The notes beneath the pieces were generated by a model. The model did not search any database. It was not told where the DNA came from and worked only from the letters and a program-made list of their open reading frames with translations. DNA of 64,000 bases, from assembly GCF_004010195.1 (NCBI RefSeq), contig NC_057718.1, forward strand, positions 96,316,686 to 96,380,685, written 5' to 3'. Shown here piece after piece: positions 1 to 64,000 of the stretch; the first letter of the stretch is position 1, and every line of letters begins with the position of its first letter. The translations under genes were made by a program, and so were the position numbers. This stretch comes from Chiloscyllium plagiosum (lineage: Eukaryota).

Positions 1-357
1 TCTTTATTCCACTATGGTCTGATTTGTACACCGGTCCTGAGAACATTACCTCAGTTGTTTGATTGGTAGTAATGCCACCAGGCCATCACCTTCCCCACGT
101 CCCTGCCCCCTCCCCACCCCCCATGAACTGACATTATATGTTAGATATGGTGCACAAATTAATGTTTGATTCACATTAACTTGCAAAAAAGAATATCACA
201 GGCAAAAACAAAAAGAAAAAAAGTATTATGTTCAGGTCAATGAAAAATAGCCTCTTGCAATCAGTCTTCCTTGAATCTACAGTTTCCACGACTGTTTTGA
301 GCTGCAGTATTGGGTGTAAAGCATTCATATTAATCGACCTTACTTGGCTATAGTTTG

Positions 358-567
358 GAGGAAGGAAAGACTGCAGATGCTAGAGATCAGAGTCGAAGAA
401 TGTGGTGCTGGAAAAACACAGCCGGTCAGGCAGCACCCGACGAACAGGAGAATTGAGGCTTTAGGCATAAGCCCTTCCTGATGAAAGGCTTATACTCAAA
501 ATGTCGACTCCTGCTCCTCGGATGCTGTCTGACCGGCTGTGCTTTTCCAGCACCACATTCTTCGACT
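358..567. mobile_element. Fold-back Penelope-like terminal-repeat mini-element with degenerate hammerhead
   Basis: Inverted arms GAATGTGGTGCTGGAAAA..CAGCCGGTCAG / CTGACCGGCTG..CCAGCACCACATTC; CTGATGA at 478; flanking direct repeat CTTGGCTATA(G/A)TTTG at 343-357 and 568-582. Confidence 0.85.
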
Positions 568-806
568 CTTGGCTATAATTTGACAAATCCTGAGGGCAGT
601 TGGCACTTGAACCCAGATGTTCTGGCCCTGAGGTGCAATAATTATTTTTGATCTCAGCTGATAAATTGACCCACTGCCTGCCTGACAATTGAACATAGAG
701 TGCGCACAATCTCAAATACATTAGATGTATTTTAAAACTATGTTGAAAACTGGATGTAACCTTTCACAAAAAAAAAAGACTGGGAACAGGATTTCGTGAT
801 GATGGT

Positions 807-1095
807 TTTAGATTAGATTACTTACAGTGTGGAAACAGGTCCTTCAGCTCAACAAGCCCACACCGACCCGCCGAAGCACAACCCACCCAGACCCATTCCC
901 CTACACCTAAAACTACAGGCAATTTAGCATAGCCAATTCACCTAACCTACACATTTTTGGACTGTGGGAGGAAACCCATGCAGACACAGGGAGAATGTGC
1001 AAACTCCACACAGTCAGCCGCCTGAGGTGGGAATTGAACCTGGGTCTCTAGTGTTGTGACGTAGCAGTGCTAACCACTTTGCCACTGTGCGGCCC
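807..1095 (-). mobile_element. HE1-like tRNA-derived SINE
   Basis: Revcomp has a tRNA-like head (GTGGTTAGCAC..GGTTCAATTCC), body GGAGTTTGCACATTCTCCC, tail CCTGTTTCCACACTGTA plus short repeats; many copies in the window. Confidence 0.9.
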
Positions 1096-2589
1096 AGCAG
1101 TTAAATGGGGCTAACAGCACATTCTGGGTAAGCCATACAGGACCACAAGTTGAACTCAACCCTTCATTTTATTGCTTCTAGGATTTATCTTGAAAAGTGC
1201 AGAGGAATCTCTCGGTTTTGCAGCATTCCCGTCTAGCATGGATGTGCCTTTCCTTTGGAAACGTCCTGCCATCTGGTGGAGATATTTGTTTCATTATGTT
1301 TACTGATCATTAATCTCTCATTAGAAGTTCCTTCAATCTTTGCTGTTGGTTGTGGGGTTATCCTTTCTCCTTTATTATTAATCTCACTTCCTTTTCCGTG
1401 CACTGGTCATGCTTTTTGTGATACAGGACATGTCCCTTCAACTCAAATGTTTAAAACTCCCTGGTGTCCTGGGAGTTTTTGCCCTTTTCAAGAAAAGAGC
1501 GCATTCTTGTTACACTTTCGATGTCACTTGCAAACATGCCTCATTCCATTTCAACTCGAAAACGGGGTGAGTATGTATGGATGCTAAGAGAATCTTTATA
1601 ATCTCTAACATTTAACCTCTGGCCATTTTCTTCAGTTGGAGTGTGTTACAATCTGTCAGGAAGTCCAATTTGTTGTGGGAATGTGCACGTTCACATGCAC
1701 GCTGTAGCCTGGAGCTATGGATAATGTTGGCGGAGGCTTCAATGTTCTTTCCGTCACATGGCTGACCAGGAATCTCTCCTGCTGTCACCAGCTGCCTTTG
1801 GAGTGTGTTGGAAGAATTTGTAAGTTGACAGGCAACCCTGTCTGATTGTCTAATGTCACCCTTGTTCACCAGATCCTGGAGTACGTTTCTCATCTCATTT
1901 AGCAGCCATTGGCTTTCTCTGTTCCCTCCTTTCTAAACCATTGCCTGGCCAAATGGTCAAGCGGCAGGATGTTCTTGGTCCTCTGTCAGGTCTCAAAGGG
2001 AAACACATTATTTCGTCCTAATTTCCTCAGGCAGGAACTGCCCAATTTTACTTCCAAGGAAGGCAATCTATGAAGACATGTTGTACTTTGAACATCGTTT
2101 TCCTATAAATATCCATTAATTTGAGTTCCACAATTTCAAATTTGTAAGCGTCTTTTCTTCCAGTATCTTCAGGGAAAGGTGAAACATGCTTTTGGAAAAT
2201 GGGATTAGAATAGTTAGGTGGTTGTTTTTGACCAGTGGAGACTTGATAGGCCGAATGACCTTTTTCAGTGCTATAGACTTCTAGGAGTCTATCCTGATTG
2301 ACTTCGCAACTATTTTGAATCACTTAGACCACATTGCAATTAATGCTAATTTCAGGTGTCAATCCCAATTCTTGAGGACTCTATCACCCAGACACATTCA
2401 CCACATTCACCATCCACTTCCAACCCCTCTGAGCCTCCTCAACTCCTGTCAGTGTTCAATTTGTCTACATCAGCTGCTGAACTACCAATGTCTCCATTTT
2501 AAAACTTTCACCTTTGTTTCCCCATATTTTGTCTCCAACTCCTTCCATAACCCTCACTCTCTTTTTCACTGCAACTCTTGGGTATGTTA

Positions 2590-3362
2590 GCACTGTGGTT
2601 ATGTTGCTGCATTAGTGGCCTTGGTTAATGATGTTGGCGCTTGATTACAAATCTCACTGCAACACCTGTGGCATTGAAATTCAGTCAATTAAATAAATAG
2701 AGCAAGGACTTGTATAACGCCTTTAATAACATGCCACAAAACATTTCACAGGACCATAATCGAACAAAATTTGACACTGGGCCACAGAAAGAAACACAAT
2801 GGCCGACGACCAAAATTTTGAATAGAGTAGTCATCTTGAAATAGATTAAAGAAGTTTAAGGAGGGAACTTCAGAGCTTAGAACCTTAGCAGTTGAAGTCA
2901 TGGCCATCAATGGTGAAGCAATTATTATCAGGAACATTCAAGATGCCTGATTTAGATCAGAGCAGATATCATGGAAGGCTGTGGGGCTGGAGAAGATTGC
3001 AGAGAAATTGGGAAACAGCAAAGCTTGTGTTAATGATGGCTGCCATGTAACTGCAGGAATGTCATTAAAGATCATTATGTTCACTCAGTTAGGGGAAGGA
3101 ATTATGCCATCCTTAGCTGGCCCGTCATAAAAATTGCTCTCATTTAACAACAATATAATTGACTCTTAGCTGTCATCTGAAATGATGTGGCAAGTTGTAT
3201 TCAAGTCAAGTTGTATTCTGTTGTATTCAAGAAGGTGTGTGTGGCAAGTATCTCTGTTGTAGTCAAGAAGGCACATATACTGACACCTTCTTGAGGTTAT
3301 TTGAGGATGGACAAAAAATTCTGTCCTTGCCAATGACACCCACATCCCAAAAATGCATTAAA
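2590..3362 (+). mobile_element. Old SINE (second family) interrupted by an L2-like fragment (~2700-3020)
   Basis: Similar to 39600-40080 and 58170-59430 (GTTCACT..GGAAGGAA..GCCATCCTT; tail CACCCACATCCC); diverged. Confidence 0.55.
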
Positions 3363-3504
3363 AAGTGTCCTACCCTCTAACACTACAAGCCTGTGTAATT
3401 CTTTGGTCTGAGATGCTTTTAGTTCTGAAGGAGGACTTAGGATTGATTTCAACACCTTCAGATTGCAAATCCACTCCAATCCTTCCCTCTCTTTTAGTTT
3501 TACT

Positions 3505-3941
3505 CAGAGTCATAGAGTCATCGAGGCAGACAGAATGGAAGCAGACCCTTCAGTCCAACTCATCCATGCTGACCAGATATCCTAATCTAATCTAGTCCCG
3601 TTTGCTAGCACCCGGCCCATATCCCTCCAAATCCTTCCTATTCATACACCCATCCAAATGCCTCTTAAATGTTGCAATTGTATCAGCCTCCACCACTTCC
3701 TCTGGCAGCTCATTCCATACACGTACCACCCTCCGTGTGAAAAAGCTGCCCCATAGGTCCCTTTTAAATCTTTCCCCTCTCACCCTAATCCTATGCCCTC
3801 TAGTTCTGGACTCCCCCGACCCCAGGGAAAAGACCTTGTCTACTTATCCTATCCATGTCCCGCATGATTTTATAAACCTCCATAAGGTCAACCCTCAGCC
3901 TTCGGTGCTCCAGGGAAAACAGCCCCAGCCTTTTCAGCCTC
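3505..3941 (-). mobile_element. CR1/HER1-like LINE 3' fragment
   Basis: ORFs RLGLFSLEHRRLRVDLMEVYKIMR and FFTRRVVRVWNELPEEVVEA; (CATAGAGT)n tail. Confidence 0.92.
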
Positions 3942-4275
3942 AAACTACAGAGCATGGAGCTTGAATACCTACTGATAGTTGTTACATTCTCTGTCACCAT
4001 GCCTCCCCTCCCCTCTCCCCACCCCAGTGACACTGTCTGTTCTTTCCAGTCTGCTAGTTAGACGCACCATTGTTCTGTCATTCTCACATTCCGATTACTT
4101 AATCTGAATTATCAACACCCTTTCACCCCCAGCACTCCACCTCTCTCTGCCACTGCTGCCCCCTCCACACTTCATGTGAGCTCTATGAAGAGTCGTCTCG
4201 ATTCGAAAAGTTAGCTTGCTCTCTCTCCATGGATGCTGCCTGACCCACTGTGATCTCCAGTATTTTTTTGTTCTC
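3942..4275 (+). mobile_element. Penelope-like terminal-repeat fragment (subfamily shared with 23310-23735 and 34922-35120)
   Basis: Degenerate hammerhead ATGAAGAGTCGTCTCGATTCGAAAAGTT followed by GGATGCTGCCTGACC..CTCCAG tail. Confidence 0.7.
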
Positions 4276-4548
4276 TGATAGAAAGACTCTTCGTTCCTGA
4301 TCACCCGTGAAGAGATTAAACCCTGTGAAAATATCACGGTCAGCTTCAATTCGCCAGTGTTCAGTGGGAAGGGAGACAATATGTTACCCATCAGAGATCG
4401 CTCAAAGTAAGGCCTCCATGGTGCCAATATTAGTTGCCTCTGTGGAAGCCCATGCTTTTTCCCCCGAGGTCATATCCTTGGGAGTAGTTTGTGTATATCT
4501 ACTACATAATGTAATGGGATATGTGTTTGATTGTTTTGCTTTGAATTA

Positions 4549-4722
4549 CAGAGGAACCTTGATTATCCGAGGAACATGATCGGGAAGTATTTTGTTCAGT
4601 TAATTGAATTCTGGATAATTGGATGCTGGATAACATAGTTTAGCTAAGCATCGGGACTTTGCGATCTTGCTGGATAATCCAATTTTCGGAGAATTGAATG
4701 CTGGATAATCGAGGTTCATCGG
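4549..4722. mobile_element. Tc1/mariner (pogo/Tigger-like) MITE
   Basis: TIR CAGAGGAACCTTGATTATCC / GGATAATCGAGGTTCATCGG, TA on both sides; second copy at 8184-8393. Confidence 0.85.
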
Positions 4723-5129
4723 TATATCAGTTTGGTTAATTGACCTACTCACTCTGTCTGATTCATTAAGCTTGGATGTGGATTCAGAACAAACCAAGCA
4801 GATAACATGGAGACAGAAGCCGAGCTGGGATATGTTATGATCGTGCAGGTATTTTAAACGATTGTAATAAAGTCAGCTGCACACTTGGCAATGAGCGTAA
4901 TCTCTGCAGTGCTCTCAGGAAAAATCAATGACAAACTGGTGAAACAGCAGTGCAAACACCAAGCTCTTGCAAGCTGGGCATAGCACTACCAGATACCAAG
5001 AAAACATTGCCCCAGTGTACATCACAAGTTCACATAAAGCTCCAGCTGCAGTGTTGTGATGGCCTTTCTATTCCCACAGTAGTCACTTTGTGGCTCTCCT
5101 CATATTATTCTCTCCCATCTCACTCTTTA

Positions 5130-6090
5130 CCAGCAAAAGAGACCTCTGTCTTTCCCATCTGTGACATAGTCAGCCTTTTGCCGACCTTTGGTGTAGGATT
5201 GTTACACATTCTGTCGATCCACAGTAGCAGCTCAGGTCCCCTCCATATTTTCCAATTCTTTCCTTTTCAAATAGTTCCTTTTTCAAATTTGTCGCCACCA
5301 AACATCTCAGGCAGTGCATTCCTCGTAACAACTCTGGTCCTTTTCACAATCGCCTTCAGTCAATATCATTGGGTTCCTGACCTTTCCACCGATACAGTTT
5401 CACTGTACCTACCCTATCCTGACCACTCAAGAGTTTGAACACTGTTATTCAATTTCCTCTGAATCTTCTCTCAGGAGTTAGTTAACAATCACACAACACC
5501 AGGTTATAGTCCAACAGGTTTAATTGGAAGCACTAGCTTTCAGAGCACTGCTATTTCATCAGGTGCTTGTGGAGTATAAGATCATAAGACACAGAATTTA
5601 TAGCAAACAATTACAGCGTCATGCAACTGAAATGATATATTGAAAAAACCTGGATTGTTGTTAAGTCTTTCATCTTTTAGAATGGGTTGAAGGTTTCAGT
5701 TCATTACTATGCAAATGCCAGAACTTCTTTTAAGTCACCTTCTCAAGATAACTTATAACAAAAGGTGACATCTTAGCTCAGATAATGCATTAAAGGTGTG
5801 CGGTTAGATTCTGTCTTAATCCCAGTCTTGAGTCAGGCTGGTTCTATTTACAAAGTGGACTTTATAAAATATTACATGTACTGACTGTCTGCAGATTGTG
5901 CAGCCATCTTCTCTAAGGAGAGCAGTCGCTGCTCTCTGTATGCACTGAGGACTCTCAATATTCTCAGCTGATCTTGCTTACACTTTCTCCAATGTTTTCA
6001 CAACCTTCCAGGAGCACACATCCCAGAACTGGACAGAATGTTGCAATTGAGACTGTGCCAGTGTTTCACAAAGTTTTGCCACTGCATCTT
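5130..6090 (-). mobile_element. Old CR1 3' fragment split by a Penelope-like insertion
   Basis: Degenerate CR1 motifs (CCCAGAACTGGACAGAAT, AATCTTCTCT) either side of 5478-5905. Confidence 0.55.
5478..5905 (-). mobile_element. Penelope-like terminal-repeat fragment with hammerhead (CUA-triplet family)
   Basis: Minus strand AAGCAC-CTGATGA..GAAAGCTA-GTGCTT; flanking repeat ATCTTCTCT(C/A)AGGAG at 5463-5477 and 5906-5920; homologous to 48385-48875 and 55830-56010. Confidence 0.8.
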
Positions 6091-6547
6091 TGAGCAGCAG
6101 GGTAAATCTGCAATTAGCATTGCTGCCTCACACTGCCGGGGACCCCGGTTCAATTCCTACTTCAGGTGACTATCTGTATGGAGTTTGCACATGCTCCCCA
6201 CATCGATGTGGGTTTCCTCCCAGTGAGGAAACACTGCCTCACAGCACCAGAGATCCGCATTTGATTCCACCCTTGGGCGACTGTCTGTGTGGAGTTTGCA
6301 TGTTCTGCCTGTGTCTGCCTGTGTTTCCTCCGAGTCCTCCAGTTTCCTCTCATGTGCAGATTAGTTGGATTGCCCAGGCTAAATTGCCCATTGTGTTCAG
6401 GGATGTGTAGGCTAGTTGGGTTAACCATGGGAAATACAGGGCTATAGGGGTGGGTTTGGGTGGCAATAGGGTGGGTGCCCTCTGTAGGGTTGGCGTAGAC
6501 TCAAAGGGCCGAATGGCCTGCTTCTGCATTAAAAGGATTCTATGATC
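6090..6547 (+). mobile_element. HE1-like SINE with duplicated head
   Basis: Two successive CTGCCTCACA..GGAGTTTGCA segments (~6090-6225 and ~6225-6340), then HE1 tail. Confidence 0.85.
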
Positions 6548-7805
6548 TTGCTTTTACACTCTGTGACACCCTTTAAAAAGCTTGTAGTTCTTAATCACTT
6601 CCCTTGCACTTTCATTGTTTTGTGTACGTATACATGCAGGGCCCCGTGCTCCTGAATCCTCATTGGAATTGTCTTAGCAGTTTGTTGTTAAACAATGTGT
6701 TTCAGAGACATTCTCACTCATTCCACTTTGGTTTGACTCTTACCCAGAGAGCTCAAACTGAGGTGAGTCCAGAATTCCTCAATTTCCGTGCAGGCAAGAC
6801 ACCAAACGCCGTGCCTGACAACATCAATATTTTTCAGTCATGGGAGAGTTTTCTCTGATTTGAAATGAACTGACAGAGAAAGAGATATCAACATCGGATT
6901 CAAATTCATCCTTCTTTCAGGCCCTTGTCAATATTTAGTTAGCAGAATGAAGATACGTGAGCCAGGGATATTGGAAACAAACCAACAATGTGCAATAGCA
7001 TCTAGTGGAAGTCCTGGTTTCCATGTGACTCTGAGAAGCACCCCCTTTAAGTCCCCTTTGCTAACTGATCTGTTAACATGATGCTGAAATTCCCTCTAAT
7101 GGCCAGTGAGACTTCTAAATTGAAACAAGCACCAAATAAGTGCCATTGGGAGTGGGCTAGTGTTGAAATCTTCTTAAAAGGGGAGGAACATAAGGAGTTT
7201 ATTTTCATTGTGAATACTTAATACTCTACTAAGCCTCTCCTTCTATGAAATCATGTCCCAATTCTGCCGTCATGGATTGCCCCTGACATGCCTTTATTTC
7301 TGATGTAAGCAAATGATCTCACGAATGGAACACTGTGAAATTCCTCTCAGGTCCCCAAGGCAATCAAAAAAAAAAGGATCGTGGGCTCGCAGCAAACACT
7401 TGTGGCATATTCATGGTTGGAACAGAACTGGTGCCATATTAATCTTGAGAGCATTTGATCATCAACATATATAGATAATACACATCGAGCTATATGTCTG
7501 TATAACCTTCAATTCCTTTCATAGACAGATATTTGTCCAGCTGCTTTTTTTTTAAAGCATTCATGAATAAAGCAGTCATTTTCAACGATGCAATGGGAAA
7601 AATATCCACATTTCTTTCTAATCTCTAATCTTTCGCGAAGTTTGCCAGTTTTTTCACTCATTTCCTGTAATTCTGCAGCCGTAGGTATGTTGAACAGCGT
7701 GCACAAGTGCCTTTTGGCTTTTTTAGGGATGCAGGTTTTGTCATCTTCCAACCACGGCTGTGTGGCTTGTACTTCCAGCTCTATGTCAGGAGGTTGTGAG
7801 TTCAA

Positions 7806-9898
7806 AACCAGAAATTGCTGGAAAAGCTCAGCAGGTCTGGCAGCAACTGTAGAGGGAAATCAGAGGTAACGTTTAGGGTCCAGTGACCCTTCCTCAGAAC
7901 TGATGGCAGCTGGGAACAAATGGGATTTGATGCAGAATATAAGGTGGGCAGAGGGGTGAATGATAGGTGGAGATAGAGCCCAAAGAGAGAAAAACAGTTG
8001 GACAGGCAAAGGAGTGGATAATGATCAGCCTGGGAGAATAAATAGCTACGAATGGAGACTATTAGTGTTTTTTTGAGAGTGGTGTGCAGTAGCAGACCAG
8101 GTGATAATAAGGCCTGGTGTATAGGGGTTGGCGTAAGGATGAGGGAGACGGTATCTCATGCTGTAAAATTGTTCAATTCCATACAGAGGAACCTTGATTA
8201 TCTGGCATTCAATTATCCAAATTGCGGATTATCCGAACAAGATCGCACGGTCCCAATGCTTGTTATCCAGCATTCAATTATCCAAACGTTCGATTACCCA
8301 GCATTCGATGATCTAGCATTCAATTATCCGGGATTCAATTAACCAAACAAAATGCTCCCCGCCCGTGTTGTTCGGATAATCAAGGTTCCTCTGTATTGAG
8401 TCCAGAAGGTTGGAGGGTTCCCAAGCGGATCATGAGATGCTGTTCTTCCAGTTTGCGCTGAGCTTCATTGGAGCACTGCAGGAAGGCTGAGACAGAGATG
8501 TTGGTCAGGGAACAGAGTGGGGTGTTGAAGGGGCAGGCAACGGGAAGCTCAGGGTCTCTGTTAGGGGCAGAACGTGGGTGTTCTTTGAAGCGGTGACTCA
8601 GTCTATGCTTTGTTTCCCCAAGGCAGAGGAGACCACATTGTGAGCAGCGAACGCTGTAGATTGGATTGTGGGAAGTGCAGGTAAAGTGCTGCTTCACCTG
8701 GAAGGTATGTTTGGGCCCTTGGAGGTGGGAGGAAGTTAACAGGCAGGTGTTACGCCTTCTACGGTTTCAGAGGGAAGGTGCCGTCGGGCTGTGGGAGTTT
8801 GTCAGAATGAAGGTGGAGTGGACCAGGCTATCCCAGAGGGAACACTCTTTGTGGATAATTGACAGGGAGAGACAGGAATATGTGTCTGGTGGCGGCATCC
8901 CCCTGGAAGTTGCAGAAATGGCAGCTGATGACTGTCTGGATGTGGATGCTGATGGGATGGTACATGAGGATGAGGGAAACCCTATCGCTGTTCTGAGAGA
9001 GAAGAGAGGAGGTGAGGGTAAAGTGCAGGAGATGGGTTGGACCTGGCTGAGGACCCTGCAGCTGATGACTGTCTGGATGTGGATGCTGATGGGATGGTAC
9101 GTGAGGATAAGGGAAACCCTATCGCTGTTCTGAGAGGGAAGAGGAGGTGAGGGTAAAGTGCAGGAGATGGGTTGGACCTGGCTGAGGACCCTGTCAACTA
9201 TGGGACTGGGGAATCTTTGGTTGAGGAAGGCAATGGGCATTTTGGTGGCTACCTTTTGAAGTTGACATCATCAGAACATATTCGATGGAGATGGAGGAAC
9301 TGGGTGAATGGAATAGAGTCTTTATAGGAAGCAGGGTGTGATGATGTATAGTTAAGGCAACTTTGGGCATTGGTGGGTTTTTGCTGGATATTGGTGACTA
9401 GCCTATCCCCAGAAATGGAAACAAAGATATCGAGGAAGGGAAAGATGGAATCAGAGATAGACCAGGTGAAGGTGAGAGCGGGGCGGAAGTTGGAAACGCA
9501 GTTGATAATTCCACTTCTAGATAAGAGAGAGAATCAGCACTGATGATATCATCCATATGGTGGAGAAAGAGTTGTGGGTGTGGTCTGGAATAGGACTGGA
9601 ACAAGGAATGTCCCACAAAGAGTCAGGCATAACCAAGGCGAAGGTGAGGCTGAGTCATTCAGCCTCCTCGCCAGATGGTTATCCACTCCTTTGTCTGTCC
9701 AACTGCTCTCTCTCTTTAGGCTCTATCCTCACCTATTGTTTATTCCTTACACTCTTCCCCCCAGCCTCTCTTCTGCACATAAACCAACATTTTCCTAGCT
9801 ACCATCAGTTCTGAGGAAGGGTCACTTGACTCAAAATGTTAACTCTGATAGCACAGATGCTGCCAGACCTGCTGAGCTTTTCCAGCAATTTCTGTTTC
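7806..9898 (-). mobile_element. 5'-truncated Penelope-like retroelement (degenerate RT plus GIY-YIG) with inverted terminal repeat
   Basis: ORF 8380-8697 YSVRCSQCGLLCLGETKHRLSHRFKEH..RKLEEQHLMIRLGTLQPSGLN; RT motif LFLHHMDD (9398-9616); terminal repeat 7806-8050 inverted at ~9660-9898. Confidence 0.92.
8184..8393. mobile_element. Tc1/mariner MITE nested in the Penelope-like element
   Basis: TA|CAGAGGAACCTTGATTATC ... GATAATCAAGGTTCCTCTG|TA; internal CATTCAATTATCC repeats. Confidence 0.9.
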
Positions 9899-10319
9899 AG
9901 CCCCTTCCCATCTTTTCTCTCTTCACGTCTGTAATGGTCACCCTCTCCTTTTTTGTCTGGATTTCCCTTAAATGTATCTGCGCGGTTTGTCTCAGGCCCC
10001 CTTGAGCTAGTGAGTTCCACATTCTCACCAATCTTTGGATAGACAGGTGGGTTTTCTGAGTCCCGAATTGGATTCTGAGGTGACGTTTTGTGTTTTATGC
10101 CTTGGAGATAGGCTGAGATGGCACAACGGGTTGAACCGGAGCAACCAGGAGCTTTTCAATTTCTTGATGTTGTGCTGTCACATTTACAGCAGCTTGCCAA
10201 CAGTTTAGTGTCTTTTTTTTCCTGAGTGACCACACCTAGGTTTAGTTAATGTCACACACAAAGAACAGACGCACGTAATTAAACACTGATCAATTGTATG
10301 TTACCAGTGACTATCTTAT

Positions 10320-10482
10320 GTAGAAATATTAATTCTGATCTCTCTCTCTCTCTGCGGCTGTAACATTATATTCTACACCCTGTTCTGCTAATCCTGATGC
10401 ACTTTGTATGGTACAATCTGTCTGAATAGTACCCAAAACAACACTGTACCTTGGTACATGTGACAACAATAAATCAAATTCA
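10320..10482 (+). mobile_element. LINE-like 3' tail fragment (Rex/Babar- or L2-like)
   Basis: CACTGTACCTTGGTACATGTGACAACAATAAATCAAATTCAAA tail, related to 36300-36385 and 56520-56640. Confidence 0.5.
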
Positions 10483-10653
10483 AACTCTAATATCAATGGC
10501 TCTTAATAGTTGGTTAGTCATGTTCAGGAAGTTTGTTGGCTACATCCATTTAGTGTTGTGATTGTTCTTACTGTACACCCTTTCTTTTTTTTGTCCTTGG
10601 TTGGTTGAGATCCATCTATTGTGCAGTTGTGTGCCCTAGATTGCCGTATATCA

Positions 10654-11363
10654 GGTGGTCGAGAGTGTGGTGCTGGAAAAGCACTGCAGGTCAGGCAGCA
10701 TTCGAGGAGCAGAAGAATCGACGTTTCGGGCATAAGCCCTTCATCAGGAATGAGGCTTGTGGGCCGGGGCTGAGAGATAAATAGGAGGGGCTGGAGTTTG
10801 GGGTGGTCTGCTCTACACTGGGGAGAGAGGACGCCTTCTTGCGGATCATTTCAGGGAACATCTCTGGTACACCTGCACCCACCAACACCACCGCCCCGTG
10901 GCTGAACACTTCAACTCCCCCTCCACTCCATCAAGGACATGCAAGTCCTGGGCCTCCTCCACTGCCAAACCATGACCACTTGACGCCTGGAGGAAGAATG
11001 CCTCATATTCTGCCTTGGGACCCTGCAACCACACGGGATCAATGTGGATTTCAACAACTTCCTCACTTCCCTTCCCCCTAAATCATCCCAGTCCAAAGTC
11101 TCCAACTTGGCACCACCCTCCACACCTGTCCATCACTCCCCTCTCTGAACTATCACCTTCTCCCTCACCTTCATCCACCTATAGCTTTCTTAGATACCCA
11201 CCAGCCCCCTCCCATTTATCTCTCAGCCCCGGCCCACAAGCCTCATTGCTTATGCCCGAAACGTCGATTCTCCTGCTCCTCGGATGCTGCCTGACCTGCT
11301 GTGCTTTTCCAGCACCACACTCTCGACTCTGATCTCCAGCATCTGCAGTCCTCACTTTCTCCT
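10654..11363 (+). mobile_element. 5'-truncated Penelope-like element, GIY-YIG remnant plus inverted terminal repeat
   Basis: GIY-YIG homology to 63168-63680 over 10803-11070; inverted terminal repeat ~10657-10800 vs ~11200-11330; possible TSD CCGT(A/G)TA(T/C)CA. Confidence 0.9.
10720..10747 (-). ncRNA. Minimal type I hammerhead ribozyme core (intact)
   Basis: CTGATGA-A-GGGC-TTAT-GCCC-GAAAC-GTC: both conserved boxes, stem II, palindromic ACGT helix III, GUC triplet. Confidence 0.75.
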
Positions 11364-11469
11364 CCGTGTACCATATTATATTTTTCATTCAAGGAATTAA
11401 GCTACTGAGTGAATTTGTTCAAATTCCATTAAATGCTCACAATCCTCCCAAAATGGCCACCTGCATCAC

Positions 11470-11835
11470 TTAATTGATATTACTGCTGAATTTGATGATA
11501 ACGGTGAGGTATTCTCTTTGGCAATGTTTGTGGGGAAGCAATGACAAATAAGTTATTTGGGAATTTCCTTTCCCTCTGTTCTCCTCCATATGCCTGAGCC
11601 ACATGAGTGATTCTCCCAGGAGGATTGTCACCTCTTGGCTCTTGGCATTGTACATTGCCGCGAGTACTTCTCTGAACTGGCCTTGTTTCTGTGTTTCCTG
11701 CCCCCTTCGTTGGAAATGTGTTTCTTTTCAAGAGATGATATCTAATTTCTGTGAGAGGAAGATGTGCCAAAACATCGGATCCTTTGGCAAAGCCACTGAT
11801 AGCTTTAACATTCCAGGATACAATTTTGGTGTTTG
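11470..11835 (-). mobile_element. Ancient L1/Tx1-type ORF2 endonuclease fragment (frameshifted)
   Basis: Manual translation KIVSWNVKAISGFAKGSDVLAHL / QKLDII..KETHF / YNAKSQEVTILL matches the APE N-terminal motifs SWNVxG, DIxxLQETH, SRGVAIL. Confidence 0.75.
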
Positions 11836-12567
11836 CTTTCTGCTGTTCATTTCCACAGACATAAACTGAACAGGTCCAGCAGACCTGCTATCACACTCGC
11901 ATATGTTAGCTTAAAAGTAGTCTAGCATGCATTCCCTGCAATTAGATTTGCTATGTGGTGTTTGCGTGACTTCCTAAGTCCCTGTTTTCCATTTCTTAAT
12001 TCCCTCATCACCTATTCCTTCCTGTCTTTTGCACATGATTTCACAATTAAATCAAAGGGAAGCGCTCCATGCTTGGCACTTGAGTGAGTTTGATTTTTCT
12101 TTCACTTCAGTTATGCAGCAGACCTGTTCTTCCAGCAGCCTCCTGATCTCAGAGGATTTGTTGGTCTGTTTGTATGATTTGGATCTCGCCTGCACAGTGA
12201 CGGCCTATCTGTGTGATACCTTCCATGGACAGTGCAACTGTCCCTCAGTTTTAATCTGTAAAATGACAGCGTTAATGCGAATGAGAATGGGATTGGGACT
12301 GGCTGAATTGCTCCTTGCAGATTCAATGGATTGATTCGGTACTGCACTATTCCAGAGTCTTCATGGCACAGAAAGAGGCCATTTGACACATGCTCAGTTT
12401 CTATACAACAATGCCCTGCTTCTCTCTCCTCGAACATACCTCCATTCTTTTTTGAATTTATTGCTTTTCTCTGTTTCCACCACTATACAGTGTGTGAGTT
12501 TCACCCTGAATAGCCTTTCGCACAATGCATATTTTTTCCAGCCCTGCCTTACATCTGTAACCCTTGG

Positions 12568-13032
12568 TCATAGAGTCATAGAGATGTACTGCACGGAAAC
12601 AGAGCCTTAGGCACAACTCGTCCATGCCGACCAGGTATTCTAACCTAATCGAGTCCCATTTGCCAGCACTTGGCCCATATCCCTCCAAACCCTTCCTATT
12701 CATATACCCATCCACATGCCTTTTAAATGTTGTAATTGTACCAGCCTCCACCACTTCCCCTAACAGCTCATTTCACACACGCACCACCCTCTGCATGAAA
12801 AGGTTGCCCCTTAGGACCCTTTAATATCTTTCCCCCCTCACTCTAAACCTGTGCCCCTCTAGTTCTGGACTCCTCTGCCCCAGGGAAAAGACTATTTATC
12901 CTATCCATGCCCCTCATGATTTATAAACCTCGATAAGGTCACATCTCAGCCTCCGACACTTCAGGGAAACAGCCCAGGTCTAATCCTCCAATGCTGGCAA
13001 CATCCTTGTAAATCTTTTCTGAACCCTGTCAA
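12568..13032 (-). mobile_element. CR1/HER1-like LINE 3' fragment running into a gap
   Basis: ORF VEAGTITTFKRHVDGYMNRKGLEGYG; CATAGAGT tail. Confidence 0.9.
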
Positions 13033-13574
13033 NNNNNNNNNNNNNNNNNNNNNNNNNNNNNNNNNNNNNNNNNNNNNNNNNNNNNNNNNNNNNNNNNNNN
13101 NNNNNNNNNNNNNNNNNNNNNNNNNNNNNNNNNNNNNNNNNNNNNNNNNNNNNNNNNNNNNNNNNNNNNNNNNNNNNNNNNNNNNNNNNNNNNNNNNNNN
13201 NNNNNNNNNNNNNNNNNNNNNNNNNNNNNNNNNNNNNNNNNNNNNNNNNNNNNNNNNNNNNNNNNNNNNNNNNNNNNNNNNNNNNNNNNNNNNNNNNNNN
13301 NNNNNNNNNNNNNNNNNNNNNNNNNNNNNNNNNNNNNNNNNNNNNNNNNNNNNNNNNNNNNNNNNNNNNNNNNNNNNNNNNNNNNNNNNNNNNNNNNNNN
13401 NNNNNNNNNNNNNNNNNNNNNNNNNNNNNNNNNNNNNNNNNNNNNNNNNNNNNNNNNNNNNNNNNNNNNNNNNNNNNNNNNNNNNNNNNNNNNNNNNNNN
13501 NNNNNNNNNNNNNNNNNNNNNNNNNNNNNNNNAAAGGTACTTAATTGGCTGTAGAGTGCATTAAGTTAGAGACA

Positions 13575-13702
13575 AAAAGAATCACTGCTGATGCTGGAAT
13601 CCAAGGTAGACAAGTAGGAGGCTGGAAGAACACAGCGGGCCAGGCAGCATCAGGAGGTGGAGAACTGTCACTCCTCCTGAAGGAGGGTTACACCCATAAA
13701 GC
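13575..13702 (-). mobile_element. Penelope-like terminal-repeat fragment (family of 61849-62065)
   Basis: GATGCTGGAATCCAAGGTAGAC..GCAGCATCAGGAGGTGGAGAA then CTGAAGGAGGGTTACACCC. Confidence 0.65.
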
Positions 13703-14822
13703 ACATTGAGACATCTAACGTTTGTGAAAGATTTTATACAAATGTAAATGTTTATTTGTATGTTTAATTCATTCATATGATCTTTTTGGCTGACAGACAA
13801 TCTATAATATGATCATATCTATAATTAAATGTCTAAAATGTAATATAATCATGGCTATAATCATATCTAATTTAAAAAAAAATGGAATGGATTTTCTGAA
13901 TCAGGGAATATAATAGTGAATGGAAGTGTTCAAAATTATTAAAGAAATAGAAAAAGTTTCCATTGGTGGGAGTCAGGTTATTGCCTGATTTTGTACTTTT
14001 CAAGTCTTTAACTTTGAATTATCAAGATATCCAGGGGGGCTGAAAGCTTTAGATTTAGCAACTGTTGAGAAAAATGAATTAAATTTCCTATTGTTGGTTG
14101 TCAAACCGATACTCAAGTGGGACTCACTCCAGCAACAACGATACAAATAAGACCATTGATTATTAGTCTTTCACTAATAATGAAAATGTGGGGAAGCTTT
14201 CTCTCACTAGTATCTTGACACATCAATCAAGATGTGGGTGGGCATCTCCTTCCATCTTCAAACCAGGTGAGGAGGGCTGAATCGGCTTCTTGCTTTTTAA
14301 CCCTCTTGGTTAGCCACAACAAAGACTTTTACTTCTCTTTAGTATGCAGCTATACCACAAAATATAAATCACTAGATCAACATTAAGGAGACGATTGCCA
14401 TGTTTAGTAAGTGTAAGAAAGCAAAAGGTAATAAACTGTGACATCAAATATACACACACAGGTATAAAGTTTAACATAAAATTGAAGGTTGAAAAAAATG
14501 CAGCTTAGAGAGACCTTAGATTCATTGCAGTATTAAAGTTTAACCTGTGAACATAATTGCTTAAAAGGTCTCATATCCTCAGCAGCAGTAAAAATTAGAG
14601 ATATCCTTCAGTATTTCATGAATGGATGTTTTCCAGTTTGCTTTATACTCTGTATCTCTTTTTTGAGAGGTTGAGGGAAACATGTACAAGAAGTGTAAGC
14701 CTTCTAGGTCTGTTGTTATCATCCATTATTTCTCTCTCCCCCAAACGTTGTTGCCTGAAATACAGTTCAATTGTGTATTCCAATATCTGGCCTCATTGTC
14801 TCCTCAACTGAATAATCTGCAC

Positions 14823-15822
14823 GTGGCCACAAGGATCGGTGCTGGGTCCTCTACCTTTTGTCATTTATATTAATGATTTGGATGTGAGCTTAAGAGGTAT
14901 AGTTAATAAGTTGCAGATGACACCAAAATTGGAGGTGTAGTGGACAGCGAAGAAGGTTACCTCAGATTACAACGGGATCTTGATCAGATGGGCCAATGGG
15001 CTGAGGCGTGGCAGATGGAGTTTAATTTAGATAAATGCAGGTGTTACATTTTGGGAAAGCAAATTTTACACACTGAATGGTAAGGCCCTGGGGACTGTTG
15101 CTGAACAAAGAGACCTTGGAGTGCAGGTTCATAGCTCCTTGAAAGTGGAGTCGCAGATAGATAGGATAGTGAAGAAGGCGTTTGGTATGCTTTCCATTTT
15201 TGGTCAGAGTATTGAGTACAGGAGTTGGGAGGTCATGTTGCAGCTGTACAGGACATTCGTTAGGCCACCTTTGGAATATTGCGTGCAATTCGGTTCTCCT
15301 TCCTATTGGAAAGATGTTGTAAAACTTGAAAGGGTTCAGAAAAGATTTACAAGGATGTTGCCAGGGTTGGAGAATTTGAGCTACAGGGAGAGGCTAAACA
15401 GGCTGGGGCTGTTTTCCATGAAGTGTCGGAGGCTGAGGGGTGACCTCATTGAGGTTTACAAAATCATGAGGGGAATGGATAGGGTAAATGGATAAAGTCT
15501 TTTCCCTGGGATGAGGAGTCTAGAACTAGAGGGTATAGTTTTAGAGTGAGAGGGGAAAGATATAAATGGGACCTGCGGGGGCAATGTTTTCACGCAGATG
15601 GTGGTGCGTGTAGGGAATGAGCTGCCAGAGGAAGTGGTGGAGGCTAGTATGATTGCAACATCTAAAAGGTATCTGGATGGGTATATGAATAGGAAGGGTT
15701 TGGAGGGATGTGGGCTGGATGCTGGCAGGTGGCACTAGATTGGTTTGGGATATCTGGTCGGCATGGATGGGTTGGACCGAAGAGTCTCTTCCCATGCTGT
15801 ACATCCCTGTGACTCTATGACT
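14823..15822 (+). mobile_element. CR1/HER1-like LINE, 3' 1 kb of ORF2 (pseudogenised)
   Basis: PQGSVLGPL and ADDTKIGG RT motifs; ORF 15121-15495 LYRTFVRPPLEYCVQF..LRGDLIEVYKIM; GACTCTATGACT tail. Confidence 0.95.
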
Positions 15823-17321
15823 TTAAACTGAATTTGCAAATTTGCAGAAAGGTGTGAATCAAGCAGGAGGGATATAGTTGTGTTCCACTTTTTTTATAAT
15901 GATGTTAATTTTGGGTCAGATTGATTCCTGTTTATTGATAGTTTCTTGAGTTTGGCTCAACTTGATCAGATGACCACTGTAATAATCTTACATTTGTGCT
16001 TTTCCTTTATTATGTCATTTGGTGAAAAGTGTCAGGTAAAATTAGGCATTGGTGTATAAAAATTGATAGCTCATTTTTACCACTGAAATAACAGACAAAT
16101 GTTTAGCTCCAAAAATCGAAGGGATACTTGTTGCAAAAAAAAAATCAACCAACCAATGTGTCCCACCATGGTGGAAATAAGTCCACTTATATTTCAGAAG
16201 AAAGAAAAATCTTTTCCCAGCAATTTCAGTGAAATCTGTATGTGCATTTTCATGCATGAATTAATTGTGTATTTTCTACCCACAGAAGTGGTAAAAGTGA
16301 ATTCTCAGAAAGACTTAGCACTGACTAATACCTTTATAACTTTGTTTACTTAAGCTTTTGTGACATTTCAGTGACAAATTAGAAAACAGAACTTGCTCTT
16401 TTCAATCATTTGTGAAAGTGGAGTTCTGAGGATCATTTACATAATTTCTGATGCTGTTTCTTCTGGTAATGAACATGGGGTTTGAACTATTGGTATAAGT
16501 GAGCTATCGCCCCAGGTAAAGATTACAAAATTGATTTGACATCTGAAAGATTAATAGCACCAGCCAGTATGCAATAAGTCAAGAGTGTTAGCTCAAATGC
16601 CATAAAACAATGGCAGTACATAAACTACTAATGTTCTGAAGTTGAATTGTCTGACAGGACTGCTTGTATCCTTGGCCCCGCTTCAGTTACGATATTTCTT
16701 CCAAATGTTACTACTATTCCTTTCGGCTCCAGATTGCATAAACTTTTGACACCTCACTCCAAGTTCCACATGTTCCTTCCCTTTCACATATCCTCTCCAT
16801 ATCAGGTTTCTATTCCCAGCCTGATATCTTTGTGCTTGTTAGGAGACACCTCTGACCCTCAACTAAATCAAACATCACTTCCCGACACTCAAACATTTAT
16901 TTTAATAGCTGCGATTTTTGCCGGTGAAAGATTATTTTGACTAATAGAAAATAGGGAAAGTCACCTCTGCATTCCCAGTGGAAGGAACACTCGACACTTG
17001 AATAGTTGGGTTCACTGATGACTTCTGCATGATTTTAAAAACTAATAGTGGCCTTTTATTTTACAAACACTTCCACAGCCTAAAGCTTGAATTTACAATG
17101 ATTGAAATTTTTTAAAAAAGTCATATGTAAACTAATCACAACAATCATGTGGTAACAAAGAATAAGCAAATACAACAGGTAACAGGGTGGGTGGGATATT
17201 AAAGGAAGAGGAATGTTGAATTAAAATTATATAGAATTACAAACCAATGTATCATCCCTACAGTACAGACACTGGAGTAATATAAATACATTTTGTCAAC
17301 TGTATACTCCATTGAGGTTAG

Positions 17322-17450
17322 CCCTGATGAAGGGGTCCTGCCCAAAACATCGATTTTCCTGCTTCTCGGATGCTGCCTGACCTGTTGTGCTTTTCCAACA
17401 CCACTCTAATCTTGACTCTGAACTCCAGCATCTGCCGTCCTCACTTCCGC
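17322..17450 (+). mobile_element. Penelope-like terminal-repeat fragment beginning at the hammerhead box
   Basis: CCTGATGAAGGGGTCCTGCCCAAAACATCG..CCAGCATCTGC. Confidence 0.75.
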
Positions 17451-17652
17451 CTGGCTGGTTCTCCATGTAGAGTGATGCCAACAGCATGGATTTAATTCCC
17501 ACACAGGCTGAGGTTACCATGAAGGAATCTCCTTTTCAACTTCTTCCCTCGCCTGAGGCGTAGTGACCCTCAGGTTAAACCACCACCAGTCATCTCTCTC
17601 TCTCGAACAATTGAGCAGCTCTGTGGTCATTAGGACCATGGTGATTTTATCT
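17451..17652 (+). mobile_element. tRNA-derived SINE (third family; also ~39280-39492 minus)
   Basis: B-box-like GATTTAATTCC; GGCTGAGGT..CCTCAGGTTAAACCACCACCAGTC shared with revcomp of 39280-39492. Confidence 0.6.
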
Positions 17653-17904
17653 TTTGAGGATTATAACCATTGGATGAACAGGATTACATCAGTACCTACA
17701 TCCTTTGGATGTTCTTCAAATTTAGATGGATCTTTCTGGAATAACAGACTCTTCGGTCCAATCTCCATGCTGTACATCACCTCGACTCTATGACTCGAAT
17801 TAAATCCTATTACCATTAACCTACAACCTATAATTCTATTTTAATAGACATATTACAGAAATATGAAGACATTGTTTGCATTTCAAATCTGCTAAAGCTG
17901 TCAT

Positions 17905-18115
17905 CATCAGAGAAAACAGAAAAGATTGGAGAAACTCAGCGGGTCAGGCAACATCTGTGGTGAGAGAAACAGAGCCCAGAGCAAATGGAGTCCATAGAAT
18001 GATTATGCTAGGCTCAAAATGCTCACCCGGTTTTTCTCTCCAAAGACCTGCTGTGTTTTTCCAGTGTTCTCTGTGTTTGTTTCAGATTTACAGCATCTGC
18101 ACTATTTTGCTTTTA
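17905..18115. mobile_element. Old fold-back Penelope-like terminal mini-element
   Basis: GGAGAAACTCAGCGGGTCAGGC arm vs GACCTGCTGTGTTTTTCCAG arm; ATCATCAG at both flanks. Confidence 0.6.
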
Positions 18116-18299
18116 TCATCAGGGAGCATTTTGCTAAACAAAGAACTGGTGAAACTCTATTCCACCAAAAAAAACGCCATGGGGTCACACTAATTGAAAT
18201 TTTCAAAACCGAAATCAATAAGTGCTTGATAGTTAAGACTATTAAAGGGTATAGACCAAGGTCAGGAAAGTTATGTTAAGGTAGAACAGCTACGATTTC

Positions 18300-18620
18300 G
18301 GGTTAGCAGTGCTGACTCACGGTGCCAGGGACCCAGGTTTGATTCCAGCCTCGGGCGACTGCCTGTGTGGAGTTTGCACATTCTCCCCGTGACTGCGTGG
18401 GTTTCCTCCGAGTGCTCCGGTTTCCTCCCACAGTCCAAAGACGTGTAGGTGAATTGGCCATGGGAAGTTGCCAGTAGTGTTCAGGGATATGTAGGTTAGG
18501 TGCATTTGTCAGGGTAAATGTAGAGGAGAGGGGATGGGGTGGTTGCTCTTCAGAGGGTCGGTATGGACTTGTTAGGCCGAAGGGCCTGTTTCTATACTGT
18601 AGGGATTCTATACTTCTATA
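18300..18620 (+). mobile_element. HE1-like SINE
   Basis: GGTTAGCAGTGCTGACTCAC..GGAGTTTGCACATTCTCCCC..CTGTAGGGATTCTAT. Confidence 0.9.
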
Positions 18621-19864
18621 TTGATTGAATGCCAGAGTAGGAGCCAGGGACTGTATGGCTCTTCATTCTAATGTTCTTGTAAAGTACGTATGTTCTATTT
18701 GAATGTTGAATGGTCTAGTTCAGCTCCTATTGTTATTGTTGTCATCCGAAACACTTACCTGAATTTTGAGAATCTTTCCTGAAGCATTCAACAGGTAAAA
18801 TTGCAAATTGTTTAAATTGCCCTATAGGACATAATAGAGATCTAGAAAGGGCATTTTCAGTACATTGCTACTCTTTCCATTGAAATTTTTCCTTAGTACC
18901 TTATTTAATACTCGTGAATCTGACAGTCATATATTCACTTCTCTGTTACCCCTTTATTGTTATTCTTTGCTAAGTAAGTGGCTGTTCTTCAAACAAATGG
19001 GTGGTGATTGTGAACCTGAGAATTTCTGATGTCATTAAGAAAAGAGACATGGTGCTGAAGATATTCACTTTGCATCATCAGGACACATGCAAGAATACCT
19101 CGTTCCAAACAACCACGATAATTTATACCACAGAAGACCAAGGAACAGTAAGTCAACTCTGTTTCGTACTCACTTACCCTCACTAGAAATGACGTATGAC
19201 AGGGACCCGTTCTCTGCAAACAAATGGAACTTGTTCAAGCCTTGGGCCTTTTAAAAATTCTCAGTGCAATTGAGAGCCTAACATTCCTCATCATTTCCTC
19301 CACGGCTTTGACTAATTTACCAAGCAATCAGAATCTTGTATAGTTAGGCTCCACGAGCACTGATAGCCAGGCCTGTCCCTACGGTACGGTGAATCAAGAG
19401 GAACCACCCGGGGGACCCACACTTTGGTAGCGGAGGCTGGGGGAGCAGGGGAGGGGAGATGGTGCTGTTTCGGACTATAACTATTGAACTTCATGATAAT
19501 TGTATCGAAGTAAAGGGGAATATCTAAGAGAAGGTGAATGGTAATTGCAACAATTCTAAACCTGTAGACTTGGGGGTCTTCATTCTGTGGGCTGGATGAT
19601 AAAACTGGAGAGCCATGAAGTGAGGGGGGGGCCACACAGTATGCCCCAGGCTGTACCCCCCACCTAGGGGAAACTCTGCTGGTTGCTTGTTGCAAATTTG
19701 TCTATTTGTATCTGCAAACTTTGTAGATTAATATTTCTGATTTATTCAAGTATGGAAATTAATTCAGAGTTTATTAATCCTCAAGGGTCTCTATAATAAG
19801 GAGAGGGGTAACAGTCGTTTGACATAACATTCACGGCAAACATATCCTGCTTCTAATCCATTCA

Positions 19865-20108
19865 CTGTTGAAGCAGGCCATTTGGTCCATCGAGTCCACA
19901 CTACCCCTCCAGAGAGCACTTTAGTCAGATCTACTCTGCTACCCCTGCATTTCCCATGGCCAATCCACCTAGCCTACACAACTTTAGATTGTGAAAGGAA
20001 ATCCATGCAGACACAGGGAAAACATATAACTCCACACAGATGGTCACTTAAAAGCGAGAATCATCCCAGGTCCCTGGCGCTGTAACGTCTGAGACACCGT
20101 GCCATCCT
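19865..20108 (-). mobile_element. HE1-like SINE (diverged)
   Basis: Similarity to other copies (CCCATGGCCAATCCACCTA, CTCCACACAGA, CCCTGGCGCTGT). Confidence 0.75.
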
Positions 20109-20814
20109 GTGGGTGATGGACAATTCTTCCAATCCAACCTCTGCCACAATTAACAACAAAAATAAAACAAACTGCAGATGCTGGGAATCAGAATCAGAAA
20201 TTGTTGGGAAAAAAACCAGCAGATTTGGTAACATCTGTGGAGAGAAAGGAGAATTAACATTTTAGCTACAGTGACTCTATCATAGTGACGACCAATTCAG
20301 TGAGTCTTGCCCAGAAATCGGACAAAGTTTGGTTTTAAACTGGAGCATGTAATATTTCTCCTCATCAGATGAGTGCTCACCACATATTTTAAAATATTAT
20401 GAAGATTTGGGATTAAAGAATATGCAGAACTTTGATGAGTAATTCTTGCAGATGCACCGTTATAGACAACTGGTCAAAACCAGCAACTGATGCCATTCAC
20501 TCATCGATAAACAACTAATTTTGGGTTGGTTGTTGACAATGGATTAGGACTGGAATGTGGTCTTTGCAAGAAATTGAATCTCTTCCAAGTGTAGGAGTGG
20601 ACAGCTCTCCCTTTCCTGAATTATTAATCCTATCCTCGTGGCAATTACTGGTATTCATGAGTCACTTTCACACCCCCCAGAGGTTTTTTTTTAGCAGTCA
20701 TTTCATCTTGTGACAAGAAAATTCCCCTCTGACTGTCACTAGAAAACAATGTTGCAATTGAAGCTCTTGGTAGCAGAGGCTTTCCAATTTGTTGTGACTG
20801 TCATAAAGAACCAC

Positions 20815-21075
20815 CCAGCCTAATCACACTTTCTTTCAAGCGCTTGGTCACACAAAACCAGGTTAAGGGCACATCCAAATAGTTTTTTTAAATGCAAAGA
20901 GAATTGCTGCCCTCATTTTGAGGCACAGATTTCCAGACCCCATACTGCCCTCTGGCTGAAATTGACACCTCAACTCCCCTCTACTCCTTTCACCAATTAA
21001 TTTAAATCTGTGCCTCAAAGTCATTGACCCTTCTGCGGAGGGAATTTGATCCTTCCTATCCACTCTATTTAGGAA
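20815..21075 (-). mobile_element. Old CR1 3' fragment
   Basis: ORF SMTLRHRFKLIGERSRGELR, typical CR1 ORF2 C-terminus. Confidence 0.65.
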
Positions 21076-22044
21076 CGTGCATTCAGCTGAGGGTAGTATT
21101 CCAGTCTGACAGCCGTGACGGTGGGAGGAATTACTTTAAGACACTGTTGTACAGACTATGCCATCCTTATCAAAACGCGTAATGGGCAACTCTGCTGGCA
21201 ATAAAATTACAAGTATCCATTTGCTTGATACATCTGGAACTCCCTTAACATTACCCCAAGTATAGCAAAATGAAGCAAAGTCTGAAACCCATAAGTGTTG
21301 TCACTAGAATAAACATCCTACAAATGCTTACAGTCCTGTCAGTGCGAACATCCAAGTATTTTGCATCTCTGAGACTGAACTCTATTAAGTTAACATAATG
21401 GGCTCTCAGTGTAGTTATCTGCATCTTTTACAATGTTCTTGTTCGACATATTTTGTCGTTTTATTAATCCCTGCAAGTCATTTATTTCTGAGCTGTGTTT
21501 CTATCCATGAACATTAACTTGTCAGCTGAGTAACTTAAATTCCTATATAATGTCTGATCTTGGTCACAGCACATAAAACTAGGGAGGCATTTACAGCTCT
21601 GTCATGTGGCACACAGACAGCTCTCCCCAACCTCGTAAGGTAATTTAACGCAGCTGGTAACTGCACACAAATTAAAAAAGGTCAACAGAAAAGAATTGAA
21701 AAATAAATACAGGAACAAAGTCAAAATAGCCATTTGTTTCTTTAAAATCAGCCAACTTTTTGTGAGGAGAAATATTAAAAGTCCATTATCATCATATCCC
21801 ATTAAAAAGAATGAAGTACACCAAAAAAAGTCTTTATTTCCACTTGCTTTGTTGAGGCATTGAGATTGGATTTCCAGAAAATCATACTTAGTGTCATTTT
21901 AATTTAATCTGCATACCACTCAGGAGAAAGTTATTCGTATAAAGAGGGTTATACTTTAAGGACAGTGCAGGGACATTGCTCCCGTCGCCAATTATTGATT
22001 ACCCTTCAGTTGAAATATACTCTGCCTGATGATGGTTAGGTTTG

Positions 22045-22320
22045 GGTTGCATGGTGACTCAGTGGTTAGCCCTACTGTCTCCGAACGCCACGGATCCAGG
22101 TCGAAATCCACCCTTGTGTCTGTGTGAGGTTTACATATTCTCCCCATGTCTGTGTGGATTTCCTCCCATAATCCAAGGATAGGCCGGTCAGGTGGATTGG
22201 CTAAATTGCCCTTAGTGTCCAGGGATGTGTTAGTCATGGGAAATGGTGGGTTACAGGGATGGTCAGTGTGGATTGATGGGCTGAATGGCCTGCTTCCACA
22301 CTATCGTGATCCTATATAGT
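22045..22320 (+). mobile_element. HE1-like SINE
   Basis: CATGGTGACTCAGTGGTTAGC head; GGCCTGCTTCCACACTAT tail. Confidence 0.85.
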
Positions 22321-22837
22321 ATGATATGCCTGATCTTACACCAGACATTTTTTTAGTTTTTATAGTTTCGTGCAAAGTGTAATTTGTAGGAATAAATTGT
22401 AGGAATTATAAATAATAGGCATTTATTCCTATAAGTTCCCTGCTTTGTCCCAGTTACTCTTTCTGCCAGTTAGCTAGCCTATTCTAAGTGTACGTGCTAT
22501 TTGTCACTAGCTGTTATGACACACGTACCTACATGATAAACAAAAGTATCCATTCGCACAGAGTTGAAAGGCAGTATTTAACACATATTTGTAAATATTT
22601 CTTGGTGAAAAGCTTCTATTTTACTCTTGACTAGGAGTACACAAGAAGCTGATTCAACATCCGCGCGGTGTTCAGATGAAGTGGTGAGGTTTCAGCAGCT
22701 TTCCTACTTTCCTGTTTACTCAATACAGAGTGGTCTGCCCTTAAAACACTTTAAACTCTGCCCATCACTTGCATACAGTTTAAACAGCGTTAGGATCGTC
22801 AACTTGTGGCATGATGTTATCTAAGCCAACAAACCGA

Positions 22838-23576
22838 AATAAAAAGCAGTTAGCATCCTATTGGTCTCCAACATACAAAGAAATACAATGTAAAGGAAGT
22901 AAGATGGTTTACTCTTAACTCCTTCTCTCTCAGTCTTTCCCAAGTGTACTTCAGATGCATATTGACAGAAACTTATCTGGAATCTCTCACACATGGTTTT
23001 TATCTTATCTTTCTTGTACAATAACCAAAGACTGCATTTACATAGCTCCTTTAACATAGCAAAGTCTCCAAAGTTGCCTTGCAGGAGCATTGGAAAGCAA
23101 AGTGTAATTTCAGCTCCCATTAGGCACATATTACAGCACATGACCAACAGCCTGGTCGAAGGACAGTTGTGACAGAGAAAAGGGAGGCAGAGATGTTAGG
23201 GGATGAATCTGATATTTCAAGTGGTGGAAGACATAGTTACCAATAACAGAGTGAGTGAAAGTGAGATGTTAAAGATGTAAGAACTAAAGGGACACAGATA
23301 TGTGGAGGAGCAAATTACTGCAGATGCTGGAATGTGTATCGAAAAGAAACAATGTTGGAGATAACAACGGGTCAGGCAGCATCTGCGGAGAGAGAGCAAG
23401 CCAATCTTTCGAGACTAGATAAGACTAGAGATTCCAGATAAGTTTCTGTCAATATGCATCTGAAGTACACTTGGGAAAGACTGAGAGAGAAGGAGTCAAG
23501 AGTAAACCATCTTACTTCCTTTACATTGTATTTCTTTGTATATTGGAGACCAATAGGATGCTAACTGCTTTTTATT
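22838..23576. repeat. 150-bp inverted duplication (22838-22987 vs 23427-23576)
   Basis: Direct comparison shows 2 mismatches; the same peptide appears in ORFs 22821-23147(-) and 23471-23716(+). Confidence 0.95.
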
Positions 23577-24310
23577 GTGACTCTAACTGCCACACGGGAA
23601 AGGGCAGACAGTCCCACTGGGGTGGGGGGGGGGGGCGCAGAGAGGACATGGTGACAGAGAATGTAACAAGAAAAGCTAAAAGAAAGGGAAGGAATGGTAG
23701 TGGGCTTACAATCTGACGGATACCTTGGAGCCTTGTAGAATTGAAGGAGACAACCAAAACAAAGAGGGAAGGCAGGAGATTACAGCAACAGGGAGGAAGG
23801 AAACTGTGAAGACTCTGGAAAGCAGGACCAGAACTTTAAAGTCGGTCATCAACAGCTGTGAGCCAAATGCGAGTACAAGACTTGGTGAGAGTTTTTGGGT
23901 GACTGCACAGCTGTGGGAGGTCAGTCAGGAGTGTATCAGCATTGTCCAGCCTGAAACCCTCACCCATGCCTTTGTTACCAGGGGTAACGAAGGCATGGCT
24001 GAGGGTTTCAGAGTGGACGAACTGGGGCAGAGCAGTATTACAAAGGTAGAAGGCTGGTGTTAATGGTAGTCTGGCTATCAAGCTCAGCTCAAGGTTCAAT
24101 GCATCATTAAGGTTGCAAACTACCTAAGACTACCAGACTGATCAAGGCCAGGGAGAAGGATGGAGTTAGTAGCTGGGAATAGAGTTTGTACTGGGGACTG
24201 GAGACAATGGCTTTGACATTCCCAATATTTAGTTGGAGGAGATCAGCCAGTGCTGATGTTAAGCAAACAGCATAACAATTGAAAACAGGGGAGGAGTTAA
24301 GAGAGCTTGT
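23010..24310 (-). mobile_element. Old L2-like LINE 3' fragment interrupted by a Penelope-like terminal repeat (~23310-23735)
   Basis: TGCATTTACATAGCTCCTTTAAC L2-type end; degenerate body; PLE segment matches revcomp of 3942-4275. Confidence 0.55.
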
Positions 24311-24551
24311 GGTGGACTGTTGTTTTGTTGTCTATAACATTCAGTTAGCTTTGAAATTGCAATCCATAGTTTGTGCTCTGTGTTAAGTTATCTCTCATTG
24401 TAGCTTTTAGTATTACTCAGACATTCAGGATTACTCAGTAATTCAGTGGAATATATATGTACATGTCATCTGAGTCATGACTGCAAAGTTGTGCTGTCTG
24501 CTAAACAAGCTTTAGTTTCCGTGTAGCTAGCCTGTCTAAACATCACGAACA

Positions 24552-24885
24552 CCATAGAATCCCGACAGTGCAGATACAGGCGATTTGGCTCATCAAGTCT
24601 ACGCCAACCCTCCAAACGATATCCCACCCAATCCCCTTTACTCTTCATTTATAATGGGTACCCATCTAGCTTACACAGTCCTGGACACAACGGGGCAATT
24701 TAGCATGGCCAAACCACCTAACTGCACATCTTTGTACTGTGGGAAGAAACCGGAGCCCCTGGGGGAAATCTATGCATACACAAGGAGAATGTGCAAACTC
24801 CACACAGGCAGTCACCCAAGGCTGGAATCAAACTGGGTCTCTGGCGCTGTGAGGCAGCAGCGCTAACCACTGAACCACCATACCC
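24552..24885 (-). mobile_element. HE1-like SINE
   Basis: GGAGAATGTGCAAACTCCACACAG..GCTAACCACTGA. Confidence 0.9.
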
Positions 24886-26216
24886 TCCTAACGAGCTCCA
24901 GAATAAAAGAAGGTGTCAATTACGCACTCTATCAAATCTTTCAGGCCACACTTGCCCTTTCATGTTTGTGTAAATATTAATTTGGGTTAATTGTTCTCAT
25001 CCTAGAAACATACAAACTGAATTCCATGTGTCTGCATACAATACGATGTGTCTTCTGAAGATCATTCTCATGTATCCTAATAACTGAAGCATAAAATGAT
25101 GTAGGTTAGACAGAGGAAACTCTTTGTCTGGATGTTGTAGTGTAAATTAACATTTATAGAGTCATGAAAGGGTTAATATCGGAGATTACATTAAGCTCTG
25201 CCCAGACTGATGATGTCATACAGTTTTGGACAGGGAAAAGAGGAGTCTAGCTCAAGATTCATGGAAACGGATGTATCAGCCCTGGCTCCTGATATTGTTA
25301 GTTATTATGTTTAACTAATATAACAAATATATATTGCCATCATGCAATAAACTACCTTTTCAAGACAATTCCCCCTTCTTGTCAAGACTCACTGCTGGGT
25401 TTTGTTTCCTCTATTCACCAAACGGACCCAGTATTGAAAAATGAAATGGTGGCTGTACCCACCCCAATCTGGTTCCGTAGGATACCGAAGAGACATTGTC
25501 TTGCATCAATCTTTACCTTCAGTCAGCTATCACCTTTTTGGCAGTGTCCTGTGGGTATACACTGCACATATCATCAAGCGCACAGAGTCACAATCCAGGC
25601 ATTACACAGTTTGCCAAAATAGCTTTGTGGGTGGCTGAATTTGAACTATGATTTTTATTAATTCACTCAGAGTTAACTTTCAATATCTGTACTCTGAAAT
25701 ACATCAAAATATTAGATGATTGAATCAAAATTTAATTTGAGCTCTTCTTTTAAGTTGCTGGAATGTCACTTAGTGGGTGTCTTATCTTTTAGTAGGTTTG
25801 AACAGTGAGCTCTTTTGCAATGAACTTGATACAGTTATCGGTATCTCTTAATCCCATTTGAGCTGTAATCATGTTACAGTCTGTATTGAGTTGCATCATT
25901 GAAGTAGACCTCAACTTCTTAAGAAATTGAAAAACATGTCCTAATCTCTGAATTCAATTAGTGATCTCAACAAACTTAAGAAACTACTGAGGAATATCAA
26001 CGAGAGACAATGTTCTTAGATTTTCTTTCCACATTTATGCTCTCAGTGTGAAAGAAAATAATTATCAATGCAATAACACTGAAACATTTACATGGAATTT
26101 CTGAACTTTATTTTGAACAAAGTGGAAATTGAGGACAATTTTAATTATATCATTGCTGAATAGAAGCCATTACAGCAAGACAAAAATTGCCAAGGAGTCT
26201 GTGTGCTGATTTATTG

Positions 26217-26364
26217 TCATCGCCATCCTGCCTTGAGATTTCTTTCCTTGAATAATACTTTCCCCTCTGACGTTCTGCGCTTACTTGTTTTCGCATTCAG
26301 TGATGACTTCGCAATCTCACTCAATTTTTTTTCTGAAGGACCCATGGCTACATGCGAATCTAAA
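26217..26364 (-). CDS. Candidate terminal exon, unidentified
   Basis: cacag|; open LDSHVAMGPSEKKLSEIAKSSLNAKTSKRRTSEGKVLFKERNLKAGWR*; AATAAA just after the stop; phase-compatible with 43300-43448; weak acceptor. Confidence 0.2.
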
Positions 26365-26385
26365 CTGTGTGTAATTACAGGTTAA

Positions 26386-26613
26386 ATTAAAATAAAGAAC
26401 TGCAGATGCTGGAAATCTGAAAGAAAAGCAGAAATTGCTAGCAAAGCTCAGCAGGTCCAGCAGCATCTACAGAGAGAGACACAGAGTTAATGTGTCATGT
26501 CCGGAGACTCTTCATCGGTTCTGATGAAGAGACACCAGACTTGAAATGTTAACTCTGCTTTCTCACCACAGATGCTTCCAGATCTGCTGAGTTTCTCCAG
26601 TAGTTTCTGTTTT
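26386..26613. mobile_element. Fold-back Penelope-like terminal mini-element
   Basis: Centre CTCTTCATCGGTTCTGATGAAGAG; inverted arms; flanks TGTAATTACAGG (26370) and TGTAATTATGGG (26614). Confidence 0.8.
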
Positions 26614-26829
26614 TGTAATTATGGGATATCTGGTTATGAAAGAAGCATTGCTATATCATCCTACAATGCTCTCACTGGGGCTAATTGTGATTATGACAAT
26701 GAAGAAGATATTGGATCAAGTACACATTGTATACCTCTGCTTATCGAAATAAAGATCCAGTGAGTTGTATAACAAAAATCCGATCCAATATTGTCCTTAT
26801 TTTATGTTATCACCCAAAATTAGACCCCC

Positions 26830-27442
26830 TCCAGTGTGGAAACTGGACCAACAGGTCCACACTGACTTTCTGAAGAGCATCTCACCTGGGTTCACCCCCC
26901 TAACCTAACCCTGTAACCCTGCATTTCCCATGGCTAATTCACCTAACTTGCATGTTCCTGGACACTATGGACAATTTAGCATGACTATACCATCTTACCT
27001 GCATGTCCCTGGACAGTATGGACAACTTAGGCAAAAGTGATTACTGCAGATGTTGGAGATTAGAGTCGAGGGTGTGGTGCAGGAAAAGCACAGCTGCATC
27101 TGATGAGCAGGAAAATCAACATTTCGGGCAAAAGCCCTTCATGGGCAATCCACCTGACATGCGCGTCCATGGACACGATGGACAATTTAGCAGGTGTAAT
27201 CCACCCAGCCTACACATCCATGGACACTATGGGCAATTTAGCATGGCCAATTCACCTAACCTACATGTCCCTGGACACAATGGACAATTTCCTACGGCCA
27301 ATCCACCTAACCTGCACATTTTTGGACTGCGGGAGGAAACCCACGCAGCCATGGGGAAAACAGTCACCCAAGAGTGGGATCAAATCTGGGACCCTGTCAT
27401 TGTGAGGCAGCAGTGCTAACCACTGAGCAACCGTGCTGCCCC
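26830..27442 (-). mobile_element. HE1-like SINE with internal tandem expansion and nested PLE fragment (~27030-27140)
   Basis: About 6 copies of a ~50-bp unit CATGG..CACCTAAC..TGGACACTATGGACAATTTAG. Confidence 0.85.
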
Positions 27443-27489
27443 CTTGTTGTTAATCCACCCACGTGATTGCATATTTCTAGCAAAGTTCT

Positions 27490-28050
27490 CATCGGCATTC
27501 CCTTGGGATCAAGGATGACATGCTTCCAGTCTAGTTTGATGAGTTCTGAGATGGTTAAGTCCAATGACCATTGGTACTTGAAGGATTGAGGAGATGAAAG
27601 GTTTTGAGGTTTCTGCAATCTCCCCCTGACTCTTCAACTTCGCTCCATCATGTTCATGTCAAAAGCTCTTGAGGAGTTCTGGCCTTGCTGATTGAACCTT
27701 CCCCATTTTGGTCAGTTGGCGGTTGCCATGTTCAGAAATGCTTTGAGTACATCCTGAGAGAGCTTTCACTCTCCTTCTCCAAGTCAAGCAGTTGCTTTTG
27801 GATCTTGGTGTTAAGCACATGAGCTCCATGTCTTGCCCAGCAAAGCCAGCTTGAGTGATTAGCATCTCAAAATCTCTGGGTAATTTTACTTGGGTGAGGA
27901 TGTCATTGTGGCTGCTTTCTTTGCCATTGGATTTGGAGGGCCTTGAAGATATCACAAGTGGGGTTTCTCCAATACTTTGAGGTGCCTGCTGTTGATTATC
28001 CAAGTCGCTGAGGTATATAGGTCTGTTAAACCAGGACCTTGACATTAGCC
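27490..28050 (-). mobile_element. RTE-clade LINE 3' fragment (degenerate)
   Basis: ORF 27659-28063 and adjacent frames (NDILTQVKLPRDFEMLITQ, DVLKAFL) resemble the RTE ORF C-terminus. Confidence 0.65.
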
Positions 28051-29529
28051 TTGACATTAGCAAGGGTTACACTGACTAAACAAGAAAGACCTTGCATTGA
28101 CATGGCACCTTTCACATCCCCAGACTGTCCCAAAGCACTCGACTGCTGGTGACATATTTTGATGTATAGTCCCTGGTGTAAAGTAGGAAATTAGGAGTAG
28201 GGATGCTGGTTGATATAATCCTTTCATTCAGAAAGAATCAATTAATTCATTTAATTTCATTTAGATTAGAAGCTACTGGCAGATTAGACTTTGCAGCCAA
28301 GGACCTAAGAAACATCAGAAAGGAGTAAGGCATTTGGCGAGACAATTCGCAAAACAATTTGTAGTTAGTAGTCGAAGCTTGGAGAAAGCACAGGCCGAGG
28401 GAGGGAAGAAGCATCGAATTTCTGAGACAGCAAAGATTTACACTGGCTGGTAAAGAAAGAATGATCTTGATAAGATCCTGATTTCGATGTGGCCAGGATG
28501 CAGAGAGTAGAAACTAAGACAGAAGGGTATTTGGACAAAAGGAGACACAGGAAAGGAAGGTTCCATGAAGCAGTTCTATAACAGTATCAGAAAGCTGCAA
28601 TAGGGAAGGAGAGACAGCAAGAGATGCTGGAGGTCAGATATAAGAAAAAGGATTATCTATAAAACAACAAGCTTCATCTTGTATCCTTTCCAAGGGTTCA
28701 GGAATTTGTTACATTAAATTACATTATGGAATAGTTCCAGGAGAATAAATGTAATGGCACATTAATAATTATAACAAGCCAATTATACTGTTATTCTTGG
28801 AGCTTTAAGTATTCAATAAAAATACTTAATTGAAATTGCTTATATTATAGTTTCCTTTTCCACTTTTATTGGAGAGTTTAAAGCAGCAATATGCCATAAT
28901 TAAAGCCATGAGTCATTTGATGTTTAGGTCTTGTTTTTTTCAAGAAAACCTGAAAAATAACAATGACATGTGTTTGTGGTGTTATGATCCCAGCTGATGC
29001 CACTATTGGAGAAGTCAGATCACAAACTGGAACCTGGCTTGATAGATCTTATTTTGTTTGCTGTCAAGTTGGATTTATTTCCAAAAAGAGATGAAGATAA
29101 AGTAGAGAAAGCCAACCTACTTGTAGCTAGCACTTCTTGAAAGATTTCAAAGCATACCAAAATAAAATCACACATCCCAACATCTTCACTTTACAAAGCT
29201 GTAATGCTGAGAGAGTTCCTTTCTCTATCACATTTATAGGTTTGGCTTAACTGTTTCTTTCGATTCCCAATCTCAGAAGTTTAATAGCCACTTCCTTGAT
29301 TATTCACAAAACTGTGCTTAAACTTTCTGAGCTTCAAATAATCTCTTCATGTTTCTAACCAAACACTTCTGGTTTGGAATTTTCAAAATAAAACTCTTAC
29401 ATTGAGGGAGCCTATTTGCTAACTGTTCTGAGCTAATTATTTTCTCCAGGAGAAGCTATCCTTGCATTTCTATATGTTGAGCCAGTGGAATTCTCTGTAG
29501 TTTGGCAGTTAAGGCAGTGAAGGATATAG

Positions 29530-29756
29530 ATACCATCATTTCTTCTATAACACAATATATCCATTTCAGTGTGACCATGTGATATTCAAACTTCACACAA
29601 TACAAGTAACACTTAAAGTGTCAGCGATCTAATCACGTTATAGCCAACACATGTTTTACAAGTTCGTGTTTTAGAAACAGTGTTTCCTATTCACCGATCA
29701 TGCTACAGCCAATTCACGTCAATGAAAGATGCTTTGTAGCAGAATTGAATATGTAG
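29530..29756. mobile_element. Diverged Tigger-like MITE (also ~50335-50525)
   Basis: TTCTATAAC..TAGCAGAA ends; CACGTTATAGCCAACACAT and AGCCAATTC cores shared with the 50335-50525 copy. Confidence 0.5.
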
Positions 29757-30349
29757 ATCTTAGGTCAAAAGGGATCAAAGAATATGTGGAGAAGGTGTGA
29801 ACAGGGGACTGAGTTGGATGATCAGCCAGGATCATATTGAATTGCAGAGCAAACATGAATGGCTGAATGGCTTACTCCTGCTCCTATTTTCTATGGTTCT
29901 ATTGTACAGGATAAAATACACAGGATCACTAGTTGGCCGACTGTGATTCTGTTGCCATTACCTCTGCTGTAAGTGTCTTAGTAAACAGTCAGTAATGGCC
30001 ATGTTGGGCACATCACATCTATGAGTCAGAGTCTGCACCTCCATTTATGGGGAAGAACAAAGACGAGAGACCATTTTATGAAATATTCAGCAATAAACCC
30101 AATAGTGTAGTCAGAGGAAACTTCTTTACTCAGACAATGTGGAAACCAGTAGCCACAGTGAGTGGATGAGGTGAGTGGTACAGATGCATTTAAGGGAAGG
30201 CTTGATAATTATGAGGGAGTAAGGAATAGAAGGTGCTACTGGCACTGAGTTAGATGAGGAAAGTTGGTAGGAGGCAAGAAGAGAACCGAAACACCAACAT
30301 AGACCTGTTGGTCTGAATAAACTGTTTTTGTACCATATATTCAAAGCAA

Positions 30350-30488
30350 ATGAATAGGAAACGTTTACGGGGATATGGGCCAAATGCTGGCAAATGAGAC
30401 TGGATTCATTTAGGATAGCTGGTCAGCATGGACAAGTTGGACTGAAGGGTCTGTTTCTGTGCTGTAGATCTCTATGACTCTATGACTC
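30350..30488 (+). mobile_element. CR1/HER1 3' tail (older CR1 tails at ~29757-29900 and ~30110-30340)
   Basis: GGGATATGGGCCAAATGCTGG..(CTCTATGA)n. Confidence 0.85.
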
Positions 30489-31032
30489 AAATCTGTGCAA
30501 TGACTAACAATCCTCTGATATCCGTAATTAATNNNNNNNNNNNNNNNNNNNNNNNNNNNNNNNNNNNNNNNNNNNNNNNNNNNNNNNNNNNNNNNNNNNN
30601 NNNNNNNNNNNNNNNNNNNNNNNNNNNNNNNNNNNNNNNNNNNNNNNNNNNNNNNNNNNNNNNNNNNNNNNNNNNNNNNNNNNNNNNNNNNNNNNNNNNN
30701 NNNNNNNNNNNNNNNNNNNNNNNNNNNNNNNNNNNNNNNNNNNNNNNNNNNNNNNNNNNNNNNNNNNNNNNNNNNNNNNNNNNNNNNNNNNNNNNNNNNN
30801 NNNNNNNNNNNNNNNNNNNNNNNNNNNNNNNNNNNNNNNNNNNNNNNNNNNNNNNNNNNNNNNNNNNNNNNNNNNNNNNNNNNNNNNNNNNNNNNNNNNN
30901 NNNNNNNNNNNNNNNNNNNNNNNNNNNNNNNNNNNNNNNNNNNNNNNNNNNNNNNNNNNNNNNNNNNNNNNNNNNNNNNNNNNNNNNNNNNNNNNNNNNN
31001 NNNNNNNNNNNNNNNNNNNNNNNNNNNNNNNN

Positions 31033-32788
31033 AAATCCACATTGATGCCCTGGGGTTGAAGTGTTTTGAGGTGGAAGATGAGGTGTTCTTCCTCCAGGCT
31101 TCAGGTGATGAGGGAACAGCGGTGGAGGAGGCCCAGGACCTGCATGGCCTCGGCAGAGTGGGAGGGGGATTTGAAATGTTGGGCCACGTGGTGGTGTGGT
31201 TGATTGGTGCGGGTGTCCCGGAGATGTTCCCTAAAGTGCTCTGCTAGGAGGGGCCCAGTCTCCCCAATGTAGAGGAGACCGCAGCGGGAGCAATGGATAC
31301 AATAAATGATATTGGTGGATGTGCAGGTGAAATTTTGATGGATGTGGAAAGCTCCTTTGGGGCCTTGGATGGAGGTGAGGGAGGAGGTGTGGGCGCAGGT
31401 TTTGCAATTCCTGTGGTGGCAGGGGAAGGTGCCAGGATGGGAGGATGGGTTGTAGGGGGTCGTGGACCTGACCAGGTAGTCACGGAGGGAACCGTTTTTG
31501 CGGAAAGCGGAAATGGGTAGGAAGGGAAATATATCCCTGGTGGTGGGGTCCGTTTGGAGGTGACGGGAATGTCTTCGGATGATGTGGTTTATGCAAAGGT
31601 TGGTAGGGTGGAAGGTGAGCACCGGGGGGTTCTGTCCTTGTTACGGTTGGAGAGGTGGGGTTTGAGGGCGGAGGGGCAGTATGTGGACCAGATGCATTGG
31701 AGGGCATTTTTTACAAACCCACCGACTCCCACAGCTACCTGGATTATACCCCTTCCCCCCACCTCCTGCAAAGATGCCATCCCGTATTCCCAATTACTCC
31801 ACCTCCGCCGTATCTGCTCCCAGGAGGACCAGTTCCACCACAGAACACACCAGATGGTCTCCTTCTTTAGAGACCTCAATTTCCCTTCCCACGTGGTTAA
31901 AGATGAACAGAACCCCCCTGGTGCTCACCTTCCACCTTACCAACCTTCACATCATCCGACGACATTTCTGCCACCTCCAAACGGACCCCACCACCAGGGA
32001 TATATTTCCCTCCCCACCCCTTTCCGCCTTCCACAAAGACGGTTCCCTCCGTGACTACCTGGTCAGGCCCACGCCCCCCAATAACCCACCCTCCCTTCCT
32101 GGCACCCTCCCCTGCCACCACAGGAATTGCAAAACCTGCACCCACACCTCCTCCCTCACCTCCATCCAAGGCCCCAAAGGAGCCTTCCACATCCATCAAA
32201 GTTTTACCTGNNNNNNNNNNNNNNNNNNNNNNNNNNNNNNNNNNNNNNNNNNNNNNNNNNNNNNNNNNNNNNNNNNNNNNNNNNNNNNNNNNNNNNNNNN
32301 NNNNNNNNNNNNNNNNNNNNNNNNNNNNNNNNNNNNNNNNNNNNNNNNNNNNNNNNNNNNNNNNNNNNNNNNNNNNNNNNNNNNNNNNNNNNNNNNNNNN
32401 NNNNNNNNNNNNNNNNNNNNNNNNNNNNNNNNNNNNNNNNNNNNNNNNNNNNNNNNNNNNNNNNNNNNNNNNNNNNNNNNNNNNNNNNNNNNNNNNNNNN
32501 NNNNNNNNNNNNNNNNNNNNNNNNNNNNNNNNNNNNNNNNNNNNNNNNNNNNNNNNNTACTCTTTGCTACCTTCCCCCACCCTCCTCTCTGACCTATCAC
32601 CTCCATCCCCATTCACCCACTGTACTCTTTGCTACTTTCTCCCCAACCCCCACCCCCTCTCATTTATCTCTCCACCCTGCAGGTTCCCTGCCTCTATTCC
32701 TGATGAAGGGCTTTTGCCCAAAATGTCGATTTGCTTGCTTCTCGGACGCTGCCTGACCTGCTGTGCCTTTCCAGCACCACTCTAATCT
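31033..32788. mobile_element. Penelope-like element(s): minus-strand part 31033-31700 and plus-strand part 31710-32788, diverging
   Basis: ORF 31101-31622(-) IIYCIHCSRCGLLYIGETG (GIY-YIG); plus strand YKPTDSHSYLDY, IPYSQLLHLRRICS, CHHRNCKTC; terminal repeat with degenerate hammerhead at 32700. Confidence 0.92.
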
Positions 32789-32834
32789 AGAGATATGCAG
32801 ATATCTATATCATCTTTCTAACCCTTTAGCATTC

Positions 32835-33275
32835 CCGGATTGGAGAGATTGTCTCATGAAGAGAGATTGGATTCATTTGGACAATATTCATTGGATTTTA
32901 GAAGAATCAGATTTTAGGGGAACCTCATAGAAACCTATAAAACTCTTTACAGGGTTATACTACGTAAATGCAGTAAGGATGTTCCTGGTGGCTGTTGCTC
33001 TCCGAACCGGGGGTTATGGTTAAATGATATGGAGTAGGACAGAAATGAGGAGAAATTTCCTCACCCAGGGAGAGGCGGGCCTGTAGAATTCTCTGCCACA
33101 GAAAATAGTTGAGACCAAAACATTGACTGTTTTTAAGAAGGAGGTAGATATAGCTCTTACAGCTGAAGAGATCAAAGAGTATGGGGAGTAAACAGGGGAT
33201 TACTCAGTTGGGTGATCAGAGAAGTGGCTGGAAGGGCTGAATAGCCTATTCCTGATTATAGTTTCTTATGCTTCC
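32835..33275 (+). mobile_element. CR1 3' fragment
   Basis: Degenerate LSHEERL..LIETYK..RRNFLTQ motifs. Confidence 0.75.
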
Positions 33276-33399
33276 ATGTTTATTCATGTGAGCATTGATG
33301 CAAAATTTAACATTGTGTCATCTGAGTGTGTAATGATTGCATTAAATTCATTTCGATCTTTATGTTTCACCACAAGGAAAATTCAGGCCAAATCACAGA

Positions 33400-33750
33400 C
33401 TTGTGACAGTGCAGGAGCAGGCCATTTGGCCCGTTGTGCCTGTACTTGCTCTTCAAACAACCATTACTACCCAGTGCCAATTTCCTGCTTGTTCCCCTTC
33501 CCTTGCACATTGGTCTTACCCAAATAATCATCCGATGCTCTCTTGACAGCCTCAATTGGAGCCTCACCTCCCCCATATTTCCAGGCAGTGTATCCCATAC
33601 CCTGAGTGAAAAAGTATTTTCTCATGCCACCCAAACATCTTTTCCAAATCACTTTAAATCTACATCCTCATGTTTCTTATTCCTTTTACATGTGCAACGC
33701 GTTTTTCCCTATCCATTCTGTGCAGCCCTCTCATGATTTTGAAAACTCCA
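33400..33750 (-). mobile_element. Old CR1 3' fragment
   Basis: ORF MRKYFFTQG..IEAVKRASDDYL. Confidence 0.7.
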
Positions 33751-34334
33751 ATGAAAGCATGCTGATACTGTTTGCTTTTCCTTTTTAAGTTATAAAGCTT
33801 CTCCTGGGTGCTCCTAATGGAAAACCCTATGTTCAGCTGACCAGCAGCTTTCTTCTATGTTCTTTGGTCGAGGTCTATTGACCATATGAGATGTTTTTGT
33901 ATCACTTTCCAGATGCTGTTCACTGGGGCCATAAAACAAGCTTTTCAACTTGCCCTGTGACTTTATGAAGCTTTAGCACTTAGAAACATTAACTATCTGC
34001 TGTTCAGAGACTTTTGTACACCAGGTTAGAACTTGGAAGGCAGACAGAAGCAATGACAAACTTTCATGCTCAAATTCGGAGTTTAAGACCAAAATGACAA
34101 ACATCTGAAATCTTGATTTGAGTTTGACAGATGAACAGTCATATTGGATTTGAAATGTTGACTCTGACAGTAGTCACTCCCAGTATAATCAGCTGTTTAA
34201 TATCACTTGTTTTGTATGTTAACTCTGTGTCCTCCCTTCATGGAAGCTGCCAAGCCTGTTGAGTTTCTTCAGCATTCCCTACTTTTGTATCAGATTTCCA
34301 GCAGCTGCAGAACTTGTAGATTGATTTGACTCAT

Positions 34335-34745
34335 GGAACATAGAACATAGAACATTACAGTGCAGTATAGGTCCTTTGGCCCTCAATGTTGCACCGACCT
34401 GTGAAACCAATCCGAAGTCTATCTAACCTACACTATTCCATTTTCATCCATATGCCTATCCAATGACCATTTTAATGCCCTTAAGGTTGGCGAGTCTACT
34501 ATGCAGGCAGGGCATTCCACACCCTACTATTACTCTGAGTAAAGAAACTACCTCTGACATCTGTCCTATATCTATCATCGATCAATTTAAAGCCATCGCC
34601 ATCCGAGGAAAAAGGCTCTCCCTGTCCACCCTATCTAACCCTCTGATTATTTTATATGTCTTAATTAAATCACCTCTCAACCTTTTTCTCTCTAACGAAA
34701 ACAGCCTCAAGTCCCTCATGCTTTCCTCATAAGACCTTTCCTCCA
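34335..34745 (-). mobile_element. CR1 3' fragment (AGAACAT-tail subfamily)
   Basis: ORF RSYEESMRDLRLFSLERKRLRGDLIKTYKIIRGLDRVD. Confidence 0.9.
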
Positions 34746-34982
34746 CACTATTCGTTATCTTTCGTAAAATTGGGGCAGCCAAACCTTTGCTTCAGCCAAG
34801 AAAACAACTTGTGCATAAATACAAAAATAATTAAATAACATTAAGGCCCACAATGGGTCATTTGTATGCTTTTTTTTTGACTATTCTTGGCTCCTTGTGA
34901 AAATGGATGTGATCTATATTCGAAACAAAAAATGCTGGAGATCACTGCCAGTCAGGCAGCATCCATGGAGAGAGAGCAAGCT

Positions 34983-35013
34983 AACGTTTCGAGTCTAGAT
35001 GGCTCTTCTTCAG
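34983..35013 (-). ncRNA. Minimal hammerhead core in a Penelope-like terminal repeat (34922-35120)
   Basis: CTGAAGA-A-GAGCC-ATCTA-GACTC-GAAAC-GTT; one mismatch in stem II. Confidence 0.55.
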
Positions 35014-35454
35014 AGTTGGCATGAAGTGTGGAGAGGGCAGCATTTATGCTGTAATCGCGGAGGGATTGGCGGGCTGGGGGGAGAGAGGATGTTGATCATT
35101 CAGATTAAGTGATCAGAATGGTAGAACATTTCAGATATCATAAGTGGAATTTCTTAAGTTCCATTCTGTAAAAGAAAAATATAATTTGTGTGTTATTGTG
35201 ATAGCAGTTGGAACTGCTATATCACAAAAATATATTGTTGGAACGACCCAAATTGTTAACATCAGCTTCTCCGAAATGTGATTATAGCACATTGGGTCTC
35301 CAAGCAATAAGAAAGGTTTTGTGGAAGTGAAATTATAATTCTGGGATGCTGTTTTATTGTGATTAAATATTTCTCTTCACTATATGATCAAGGACATTTA
35401 CTTACTGCTTATCTGATGCAGCAATGTTTAGGTTTATTGAATACCCCTGCCAAC

Positions 35455-35716
35455 TAAGCAGCATGGTGGCTCAGTGGTTGGTAGTGCTGCCTCACAGCAT
35501 CAGGAACGCAAGTTCAATTCCAGCCTCAGGCAACTATCTGTGTGGAGTTTGCATATTTTCTTGTGTCTGTGGCTTTTCTCTGGGTGCTCCTGGTTTCCTC
35601 CCACAATCCAAAGATAGTTAGGTGGATTAGCCATGGGAAAAGCAAGTGATGCTCTTCGGAGAATCGGTGAAGACTTGTCAGTCTGAATGGCCTGTTTCCA
35701 CACTGTAGGGATTCTA
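35455..35716 (+). mobile_element. HE1-like SINE (internally deleted)
   Basis: GCAGCATGGTGGCTCAGTGGTT head; CACACTGTAGGGATTCTAT tail. Confidence 0.88.
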
Positions 35717-35829
35717 TTTTTTTTTAAAAAAGAATGCTGCTTACATTGCACAGTCAGCAGCAACTGCAAATACGGGCAGTCCCTGAGCTAAGAGTGGGTT
35801 CTGTTCTTGAGTATGTCCATACGTCAATT

Positions 35830-36090
35830 TGTACACAAAAGAGAGCTGAGGGGTAACTTTTTCACACAGGGGGTCGTACCCATATGGAATCAGCTGCTAA
35901 AGGAAGTGATGGAGGTGGGTATAATTTCAACATTTAAAAGGCTTTTGGGCAGGTACAGAGATAGGAAAGGTTTAGAGGGATATGATCCAAACACAGGCGA
36001 ATGGGACAAGTTCGGTTTAGGAAACCTGGTCAGCATGGACGAGTTGGGTCGAAGGGTCGGATTCCATACTGTATACTGCTATGACTCTAA
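35830..36090 (+). mobile_element. CR1/HER1 3' fragment
   Basis: ORF ELRGNFFTQGVV.IWNQL..FKR.L..Y.DRKGLEGY. Confidence 0.88.
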
Positions 36091-38004
36091 GTAGGAAGAC
36101 AATATAGTACAATATATATAATAGTCATTCATTAGTATGAGCAAATGTTCACATTTCAGATTGTTAGAATTAATATTAACACATCCCTATTTGGGATTTT
36201 TTCCCCATGTATGAGCCTTCAATAAGTCAAAAGATCAAAAATCAGAGACCGCCTGTAAGAACATTCTAGAAGCAGTACTGTAGTTTTTTTGTATCTCAGA
36301 ATTTTTGTACATAAGATGGCTTCATCTGTGGTGCCATTAGACACTCTTTCACTGTACTTCAGTACTTGTGACAATTAAATCTAAGATTGTACAACATGTA
36401 AGATTCACACGTTACAAATCAAAGCAATGGGTCACATGAAAGTCAGACTTCGCGAATTCTTATCCTCTTTTAAGATCGAGACTTTGAGAAAAATCTGCAC
36501 GCTTTGCAGGTTATGATACTTCTTCAACTCAGAAGAATTTTTTTTTGTCAATATCTTCCTAAGGTTTCAGCTTGGGTCTTGCCAGTCATTGTTCCCTGGA
36601 CTGTTGTGGCCACCTGAACTTATTTGGTACAGTTTGAGAAAAATACAAAGAATCCATATGGCTCTGTCACGCAGTTCCATGACAGATATTCCAAAACCAT
36701 CCTTCCTGTGAATAGACACTGTGTTTCTCTGACCAAAAGAAACAAAAAAAAAATCCGCTGAGAGGTTAATGAAAAGTTGCTCACATGTGAAAATGATCTT
36801 AGTGTAAGGCTTTTATAAGCCACAGCTGCAATGCTTATTTACTTTGGCGCAACTACCACCGCTGTTATACAGATAATGGTCCACACGTTTTGTTCGATAA
36901 GCCCCATCCTGCAGAAGCAGATGCTTGAAGGCTGCTCCCCACAAACTGAATGTTCTCCTGGCTGTTGTCAAATCTTTACAGACGTTTGTTTACCCTTTCT
37001 TAAACTAGGTGCTGGATCCTCCTTTCTTTGCCAGTGTGTTTCAATCATCAATTAGTTTATTTGTCTGCCATTCAGTTGCTCGGTTCTAACAACGTTGTTA
37101 CCTGACGTATTGATTGTTACATTTCTGTAATTGATCTGTGCTACGTGACATCATGCTGCGTTACAGATGGTGCACACAGATTGACGATTTGCACTATACA
37201 TCGAACTGTTATGGCGCCCATCTGTTATGCAGCTGGGATTCGCTTGCACACAACCCTTGCAGTTTTGTGTGGAGGGAAGGCTTCACATACACTCTCATTG
37301 TATGTCTGTTTCCTAACCATCGTTTACTTTCTGTCAGGTAGCTTACCGCACTTCTTTCCAATTTAGTGCTTCCATTGATGCGCATGAAAAGGACGGTGTC
37401 CACGGGCAACAGGCAATAAACCCTCAACGGAAATCAAATTCTGAAGAAGTGCACAATTGCCTTCCCTTCAACGCCTGGAAATGTGCTGGAGGAAGTTTAA
37501 TTGAGGCTTTCAAGGGGGCTGTGGATGTGGTTTTTTGGATAGTAATGGTTTGCAGAGATATAGGGAAACATCAGGAGTTAAGTAACAGAGCCAGACTAGA
37601 TAATAGAACCAGTGCATGCACTTCTGCACCTTAATAATTCTGTGAATTCTATTATTCTATGATTTTTTTTTCTCATCTGATGAACGCATTATCTCAAGCG
37701 GCTTATAACAGTGAATCACTGGACACACTTCACACAAAGAGTGGAGAATATCTGGACCTTCCCCTCCCCATGCTATGTTGCAAATGGAGGGGTATTATAA
37801 ATGCAGAAAATGCTGCAAGTTCTCAGCAGGTCAGGCAGCCTCTGTGGAGAGAGACAAACAGGGTCAGTCGTTCAAATTTCTTCAGAAAATCTGTTCCTCT
37901 GACCACAGGTATTATTGGATCTGCTGGGCATTTTCTGTCTTCAGTTCAGATCTGTAGCAATCATGGTACTTTGCTATTGGTAGATCTTAATTGGTCAGAG
38001 CATC

Positions 38005-38228
38005 AAGAGAGAAAAAGTGTGGCGCTGGGAAAGCACAGCAGGTCAGGCAGCATCCGAGGAGCAGGAGAGTTGACGTTGAGAGCATAAGCTCTTCATCAGG
38101 AATGATGAAGTGCTTGTGCTCAAAATGTTGACTCTCCTGCTCCTCAGATGCTGCCTGACCTGCTGTGCTTTTCCAGCACCGCAATTTTTGAATCCGATCT
38201 CCAGCATCTGCAGTCCTCACTTTCTCCT
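38005..38228. mobile_element. Fold-back Penelope-like terminal mini-element (an older one lies at ~37795-37975)
   Basis: Centre CTTCATCAGGAATGATGAAG; arms AAAGCACAGCAGGTCAGGCAGCATC / GATGCTGCCTGACCTGCTGTGCTTT. Confidence 0.85.
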
Positions 38229-38489
38229 AGGCTATTATGAGAACATAAACTGAGCAAGAATGTAGAGTTGAGATATGCAAGGACTAAATTAATTGGTATA
38301 GCAAGTTCAATGGGCCGAACTGCCTTCTCCTGCTGTGAAAACCCATGTTCCCATGGCTATAATCACCTTGCAGCTTCTCTCCATTCTGAGCTTTAAGAGG
38401 CGAAATCTCAGAATTCACCAGATGTTGAATCTGCGTCATTCTAACTCTTCATGACTTAGGAACATTTTAATTGACCCATTGTGGCGCGG

Positions 38490-39254
38490 AAGAACATAGA
38501 ACATAGAACATAAAACATAGAAGAATACAGCGCAGTACAGGCCCTTCGGCCCTCGATGTTGAGTCGATCCAAGCCCACCTAACCTACACTAACCCACTAT
38601 CCTCCATATGCCTATCCAATGCCCGCTTAAATGCCCATAATGAGGGAGAGTCCACCACTGCTACTGGCAGAGCATTCCATGAACTCACGACTCGCTGAGT
38701 AAAGAACCTACCCCTAACATCTGTCCTATACCTACCCCCCCTTAATTTAAAGCTATGCCCCCTTGTAATAGCTGACCCCATACATGGAAAAAGATTCTCA
38801 CTGTCGACCCTATCTAAACCCCTAATCATCTTGTACACCTCTATCAAGTCACCCCTAAACCTTCTTTTCTCCAATGAAAACAACCCCAAGTGCCTCAGCC
38901 TTTCCTCATACGATCTTTCTACCATACCAGGCAACATCCTGGTAAACCTCCTCTGCACCCGTTCCAGTGCCTCCACATCCTTCCTATAGTATGGCGACCA
39001 AAACTGCACACAATACTCCAGATGCGGCCGCACCAGAGTCTTATACAACTGCAACATGACCTCAGTACTCCGGAACTCAATTCCTCTACCAATAAAAGCC
39101 AGTACGCCATATGCCTTCTTCACCGCACTATTTACCTGGGTGGCAACTTTCAAAGATCTGTGTACATGGACACCAAGATCCCTCTGCTCATCCACACTAC
39201 CAAGTATCCGACCATTAGCCCAGTACCCCATCTTTTTATTACTCTTACCAAAGA
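38490..39254 (-). mobile_element. Young 5'-truncated CR1 LINE; ORF2 C-terminal 215 aa uninterrupted
   Basis: ORF 38584-39231 LYKTLVRPHLEYCVQFWSP..FFTQRVVSSWNALP; (AGAACAT)n tail. Confidence 0.95.
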
Positions 39255-39599
39255 GTATGGCAGCTTTACCAAAGAAATAAAGGTAAAGCTGCCATAACCT
39301 TACCCAACCACAGACTTGCTCTCATTAGACAGAGAGAGGACCGTTTGTGGCTTAATCTGAGGATCACCCTGCCTCAGGCCACTAGAGGGGTTCCCAAGAA
39401 ACGTTCTTCATGGCACCCTCAGCTGGGGTGGGAACTGAACCCACGCAGTTAGCACCACTCTGTATCACCAAGCAGCTGAGCAGCCAACTGAAACAGTTGG
39501 AAGTGTTGGTCGCTCATCAATATCTGACACAGGGACGTGAAAAATGGTCTTACATTCACAGCATACAAGATATAAGGGGAGAGATACAGGTGTGAGCCT

Positions 39600-40082
39600 T
39601 TTTTCCTTTACTTATTCACAGGATGGGGGCATCGCTGGCCAGGTCAGCATTTATTACCCATCCCTAATTGCCCAGAGGGCAGGTAAGAGTCAACCACATT
39701 GCTGTGGATCTGGAGTCATGCGTGGGCCAGACCAGGTAAGGATGGCAGTTTCCTTCTCTAAAGGGAACCAGATGGGTTTTTCCTGACAATCAATAATGGG
39801 TTCATAGTCATCAATACATTATTAATTCCAGATGTTTATTGAATTCAAATTCCACCATCTGCCATGGCAGGATTTGAACCCAGGTCCCCAGAACATTATC
39901 TGGATCTCTGAAAGGGAACCAGATGGGTTTTTCCTGACAATCAATAATGGGTTCATACATTATTAATTCCAGATGTTTATTGAATTCAAGTTCCACCATC
40001 TGCCATGGCAGGATTTGAACCCAGGTCCCCAGAACATTATCTGGATCTCTGGATTAACAGCCCAGCATTAAAACCATTGCGT
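39600..40082 (-). mobile_element. SINE (second family) with ~140-150 bp internal tandem duplication
   Basis: B-box-like GGTTCAAATCC on minus; ~39760-39910 repeated at ~39911-40050. Confidence 0.85.
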
Positions 40083-40821
40083 CCCCTCTATAGGCATAAA
40101 ATAGGTGTGAAGTCAACAGAGCCAGTCTGAGGCCTGAACCAAATTCAGATTTGAACCACACATAAATCCACTTGTGAACTGCATTCAGCTTCTCTACTAC
40201 ATCTCTGGGAGACCAGAATAATTTGCATTTCGTACGTTGAGCTAGTCAGAGGGTAAAGTTTGAAGAAAGTTTGGGGAGAGGCAATTCAAGGGCAAAATTG
40301 TCTTCAAGAATCATTGAGTAGGCAGTTGAATACCCAGCACAGCTAGGTGGTATAAGCAACAAGTATTGTCCACTGTTTTTAAGCTGCATTCACACTTCGC
40401 ATCCTACAATTGGTAGAGCACTTCAACACATCAGGAGAATAACACTAGTTCTAGACCAGACATCTTGAATAACTGAAAACTGCTGAAAACTCATATGGTA
40501 CCTGGCACGGCTTAACTAAACTAGATCTTGATGTAGAACTTAAATAAATTGCATCAATTTTAGATATTTTGTTTTAAAAATTGGCCTGTTCAGGTACGTT
40601 GTGACACATATCTGGCAGAGATCACCTGGATCACATAGCCCAGAGATAGGGACACTACCACTGTACCACAAGAGCTCTCTAACATCATATATGCTGAGAA
40701 AATAGAGAGTTTTGTTTTGAATTTCTCTGTCTTAATTCTGTAATTCCTCAATTAGATCTTTGGTCAAATACTAAGATTATAATTTTCTTTAATTATACCA
40801 GATTTCTTGCTTCCTACATAG

Positions 40822-40977
40822 TGTCATAGAGTCATAAAGATGTACAGCACGGAAATAGATCTTTTGGTCCAACTCGTCCATACCGACCAGATATCTTAAA
40901 CTTATCTAGTCCCATTTGCTAGCACTTGGCTCATATCCCTCTCAACCATTCCTATTCATCCACCCATCCAGATGCCT
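40822..40977 (-). mobile_element. CR1/HER1 3' tail
   Basis: GTCATAGAGTCATA..CCCATTTGCTAGCACTTGG. Confidence 0.85.
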
Positions 40978-41689
40978 CACATCTAGCATTTAACGACACT
41001 TATTAACCATTTATTGAAATTCACTGATAAATAACTAGGTTGGCATACTGAACTTCAAGGTAGTTCTATTCATTTTTGGTCAAGTTATTAATCTTTCATC
41101 TATAAAGGTGATTCAGTGTGAAACAAAACTGGATTCCTAGAGAACTGCAATGATGGGCTATTGAAGTAACATGCCTTTTAACAATCTGGGATATGGGATA
41201 TTCTCAATATTTATTTCTAACCTTTAAAATTCCAACATTTGACACACACACAAAGGAAATAAAGTTCCCCTCACCGGTGGAATGCAGTGTTTAGCAGGGG
41301 GTATGTCTGGTTCCAATCAATGCTCTGACCTCTTATACTTGATTGCCAGATCGCCATTGCTGACCATGCCATTTCTTAAAGTCCAGCTTGCTTAGGACAT
41401 TACCCTGACAAGGTTCCAAGCAAAATTGTGATCTGCTTATCCACATCCTTCCAATGCACCCCTGTGTGATCCACAGTGGGAGAATACCAGGTGCTGTTAA
41501 GGAATTCCATTGGTAATGAAAATTATTTTCCTTGTATGTACAATGAACTTAGAACACTAACAATATAAAAACTTTCAATCATCACACACACTGGGGTCAT
41601 TAAACAGGATGTTACTAATCATGGCAGTCTTCAGGTATAATGGACAATACCTGAGATATATCCTATTTAGAGAAATATTGAGATATTAA

Positions 41690-41735
41690 ATGGATGGATG
41701 GATGGATAGATGGACGGGTAGATCGGTAGATAGAT
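41690..41735. repeat. (GGAT/AGAT)n microsatellite
   Basis: Seen directly. Confidence 0.85.
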
Positions 41736-41932
41736 AATAGTAATTTTATTCTTACTTGCATTTGAAAATACAGTAAAATGCACACAGGTCACCACAAAAA
41801 CCAGTGCCATTCAATTAAAGAAGATATACTTTAAAAAAGAGGCAGAATTAAAACAAATATCATCTTTTGTGCATTTCACGGCTTCTTGGTTTTATGAACT
41901 GGTTACTGCTAAAGATTGGGTGCTGCCCAAGT

Positions 41933-42436
41933 CAAGGACTGGGGGGGGCTGTTGAAACTGCCAAGGACCAAGGGCCTGTTGAACTACTGAGAACCAGGGG
42001 CCTGTTGAAACTGCCGAGGACCAGGGGCCTGTCGAAACTGCCGAGGATGGGGGGGCCTGTTGAAACCGCCGAGGACCAGGGGCCTGTTCAAACTGTCGAG
42101 GACCAGGGACCTGTTGAAACTGTCATGAACTTGGGACTGTTGAAACTGTCGAGGACCAGGAGCCTGTTGAAATTGTCAAGGACCAGGGGCCTGTTCAAAC
42201 TGTTGAGGAGCAGGAGCCTGTTCAAACTGTCGAGGACCGGGATTGTGTCGAAACTGTTGAGGACGGAGGCCTGTTGAAACTTTTGAGGAAAAGGGGCCTA
42301 TCGAAACTGCTGAGGATGGGGGGGGCCTGTTGAAACTTCTGAGGATAGGGGGCCTGTTGAAACTACTGAGGACCAGGGCCTATCGAAATTGCTGAGGACC
42401 AGGGCCTGTTGAAACCGTCGAGGACCAGGGCCTGTC
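41933..42436. repeat. 27-bp minisatellite, about 18 copies
   Basis: Unit GAGGACCAGGGGCCTGTTGAAACTGYC. Confidence 0.95.
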
Positions 42437-43299
42437 ACTTTTGTCAATGTCTTTACAGACTATAGCACTCAGCAGCATGGCAGTTGCTGTAAATGCACAG
42501 CTAAATGGTTCAAACTGCTTTAAAGGGGAACATTTTGATCTCTTGGAGGAGAAAACTGCGATCATTTGCTCCTCTGCTCGAGTGGGAAATTGGTTGGGTC
42601 GATTATCTGCACATGCAGAACCTGCCCATTTTTTTAAAAAAATCTCTATTCCACAAATTGACAAGAAAACTGTGTATTTTATGTAGCGAGTTGGGGTTTG
42701 CCTCTATCCATTTACCATGCAAGCAATAGAGGTAAAAAAAACACTTCTGTTCCTTCATTAAGACCTTTTCCTCTGCTACTTTAAGACCATTTGATCTTAA
42801 CTGTGCCCTCTCAGTTCTCCAGCCTTCTAGCGTAATGTGACCCAGGAACTAACAAATGGCAATGACCTGCTTAAGCAAAGCCACACATTCCAGTTCACAT
42901 GGTAAACATTAAAAGTAGGCCATGTTTTACAAGCACAGCTATTTACTTAGTATTAGACATATGGAGTATCAGCTACAGCTTGTGATGATAATGCAAAATT
43001 AGCATGTGAAGAGCCCATTATAAGTTAAATTATCCTTCATAAAAAACATGCTTGACTATTCAAATAAAATCTTTACTCTAAAGTGTTCTGCATCTGAACG
43101 ACAAATGTCATGTCTTCATCTCATTCCAATTTTACTGACAGCTATAAACAATAGTTTGCTGTCAAATAACATTGAAGCTAATGGTGCTCATGTTATCTAT
43201 GAGCAAGCGATTCTGCAAGTTCAGACAGGGGGCAGGCACGCCAGATGGTTATTGTTCGAGTTACACTTCATGAAAACAGCATCATGCTATCTGCCTCAC

Positions 43300-43448
43300 C
43301 GTTGATATGCAGCGCATGACATGCATTTCTTCTCCTCGCATGTTCGGTGCAAAATAGCACTGTCATAATGCGTGTTCCGTCTTGCCCGTTTCAGTTTAAG
43401 TGCCACTTTAATGATGTGTTTAATTACTTGCAGTCTATCTCTCTGGCA
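43300..43448 (-). CDS. Candidate internal exon, unidentified
   Basis: ttttcag|..|gtgagg; open CQRDRLQVIKHIIKVALKLKRARRNTHYDSAILHRTCEEKKCMSCAAYQR; unique, CpG-retaining DNA; no recognised homology. Confidence 0.25.
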
Positions 43449-43787
43449 CTGAAAATCAATGCTCCAAATTTTGGATCCTCATGCCTTCAGGGATAAATTG
43501 TTGGAAATTTATAAAAGTGCAGATTTTTCTGAAGGTCAGCATTTTCTTTAATGTTTTGTCTTTATTTCTGTCCCATTAAATTTGCTTTTCCGTCTGTCTA
43601 TCTTCTAGCAATGTTTCTCCATATTTGATGTGGAGTTCACTCTTTTGAACCTGTAATTCATATGAACAAGGGCATTTTTCAACTAGAAGCTGGAGTAGGC
43701 TATTTGACCCCCTCAGACCTATTCTGGCATTTAATAAGATCATGGCTGATCTTATTGTAACCTCTACTTCACATTGTTACCTACCCC

Positions 43788-44188
43788 AACACCTTATATT
43801 TTGCCTGGGGAACCTACAGCCCAATAGCCTCAATATTGACTTCACCAGCTTCAAAATCCCTCCACCCCCAGCCTTAGTCCATGTCGAGCCCCACCGCTCC
43901 TCCTCGCCTCCCTCACCTGACCTAACCTGTCCATCTTCCTACTCACTCATCCACTCCACCCTTCCCAATGACCAATTTCAATAACCCCGTACCTGCATCC
44001 ACCTATCGCCATCCCACCTAAACTTCCCCCAGCACCACCCGCCTCCCTCGATTTACTTCTGGGCTCCGTTGTCCCCATCCTCAAACCCCCAGTCCCGATG
44101 AAGGGTTTTGGCCTGAAATGTTGACATTCCTGCTCCTCGAATGCTGTCTGAACTGCTGTGCTCGTTCAGCCTCACATCTATTGACTAT
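43788..44188 (+). mobile_element. Penelope-like 3' fragment
   Basis: QHLIFCLGNLQPNSLNIDFTSF (GIY-YIG end); degenerate hammerhead at ~44095. Confidence 0.8.
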
Positions 44189-44686
44189 GGTTTCAGAATT
44201 CACTCTGTCAAGTTCCCTGAGGAACATTTAAGCTTCAATGAGGTCACCTCTCCAATGGATAAAGCCAAAGTCATTCAACCTGTCCTTAGCCTCCCATCCC
44301 AGGTATTAGTTGAGTAAACCATCTCTGAATGGCTTGTGGTAAATTTTAATCCTTTCTTAAATAAGGAGACCAAAACTGTACACCATATTCCAGATATGGT
44401 CTCATAAACAAGCTGTAGCAATACACATTACTTTAATATTCCATCCCCTTTGTAGGAAGTAGCAATATTCCCTTTGTCTTTCTAATTAATTTCTGCACCT
44501 GCATTCTAACCTATTGTGATCCATGTACTAGGACACCCAGATTCCTCTGTACCTCAGAGTTCTGCTATTTTTCTCCACTGAGATGAGTGTTCCTTTAATA
44601 ACTCCCCCTACTAAAGTGGACGCGGTTGCATTTGCCTTCATCTGCCAATTTCTTGCCCCCATCATTTAACCTATTGAACAGAATTA

Positions 44687-44980
44687 GGGTGACATGGTGG
44701 CTCAGTGGTTAGCACTGCTGCCTCACAGCGCCAGGGACCTGGTTTCAATTCCTGCCTCAGGCAACTGTCTGTGTGGAGTTTGCACATTGCCTGCGTGGGT
44801 TTCCTCCAGGTGCTCTGGTTTCCTTCCACAGTCTAAAGATGAGCAGGTTAGGTGAATTGGCCATGCTAAATTGCCTGTAGTGTTAGGTGCATTAGTCAGG
44901 GGGATGGGTTGCCCTTTAGAGGGTGGGTGTGGACTTGTTGGGCTGAAGGGCCTGTTTCCACACTGTAGGGAATCTAATCA
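44687..44980 (+). mobile_element. HE1-like SINE
   Basis: Full head and tail, as in the other copies. Confidence 0.92.
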
Positions 44981-45074
44981 TATCATTTTGCAAACTCTTA
45001 ACTTTCTCTTCAAAACTTAATTTCCCACCTACCTTTACGTATTGACAAATTTGGCAATTAATCCAAGTCATTGA

Positions 45075-45372
45075 ATAGAATAGAATCCCTACAGTGTGGA
45101 AACAGGCCCTTCAGCCCATATTGACCCTCCAAAGAGTAACCCGCCCAGAACAATTCCTCTACATTTACCCCGACAAATGCACCTAACCTATACATCCTTG
45201 AACACTATGGGTAATTTAGCCTGGCCAAATCACCTAACCTGCACAGCATTGGATTGTGGGAGGAAACCCACGCAGACACAGGGAGAATGTGCAAACTCCA
45301 CACAGACAGTCGCCCAAGGCTGGAATTGGACCCAGGTGCTGTGAGGCAGCAGTGCTAACCACTGAGCCACCG
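45075..45372 (-). mobile_element. HE1-like SINE
   Basis: Full head and tail; inverted relative to 44687-44980. Confidence 0.92.
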
Positions 45373-46329
45373 TAATAATTCTAAATTATTAAGACCCCAG
45401 CAATGACCTCTGGAGCGCTCCACTTGTCATATTTTGTCACGCTCGGCTATACTGGAGGTACAAGAGATGGATTCACGGAGGGTTGCCTGAATTTCTGGTT
45501 ACAAAACAGAGTGGATGTTATGTGTCCCTGCTGAACTGATTTTTAGTGAGAGTTGCAAGTGAAGTAGGGCTGGTGCCCAACAGTTCGCCCATCCCTGATG
45601 ATATTGGGAGGCTAGGCATGTGCCAAAATTGGCAATCTACTGACAATATTTAAACAAACAGTTCAGGGTCAATTGAACTTAATAAGAGCTCAGTTGCTCC
45701 CAGTACTATGATGTAATGTGGACAGAAAGGTGGGAATGGGCAGACTGTGTTTTGTTAAAGTTTTATGGCAAGGAAGGGTTTCGACTGTCTTCTCAGGGAT
45801 GTCCTTTCAATGCTGTCTTCATTTCTCCTTGTCTAGACTTTAAAACTTACCCTTCCAACCTCCCTCGTCCCTTTTCCTGAGATGCCTCAGACCCCTTCCA
45901 CCTGGTGCCCCCAGCTTTCCCTGGGTCTGGTCTTCATGAATCAAAAAGCATGGTGCTGGAAAAGCACAACCAGTCAGGCAGCATCTGAGAAGCAGGAGAG
46001 TCGACATTTCCAGCATAAGCTCTTCATCAGGAATTCTTGCCAGAATAACCTGCAGTTCTGACCGTGGCCGCTATGAAACTCTCATTGTTGCCGAGACTGC
46101 AACTTGAGGATTGGCCAGTATCTCCCGAAGGCGTGACTCCCTTCCACTGAGCGGTGGCCAATTTACACTGTATCAAAGTAACCTTCTGCTAAAGCCACGA
46201 GGGTGACTTCCTATTGGCTGGTTGTCAACTTTCCTTTCATGTGGGGGAAGAGGGCAGGTGAGTGGGCAACATTCCAGAAGCCCTGGTTAAAAATCTGCCC
46301 AGAGATTCCACGCTAAAGATGGTCCCTCA

Positions 46330-46860
46330 AACTGGCAGAATGTGGAAAGTGGTATTGTGCTGGAATTGATGCTGCTAACTCTGTCATACACCATTAATGC
46401 GACCAACTTAGTCTTTGAATTGGAAGTACAGATTGAACATTTGTGGTTGATGCCAAGTCAGGGGATTATGTCAAAACACATGAAGGAGAGTGACAGAATG
46501 CAGGAAGGCGCTAAGAACCTTGCAGAATGGACATTGATTTCGCAAAGGAGTTCTGATACAGGTAAAGGTGAGTTGGGAATTTTGTTCGGAAGGATAAGAG
46601 GCCAAGTGCTCTTTGGAAGGATTGGCCATTTCAGCCATTAGCTGAAGATACCTTCCCTGAAATGGATCATTTGCTGTAAATCCATTAATCTTCATGGAGA
46701 GAAAGATGCCAGAACTCAACAACATCACTCCTTGGAGATTAATATTGAAATGGGATCTAGGAGCAAAGTGATCCGAGGGGTGCTGATCCATAAACTACTA
46801 AAGGTATTGGCTGCTGGTTAGGAAAGCCACAAGTTATAAGGGATGTAGAGACAATGGAGC
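46330..46860 (+). mobile_element. Possible ancient CR1 ORF1 remnant
   Basis: VFELEVQIEHL..EWTLI and SKVIRGAD weakly echo the CR1 ORF1 at 54340-55063. Confidence 0.35.
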
Positions 46861-46931
46861 GCAACATGATTCACGAGAATAATTCCAGATCAGAGACCAT
46901 ATGCCTTTTGGGAAAAGTTGAATGGAGTGGG

Positions 46932-47575
46932 GTTCCTTTTATTTATTTGTGGGATGTGGGTGTTGCTGGCTGGGCCAGCATTTATTGCCCGTCCCCAGTT
47001 GCCCCTTGAGAAGGTGGTGGTGAACTGTCTTATTGAACCGCTACAGTCCACCTGCTGTGGGTTGACCCATAATACTATTAGGGAGGGATTTCCAAGATTT
47101 TGAACCAGCAACAGTGAAAGATATATTTCGAAGTCAGGATGGTGATTGGCTTGGAGGGGAACTAGCTGCCCTTGTCCTTCTGGATGGAAGTGGTCATGAA
47201 TTTGAAAGGTGCTGTCTGAAGATCTTTGGTGAATTTCTGCAGGGTATCTTGTAAATAGTACACACTTCAGTGACTGAGCATCGGCAGTAGATGTAGTGCC
47301 AAACAAGTGGGCTACTTTGTCCTGAATGGTGTCAAGTTTCTTAAGTATTGTTGGAGCTGCACCCATCTAGGCAAGTGGGGAGTATTCCATCGCACTCCTG
47401 ACTTGTGCCTTGTCGATGATCTTGTAGCCACCGTGTCTATGTCCAGTTGAGCTTCTGGTCAATGATAACCTCCAGGTTGATAGTGATGGTAATACCATTG
47501 AATGTCAAGGGGCAATAGTTCAATTGTTTCTCATTGGAGATGGCTTAACATTTGTGTGGCATGAATGTTTCTTGT
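46932..47575 (-). mobile_element. CR1/L2-group LINE 3' fragment (distinct family)
   Basis: ORF MGAAPTILKKLDTIQDKVAHLFG; 3' tail GGGCAATAAATGCTGGCC..CCCACATCCC. Confidence 0.85.
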
Positions 47576-47719
47576 TTCTTAACTTTAGGAAAGGGACAAT
47601 TAAGAGTCAGTGTCATCAGGATTGTGAGAGAGGTTGATAGAGAAGATGACTTCACTTGCATGAAGTTGGGCGAAACAAGTGGCGGCTGTCAGTGTGAGGA
47701 CAGCACTTCATTTTGGTAC

Positions 47720-47935
47720 CTCGGCGCTGGGAAAGGGTGCTAAGGCTTGGAATGGCTTTTGACTATTTTCTAAAGTTGTGATGATTTTTACTTCCCCTGC
47801 ATGGCTTCTTCCGCCAGTTGTTCATTTCACTGTACGTTTCGTTTATCTTCAATTTGCTCCTAGCCTGAGTGCACTTCATGCATGTGTCCAAACCTGCACA
47901 ACCCCTAGGACACGCCATGCCATTTTGCTGAGGTG
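47720..47935 (-). mobile_element. Possible degenerate Harbinger Myb/SANT-like ORF fragment
   Basis: Across frames KMAWRVL / QARSKLKIN / TTGGR..EVKIITTLE resembles the 'K..HN..ER..TGGG....LT.LE' motif. Confidence 0.3.
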
Positions 47936-48384
47936 ATGACAGCAGATACAGAAACAATGCAAATAATGGAAAAGAACTCGACAGGGTAGGTCCCCTTTGA
48001 CATATGCTTATGCACAATGGATTAGCTTTCAGAGATTACTCACTTTGGGCAAGTTCAACCTGTTGTTACCAATTCCATAATAAATTGCACCTATACCCTT
48101 CCCAATTAAGTGATAGTTGTCAGTTTGTTTGTCCAGAGAGCTAATCACAATTGATCCTATTCCCCAGCTGTGTCTTCATATCGACATTGAGGGCTGATGA
48201 ATATTGATGAGAAACAAGAGTAATTGTTGCGTTTCCCTTCTCCAACCACGTTCAACTAAAGCTATTGAACTTCTCCAGTAGGTTCAGCATAGATCAGGCG
48301 GGAAGTGAAGCTGACACATTTCTATAGGCACAGCTTAGCTGATTTTCTTTGCCAGCTTGGCTTTACCCTATTGCGTCCAATGTA

Positions 48385-48875
48385 GATCTTGTTGTGGAGG
48401 TGATGGTTTTGGGCTGGGTTGGACAGGTCAAAAATCACACAACACCAGGTTATGGTCCAACAGGTTTACTTGAAAACACAAGCTTTCGGAGCGCTGCTCT
48501 TTCATCAGGTGCTGGTGAGAGAGGGAGACCTTAGTCACAGAATGTATAAGTAAAAGATCAAAGGGTTATGCAACTGATGCAAATGAACTGAATATACCTT
48601 AGATGGTTGTTAAATCTTTAGTCAAATTAGAATGGAGGTGCAGGTTTCGATTGATTAATAAGCAAATCCAAGAATTTCTTTCAAGTCACTGCCCCGAGAT
48701 ACCTTAAGGTTTTATCAGTACAAAAGAGGCGACACCTCAGGTCAGACAATGCATTTAGGTGTGAGGTCTTGTTTAGAGTCTGTCTGTGTCTTACCCTGGA
48801 GTCAGACTGGTTTTATTTCCAAAGCAGGATGTATAAAATGCCACATTGACTGGTTGTCTACAAGTTGTGTGCAGA
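48385..48875 (-). mobile_element. Penelope-like terminal-repeat fragment (family of 5478-5905)
   Basis: AAATCACACAACACCAGGTTAT; hammerhead-like CTGATGA..GAAAGCTT at ~48480-48508. Confidence 0.8.
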
Positions 48876-50855
48876 GTTGGTATCCCTCTTGCTTGAAGGT
48901 GTGTCATAACGTGCCTGACTAGGTTGATTTTAAAATGCTTTTGTTTGAAGCGTTTACTTACTGAGACACCCAAGTGCACTTATATATGTCAGCATTCCTC
49001 AACAGAGCATGAGCACCAACCATAAAGTCTCTCCACCTTCTTCACAGTTATTACTTTGGTGCATAGCTTTATAGATAGCACGAATGACACCCAATTTCCA
49101 ATGATATCTCAAGTACCTTTCCTTGACCATTCACCATTTCATGTTGCCAGCGAGAGACCTTTGGCAACTTTCCACTAAAACGGCAAACTGATGTTCCACT
49201 TCAGGCACATGGACATTTCAAAACAGAAAGGGGCTCTGGAGAAATTGGGAGCGGCTTGCTCCCACCAGACTGACAGGCTAAATATTCGGAAATACAGATA
49301 CAAAGTGTTCTTCACTGTTCAATTGTGGAAAAACTAACTTCAGATGACCAAAGTATCTGTTTTTGGCAAGTACACAGTTTTAACACTTTTCAGCCCTTTG
49401 TTGTATTAGATTCTGTAGTTCCTTACATATGTCCTTCTTGAAATAAATGGCTGTTGTCTTAAGATATGCCAAGAGTAATTGCTGGCTTTTTCAATTCATA
49501 GTTACTCTGCATTTAAATGTGAAAGTCTATCTCACAATATGAGTTCACATCCCCAAATGGTTAGAAACTAAATTATTAATGTGCAGTTTAAATTATTCCA
49601 ATGCTCAAGATTACTGTAAGAAATATGTATATATAATGAATACAATCCCGCTTAAAGGTCATGAAGATGTTTTGGCTTGAGAATCTTCATACCACATTGT
49701 TGATAATGTCAGCACAATTCATCCTGCTGTCAATGCTTTCAAGCCAAAAGAAAAGCAACCAAAATTATTTTTAAAAATTATTTATTTGCTATATAAAGGT
49801 GTTTTTTTTTGGAAATAGTTGCCCCTTGGGTGACTATTGGGGAAATAAGGCACTGTGGGAGACAGATGATTCCCAGTCTGTAAAGTAGCCTGCAGTTGGG
49901 GTGAAGTTGCAATACGTCAGAAACATTTCAGGCTGTCACGACGCATGAACAATGTCATGAATCCATCCCTTTACTTACAAGTTGTAATTTTTTAAGGTAG
50001 ACCGTAATGATATAGAGAAGTTGCTTTTACCCCTATTGACTGGGTTTTTGAAAACTCAGCAGAAGCAGATAGGATAATCTTAATTCCAAGTGGCATTTTG
50101 TGATCAACCTGTCTGGGATTCATGGTGACACACCTCTGGGTCATCACATCCTGAGGTCACTGACCTTCTGGCCCAGAGGTGGGGACATTACCATTACACC
50201 ACAAAACTCCCCCAGAATGTATTGTTTGTACATTTCTGAATCCAGTTGTTAGTTGATAGTACAACGCAATGCCGTATAAAAATGAAACTATATCTAAACC
50301 AACATATTACAGAAATACTGTCTATTCCAAGATAATGTGACAGTTTTGTTCCCTTGCGATCCCACGTTATAAGAAAATCGGGTAACAGCAGCACCACTTA
50401 AACCAATGGGGCCAAAACCACATTATAGCCAACACATTCATGTTCTACAAGTAATGGGCTAATTCTTCATTTGCTTTATAGCCAATTCGCAGTGAAGAAA
50501 TGTGCCTTACAGCAGAACTGACTTAGGTTAAAGAAAAACTGAGACTGTTGGTAAACACAAGTGAAATTAGAGACTGCTGAGAATTTTCAAGACATCACAT
50601 GGAATATTTCTATGGTGACCAGTTTGATTTTATGCATCTGTGCTTCAAAGATTAGTAGCTCTTGAGGTTGCAATGACCATCAATGTTAAATTTATTATGA
50701 AGAAGGGTCACTGGATCTGAAATGTTAACTCTGTTTTCTCTCTACATGTGCTACCAGATGTGCTGAGTTTCTCCAGCAATTTTTGTTTCCATTTTGGATT
50801 TCTACCATCTTTGTTTCGTTTTATGGAAATTTGCTGTTAGTAACTTTTGAAAGTT

Positions 50856-53800
50856 ATAGAACATAGAACATTACAGCGCAGTACAGGCCCTTTAGCCCTC
50901 GATGTTGCACTGACCTGTGGAACCAATTTGAAGCCCATCTAACCTACACTGTTCCATTATCATCCATATGTCTATCCAATGACCATTTAAATGCCCTTAA
51001 AGTTGGCGAGTCTACTACTATTGCAAGCAGGTTGTTCCATGCCCCGACTACTCTCTGTGTAAAGAAACTACCCCTGACATCTGTCCTATATCTATCACCT
51101 CTCAATTTAAAGCTATAGCCATCACCATCCGAGGAAAAAGGCTCTCACTGTCCACTCTATGTAATTCTCTGAATATCTTATATGTCTCAATTAAGTCACC
51201 TCTCAACCTTCTTCTCTCGAACTAAAACAACCTCAAGTCCCTCAGCTTTCCCTCGTAAGACCTTCCCTCCATACCAGGCAACATCCTAGTAAATCACCTC
51301 TGAACCCTTTCCAAAGCTTCCACATTTTTCCTATAATGCGGTGACCAGAACTGTACGCAATACTCCAAATCTGGCTGCACCAGAGTTTTGTACAGCTGCA
51401 GCATGATCTCACGGTTCCAAAAGTCAATCCCTTTTGAAGGGATTGTATGCCTTCTAACAACACTTTCAACCTGGGTGGCAACTTTCAAGGATCTATGTAC
51501 CTGGATACAGATCCCTCTAGGAGAAAGTGAGGACTGCAGATGCTGGAGATCAGAGCTTAAAGATGTGTTGCTGGAAAAGCACAGCAGGTCAGGCAGCATC
51601 AAAGGAACAGGAGAATCAACATTTCGGGCATAAAGGGCTTATGCCCGAAACATCAATTCTCCTGTTTCTTTGATGCTGCCTGACCTGCTGCGCTTTTCCA
51701 GCAACACATTTTTAAACAGAGATCTCTCTGCTCATCTACACTGCCAACAATCTTATCATTAGCCCAGTACTCTGCATTCCTGCTGCTTCTTCCAAAGTGA
51801 ATTACCTCACACTTTTCCACATTAAACTCCATTTGCCACCTCTCAGCCCAGCACTGCAGCTTATCTATATCCCTTTGCAACCTATAACATCCTTCATCAT
51901 TATCCACAACTCTACCGATCTTAGTGTCATCCCACATTAAACTCCATTTGCCACCTCTCAGCCCAGCACTGCAGCTTATCTATATCCCTTTGCAACCTAT
52001 AACATCCTTCATCATTATCCACAACTCTACCGATCTTAGTGTCATCTGCAAATTTACTGACCTATCCTTCTATGCCTTCATCCAGGTCGGTTATAAAAAT
52101 GACAAACAACAGTGGACCCAAAACAGATTCTTGCAGTACCCGAACTGAATTCCAGGATGAATATTTTCCATCAACCACCACCCTCTGTTTTCTTTCAACT
52201 AGCCAATTTCTGATCCAAATCACTAAATCACCCTCAATCCCATGCCTCCATATTTTGTACAATAGCTGCCATGGGGAACCTTATCAAATGCATTACTGAA
52301 ATCTATCCACACCAACGGCTTTACCCTCATCCACCTGTTTGGTCACCTTCTCAAAGAACTCAATAAGGTTTCTGAGGCATGACCTACCCTTCACAAAACT
52401 ATGTTAACTATCCTTAATCAACTTATTCCTTTCTAGATGATTATAAATCCTATCTCTTATAACCCTTTCCAACACTTTACCCACAACNNNNNNNNNNNNN
52501 NNNNNNNNNNNNNNNNNNNNNNNNNNNNNNNNNNNNNNNNNNNNNNNNNNNNNNNNNNNNNNNNNNNNNNNNNNNNNNNNNNNNNNNNNNNNNNNNNNNN
52601 NNNNNNNNNNNNNNNNNNNNNNNNNNNNNNNNNNNNNNNNNNNNNNNNNNNNNNNNNNNNNNNNNNNNNNNNNNNNNNNNNNNNNNNNNNNNNNNNNNNN
52701 NNNNNNNNNNNNNNNNNNNNNNNNNNNNNNNNNNNNNNNNNNNNNNNNNNNNNNNNNNNNNNNNNNNNNNNNNNNNNNNNNNNNNNNNNNNNNNNNNNNN
52801 NNNNNNNNNNNNNNNNNNNNNNNNNNNNNNNNNNNNNNNNNNNNNNNNNNNNNNNNNNNNNNNNNNNNNNNNNNNNNNNNNNNNNNNNNNNNNNNNNNNN
52901 NNNNNNNNNNNNNNNNNNNNNNNNNNNNNNNNNNNNNNNNNNNNNNNNNNNNNNNNNNNNNNNNNNNNNNNNNNNNNNNNNNNNNNNNNNNNNNNNNNNN
53001 NNNNNNNNNNNNNNNNNNNNNNNNNNNNNNNNNNNNNNNNNNNNNNNNNNNNNNNNNNNNNNNNNNNNNNNNNNNNNNNNNNNNNNNNNNNNNNNNNNNN
53101 NNNNNNNNNNNNNNNNNNNNNNNNNNNNNNNNNNNNNNNNNNNNNNNNNNNNNNNNNNNNNNNNNNNNNNNACAGCTTCCTCCCTGCCTGACCGGTACAT
53201 ACTTATCAAGGACATGCAGTAGCTGGTCCTTGAATAAGCTCCACATTTCAACTGTGCCTGTCCCCTGCAGTTTCCTTCCCCATCCTATGCATCCTAAATC
53301 TTGCTTAATCGCATCATAATTGCCTTTCCCCCAGCAATAACTCTTTGCCCGATGCTACATACCTATCTCTTTCCATCACTAAAGTAAACATAACCGAATT
53401 GTGGTCATTATCACCAAAGCGCTGACTCACCTCCAAATCTAACATCTGGCTGAGTTCATTACCCAGTACCAAATCTAATGTGGCCTCACCCCTTGTTGGT
53501 GTGTCTACATACTGTGTCACAAAACCCTCCTGCACACATTGGACAAAAACTGAACTATGTAAAGTACTTGAACCAGAGTATTTCCAGTCAATATTTGGAA
53601 AGTTAAAGTCACCCATAACTTCTACCCTGTCACTCTCGCTCCTATCCAGGATCATCTCTGCAATCCTTTCCTCTACATCTCTGGAACTATTCAGAGACCT
53701 ATAGAAAACTCTAGACAGGGTGACCTCTCCTTTCCTGTTTCTAATCTCAGCCCATACTACCTCAGTTGACAAGTTCTCAAAAGTCCTTTCTGCCACCATA

Positions 53801-55392
53801 ATACTGTCCTTGACTAACAATGCCACACCTCCCCCTCTTTTATCACTTTCCCTGTTCTTACTGAAACATCTAAATCCTAGAACCTGCAATAACCATTCTT
53901 GTCCCTCTTCTACTGATGTCTCTGAAATGGCCACAACATCAAAATCCCAGGTGCCAACCCATGCTGCAATTTCACCCACCTTATTCTGGATGTTCCTGGC
54001 GTTGAAGTCGACACACTTCAAGCCAACTTCTTGCTTGCTTGTGCCTTTTTGCAATCTTGCAATCTTAATTCTGACTTCTCAACCTCCCATATACTTGAAC
54101 TTCAATTTCAGTTCCCATCCACCTGCTGAATTAGTTTAAACCCACCCAAAGAGCATTAGCAAATTTCTGCCCCAGGATATTGGTACCCATCTGGTTCAGG
54201 TGAAGACCATCCTGTTTGAAGAGGTCCCACCTACCTCAGAAAGAACCCCAATTATCCAGGAATCCAAAACCCCCCCTCCTGCACCATCCCTGTAGCCACG
54301 TGTTCAATTCCTCTCTCTCCCTATTCCTCACTAGAACATGGCATGGGTTACGCACAAACAGACAACAATTCTGTTTGTTCTAGCTCTAAGCCACCCTCAG
54401 TTCCTGAAATTCTGCCTTTAATCACCATCCCTTTTCCTACCTATGTAATTGGTGCCTACGTGGACCATAACTTGGGGCTGCTCCCCCTCCCACTCAAGGA
54501 TCCTGAAAATACAATCAGAGACATCACAAACCCTGGGACCTGGGAGGCAACACACCAACCAAAGTCTCTCTCGTTCCCACAGAACCTCCTATCTGTCCCA
54601 TTAACTATGGAGTGCCCAATGACTAATGCTCTGCTCCTCTTCCCCCTTCCCCTCTGAGCAACAGGGACAGACTCTGCGCCAGAGACCTGTGCCTCATAGC
54701 TTACCCTTGGTAAGTCATCCCCCCAACAGTATCCAAAATGGTATACTTGTTGTTGAGGGGAACAGCCACAGGGGATCCCTGCACTGCCTGCCGGTTCCCT
54801 TTCTGTCCCCTGACGGTAACCCATCTACCCTCTTCTTTTACCTGAGGTGTAACTACCTCCTTGTAACTCCTCAATAAGCCTCCTCCTCCCCCCGCCTCCC
54901 AAATGATCCGAAGTTCATACAACTATAGGTCCAATTCCCTAACGCAGTTTTCAAGGAATTGGAGTTGGGTGCACTTCCCGCAGATGAAGTCAGCAGGGAC
55001 ACTAGTGGTGACCCTTACCCCCCACATTCTGCAGGAGGAACATTCAACTGCCCTAACCTCCATTCCCACTATTCTATATTCCCAAGAGAATACCGGAAAA
55101 CCAAAAAAAAATAAAGAAACTACTCACCTTACCAGTCCAGTGCACAGACCCTTTTATTTTGGTTAGAGGACAGGTGGGAGACACTACCCGAGTAGTGTTT
55201 TGGGTAAAGCAACCACTCAAATATAAGGCCTCACTTACCCAGCAGTCCCATGTCCGCTCCTGCTCGGTGCGCGCTCCGCCTGCACACAAGGTAGGCTTTT
55301 ATATCTTATAAATCTTTTAAGATTTACCTTCCCTCCGAGCCTCTGGTCCTCGCTCCTCCCACTTCAACTGCCACTGGAAAAAACGAAGGAGC
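50856..55392 (-). mobile_element. Near full-length CR1 LINE (5' UTR, ORF1 zinc finger/esterase, ORF2 APE plus RT), pseudogenised
   Basis: ORF1 from ~55063 AVECSSCRMW..ICGKC, IGHSIVNGTDRRFCG; EN 53314-54054 FNARNI, ISET, GGGVALL, MGDFNFP, LDLVL; RT QESVLGPLLF, DDTKIG; AGAACAT tail. Confidence 0.95.
51520..51715. mobile_element. Fold-back Penelope-like mini-element nested in CR1 ORF2
   Basis: Centre TTTCGGGCATAA-AGGGCTTATGCCCGAAAC; flanks AGATCCCTCT / AGATCTCTCT. Confidence 0.88.
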
Positions 55393-55823
55393 CAGGAGAT
55401 ACAGAATATACTTTAATTCTTTGAGGAGTAAAATAATTGTGGACCAAATAGACAATTAAACTACAGAGATTGCTTGAGATGGAAAATAGTGTCTCACGCG
55501 CTGAACTCCAAAGAGAAACATGCAGCAGAAGTGAGTTGCCTCTAACACATATAGTCAGGATGCTTTTATACCAACAACAGATCTCCCATGGTACTAATTA
55601 TGGTAAGTCAGTGATCACATTGTTTCAGCGGACCTTGGTGTCACATCACCTTCCATTTTACAGCCTTCTTGCATTCAACGTAGATTTCAAACATTGCAAC
55701 TTGGAATGACTGCTCCGATTGTTTTGGACAGCAGATATCAGTAATGGTCTTGCTGTTCACTCCCAGCTCCATTAGATCTATCTTTTGTTTCTTTACCTAT
55801 CTCAAAATACCCCCTTTTTCCTT

Positions 55824-56010
55824 ATTTTGGAGATGCCTGTGTTGGACTGGGGTGTACAAGGTTAAAAATCACACAACACCAGGTTATCGTCCAAAAGGTT
55901 TAATTGGAAGCACACTAGCTTTCGGAGCGTCACTCCTTCATCAGGTGGTTGTGTGCTAGTGTGCTTCCAATTAAACCTGTTGGACTATAACCTGTGTGAT
56001 TTTTAACCTT
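55824..56010. mobile_element. Fold-back Penelope-like mini-element (CUA family)
   Basis: Arms ~55860-55919 and ~55956-56008; TTTTTCCTT at 55815-55823 and 56011-56019. Confidence 0.85.
55916..55944 (-). ncRNA. Minimal type I hammerhead ribozyme core (intact)
   Basis: CAC-CTGATGA-A-GGAGT-GAC-GCTCC-GAAAG-CTA-GTG. Confidence 0.7.
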
Positions 56011-56879
56011 TTTTTCCTTGCACTCTTTTAATTTAATCACAACTGCCTTTCATTCTATCACAGACCTTCAGTTTTGTTTGTTCCTCCCTGTCAGCTCCCC
56101 ATTTCCTCTTGCTCTATACCTTCCCTCTATCATTACCCGGTGAATGATTACACTTTGAGCATCTGATGGAAAGCTATCAATTTGAATCAGTAACTCTGCT
56201 CCATGCACTAAAGATGTTGCCAAAACTGCTGCATATTTTGTGTTCTTAATGCCGAGGATGCAGTTTTTCATAATAATAATTACACACGCAATAGGATTGG
56301 AGAGGCATAAGTAAGAATGGCACTTATCAAAAGTATGTGTTGAAGTGAAGACTTTTATTATGTTACCAACAGATACTCAAGGGCTTCATTCACAGTGCGA
56401 AGCTTCATCTGATAACCTTTACACAATTGTAAGCAGAAGGTAGGCAAACTTTCACTTGAAAATCACTTCAATGCAATTGAACATGTATGGGAATAGAAAT
56501 AAAAGTCACAACGAATTAGAGTTAGAATTAGGATTAGGTCTATTGTCACATGTGCTCAAGTTCAAAGTATAGGAGTACAGTGGAAAGTGTACACTGTCAC
56601 CACACACAGCACCATCTTAGGTACAAAACTCTTAGGTACTAAAAAAGAGAAATAAAGAGAAAAACTAAAAATCTTACTTTACATTTCTTCAAAGTATAAA
56701 TTAGGAAGATAAAGAAAATAAGATTAAAGATTACAGTCCTTCTATAGTTTGTAGTCTCTCCACCCTGTGGGCTTTTCACATGTGGTCTCACTCTCCCTGT
56801 ACTGCTGGGCTTGAGATCACGGACAGACTGACTGCACCGAGCCCCAATATACCAGCCAACCCTTCCAGGTCCTCAGCTC

Positions 56880-57040
56880 CCTGTGACCATAGCCCATCCC
56901 ACTCAGCTTGGACCTACTGACCACTGGCTGTCCTGCTCAGCTCGGGCCTACTGACCATTGGCCATCCCGCTGAGCTCAGGCCTACTGGCCATTGGCCATC
57001 CCGCTCAGCTCGGGCATACTGACCGCTGGCCATCTCAGTC
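56880..57040. repeat. ~34-bp minisatellite, about 5 copies
   Basis: CTACTGACCATTGGCCATCCCGCTCAGCTCGGGC. Confidence 0.85.
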
Positions 57041-58299
57041 TGCGCTGGCTCACCAGTCAATGATTGCCTGTTGCACACCCTGCACCTTGCAAGTTTCTTG
57101 ATCTGGATGGCAGTGCTGTACGCATTGCATTCCTGCTCATGTCCCATTCAATCTCCATCATCCTCCTCACCGCCAAGACTGGTGGGCTGGAAGAGGTTAT
57201 TTTTCACCTTTCAGCTGCTGGGAGAGAATTCATTTCAGGCAGGTCATTTGAAACAGTAGGTAGCCTTTCTGCCTCTGAGCCACATCAGCTCTGGGTTCAG
57301 GTCCCTCAGAATCAAATGGCCACCAAAGATGCAAATCCTTTGTGTGTTCCTATGGTAGGTGTTAAGAATGGGTGAACCTTCTGATCAGCCAGAACTGTAT
57401 AGTCAATGCCATGCAACAGTCTCATCTTATCAATAGATGCCCCTTGTTAGGTTTTGCTACGGGTTGCACTCTGTTGCAAGTGTCTTCCTTGTTTATCAGA
57501 AGAAACCAATTTCTAATCTAAATATCGAAATTCCAGCGACCACATTTTAAATAACGATCAGAAGCAGGATTTCCAACAGACTCTTTCAGGGAAGGAGATT
57601 CCCCAATGAAAAATCGAGGCTGGAAAATTACCTCCCCAATATGGTCCAAATGAATAACATTAAGGAATGGCTTTCAGCAGGGGACCAGTGTGACTGCCCT
57701 CAATGCAAGGCACATGATCACTTTTCAATGCGTTGCTTGAACCATTGTCGCCTCTGTTTTAACCATGCATATATATGAACAGGAAAGCATATTCCCTGCA
57801 AGAGGGTCAAGTATTATATTTCCAATTCTGCCTACGGTCCATCGGAATATCAGTCGAGGAAATCAAAATTGCATCGCTTCCTGCTAAAACCATTACTTTG
57901 ACCACCGTGCAATGAGCCATTGCTATTGATGATCTCGTATCACAGAGAAATGTGGAGAGAAAGTAAAATAAAAGTTTCAAGCAGCTTAAATTACTAATTG
58001 CCTTCATTGACAGAGGTGATAAGGTACAGACTAAGCGCTACTTTATTTCAGACGTTAATGACTTTATTTAGTAAGAAGTATGTATGTACCATGTACAGTT
58101 CGGACCGTTGCATGAAAGATGCATTATTTGACTCTTCCAGCTGAGGAACTAAGGGTCTATTAACTACCATCAAAACATTGTTGATCGTCAGACAAACCCA
58201 TCTGGTTCACTCATGTCCTTTTGCGAAGGAAATTTTTATTCAATCCCTACAGTGTGGAAACAGGACCTTCGGCCCAACAAGTTATAATTTTGAGAGATA

Positions 58300-58572
58300 C
58301 AGGATCTATTTGCCGTGCTGTCAGATGAGGTGTCAATAGATCATGAAGAGGTCAAACAGGTTATTTTAAGTGCTTATGAATTGATACCAGAAGCATTTAG
58401 ACAACGGGTCAGAAACACAAAGAAGGAACCAGGTCAGACTTATGTTGAGTTTTAAATAATTAAACATAATCATCTTGATCGATGGGTGTGTGCTTTTAAA
58501 ATAGATAGGACCTTTGAGGCTCTATGAGAGATTATTCTGCTGAAGGAGTTTAAAAACACTTTTCCAGAGATG
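58300..58572 (+). pseudogene. Gypsy (Gmr1-like) gag fragment with SCAN-like capsid region, two stops
   Basis: Manual translation FAVLSDEVSIDHEEVKQVILSAYELIPEAFRQRVRNTKKEPGQTYVEF*..LDRW..EAL*EIILLKEFKNTFP. Confidence 0.88.
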
Positions 58573-58791
58573 ATGCATGTATGGAAGGAGCTGCCAGAGG
58601 AAGTGGTGGAGGTTGGTACAATTACACTGTTTAAAACACATCTGGATGGGTATATGAATAGGCAGGGTTTGGAGGGATATGGACTAGATGCTGGCAGGTG
58701 GGACTAGATTGGGTTGGGATATCTGGTCAGCATGGATGAGTTGGACCAAAGGGTCTGTTTCCATGTTGTACATCTCTATGACTATGACTCT
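58570..58791 (+). mobile_element. CR1/HER1 3' end
   Basis: GTATGGAAGGAGCTGCCAGAGGAAGTGGTGG..CTCTATGACTATGACTCT, close to 15596-15822. Confidence 0.92.
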
Positions 58792-59128
58792 AAGTCCACA
58801 CCGACCCTCCAAAGAGTAACCCACCCGGACCCATTTCCCCTACTCTATATTTACCCCGACTAATGCACCTAACCTACACATCCCTGAACACTATGGGCAA
58901 CTTAGCATGGCCAATTCACCTGACCTGCATATCGTTGGACTGTGGGAGGAAACCGGAGCACCGGAGGAAACCCACACAGACACAGGGAGAACTCCACACA
59001 GACAGTTGCCCGAGGCTGGAATTGAACCCAGGTCCCTTGCACTGTGAGGCAGCTGTGCTAACCACGGAACCACCATGCCATCCCTGAAACCTGCCATCCT
59101 GACTTGGTCTGGCCTACATGTGACTCCT

Positions 59129-59320
59129 TTGAGGAGAAAGTGAGGTCTGCAGATGCTGGAGATCAGAGCTGAAAATGTGTTGCTGGAAAAGCGCAGCAGG
59201 TCAGGCAGCATCCAAGGAACAGGAGAATCGACATTTCGGGCATAAGCCCTTAAGAACGTCGATTCTCCTGTTCCTGGATGCTGCCTGACCTGCTGCACGT
59301 TTCCAGCAACACATTTTCAG
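59129..59320. mobile_element. Fold-back Penelope-like mini-element with perfect 15-bp TSD
   Basis: CTACATGTGACTCCT at 59114-59128 and 59321-59335; inverted arms. Confidence 0.9.
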
Positions 59321-59737
59321 CTACATGTGACTCCTGTCCCAAAACAATGTGGTTGACTTTTAACTACCCTCTGGGCAATTAGGGATGGGCAATATATGCC
59401 GTCTAGCCCACATCCATGAGTGAATAAAACAAATGATGAAAATAGCTGGAGATAGCAAGGCAAATGAAATAATATTCTTGACTTACATTTATATAGTACC
59501 CTTCACAGCATCAAAATGTACCAAAGTGCATTTCAGACTTCCCAAATTAATTTTGAAATGTAGTCACTGACAGGAATAATAATCTCACTTTTGGAAGTAT
59601 AGTAGATCAGGTAAGGACAGCAGGTTTCCCAGAAGATTAATGTTCCCCGGGTCTCTGGTAGTCCAGTGATAATACCATCACCTTCCCTAATCTGTCCCAA
59701 TGGATACTGGGAGGAGGCTGCCCAGATTATCAGTTCA

Positions 59738-60040
59738 TAGATACCCAACAATGTGGAAGCAGGCCAATCAGCCCACACCAACCCTCTGAAGACCCTCCTA
59801 GCCCCCTATATTATCTCTTCATTTCCCATGGCTAACCCACCGAGACTGCACACTATGGGCAATTTTGCATGGCCCATCCACTAACCTTTGGACTGTGGGA
59901 AGAAAACAGAATACCCCAGAGAAAACCTGCCCAGACACAAGGAGAAATGTGCAAGCTCCACACAGACAGTCACCTGTAGGTGGAATCGAGCCCATGTCCC
60001 TGGCGCTGTGAGGCAGCAGTGCTAACCACTGTGCTGCAGC
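59738..60040 (-). mobile_element. HE1-like SINE
   Basis: CTCCACACAGACAGTCACC..GGCAGCAGTGCTAACCAC. Confidence 0.85.
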
Positions 60041-61324
60041 TGCCCCCACTCTGTGATTGTCAAATGGCACATGTTGTTCCTGAGCTCTTTCCACGACGTT
60101 GTCAACTTGGGGAAGTTCCTGCAGCATAAGGGATGGCTAATAATATAATCACAACGCTCCAGCCTTCAAGAAATGCACTGGGTTATTCTGACGAGAGCTA
60201 TCACCTCTGCATAACATCGCAAAGGAATTTGGAAGGAATCATGGTCTGACAAGGTGCTTGTGAGTTTATTAATCCCACAGGTAGGAGCAACATATAGTGT
60301 GCTTGGGCAAGTTGTATCCTGAATGAAATCGCCATTTTATAATGAGTCACCTTTTACTTTAAACTCCTGATCCAGGGTCGTGTATACTTAGGTCATTCAT
60401 TCATGAGTTCTGTTTATTTCCTGCTGATTCATCCTGGGAAGAGCATTCTTGTTTAGAGTTACATTCTGTGAATTGTTCTTGTTTGATCTTATGAAGGAAT
60501 CAATTTTATGTCAGAATCTTTTGCTTATTAATTGTGCAGAAATACATTGCCCTATTAAAACATATTAAGCAAAATATCTGTCATATTAAACTGTAGATTC
60601 GTACCACATGTGCATTCTGATCCCTTGCCACATCAGCCTTCTGTCATAGAGTATACTTCACCATTGACAAGATCACTGAGCTCAATCAACGTTCTTTTTT
60701 TTTCCCTGTTGTACACATTAAGAAGCCATTTCAGTTATTTTCTTATCCTTCTAGAATCCAAGAAGCAAATTCCTTCCTAAGCAAGATATGGGTCAGGTTT
60801 TCCGGTCTCCGGATGGTCAGAGACTGGGGAACGTCTGAGGCTGTGCATCAGGTTTATATAACAGTCACAATGTGTACTCTGATTGGGAATTCCCCAACTG
60901 CTGATGGGCAATTCCCCTGCTCCCTATGATCTTCCGTAAAGTGCCTCCCGTTCCAAGGTACAGCCAAAACATTTGGACAGTTCCATGCGGTTTACCATGG
61001 AGATATTAAAATCTGTATGGGCATCATCATAACTGACTCCCACCTCCAAACACCTGAACCCCGTCACTACTCTACCCTACTCTACCCTCTGAATTACCCT
61101 TCTCTCCGAACCCTGACTGTCCACTCATTTAAAGTGCATCTGACCATTGATCCATCTCTCAAACAGCTACACCCAGATCTCCTGAAAGCCATCAGGTCTG
61201 ACCCAACCGAACCTTGACCAGGCCTGACTAGTCTCTCAGTATGACCTAACTAGCACGCTGACAAAACTACCATCCCCAGCTAGACTTGACTATGCCTCTG
61301 AGTTAATCTGAAACTTCCCCGATA

Positions 61325-61790
61325 CAATCTGACCCTGCCCCTGACTCAATCTGACCCTGCCCCTGACTGAATCTGACCATGGCCCTGACTCAATCTGACC
61401 CTGCCCCTGACTCAGTTTGACCATGGCCCTGACTCAATCTGACCCTGCCCCTGACTCAATCTGACCCTGCCCCTGACTCAATCTGACCCTTCCCCTGACT
61501 CAATCTGGCCCTGGCCCCTGACTCAATCTGCCCCTGCCCCGACTCAATCTGACCCTGCCCCTGACTCAATCTGACCCTGCCCCGACTCAATCTGACCCTG
61601 GCCCTGACTCAATCTGACCCTGCCCCTGACTCAATCTGACCCTGCCCCTGACTCAATCTGACCCTGGCCCCGACTCAATCTGACCCTGCCCCTGACTCAG
61701 TTTGACCATGGCCCTGACTCAATCTGACCCTGCCCCTGACTCAATCTGACCTTGCCCCCTGACTCAATCTGACAATGCCCTAATTCAATC
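61325..61790. repeat. 22-bp minisatellite, about 20 copies, with degenerate flanks
   Basis: Unit TGACCCTGCCCCTGACTCAATC. Confidence 0.95.
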
Positions 61791-61848
61791 CAAAGTCCTC
61801 CCCAACCACACGATGAGCTTCCAACTCAGTCTGACGATCCCCGACTAG

Positions 61849-62065
61849 AAAAAGAACTGTAGATGTTGGAATCCAAAGTAGACAGGCAGAAGGCTGGAAG
61901 AGCACAGCAAGCCAGGCCTCATTAGGAGGTGGAGAAGTCAATGTTTCAGGTTTAACCCCTCCTGAGTCTTGAAGAAGGATTATAAGGAAACATCTACTTC
62001 TCCACCTCCTGATGCTGCCTGGCTTGCTGTGTTCTTCCAGCCTCCTGCCTGTCTACTTTGACTTT
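61849..62065. mobile_element. Fold-back Penelope-like mini-element
   Basis: Arms CAAAGTAGACAGGCAG..AGGAGGTGGAGAAG / CTTCTCCACCTCCT..CTGCCTGTCTACTTTG; flanks CCCCGACTAG / CTCTGACTAG. Confidence 0.82.
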
Positions 62066-63017
62066 CTCTGACTAGTAGACTACACCGCAAAAACTGAGCA
62101 ATCACTGCCACTTGACCACTCTCTGAGCCAACCCGATTCCCACGGTGTCCTGTCTTCCTTCTCACCCATCTCATCAGATTGCCCACTCCCCCACCTCAGA
62201 TGCCTGGCCCCTTACACACTCGCCTCTCCTTCCTAACTCTCTCATCTTCCCAACACATCCCCATCCATCGACCACTCTTCCTATGACCACCTGACCCAGC
62301 CTAGTCATGTACCAATTGCCCAGATAATCATTCACCCACATCCAGTCACTGCTTCAGCTATTTATGTATTCATTAACATTGGGATTAGACCCTTCATCCC
62401 ACCCAGTCGGTGCTGTACGAAGCGGGTATGTCTTGTCATCTCCTGAGCGGAATCAATTGCTACAGGGTTTACTTAGGAACACCATTTTTGTGACAGTAGC
62501 ATCAGGAGATCCCAGAAAAAGCACACAGCAGCATCAGGTTTTGTGGGGAAATTTTGAGGGCAGCAGCATTGATTGAGGAATCAGACCTGACTGCCTCCCA
62601 ATCATTGTTACTGTGCTGTCATCCCATCCATTCAGCTCCTTGCCTTTCCCAAGGTGGGCACAATATACAATGGAGAGTCATGGAGTCATAGGATTTTTAC
62701 AGTAGGCAAAGAGGCCCTTCGGCCCATCATGTCCATGACAGCAACCATTCAACATATTTGATTTTCCTGCATTTGGCCTTTAACCCTGTCTGCTATTACA
62801 TTTTAATTGAGATGATCTTATTTTTATTTCTCTTGAGGTGTTAGCACAGGTGGTAAGGGAAGCATTTTTGTTGCCCTCGCAAAAGGGGTCCTGGGAGTTC
62901 TCCAACTGCTTAGTCTGCTCCGTCCAGGTGCTCCCATGACATTGTTGTTGGCAGCTTCAGCATTTTGACCTACTGACACCATTGGAACAACCAAGTCCTT
63001 TTAGTGTTTGTCTAGGT

Positions 63018-63682
63018 GGAGAAAGTGAGGACTGCAGATGCTGGAGATTAGAGCTGAAAATGTGTTGCTGGAAAAGCGCAGCAGGTCAGGCAGCATCCAA
63101 GGAGCAGGAGAATCGACGTTTCGGGCATGAGCCCTTCTTCAGGAATGAGGAAAGTGTGTCCAGCAGGCTAAGATAAAAGGTAGGGAGGAGGGACCTGGGG
63201 GAGGGGCGTTGGGAATGCGATAGGTAGAGGGAGGTCAAGGTGAGGGTGATAGGCCGGAGTGGGGGTGGGGGCAGAGAGGTCAGGAAGAGGATTGCAGGTT
63301 AGGAAGGTGGTGCTGAGTTCGAGGGATTTGACTGAGACAAGGTGGGGGGGAGGGGAAATGAGGAAACTGGAGAAATCTGACTTCATCCCTTGTAGTTGGA
63401 GGGTTCCTAGGCGGAAGATGAGGCGCTCTTCCTCCAACCGTCGTGTTGCTATGGTCTGGCGATGGAGGAGTCCAAGGACCTGCATGTCTTTGGTGGAGTG
63501 GGAGGGGGAGTTGAAGTGTTGAGCCACAGGGTGGTTGGGTTGGTTGGTCCGGGTGTCCCAGAGGCGTTCTCTGAAACGTTCCGCAAGTAGGCGGCTTGTC
63601 TCCCCAATATAGAGGAGGCCACATCGGGTGCAGCGGATGCAATAAATGATGTGTGTGGAGGTGCAGGTGAATGTTTGTCGAG
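63018..63682 (-). mobile_element. Young 5'-truncated Penelope-like element with open GIY-YIG endonuclease domain
   Basis: FTCTSTHIIYCIRCTRCGLLYIGETSRLLAERFRE..VAQHFN..RRLEEERLIFRLGTLQ, followed by the terminal repeat. Confidence 0.95.
63115..63142 (-). ncRNA. Minimal type I hammerhead ribozyme core (intact)
   Basis: CTGAAGA-A-GGGC-TCAT-GCCC-GAAAC-GTC. Confidence 0.75.
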
Positions 63683-64000
63683 GTGGGCAACTCGAGGGCA
63701 ACAGCGTTTGCATGCTACTGATGTCCTCCTCTTTAAAATACTGGAGATCTTCAGAGGCAGAACCAAGAGTCGCCTCCATGATTTGCTGCAGTTCAATGAT
63801 ATACACAGGGCACAGTGCAACCACAGTGCCCCAGTGCTGTCAGGAATGGCTATTCAACATCTTAGGCTGTTTACCAAGTAGACTTCTAGATCCTGGCTGA
63901 TGTCAATATTTCTACCTGTTGTTCTAGCTGCAACTTTCCACAGGGTTAACTAAATTGGAGAGCAAGAGTTTTTTCTTTCCTCTCCGTCCTTCTCCAGCTC

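Follow-up and report, generated by a model that had tools for sequence, protein, structure and literature searches.

In L1 twin priming, both strands of the target serve as primers, and joining of the two resulting cDNAs, frequently at microhomology, produces an inversion. Each arm represents a different part of the RNA, and the poly(A) is the starting point of one of them. In LTR elements, minus-strand strong-stop DNA is primed near the RNA 5' end and runs off at a fixed position, and a jump is needed to copy the rest.

The canonical unit of endonuclease-bearing (EN+) Penelope-like elements (PLEs) consists of adjacent inverted pseudo-LTRs (pLTRs) and an optional tail of 30–40 bp, as described in PMC3846280 and PMC8557442; the inverted-repeat-plus-tail layout is already published. 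Arkhipova et al. 2013 (PMC3846280) attributed the head-to-head repeats to self-priming on an antisense template. For PAc, a Poseidon element of the green anole, in vitro reactions show that both target strands are cut and extended, that two internal reverse transcriptase (RT) start sites bracket the tail, which lies at the ORF start, and that uncleaved RNA is the main template; a dimer is predicted (Frangieh et al. 2024, PMC11167929). The main text of that paper contains no discussion of inverted insertions, target duplications or the RNA 5' end. Our data bear on how PLEs acquire inverted repeats and tails and on the role of their hammerheads, questions raised by PMC8557442, PMC3846280 and PMC11167929.

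Here we analyse hairpin insertions in a 64,000-nt stretch of Chiloscyllium plagiosum DNA (the window) and in a sample of the genome. The hairpins resemble the canonical EN+ PLE unit in the head-to-head repeat, the tail on one arm, the target-site duplication (TSD), the hammerhead motif and the RT-GIY-YIG parent, but they are reduced to two repeat ends, and both arms stop at a common zone. We consider it probable (about 60%) that they are minimal EN+ PLE insertions, made from twin-primed cDNAs that ran to the RNA 5' end and were then joined.

Hairpin insertions in the window

A self-search of the window returned nine local inverted matches, compared with none in each of ten shuffles. The seven clear hairpins reported in the initial annotation (at 358, 26386, 38005, 51520, 55824, 59129 and 61849) were all found where it had placed them, and its estimate of about four subfamilies agrees with the four families recovered, namely A (358, 38005, 51520 and 59129), B (55824), C (26386) and D (61849). 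One arm of the window hairpins is always without the tail, a feature that the annotation had missed.

Junctions are given on a scale on which p=0 is the first base past the predicted cut and the CUGA core begins at p-27 to -30, and they are written as tailed arm/tailless arm. The family A hairpin at 358–567 (minus strand) has a tailed arm at 358–473, with its element sense on the minus strand, and a tailless arm at 475–567. Its CTGATGA box lies at 478, its junction is p-19/-31, and the copy-specific variant reported to be common to both arms is visible in the sequence. The left TSD (343–357, 15 bp) matches the right TSD (568–582) with one mismatch. The other family A hairpins lie at 38010–38228 (plus; junction about 38105–38108, p-21/-34), 51519–51726 (minus; junction 51633–51636 in stem II, p-16/-19) and 59129–59320 (minus; junction 59251–59255, p-22/-6), the last flanked by a perfect 15-bp TSD (59114–59128 and 59321–59335). 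The family B hairpin at 55824–56010 (minus; junction 55953–55955, p-38/-4) has an intact core at 55944 on the minus strand. The family C and family D hairpins lie at 26386–26614 (minus; junction 26516–26518, p-28/-32) and 61849–62062 (minus; junction 61961–61965, p-22/-31), respectively. These measured junctions match the turns that had been placed in or near the hammerhead. Clear 15-bp TSDs are present at 358 and 59129, and those of the other five are degenerate or short.

Two older hairpins had also been proposed. The one at 17905 is confirmed by both arms (E down to 3e-11 and 2e-14) as an old degraded family C hairpin at 17906–18101 (plus; arms 17913–17974 and 18044–18101). The one at 37795 stands in part: the old family C remnant at 37799–37933 (no strand assigned) has a clear left arm at 37799–37852, but its right arm is weak (E about 0.5).

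A long form with the same layout occupies 10658–11364 (plus), with a tailless inverted arm to p-84 followed by a sense arm from p-485. The sense arm carries a GIY-YIG remnant, the repeat and the tail; this copy is absent from the initial list. The window also contains an unpaired, 5'-truncated family A copy at 63015–63686 (minus), which comprises the GIY-YIG end, 3' region, core at 63142, body and tail and has a 15-bp TSD.

Parent element and ribozyme motif

All four families were also found joined to GIY-YIG remnants, in agreement with the PLE terminal-repeat origin that had been proposed. EN remnants lie upstream of family B, C and D repeats, and copy L124 contains a 561-aa open frame that matches RVT_1 (E 1.4e-8) and GIY-YIG (E 5e-4; its 20.7 bits fall short of the 22.6 cut-off). 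The order in the parent ORF is RVT_1, linker and GIY-YIG. A CX2-5CxxC linker of the Neptune/Nematis type, a motif described for these clades in PMC8557442, precedes the endonuclease in L124 as well as in families B and D; PAc, in contrast, belongs to Poseidon. Copy L117 runs past the tail into conserved element sequence, as expected for a tail that leads into the ORF start.

A hammerhead core, stem II and palindromic stem III are present in families A–D. The motif was called from the CUGANGA...GAAA pattern together with these two stems, according to the minimal-hammerhead description in PMC4209133, and the cut site is a motif-based prediction. A search against Rfam returned no hammerhead, just weak miRNA-like scores below gathering thresholds. 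The hallmarks of an EN+ PLE found here are a single ORF with RT and C-terminal GIY-YIG, a hammerhead motif, a one-sided tail, an inverted 5' copy and a TSD.

Abundance and layout of the hairpins

A sample of 1.34 Mb spread over the genome contains 104 head-to-head pairs, which extrapolates to roughly 280,000 per genome; pairing was limited to a 900-nt extension and a 1.8-kb span, so that long pairs are undercounted. The pairs have a median length of 196 bp, and 97 of the 104 are shorter than 270 bp. One tailed and one tailless arm are found in 87/104 pairs and in 44/49 of the better-preserved ones. The tail is about 35 nt long, with tailless ends near p+52–68 and tailed ends near p+91–98. TSDs of at least 10 bp (median 15) flank 29 of 31 young pairs, compared with 14 of 300 random flanks. 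The hairpins are real, that is, they are head-to-head pairs of PLE terminal-repeat ends inside a TSD of about 15 bp. Such a number of near-perfect palindromes of about 200 bp would matter for annotation, as they are MITE-like and give weak miRNA-precursor scores, and as a possible source of double-stranded RNA.

Unpaired copies comprise 44 tailed and 50 tailless ones, and several of the latter have their own TSDs.

Both arms mostly stop at the 5' edge of the hammerhead core

Among the 98 paired arms that reach p-27, 85 stop by p-43, within 17 nt, and none of the remaining 13 stops in the next 17 nt (p-60 to -44). When unpaired copies are added, 120/167 stop in the zone and 0/47 in the next 17 nt; 12 tailed and 23 tailless unpaired copies end there. 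The stop zone, p-43 to -27, is about 15 nt wide, not one base. Core ends were also counted by motif, independently of the pair-based counts. In family A, 56 of 86 cores end 0–15 nt upstream of CUGA, none ends at 16–28 nt, and 30 continue; in family B, 21 of 33 end 0–13 nt upstream and none at 14–24 nt. The zone tracks the core in all four families, and unpaired copies share it.

As a length control in 87 pairs, 29 tailed and 44 tailless arms stop in the zone, compared with only 5 and 2 at positions shifted by 35 nt. Because tailed and tailless arms stop at one and the same position on the template, length is not the cause. The non-random convergence of breakpoints over families, claimed initially, holds after this control, with the 5' edge of the motif as its focus.

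The wall could in principle be artefactual, if long palindromes had disappeared through deletion in vivo or during assembly: assembly gaps exist, some of them beside PLE copies, and the pairing limits undercount long pairs. We regard this as very improbable, however. Among 65 pairs with stems of at most about 80 nt, 37 reach the zone, none stops at p-60 to -44 and 5 go beyond. The same boundary is seen in unpaired copies and in raw reads, where element boundaries lie at p-32 (95 reads) and p-28 (89 reads, a pile that may be clipped by reference mismatch).

Very young copies with the ORF start were considered as full-length 5' ends and rejected, as 10/12 have one and the same starting base next to an assembly gap; the remaining two share one flank. 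They are uninformative and probably gap-edge artefacts.

The initial annotation had offered self-cleaved RNA as the template, namely the 3' fragment left when the ribozyme cuts itself. Ends are slightly enriched near the predicted cut (18 within 3 nt, compared with 11 and 9 in the adjoining bins), but the excess is weak at most (p=0.05), and some of these ends are internal deletions. Sequence upstream of the cut (at least 5 nt) is kept in 92/99 pairs, and in vitro insertion products are reported in PMC11167929 to be unchanged by ribozyme mutants. A variant is possible in which the 5' piece remains paired and RT jumps onto it. The insertion set argues against cleaved RNA as the template, an idea that is largely refuted and to which we give very little credence.

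The stop hazard climbs already over the ribozyme, with 53/151 arms stopping at p-26 to -10, so trimming or stalling is required too. This steady climb and the zone that follows the core in four families would fit twin priming on a longer RNA on which the zone is a roadblock, formed for example by a folded or dimerised ribozyme, by a protein on the RNA or by processing at helix I. In addition, the sites listed for the mapped family A and B reads include none at which many RNA molecules begin. A splice acceptor is known from the 5' end of helix I in D. virilis, and in families C and D an AG precedes the core by 2 nt. Nevertheless, most arms stop at the far edge, having passed the whole fold; the local ribozyme fold is weak (z between -1.1 and +1.0); and no copy stops in the 17 nt beyond the zone. 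A spliced first exon ahead of the wall was rejected, as 35 zone-ending unpaired copies have no common upstream sequence (longest match 9 nt). We regard a roadblock as unlikely, though worth considering.

A sharp start at an initiator motif that precedes the core by 4 nt was likewise rejected: about one-third of short family A copies pass this motif, and family B is without it.

In Drosophila virilis, the intron starts 46 nt past the start and is 75 nt long. Its 3' end, the splice acceptor, lies at the 5' end of helix I (PMC4209133). The RNA therefore does not start at the ribozyme in that species, which counts against a run-off at this edge.

The two arms share source variants and almost all junctions are unique

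At a roughly 50/50 site, 47/47 undeleted pairs agree between their arms, and 27 unbiased pairs have 56 variants common to both arms, compared with 17 ± 5 after shuffling. The proposal that both arms came from one template is thus supported by shared source variants, although later conversion could also cause the concordance.

The other option that had been suggested is a non-autonomous hairpin element, which would have been amplified from a small number of master copies. The recurrence check was run on the junctions, which are nearly all unique rather than identical; no junction was found more than twice among 99 unbiased pairs, so the hairpins are not an amplified element. Similar junctions do recur among the best matches to one query, and a 1-nt deletion occurs at one site in 9 tailless and 0 tailed arms. 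However, eight of these nine were selected by the query and the ninth is the query itself, copies with the deletion differ in junction, and the same junction occurs on different subfamily backgrounds (L003 and L007). We judge amplification to be extremely unlikely. From the initial interpretation, the PLE repeat origin, the convergence and the single source of the arms are retained, whereas the self-cleaved template and the amplified class are not.

The arms differ in how far they extend. The tailless arm reaches further 5' in 54/99 pairs (by at least 10 nt in 39 of them), the tailed arm in 39/99, and both are equal in 6/99. This bears on self-priming, in which one strand, either a single cDNA or the antisense RNA of the PMC3846280 proposal, would fold back at the ribozyme stems and the endonuclease would trim one end, leaving the tail. 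Such a route has a published proposal for head-to-head repeats in its favour, as well as the shared source variants and a junction microhomology above chance (mean 1.45 compared with 0.61; 20 gap-free pairs of 46). Eight of these 20 junctions have zero microhomology, however, and tailless unpaired copies, several with their own TSDs, show the same wall. In the 54 pairs above, moreover, the tailless arm has sequence missing from the tailed arm, which alone has the tail. Each arm thus holds sequence that the other lacks, so a later deletion would have to be assumed for either to be a plain copy of the other, and because either arm may reach further 5', a single fold-back cannot yield both. The asymmetry disfavours the antisense self-priming of PMC3846280, and this large natural insertion set favours twin priming over it; we consider self-priming improbable.

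A proposed model of twin strong-stop cDNAs

In the preferred reading, in which twin-primed cDNAs run off at the RNA 5' end, each strand of a target cut with a stagger would prime RT at one of two start sites bracketing the tail, probably in the upstream repeat copy. Both cDNAs would run to the 5' end of an uncleaved RNA, probably just upstream of the hammerhead core, so that the stop zone would correspond to this end. The two cDNA ends may then be trimmed to some extent and joined by end-joining. The in vitro facts used here come from a Poseidon-clade element, not from families A–D. Long copies could arise if synthesis jumped from the stop zone to the 3' copy of the repeat or was primed there directly; jumps out of the zone into downstream sequence are seen in L322, L303, L184 and L306. 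The model predicts RNA 5' ends 0–15 nt upstream of the CUGA core.

Unlike the arms of an L1 inversion, the two hairpin arms represent one and the same stretch, copied from two fixed internal sites, which gives a palindrome. The hairpins work like L1 twin priming but are not a member of it, as their arms do not come from non-overlapping RNA parts. As in LTR strong-stop synthesis, priming would lie near the RNA 5' end, with a presumed run-off at a fixed point and a jump needed to copy the remainder; the primer, however, would be target DNA rather than tRNA, and the short product is integrated. A poly(A) site within the family B repeat appears to be used. Neither the measured wall nor twin strong-stop cDNAs were found in the literature searched; older subscription papers may already propose twin priming.

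More tentatively, the PLE pseudo-LTR may be a true U3-R-U5, with the RNA starting at the hammerhead 5' edge and ending in the downstream copy before the RT start sites, a possibility that we hold less likely than the model itself. Its 3' end would be formed either by polyadenylation at p+30 or by ribozyme cleavage. As such an RNA ends before the RT start sites, one complex would prime both target strands at the 5' copy, and an obligatory jump of the two strong-stop cDNAs through the ribozyme-bearing R region would be needed to copy the ORF. If so, hundreds of thousands of hairpins would be fossils of strand transfers that failed, and the function of the ribozyme would lie in defining the acceptor end.

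In family B, 829 reads have poly(A) at p+28/+31, inside the repeat, and may be host transcripts; the loose read ends listed for family A include no poly(A) site inside the repeat. Family B reads give no clean evidence for the wall, and their loose ends at 1588 and 1631 were rejected as such evidence, being subfamily differences. The ORF start of family A is barely covered (depth at most 8, compared with 200–800 on the repeat).

Non-LTR retrozymes are likewise described as short, hammerhead-bearing and derived from PLE terminal repeats, with monomers among them (Li et al. 2026, 10.64898/2026.07.22.740005). Retrozymes, as described there, are head-to-tail tandem units, whereas the hairpins are head-to-head with unique junctions. 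Tandem units of the repeat that makes up the hairpins occur separately (L312 and L317).

Hairpins in the window

Nine local inverted matches are found in the window, compared with 0 in each of 10 shuffles. The seven clear hairpins of the initial annotation are present, starting at 358, 26386, 38005, 51520, 55824, 59129 and 61849, and, consistent with its estimate of about four subfamilies, they sort into four sequence families of Penelope-like element (PLE) terminal repeats, A–D. Of its two older copies, 17905 has both arms and 37795 has a single clear arm. The junctions lie where it had placed them, at p−38 to p−4, where p=0 is the first base 3' of the predicted cut and the hammerhead core starts at p−27 to p−30.

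Fifteen further PLE repeat copies in the window are unpaired (families A–D; 4197, 5480, 7803, 9810, 13574, 17323, 20170, 27030, 32698, 34219, 34951, 44093, 45951, 48395 and 50698), and several end just upstream of the hammerhead core, at p−43 to p−27, hereinafter designated the wall. An internal PLE ORF fragment at 31033–32210, bordered by assembly gaps, contains a 310-bp inversion. A 150-bp inverted duplication of apparently unique sequence (22838–23576; 99%) adjoins a PLE repeat remnant (23317–23420) at its inner end, and a 75-bp palindrome at 23944–24018 occurs just once in the window and does not evidently match a PLE. A SINE-like repeat pair at 44696–45371 is inverted and ~66% alike. A short tandem array at 42300–42420 (26–29-bp units) contains three CTGANGA...GAAA matches, which are likely chance or minisatellite.

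Hammerhead motif and parent elements

The repeats presumably resemble those of other cartilaginous fish. Each family carries a minimal hammerhead pattern, namely CUGANGA, stem II, GAAA and a palindromic stem III. An Rfam search returned no hammerhead match; the pattern fits the minimal PLE motifs in PMC4209133. Genomic copy L124, outside the window, encodes RVT_1, a Cys linker and GIY-YIG in an open frame of 561 aa, with family A repeats downstream, and endonuclease remnants also lie upstream of family B, C and D repeats. In another copy, L117, the repeat does not end with the tail but is followed by conserved sequence of the element, interpreted as the beginning of the ORF; the anole element has the same arrangement. 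The parents are EN+ PLEs with a Neptune/Nematis-type linker. A 3-kb head-to-head PLE arrangement (L141:5324-6373 and L141:3365-5323) has arms just 71% identical and is probably a young copy within or beside an old one.

Abundance and anatomy of inverted pairs

From the 3.56-Gb genome, 139 stretches of 10 kb (1,335,496 called bases) were picked blind at preset intervals along the 34 largest contigs, and arm ends were resolved by anchored alignment to ten natural copies. The sample contains 104 inverted pairs (~78 per Mb) with a median span of 196 bp (<270 bp in 97/104), very long-armed pairs being undercounted. Extrapolation from these large contigs gives ~280,000 pairs genome-wide (Poisson range 226,000–330,000).

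In 87 of the 104 pairs, a ~35-nt tail is present on one arm and absent from the other. Target duplications of young pairs have a median of 15 bp, reach at least 10 bp in 29/31 (compared with 14/300 random flanks) and are slightly AT-rich (35% GC versus 41%). Inverted repeats with a tail and a target duplication have already been described for PLEs (PMC3846280, PMC8557442 and PMC6765202); the hairpins are a real, abundant variant of this known insertion structure. Five two-tail pairs were left out, and among the remaining 99 no junction occurs more than twice, which argues against the earlier suggestion of an amplified hairpin element.

The proposal that both arms came from one template is supported by their concordance. 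Specifically, the arms agree at a roughly even subfamily-diagnostic site in 47/47 undeleted pairs and have 56 variants in common, versus 17 ± 5 in shuffles (27 unbiased pairs). This points to a putative single RNA or source locus; later conversion could also produce it. Microhomology averages 1.45 nt versus 0.61 expected (20 gap-free junctions, 46 better-preserved pairs).

A 1-nt deletion at p+14 occurs in tailless arms only (9/56, query-selected), with differing junctions (window 59262–59290, L004, L006, L020, L021, L023, L024, L027 and L029). In L009, L010 and L026, the inverted arm lacks all 16 nt of stem II, with the skip falling between short direct repeats, as would result from a polymerase jump over the hairpin.

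Arm stops peak at the 5' edge of the ribozyme motif

Sequence upstream of the predicted cut is retained in 92/99 pairs, which argues against self-cleaved RNA as the template, as had been suggested. Arm stops do not centre on the cut site: 18 ends lie within 3 nt of it, versus 11 and 9 in adjacent bins (p=0.05). Stop frequency instead climbs across the ribozyme and peaks at its 5' edge. Of paired arms reaching p−27, 85/98 end by p−43 and 0/13 in the next 17 nt; with unpaired copies included (249, of which 95 met identity, score and edge filters), the figures are 120/167 and 0/47. A separate motif-based count is concordant for families A and B, C and D copies being too few (8 and 3). Several tandem copies jump from the wall to sequence downstream of the tail, and other such jumps start at p−46 to p−101.

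Although tailed and tailless arms start 35 nt apart, they share one stop position on the template, and a length limit therefore does not account for the wall. The wall recurs in pairs with short stems, in unpaired copies and in raw reads and is therefore not due to loss of palindromes in assembly. Breakpoints are thus non-uniform and enriched near the hammerhead, and their convergence reflects a mechanism, as the initial annotation suggested.

A proposed twin-priming model

In PMC11167929, both target strands are cut and extended by an anole PLE, reverse transcription starts at two internal sites flanking the tail, and the template is mainly uncleaved RNA, with a dimer predicted. By analogy, a staggered target cut would leave 3' overhangs and both sides would prime, giving two antisense cDNAs that face each other within the duplication, one tailed and one tailless. 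This predicted layout is the one observed. The tailless arm reaches further 5' in 54 pairs and the tailed arm in 39, and unpaired copies are both tailed and tailless; a single fold-back is insufficient to account for this without later deletions.

For the one-sided wall, the simplest cause would be a template end, by inference the point within the upstream repeat copy where the RNA begins. Against such a position, D. virilis transcripts begin ~120 nt 5' of helix I and an intron intervenes (PMC2377424 and PMC4209133). Family A and B read alignments also have no position, among those listed, where many molecules begin. The main rival to a template end is a roadblock at the ribozyme. The literature searched, with key subscription papers outside its coverage, contains no report of the wall or of PLE twin priming.

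A poly(A) site in family B

A lead in support comes from one single-cell poly(A) run, with the same species label as the best-matching DNA runs. Most family B reads 5' of the ribozyme are element sense, and 829 element-sense poly(A) reads end at p+31 (459) or p+28 (370), 12–15 nt past an ATTAAA/AATAAA hexamer found in 25/26 matched sample copies (repeat L238:1559-1579, element sense; the same hexamer lies in window 55824–56010). Family A has no comparable site among the listed loose ends.

The site lies 3' of the ribozyme and 5' of both reverse transcription start sites. Were PLE mRNAs to terminate at this position, the start sites would lie in the 5' repeat copy only, implying a strong-stop-and-jump cycle, which we regard as rather unlikely. 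Alternatively, the reads may derive from host transcripts that terminate within embedded copies. Family B copies may be a source of host-transcript 3' ends.

Tandem units

Non-LTR retrozymes are tandem units (10.64898/2026.07.22.740005), whereas the hairpins are head-to-head. Retrozyme-like units arranged head to tail, of 224 bp or similar size and comprising a hammerhead, a body, a tail and an ORF start, occur at L312/L313 and L317/L318 (also L319, L327 and L100); one junction is common to two loci separated by 10 Mb. Identical units with a 308-nt period (L305, L328–L339) mostly start at one base next to an assembly gap; the probable explanation is an artefact at gap edges involving a very young subfamily, although they may be a young non-autonomous element.
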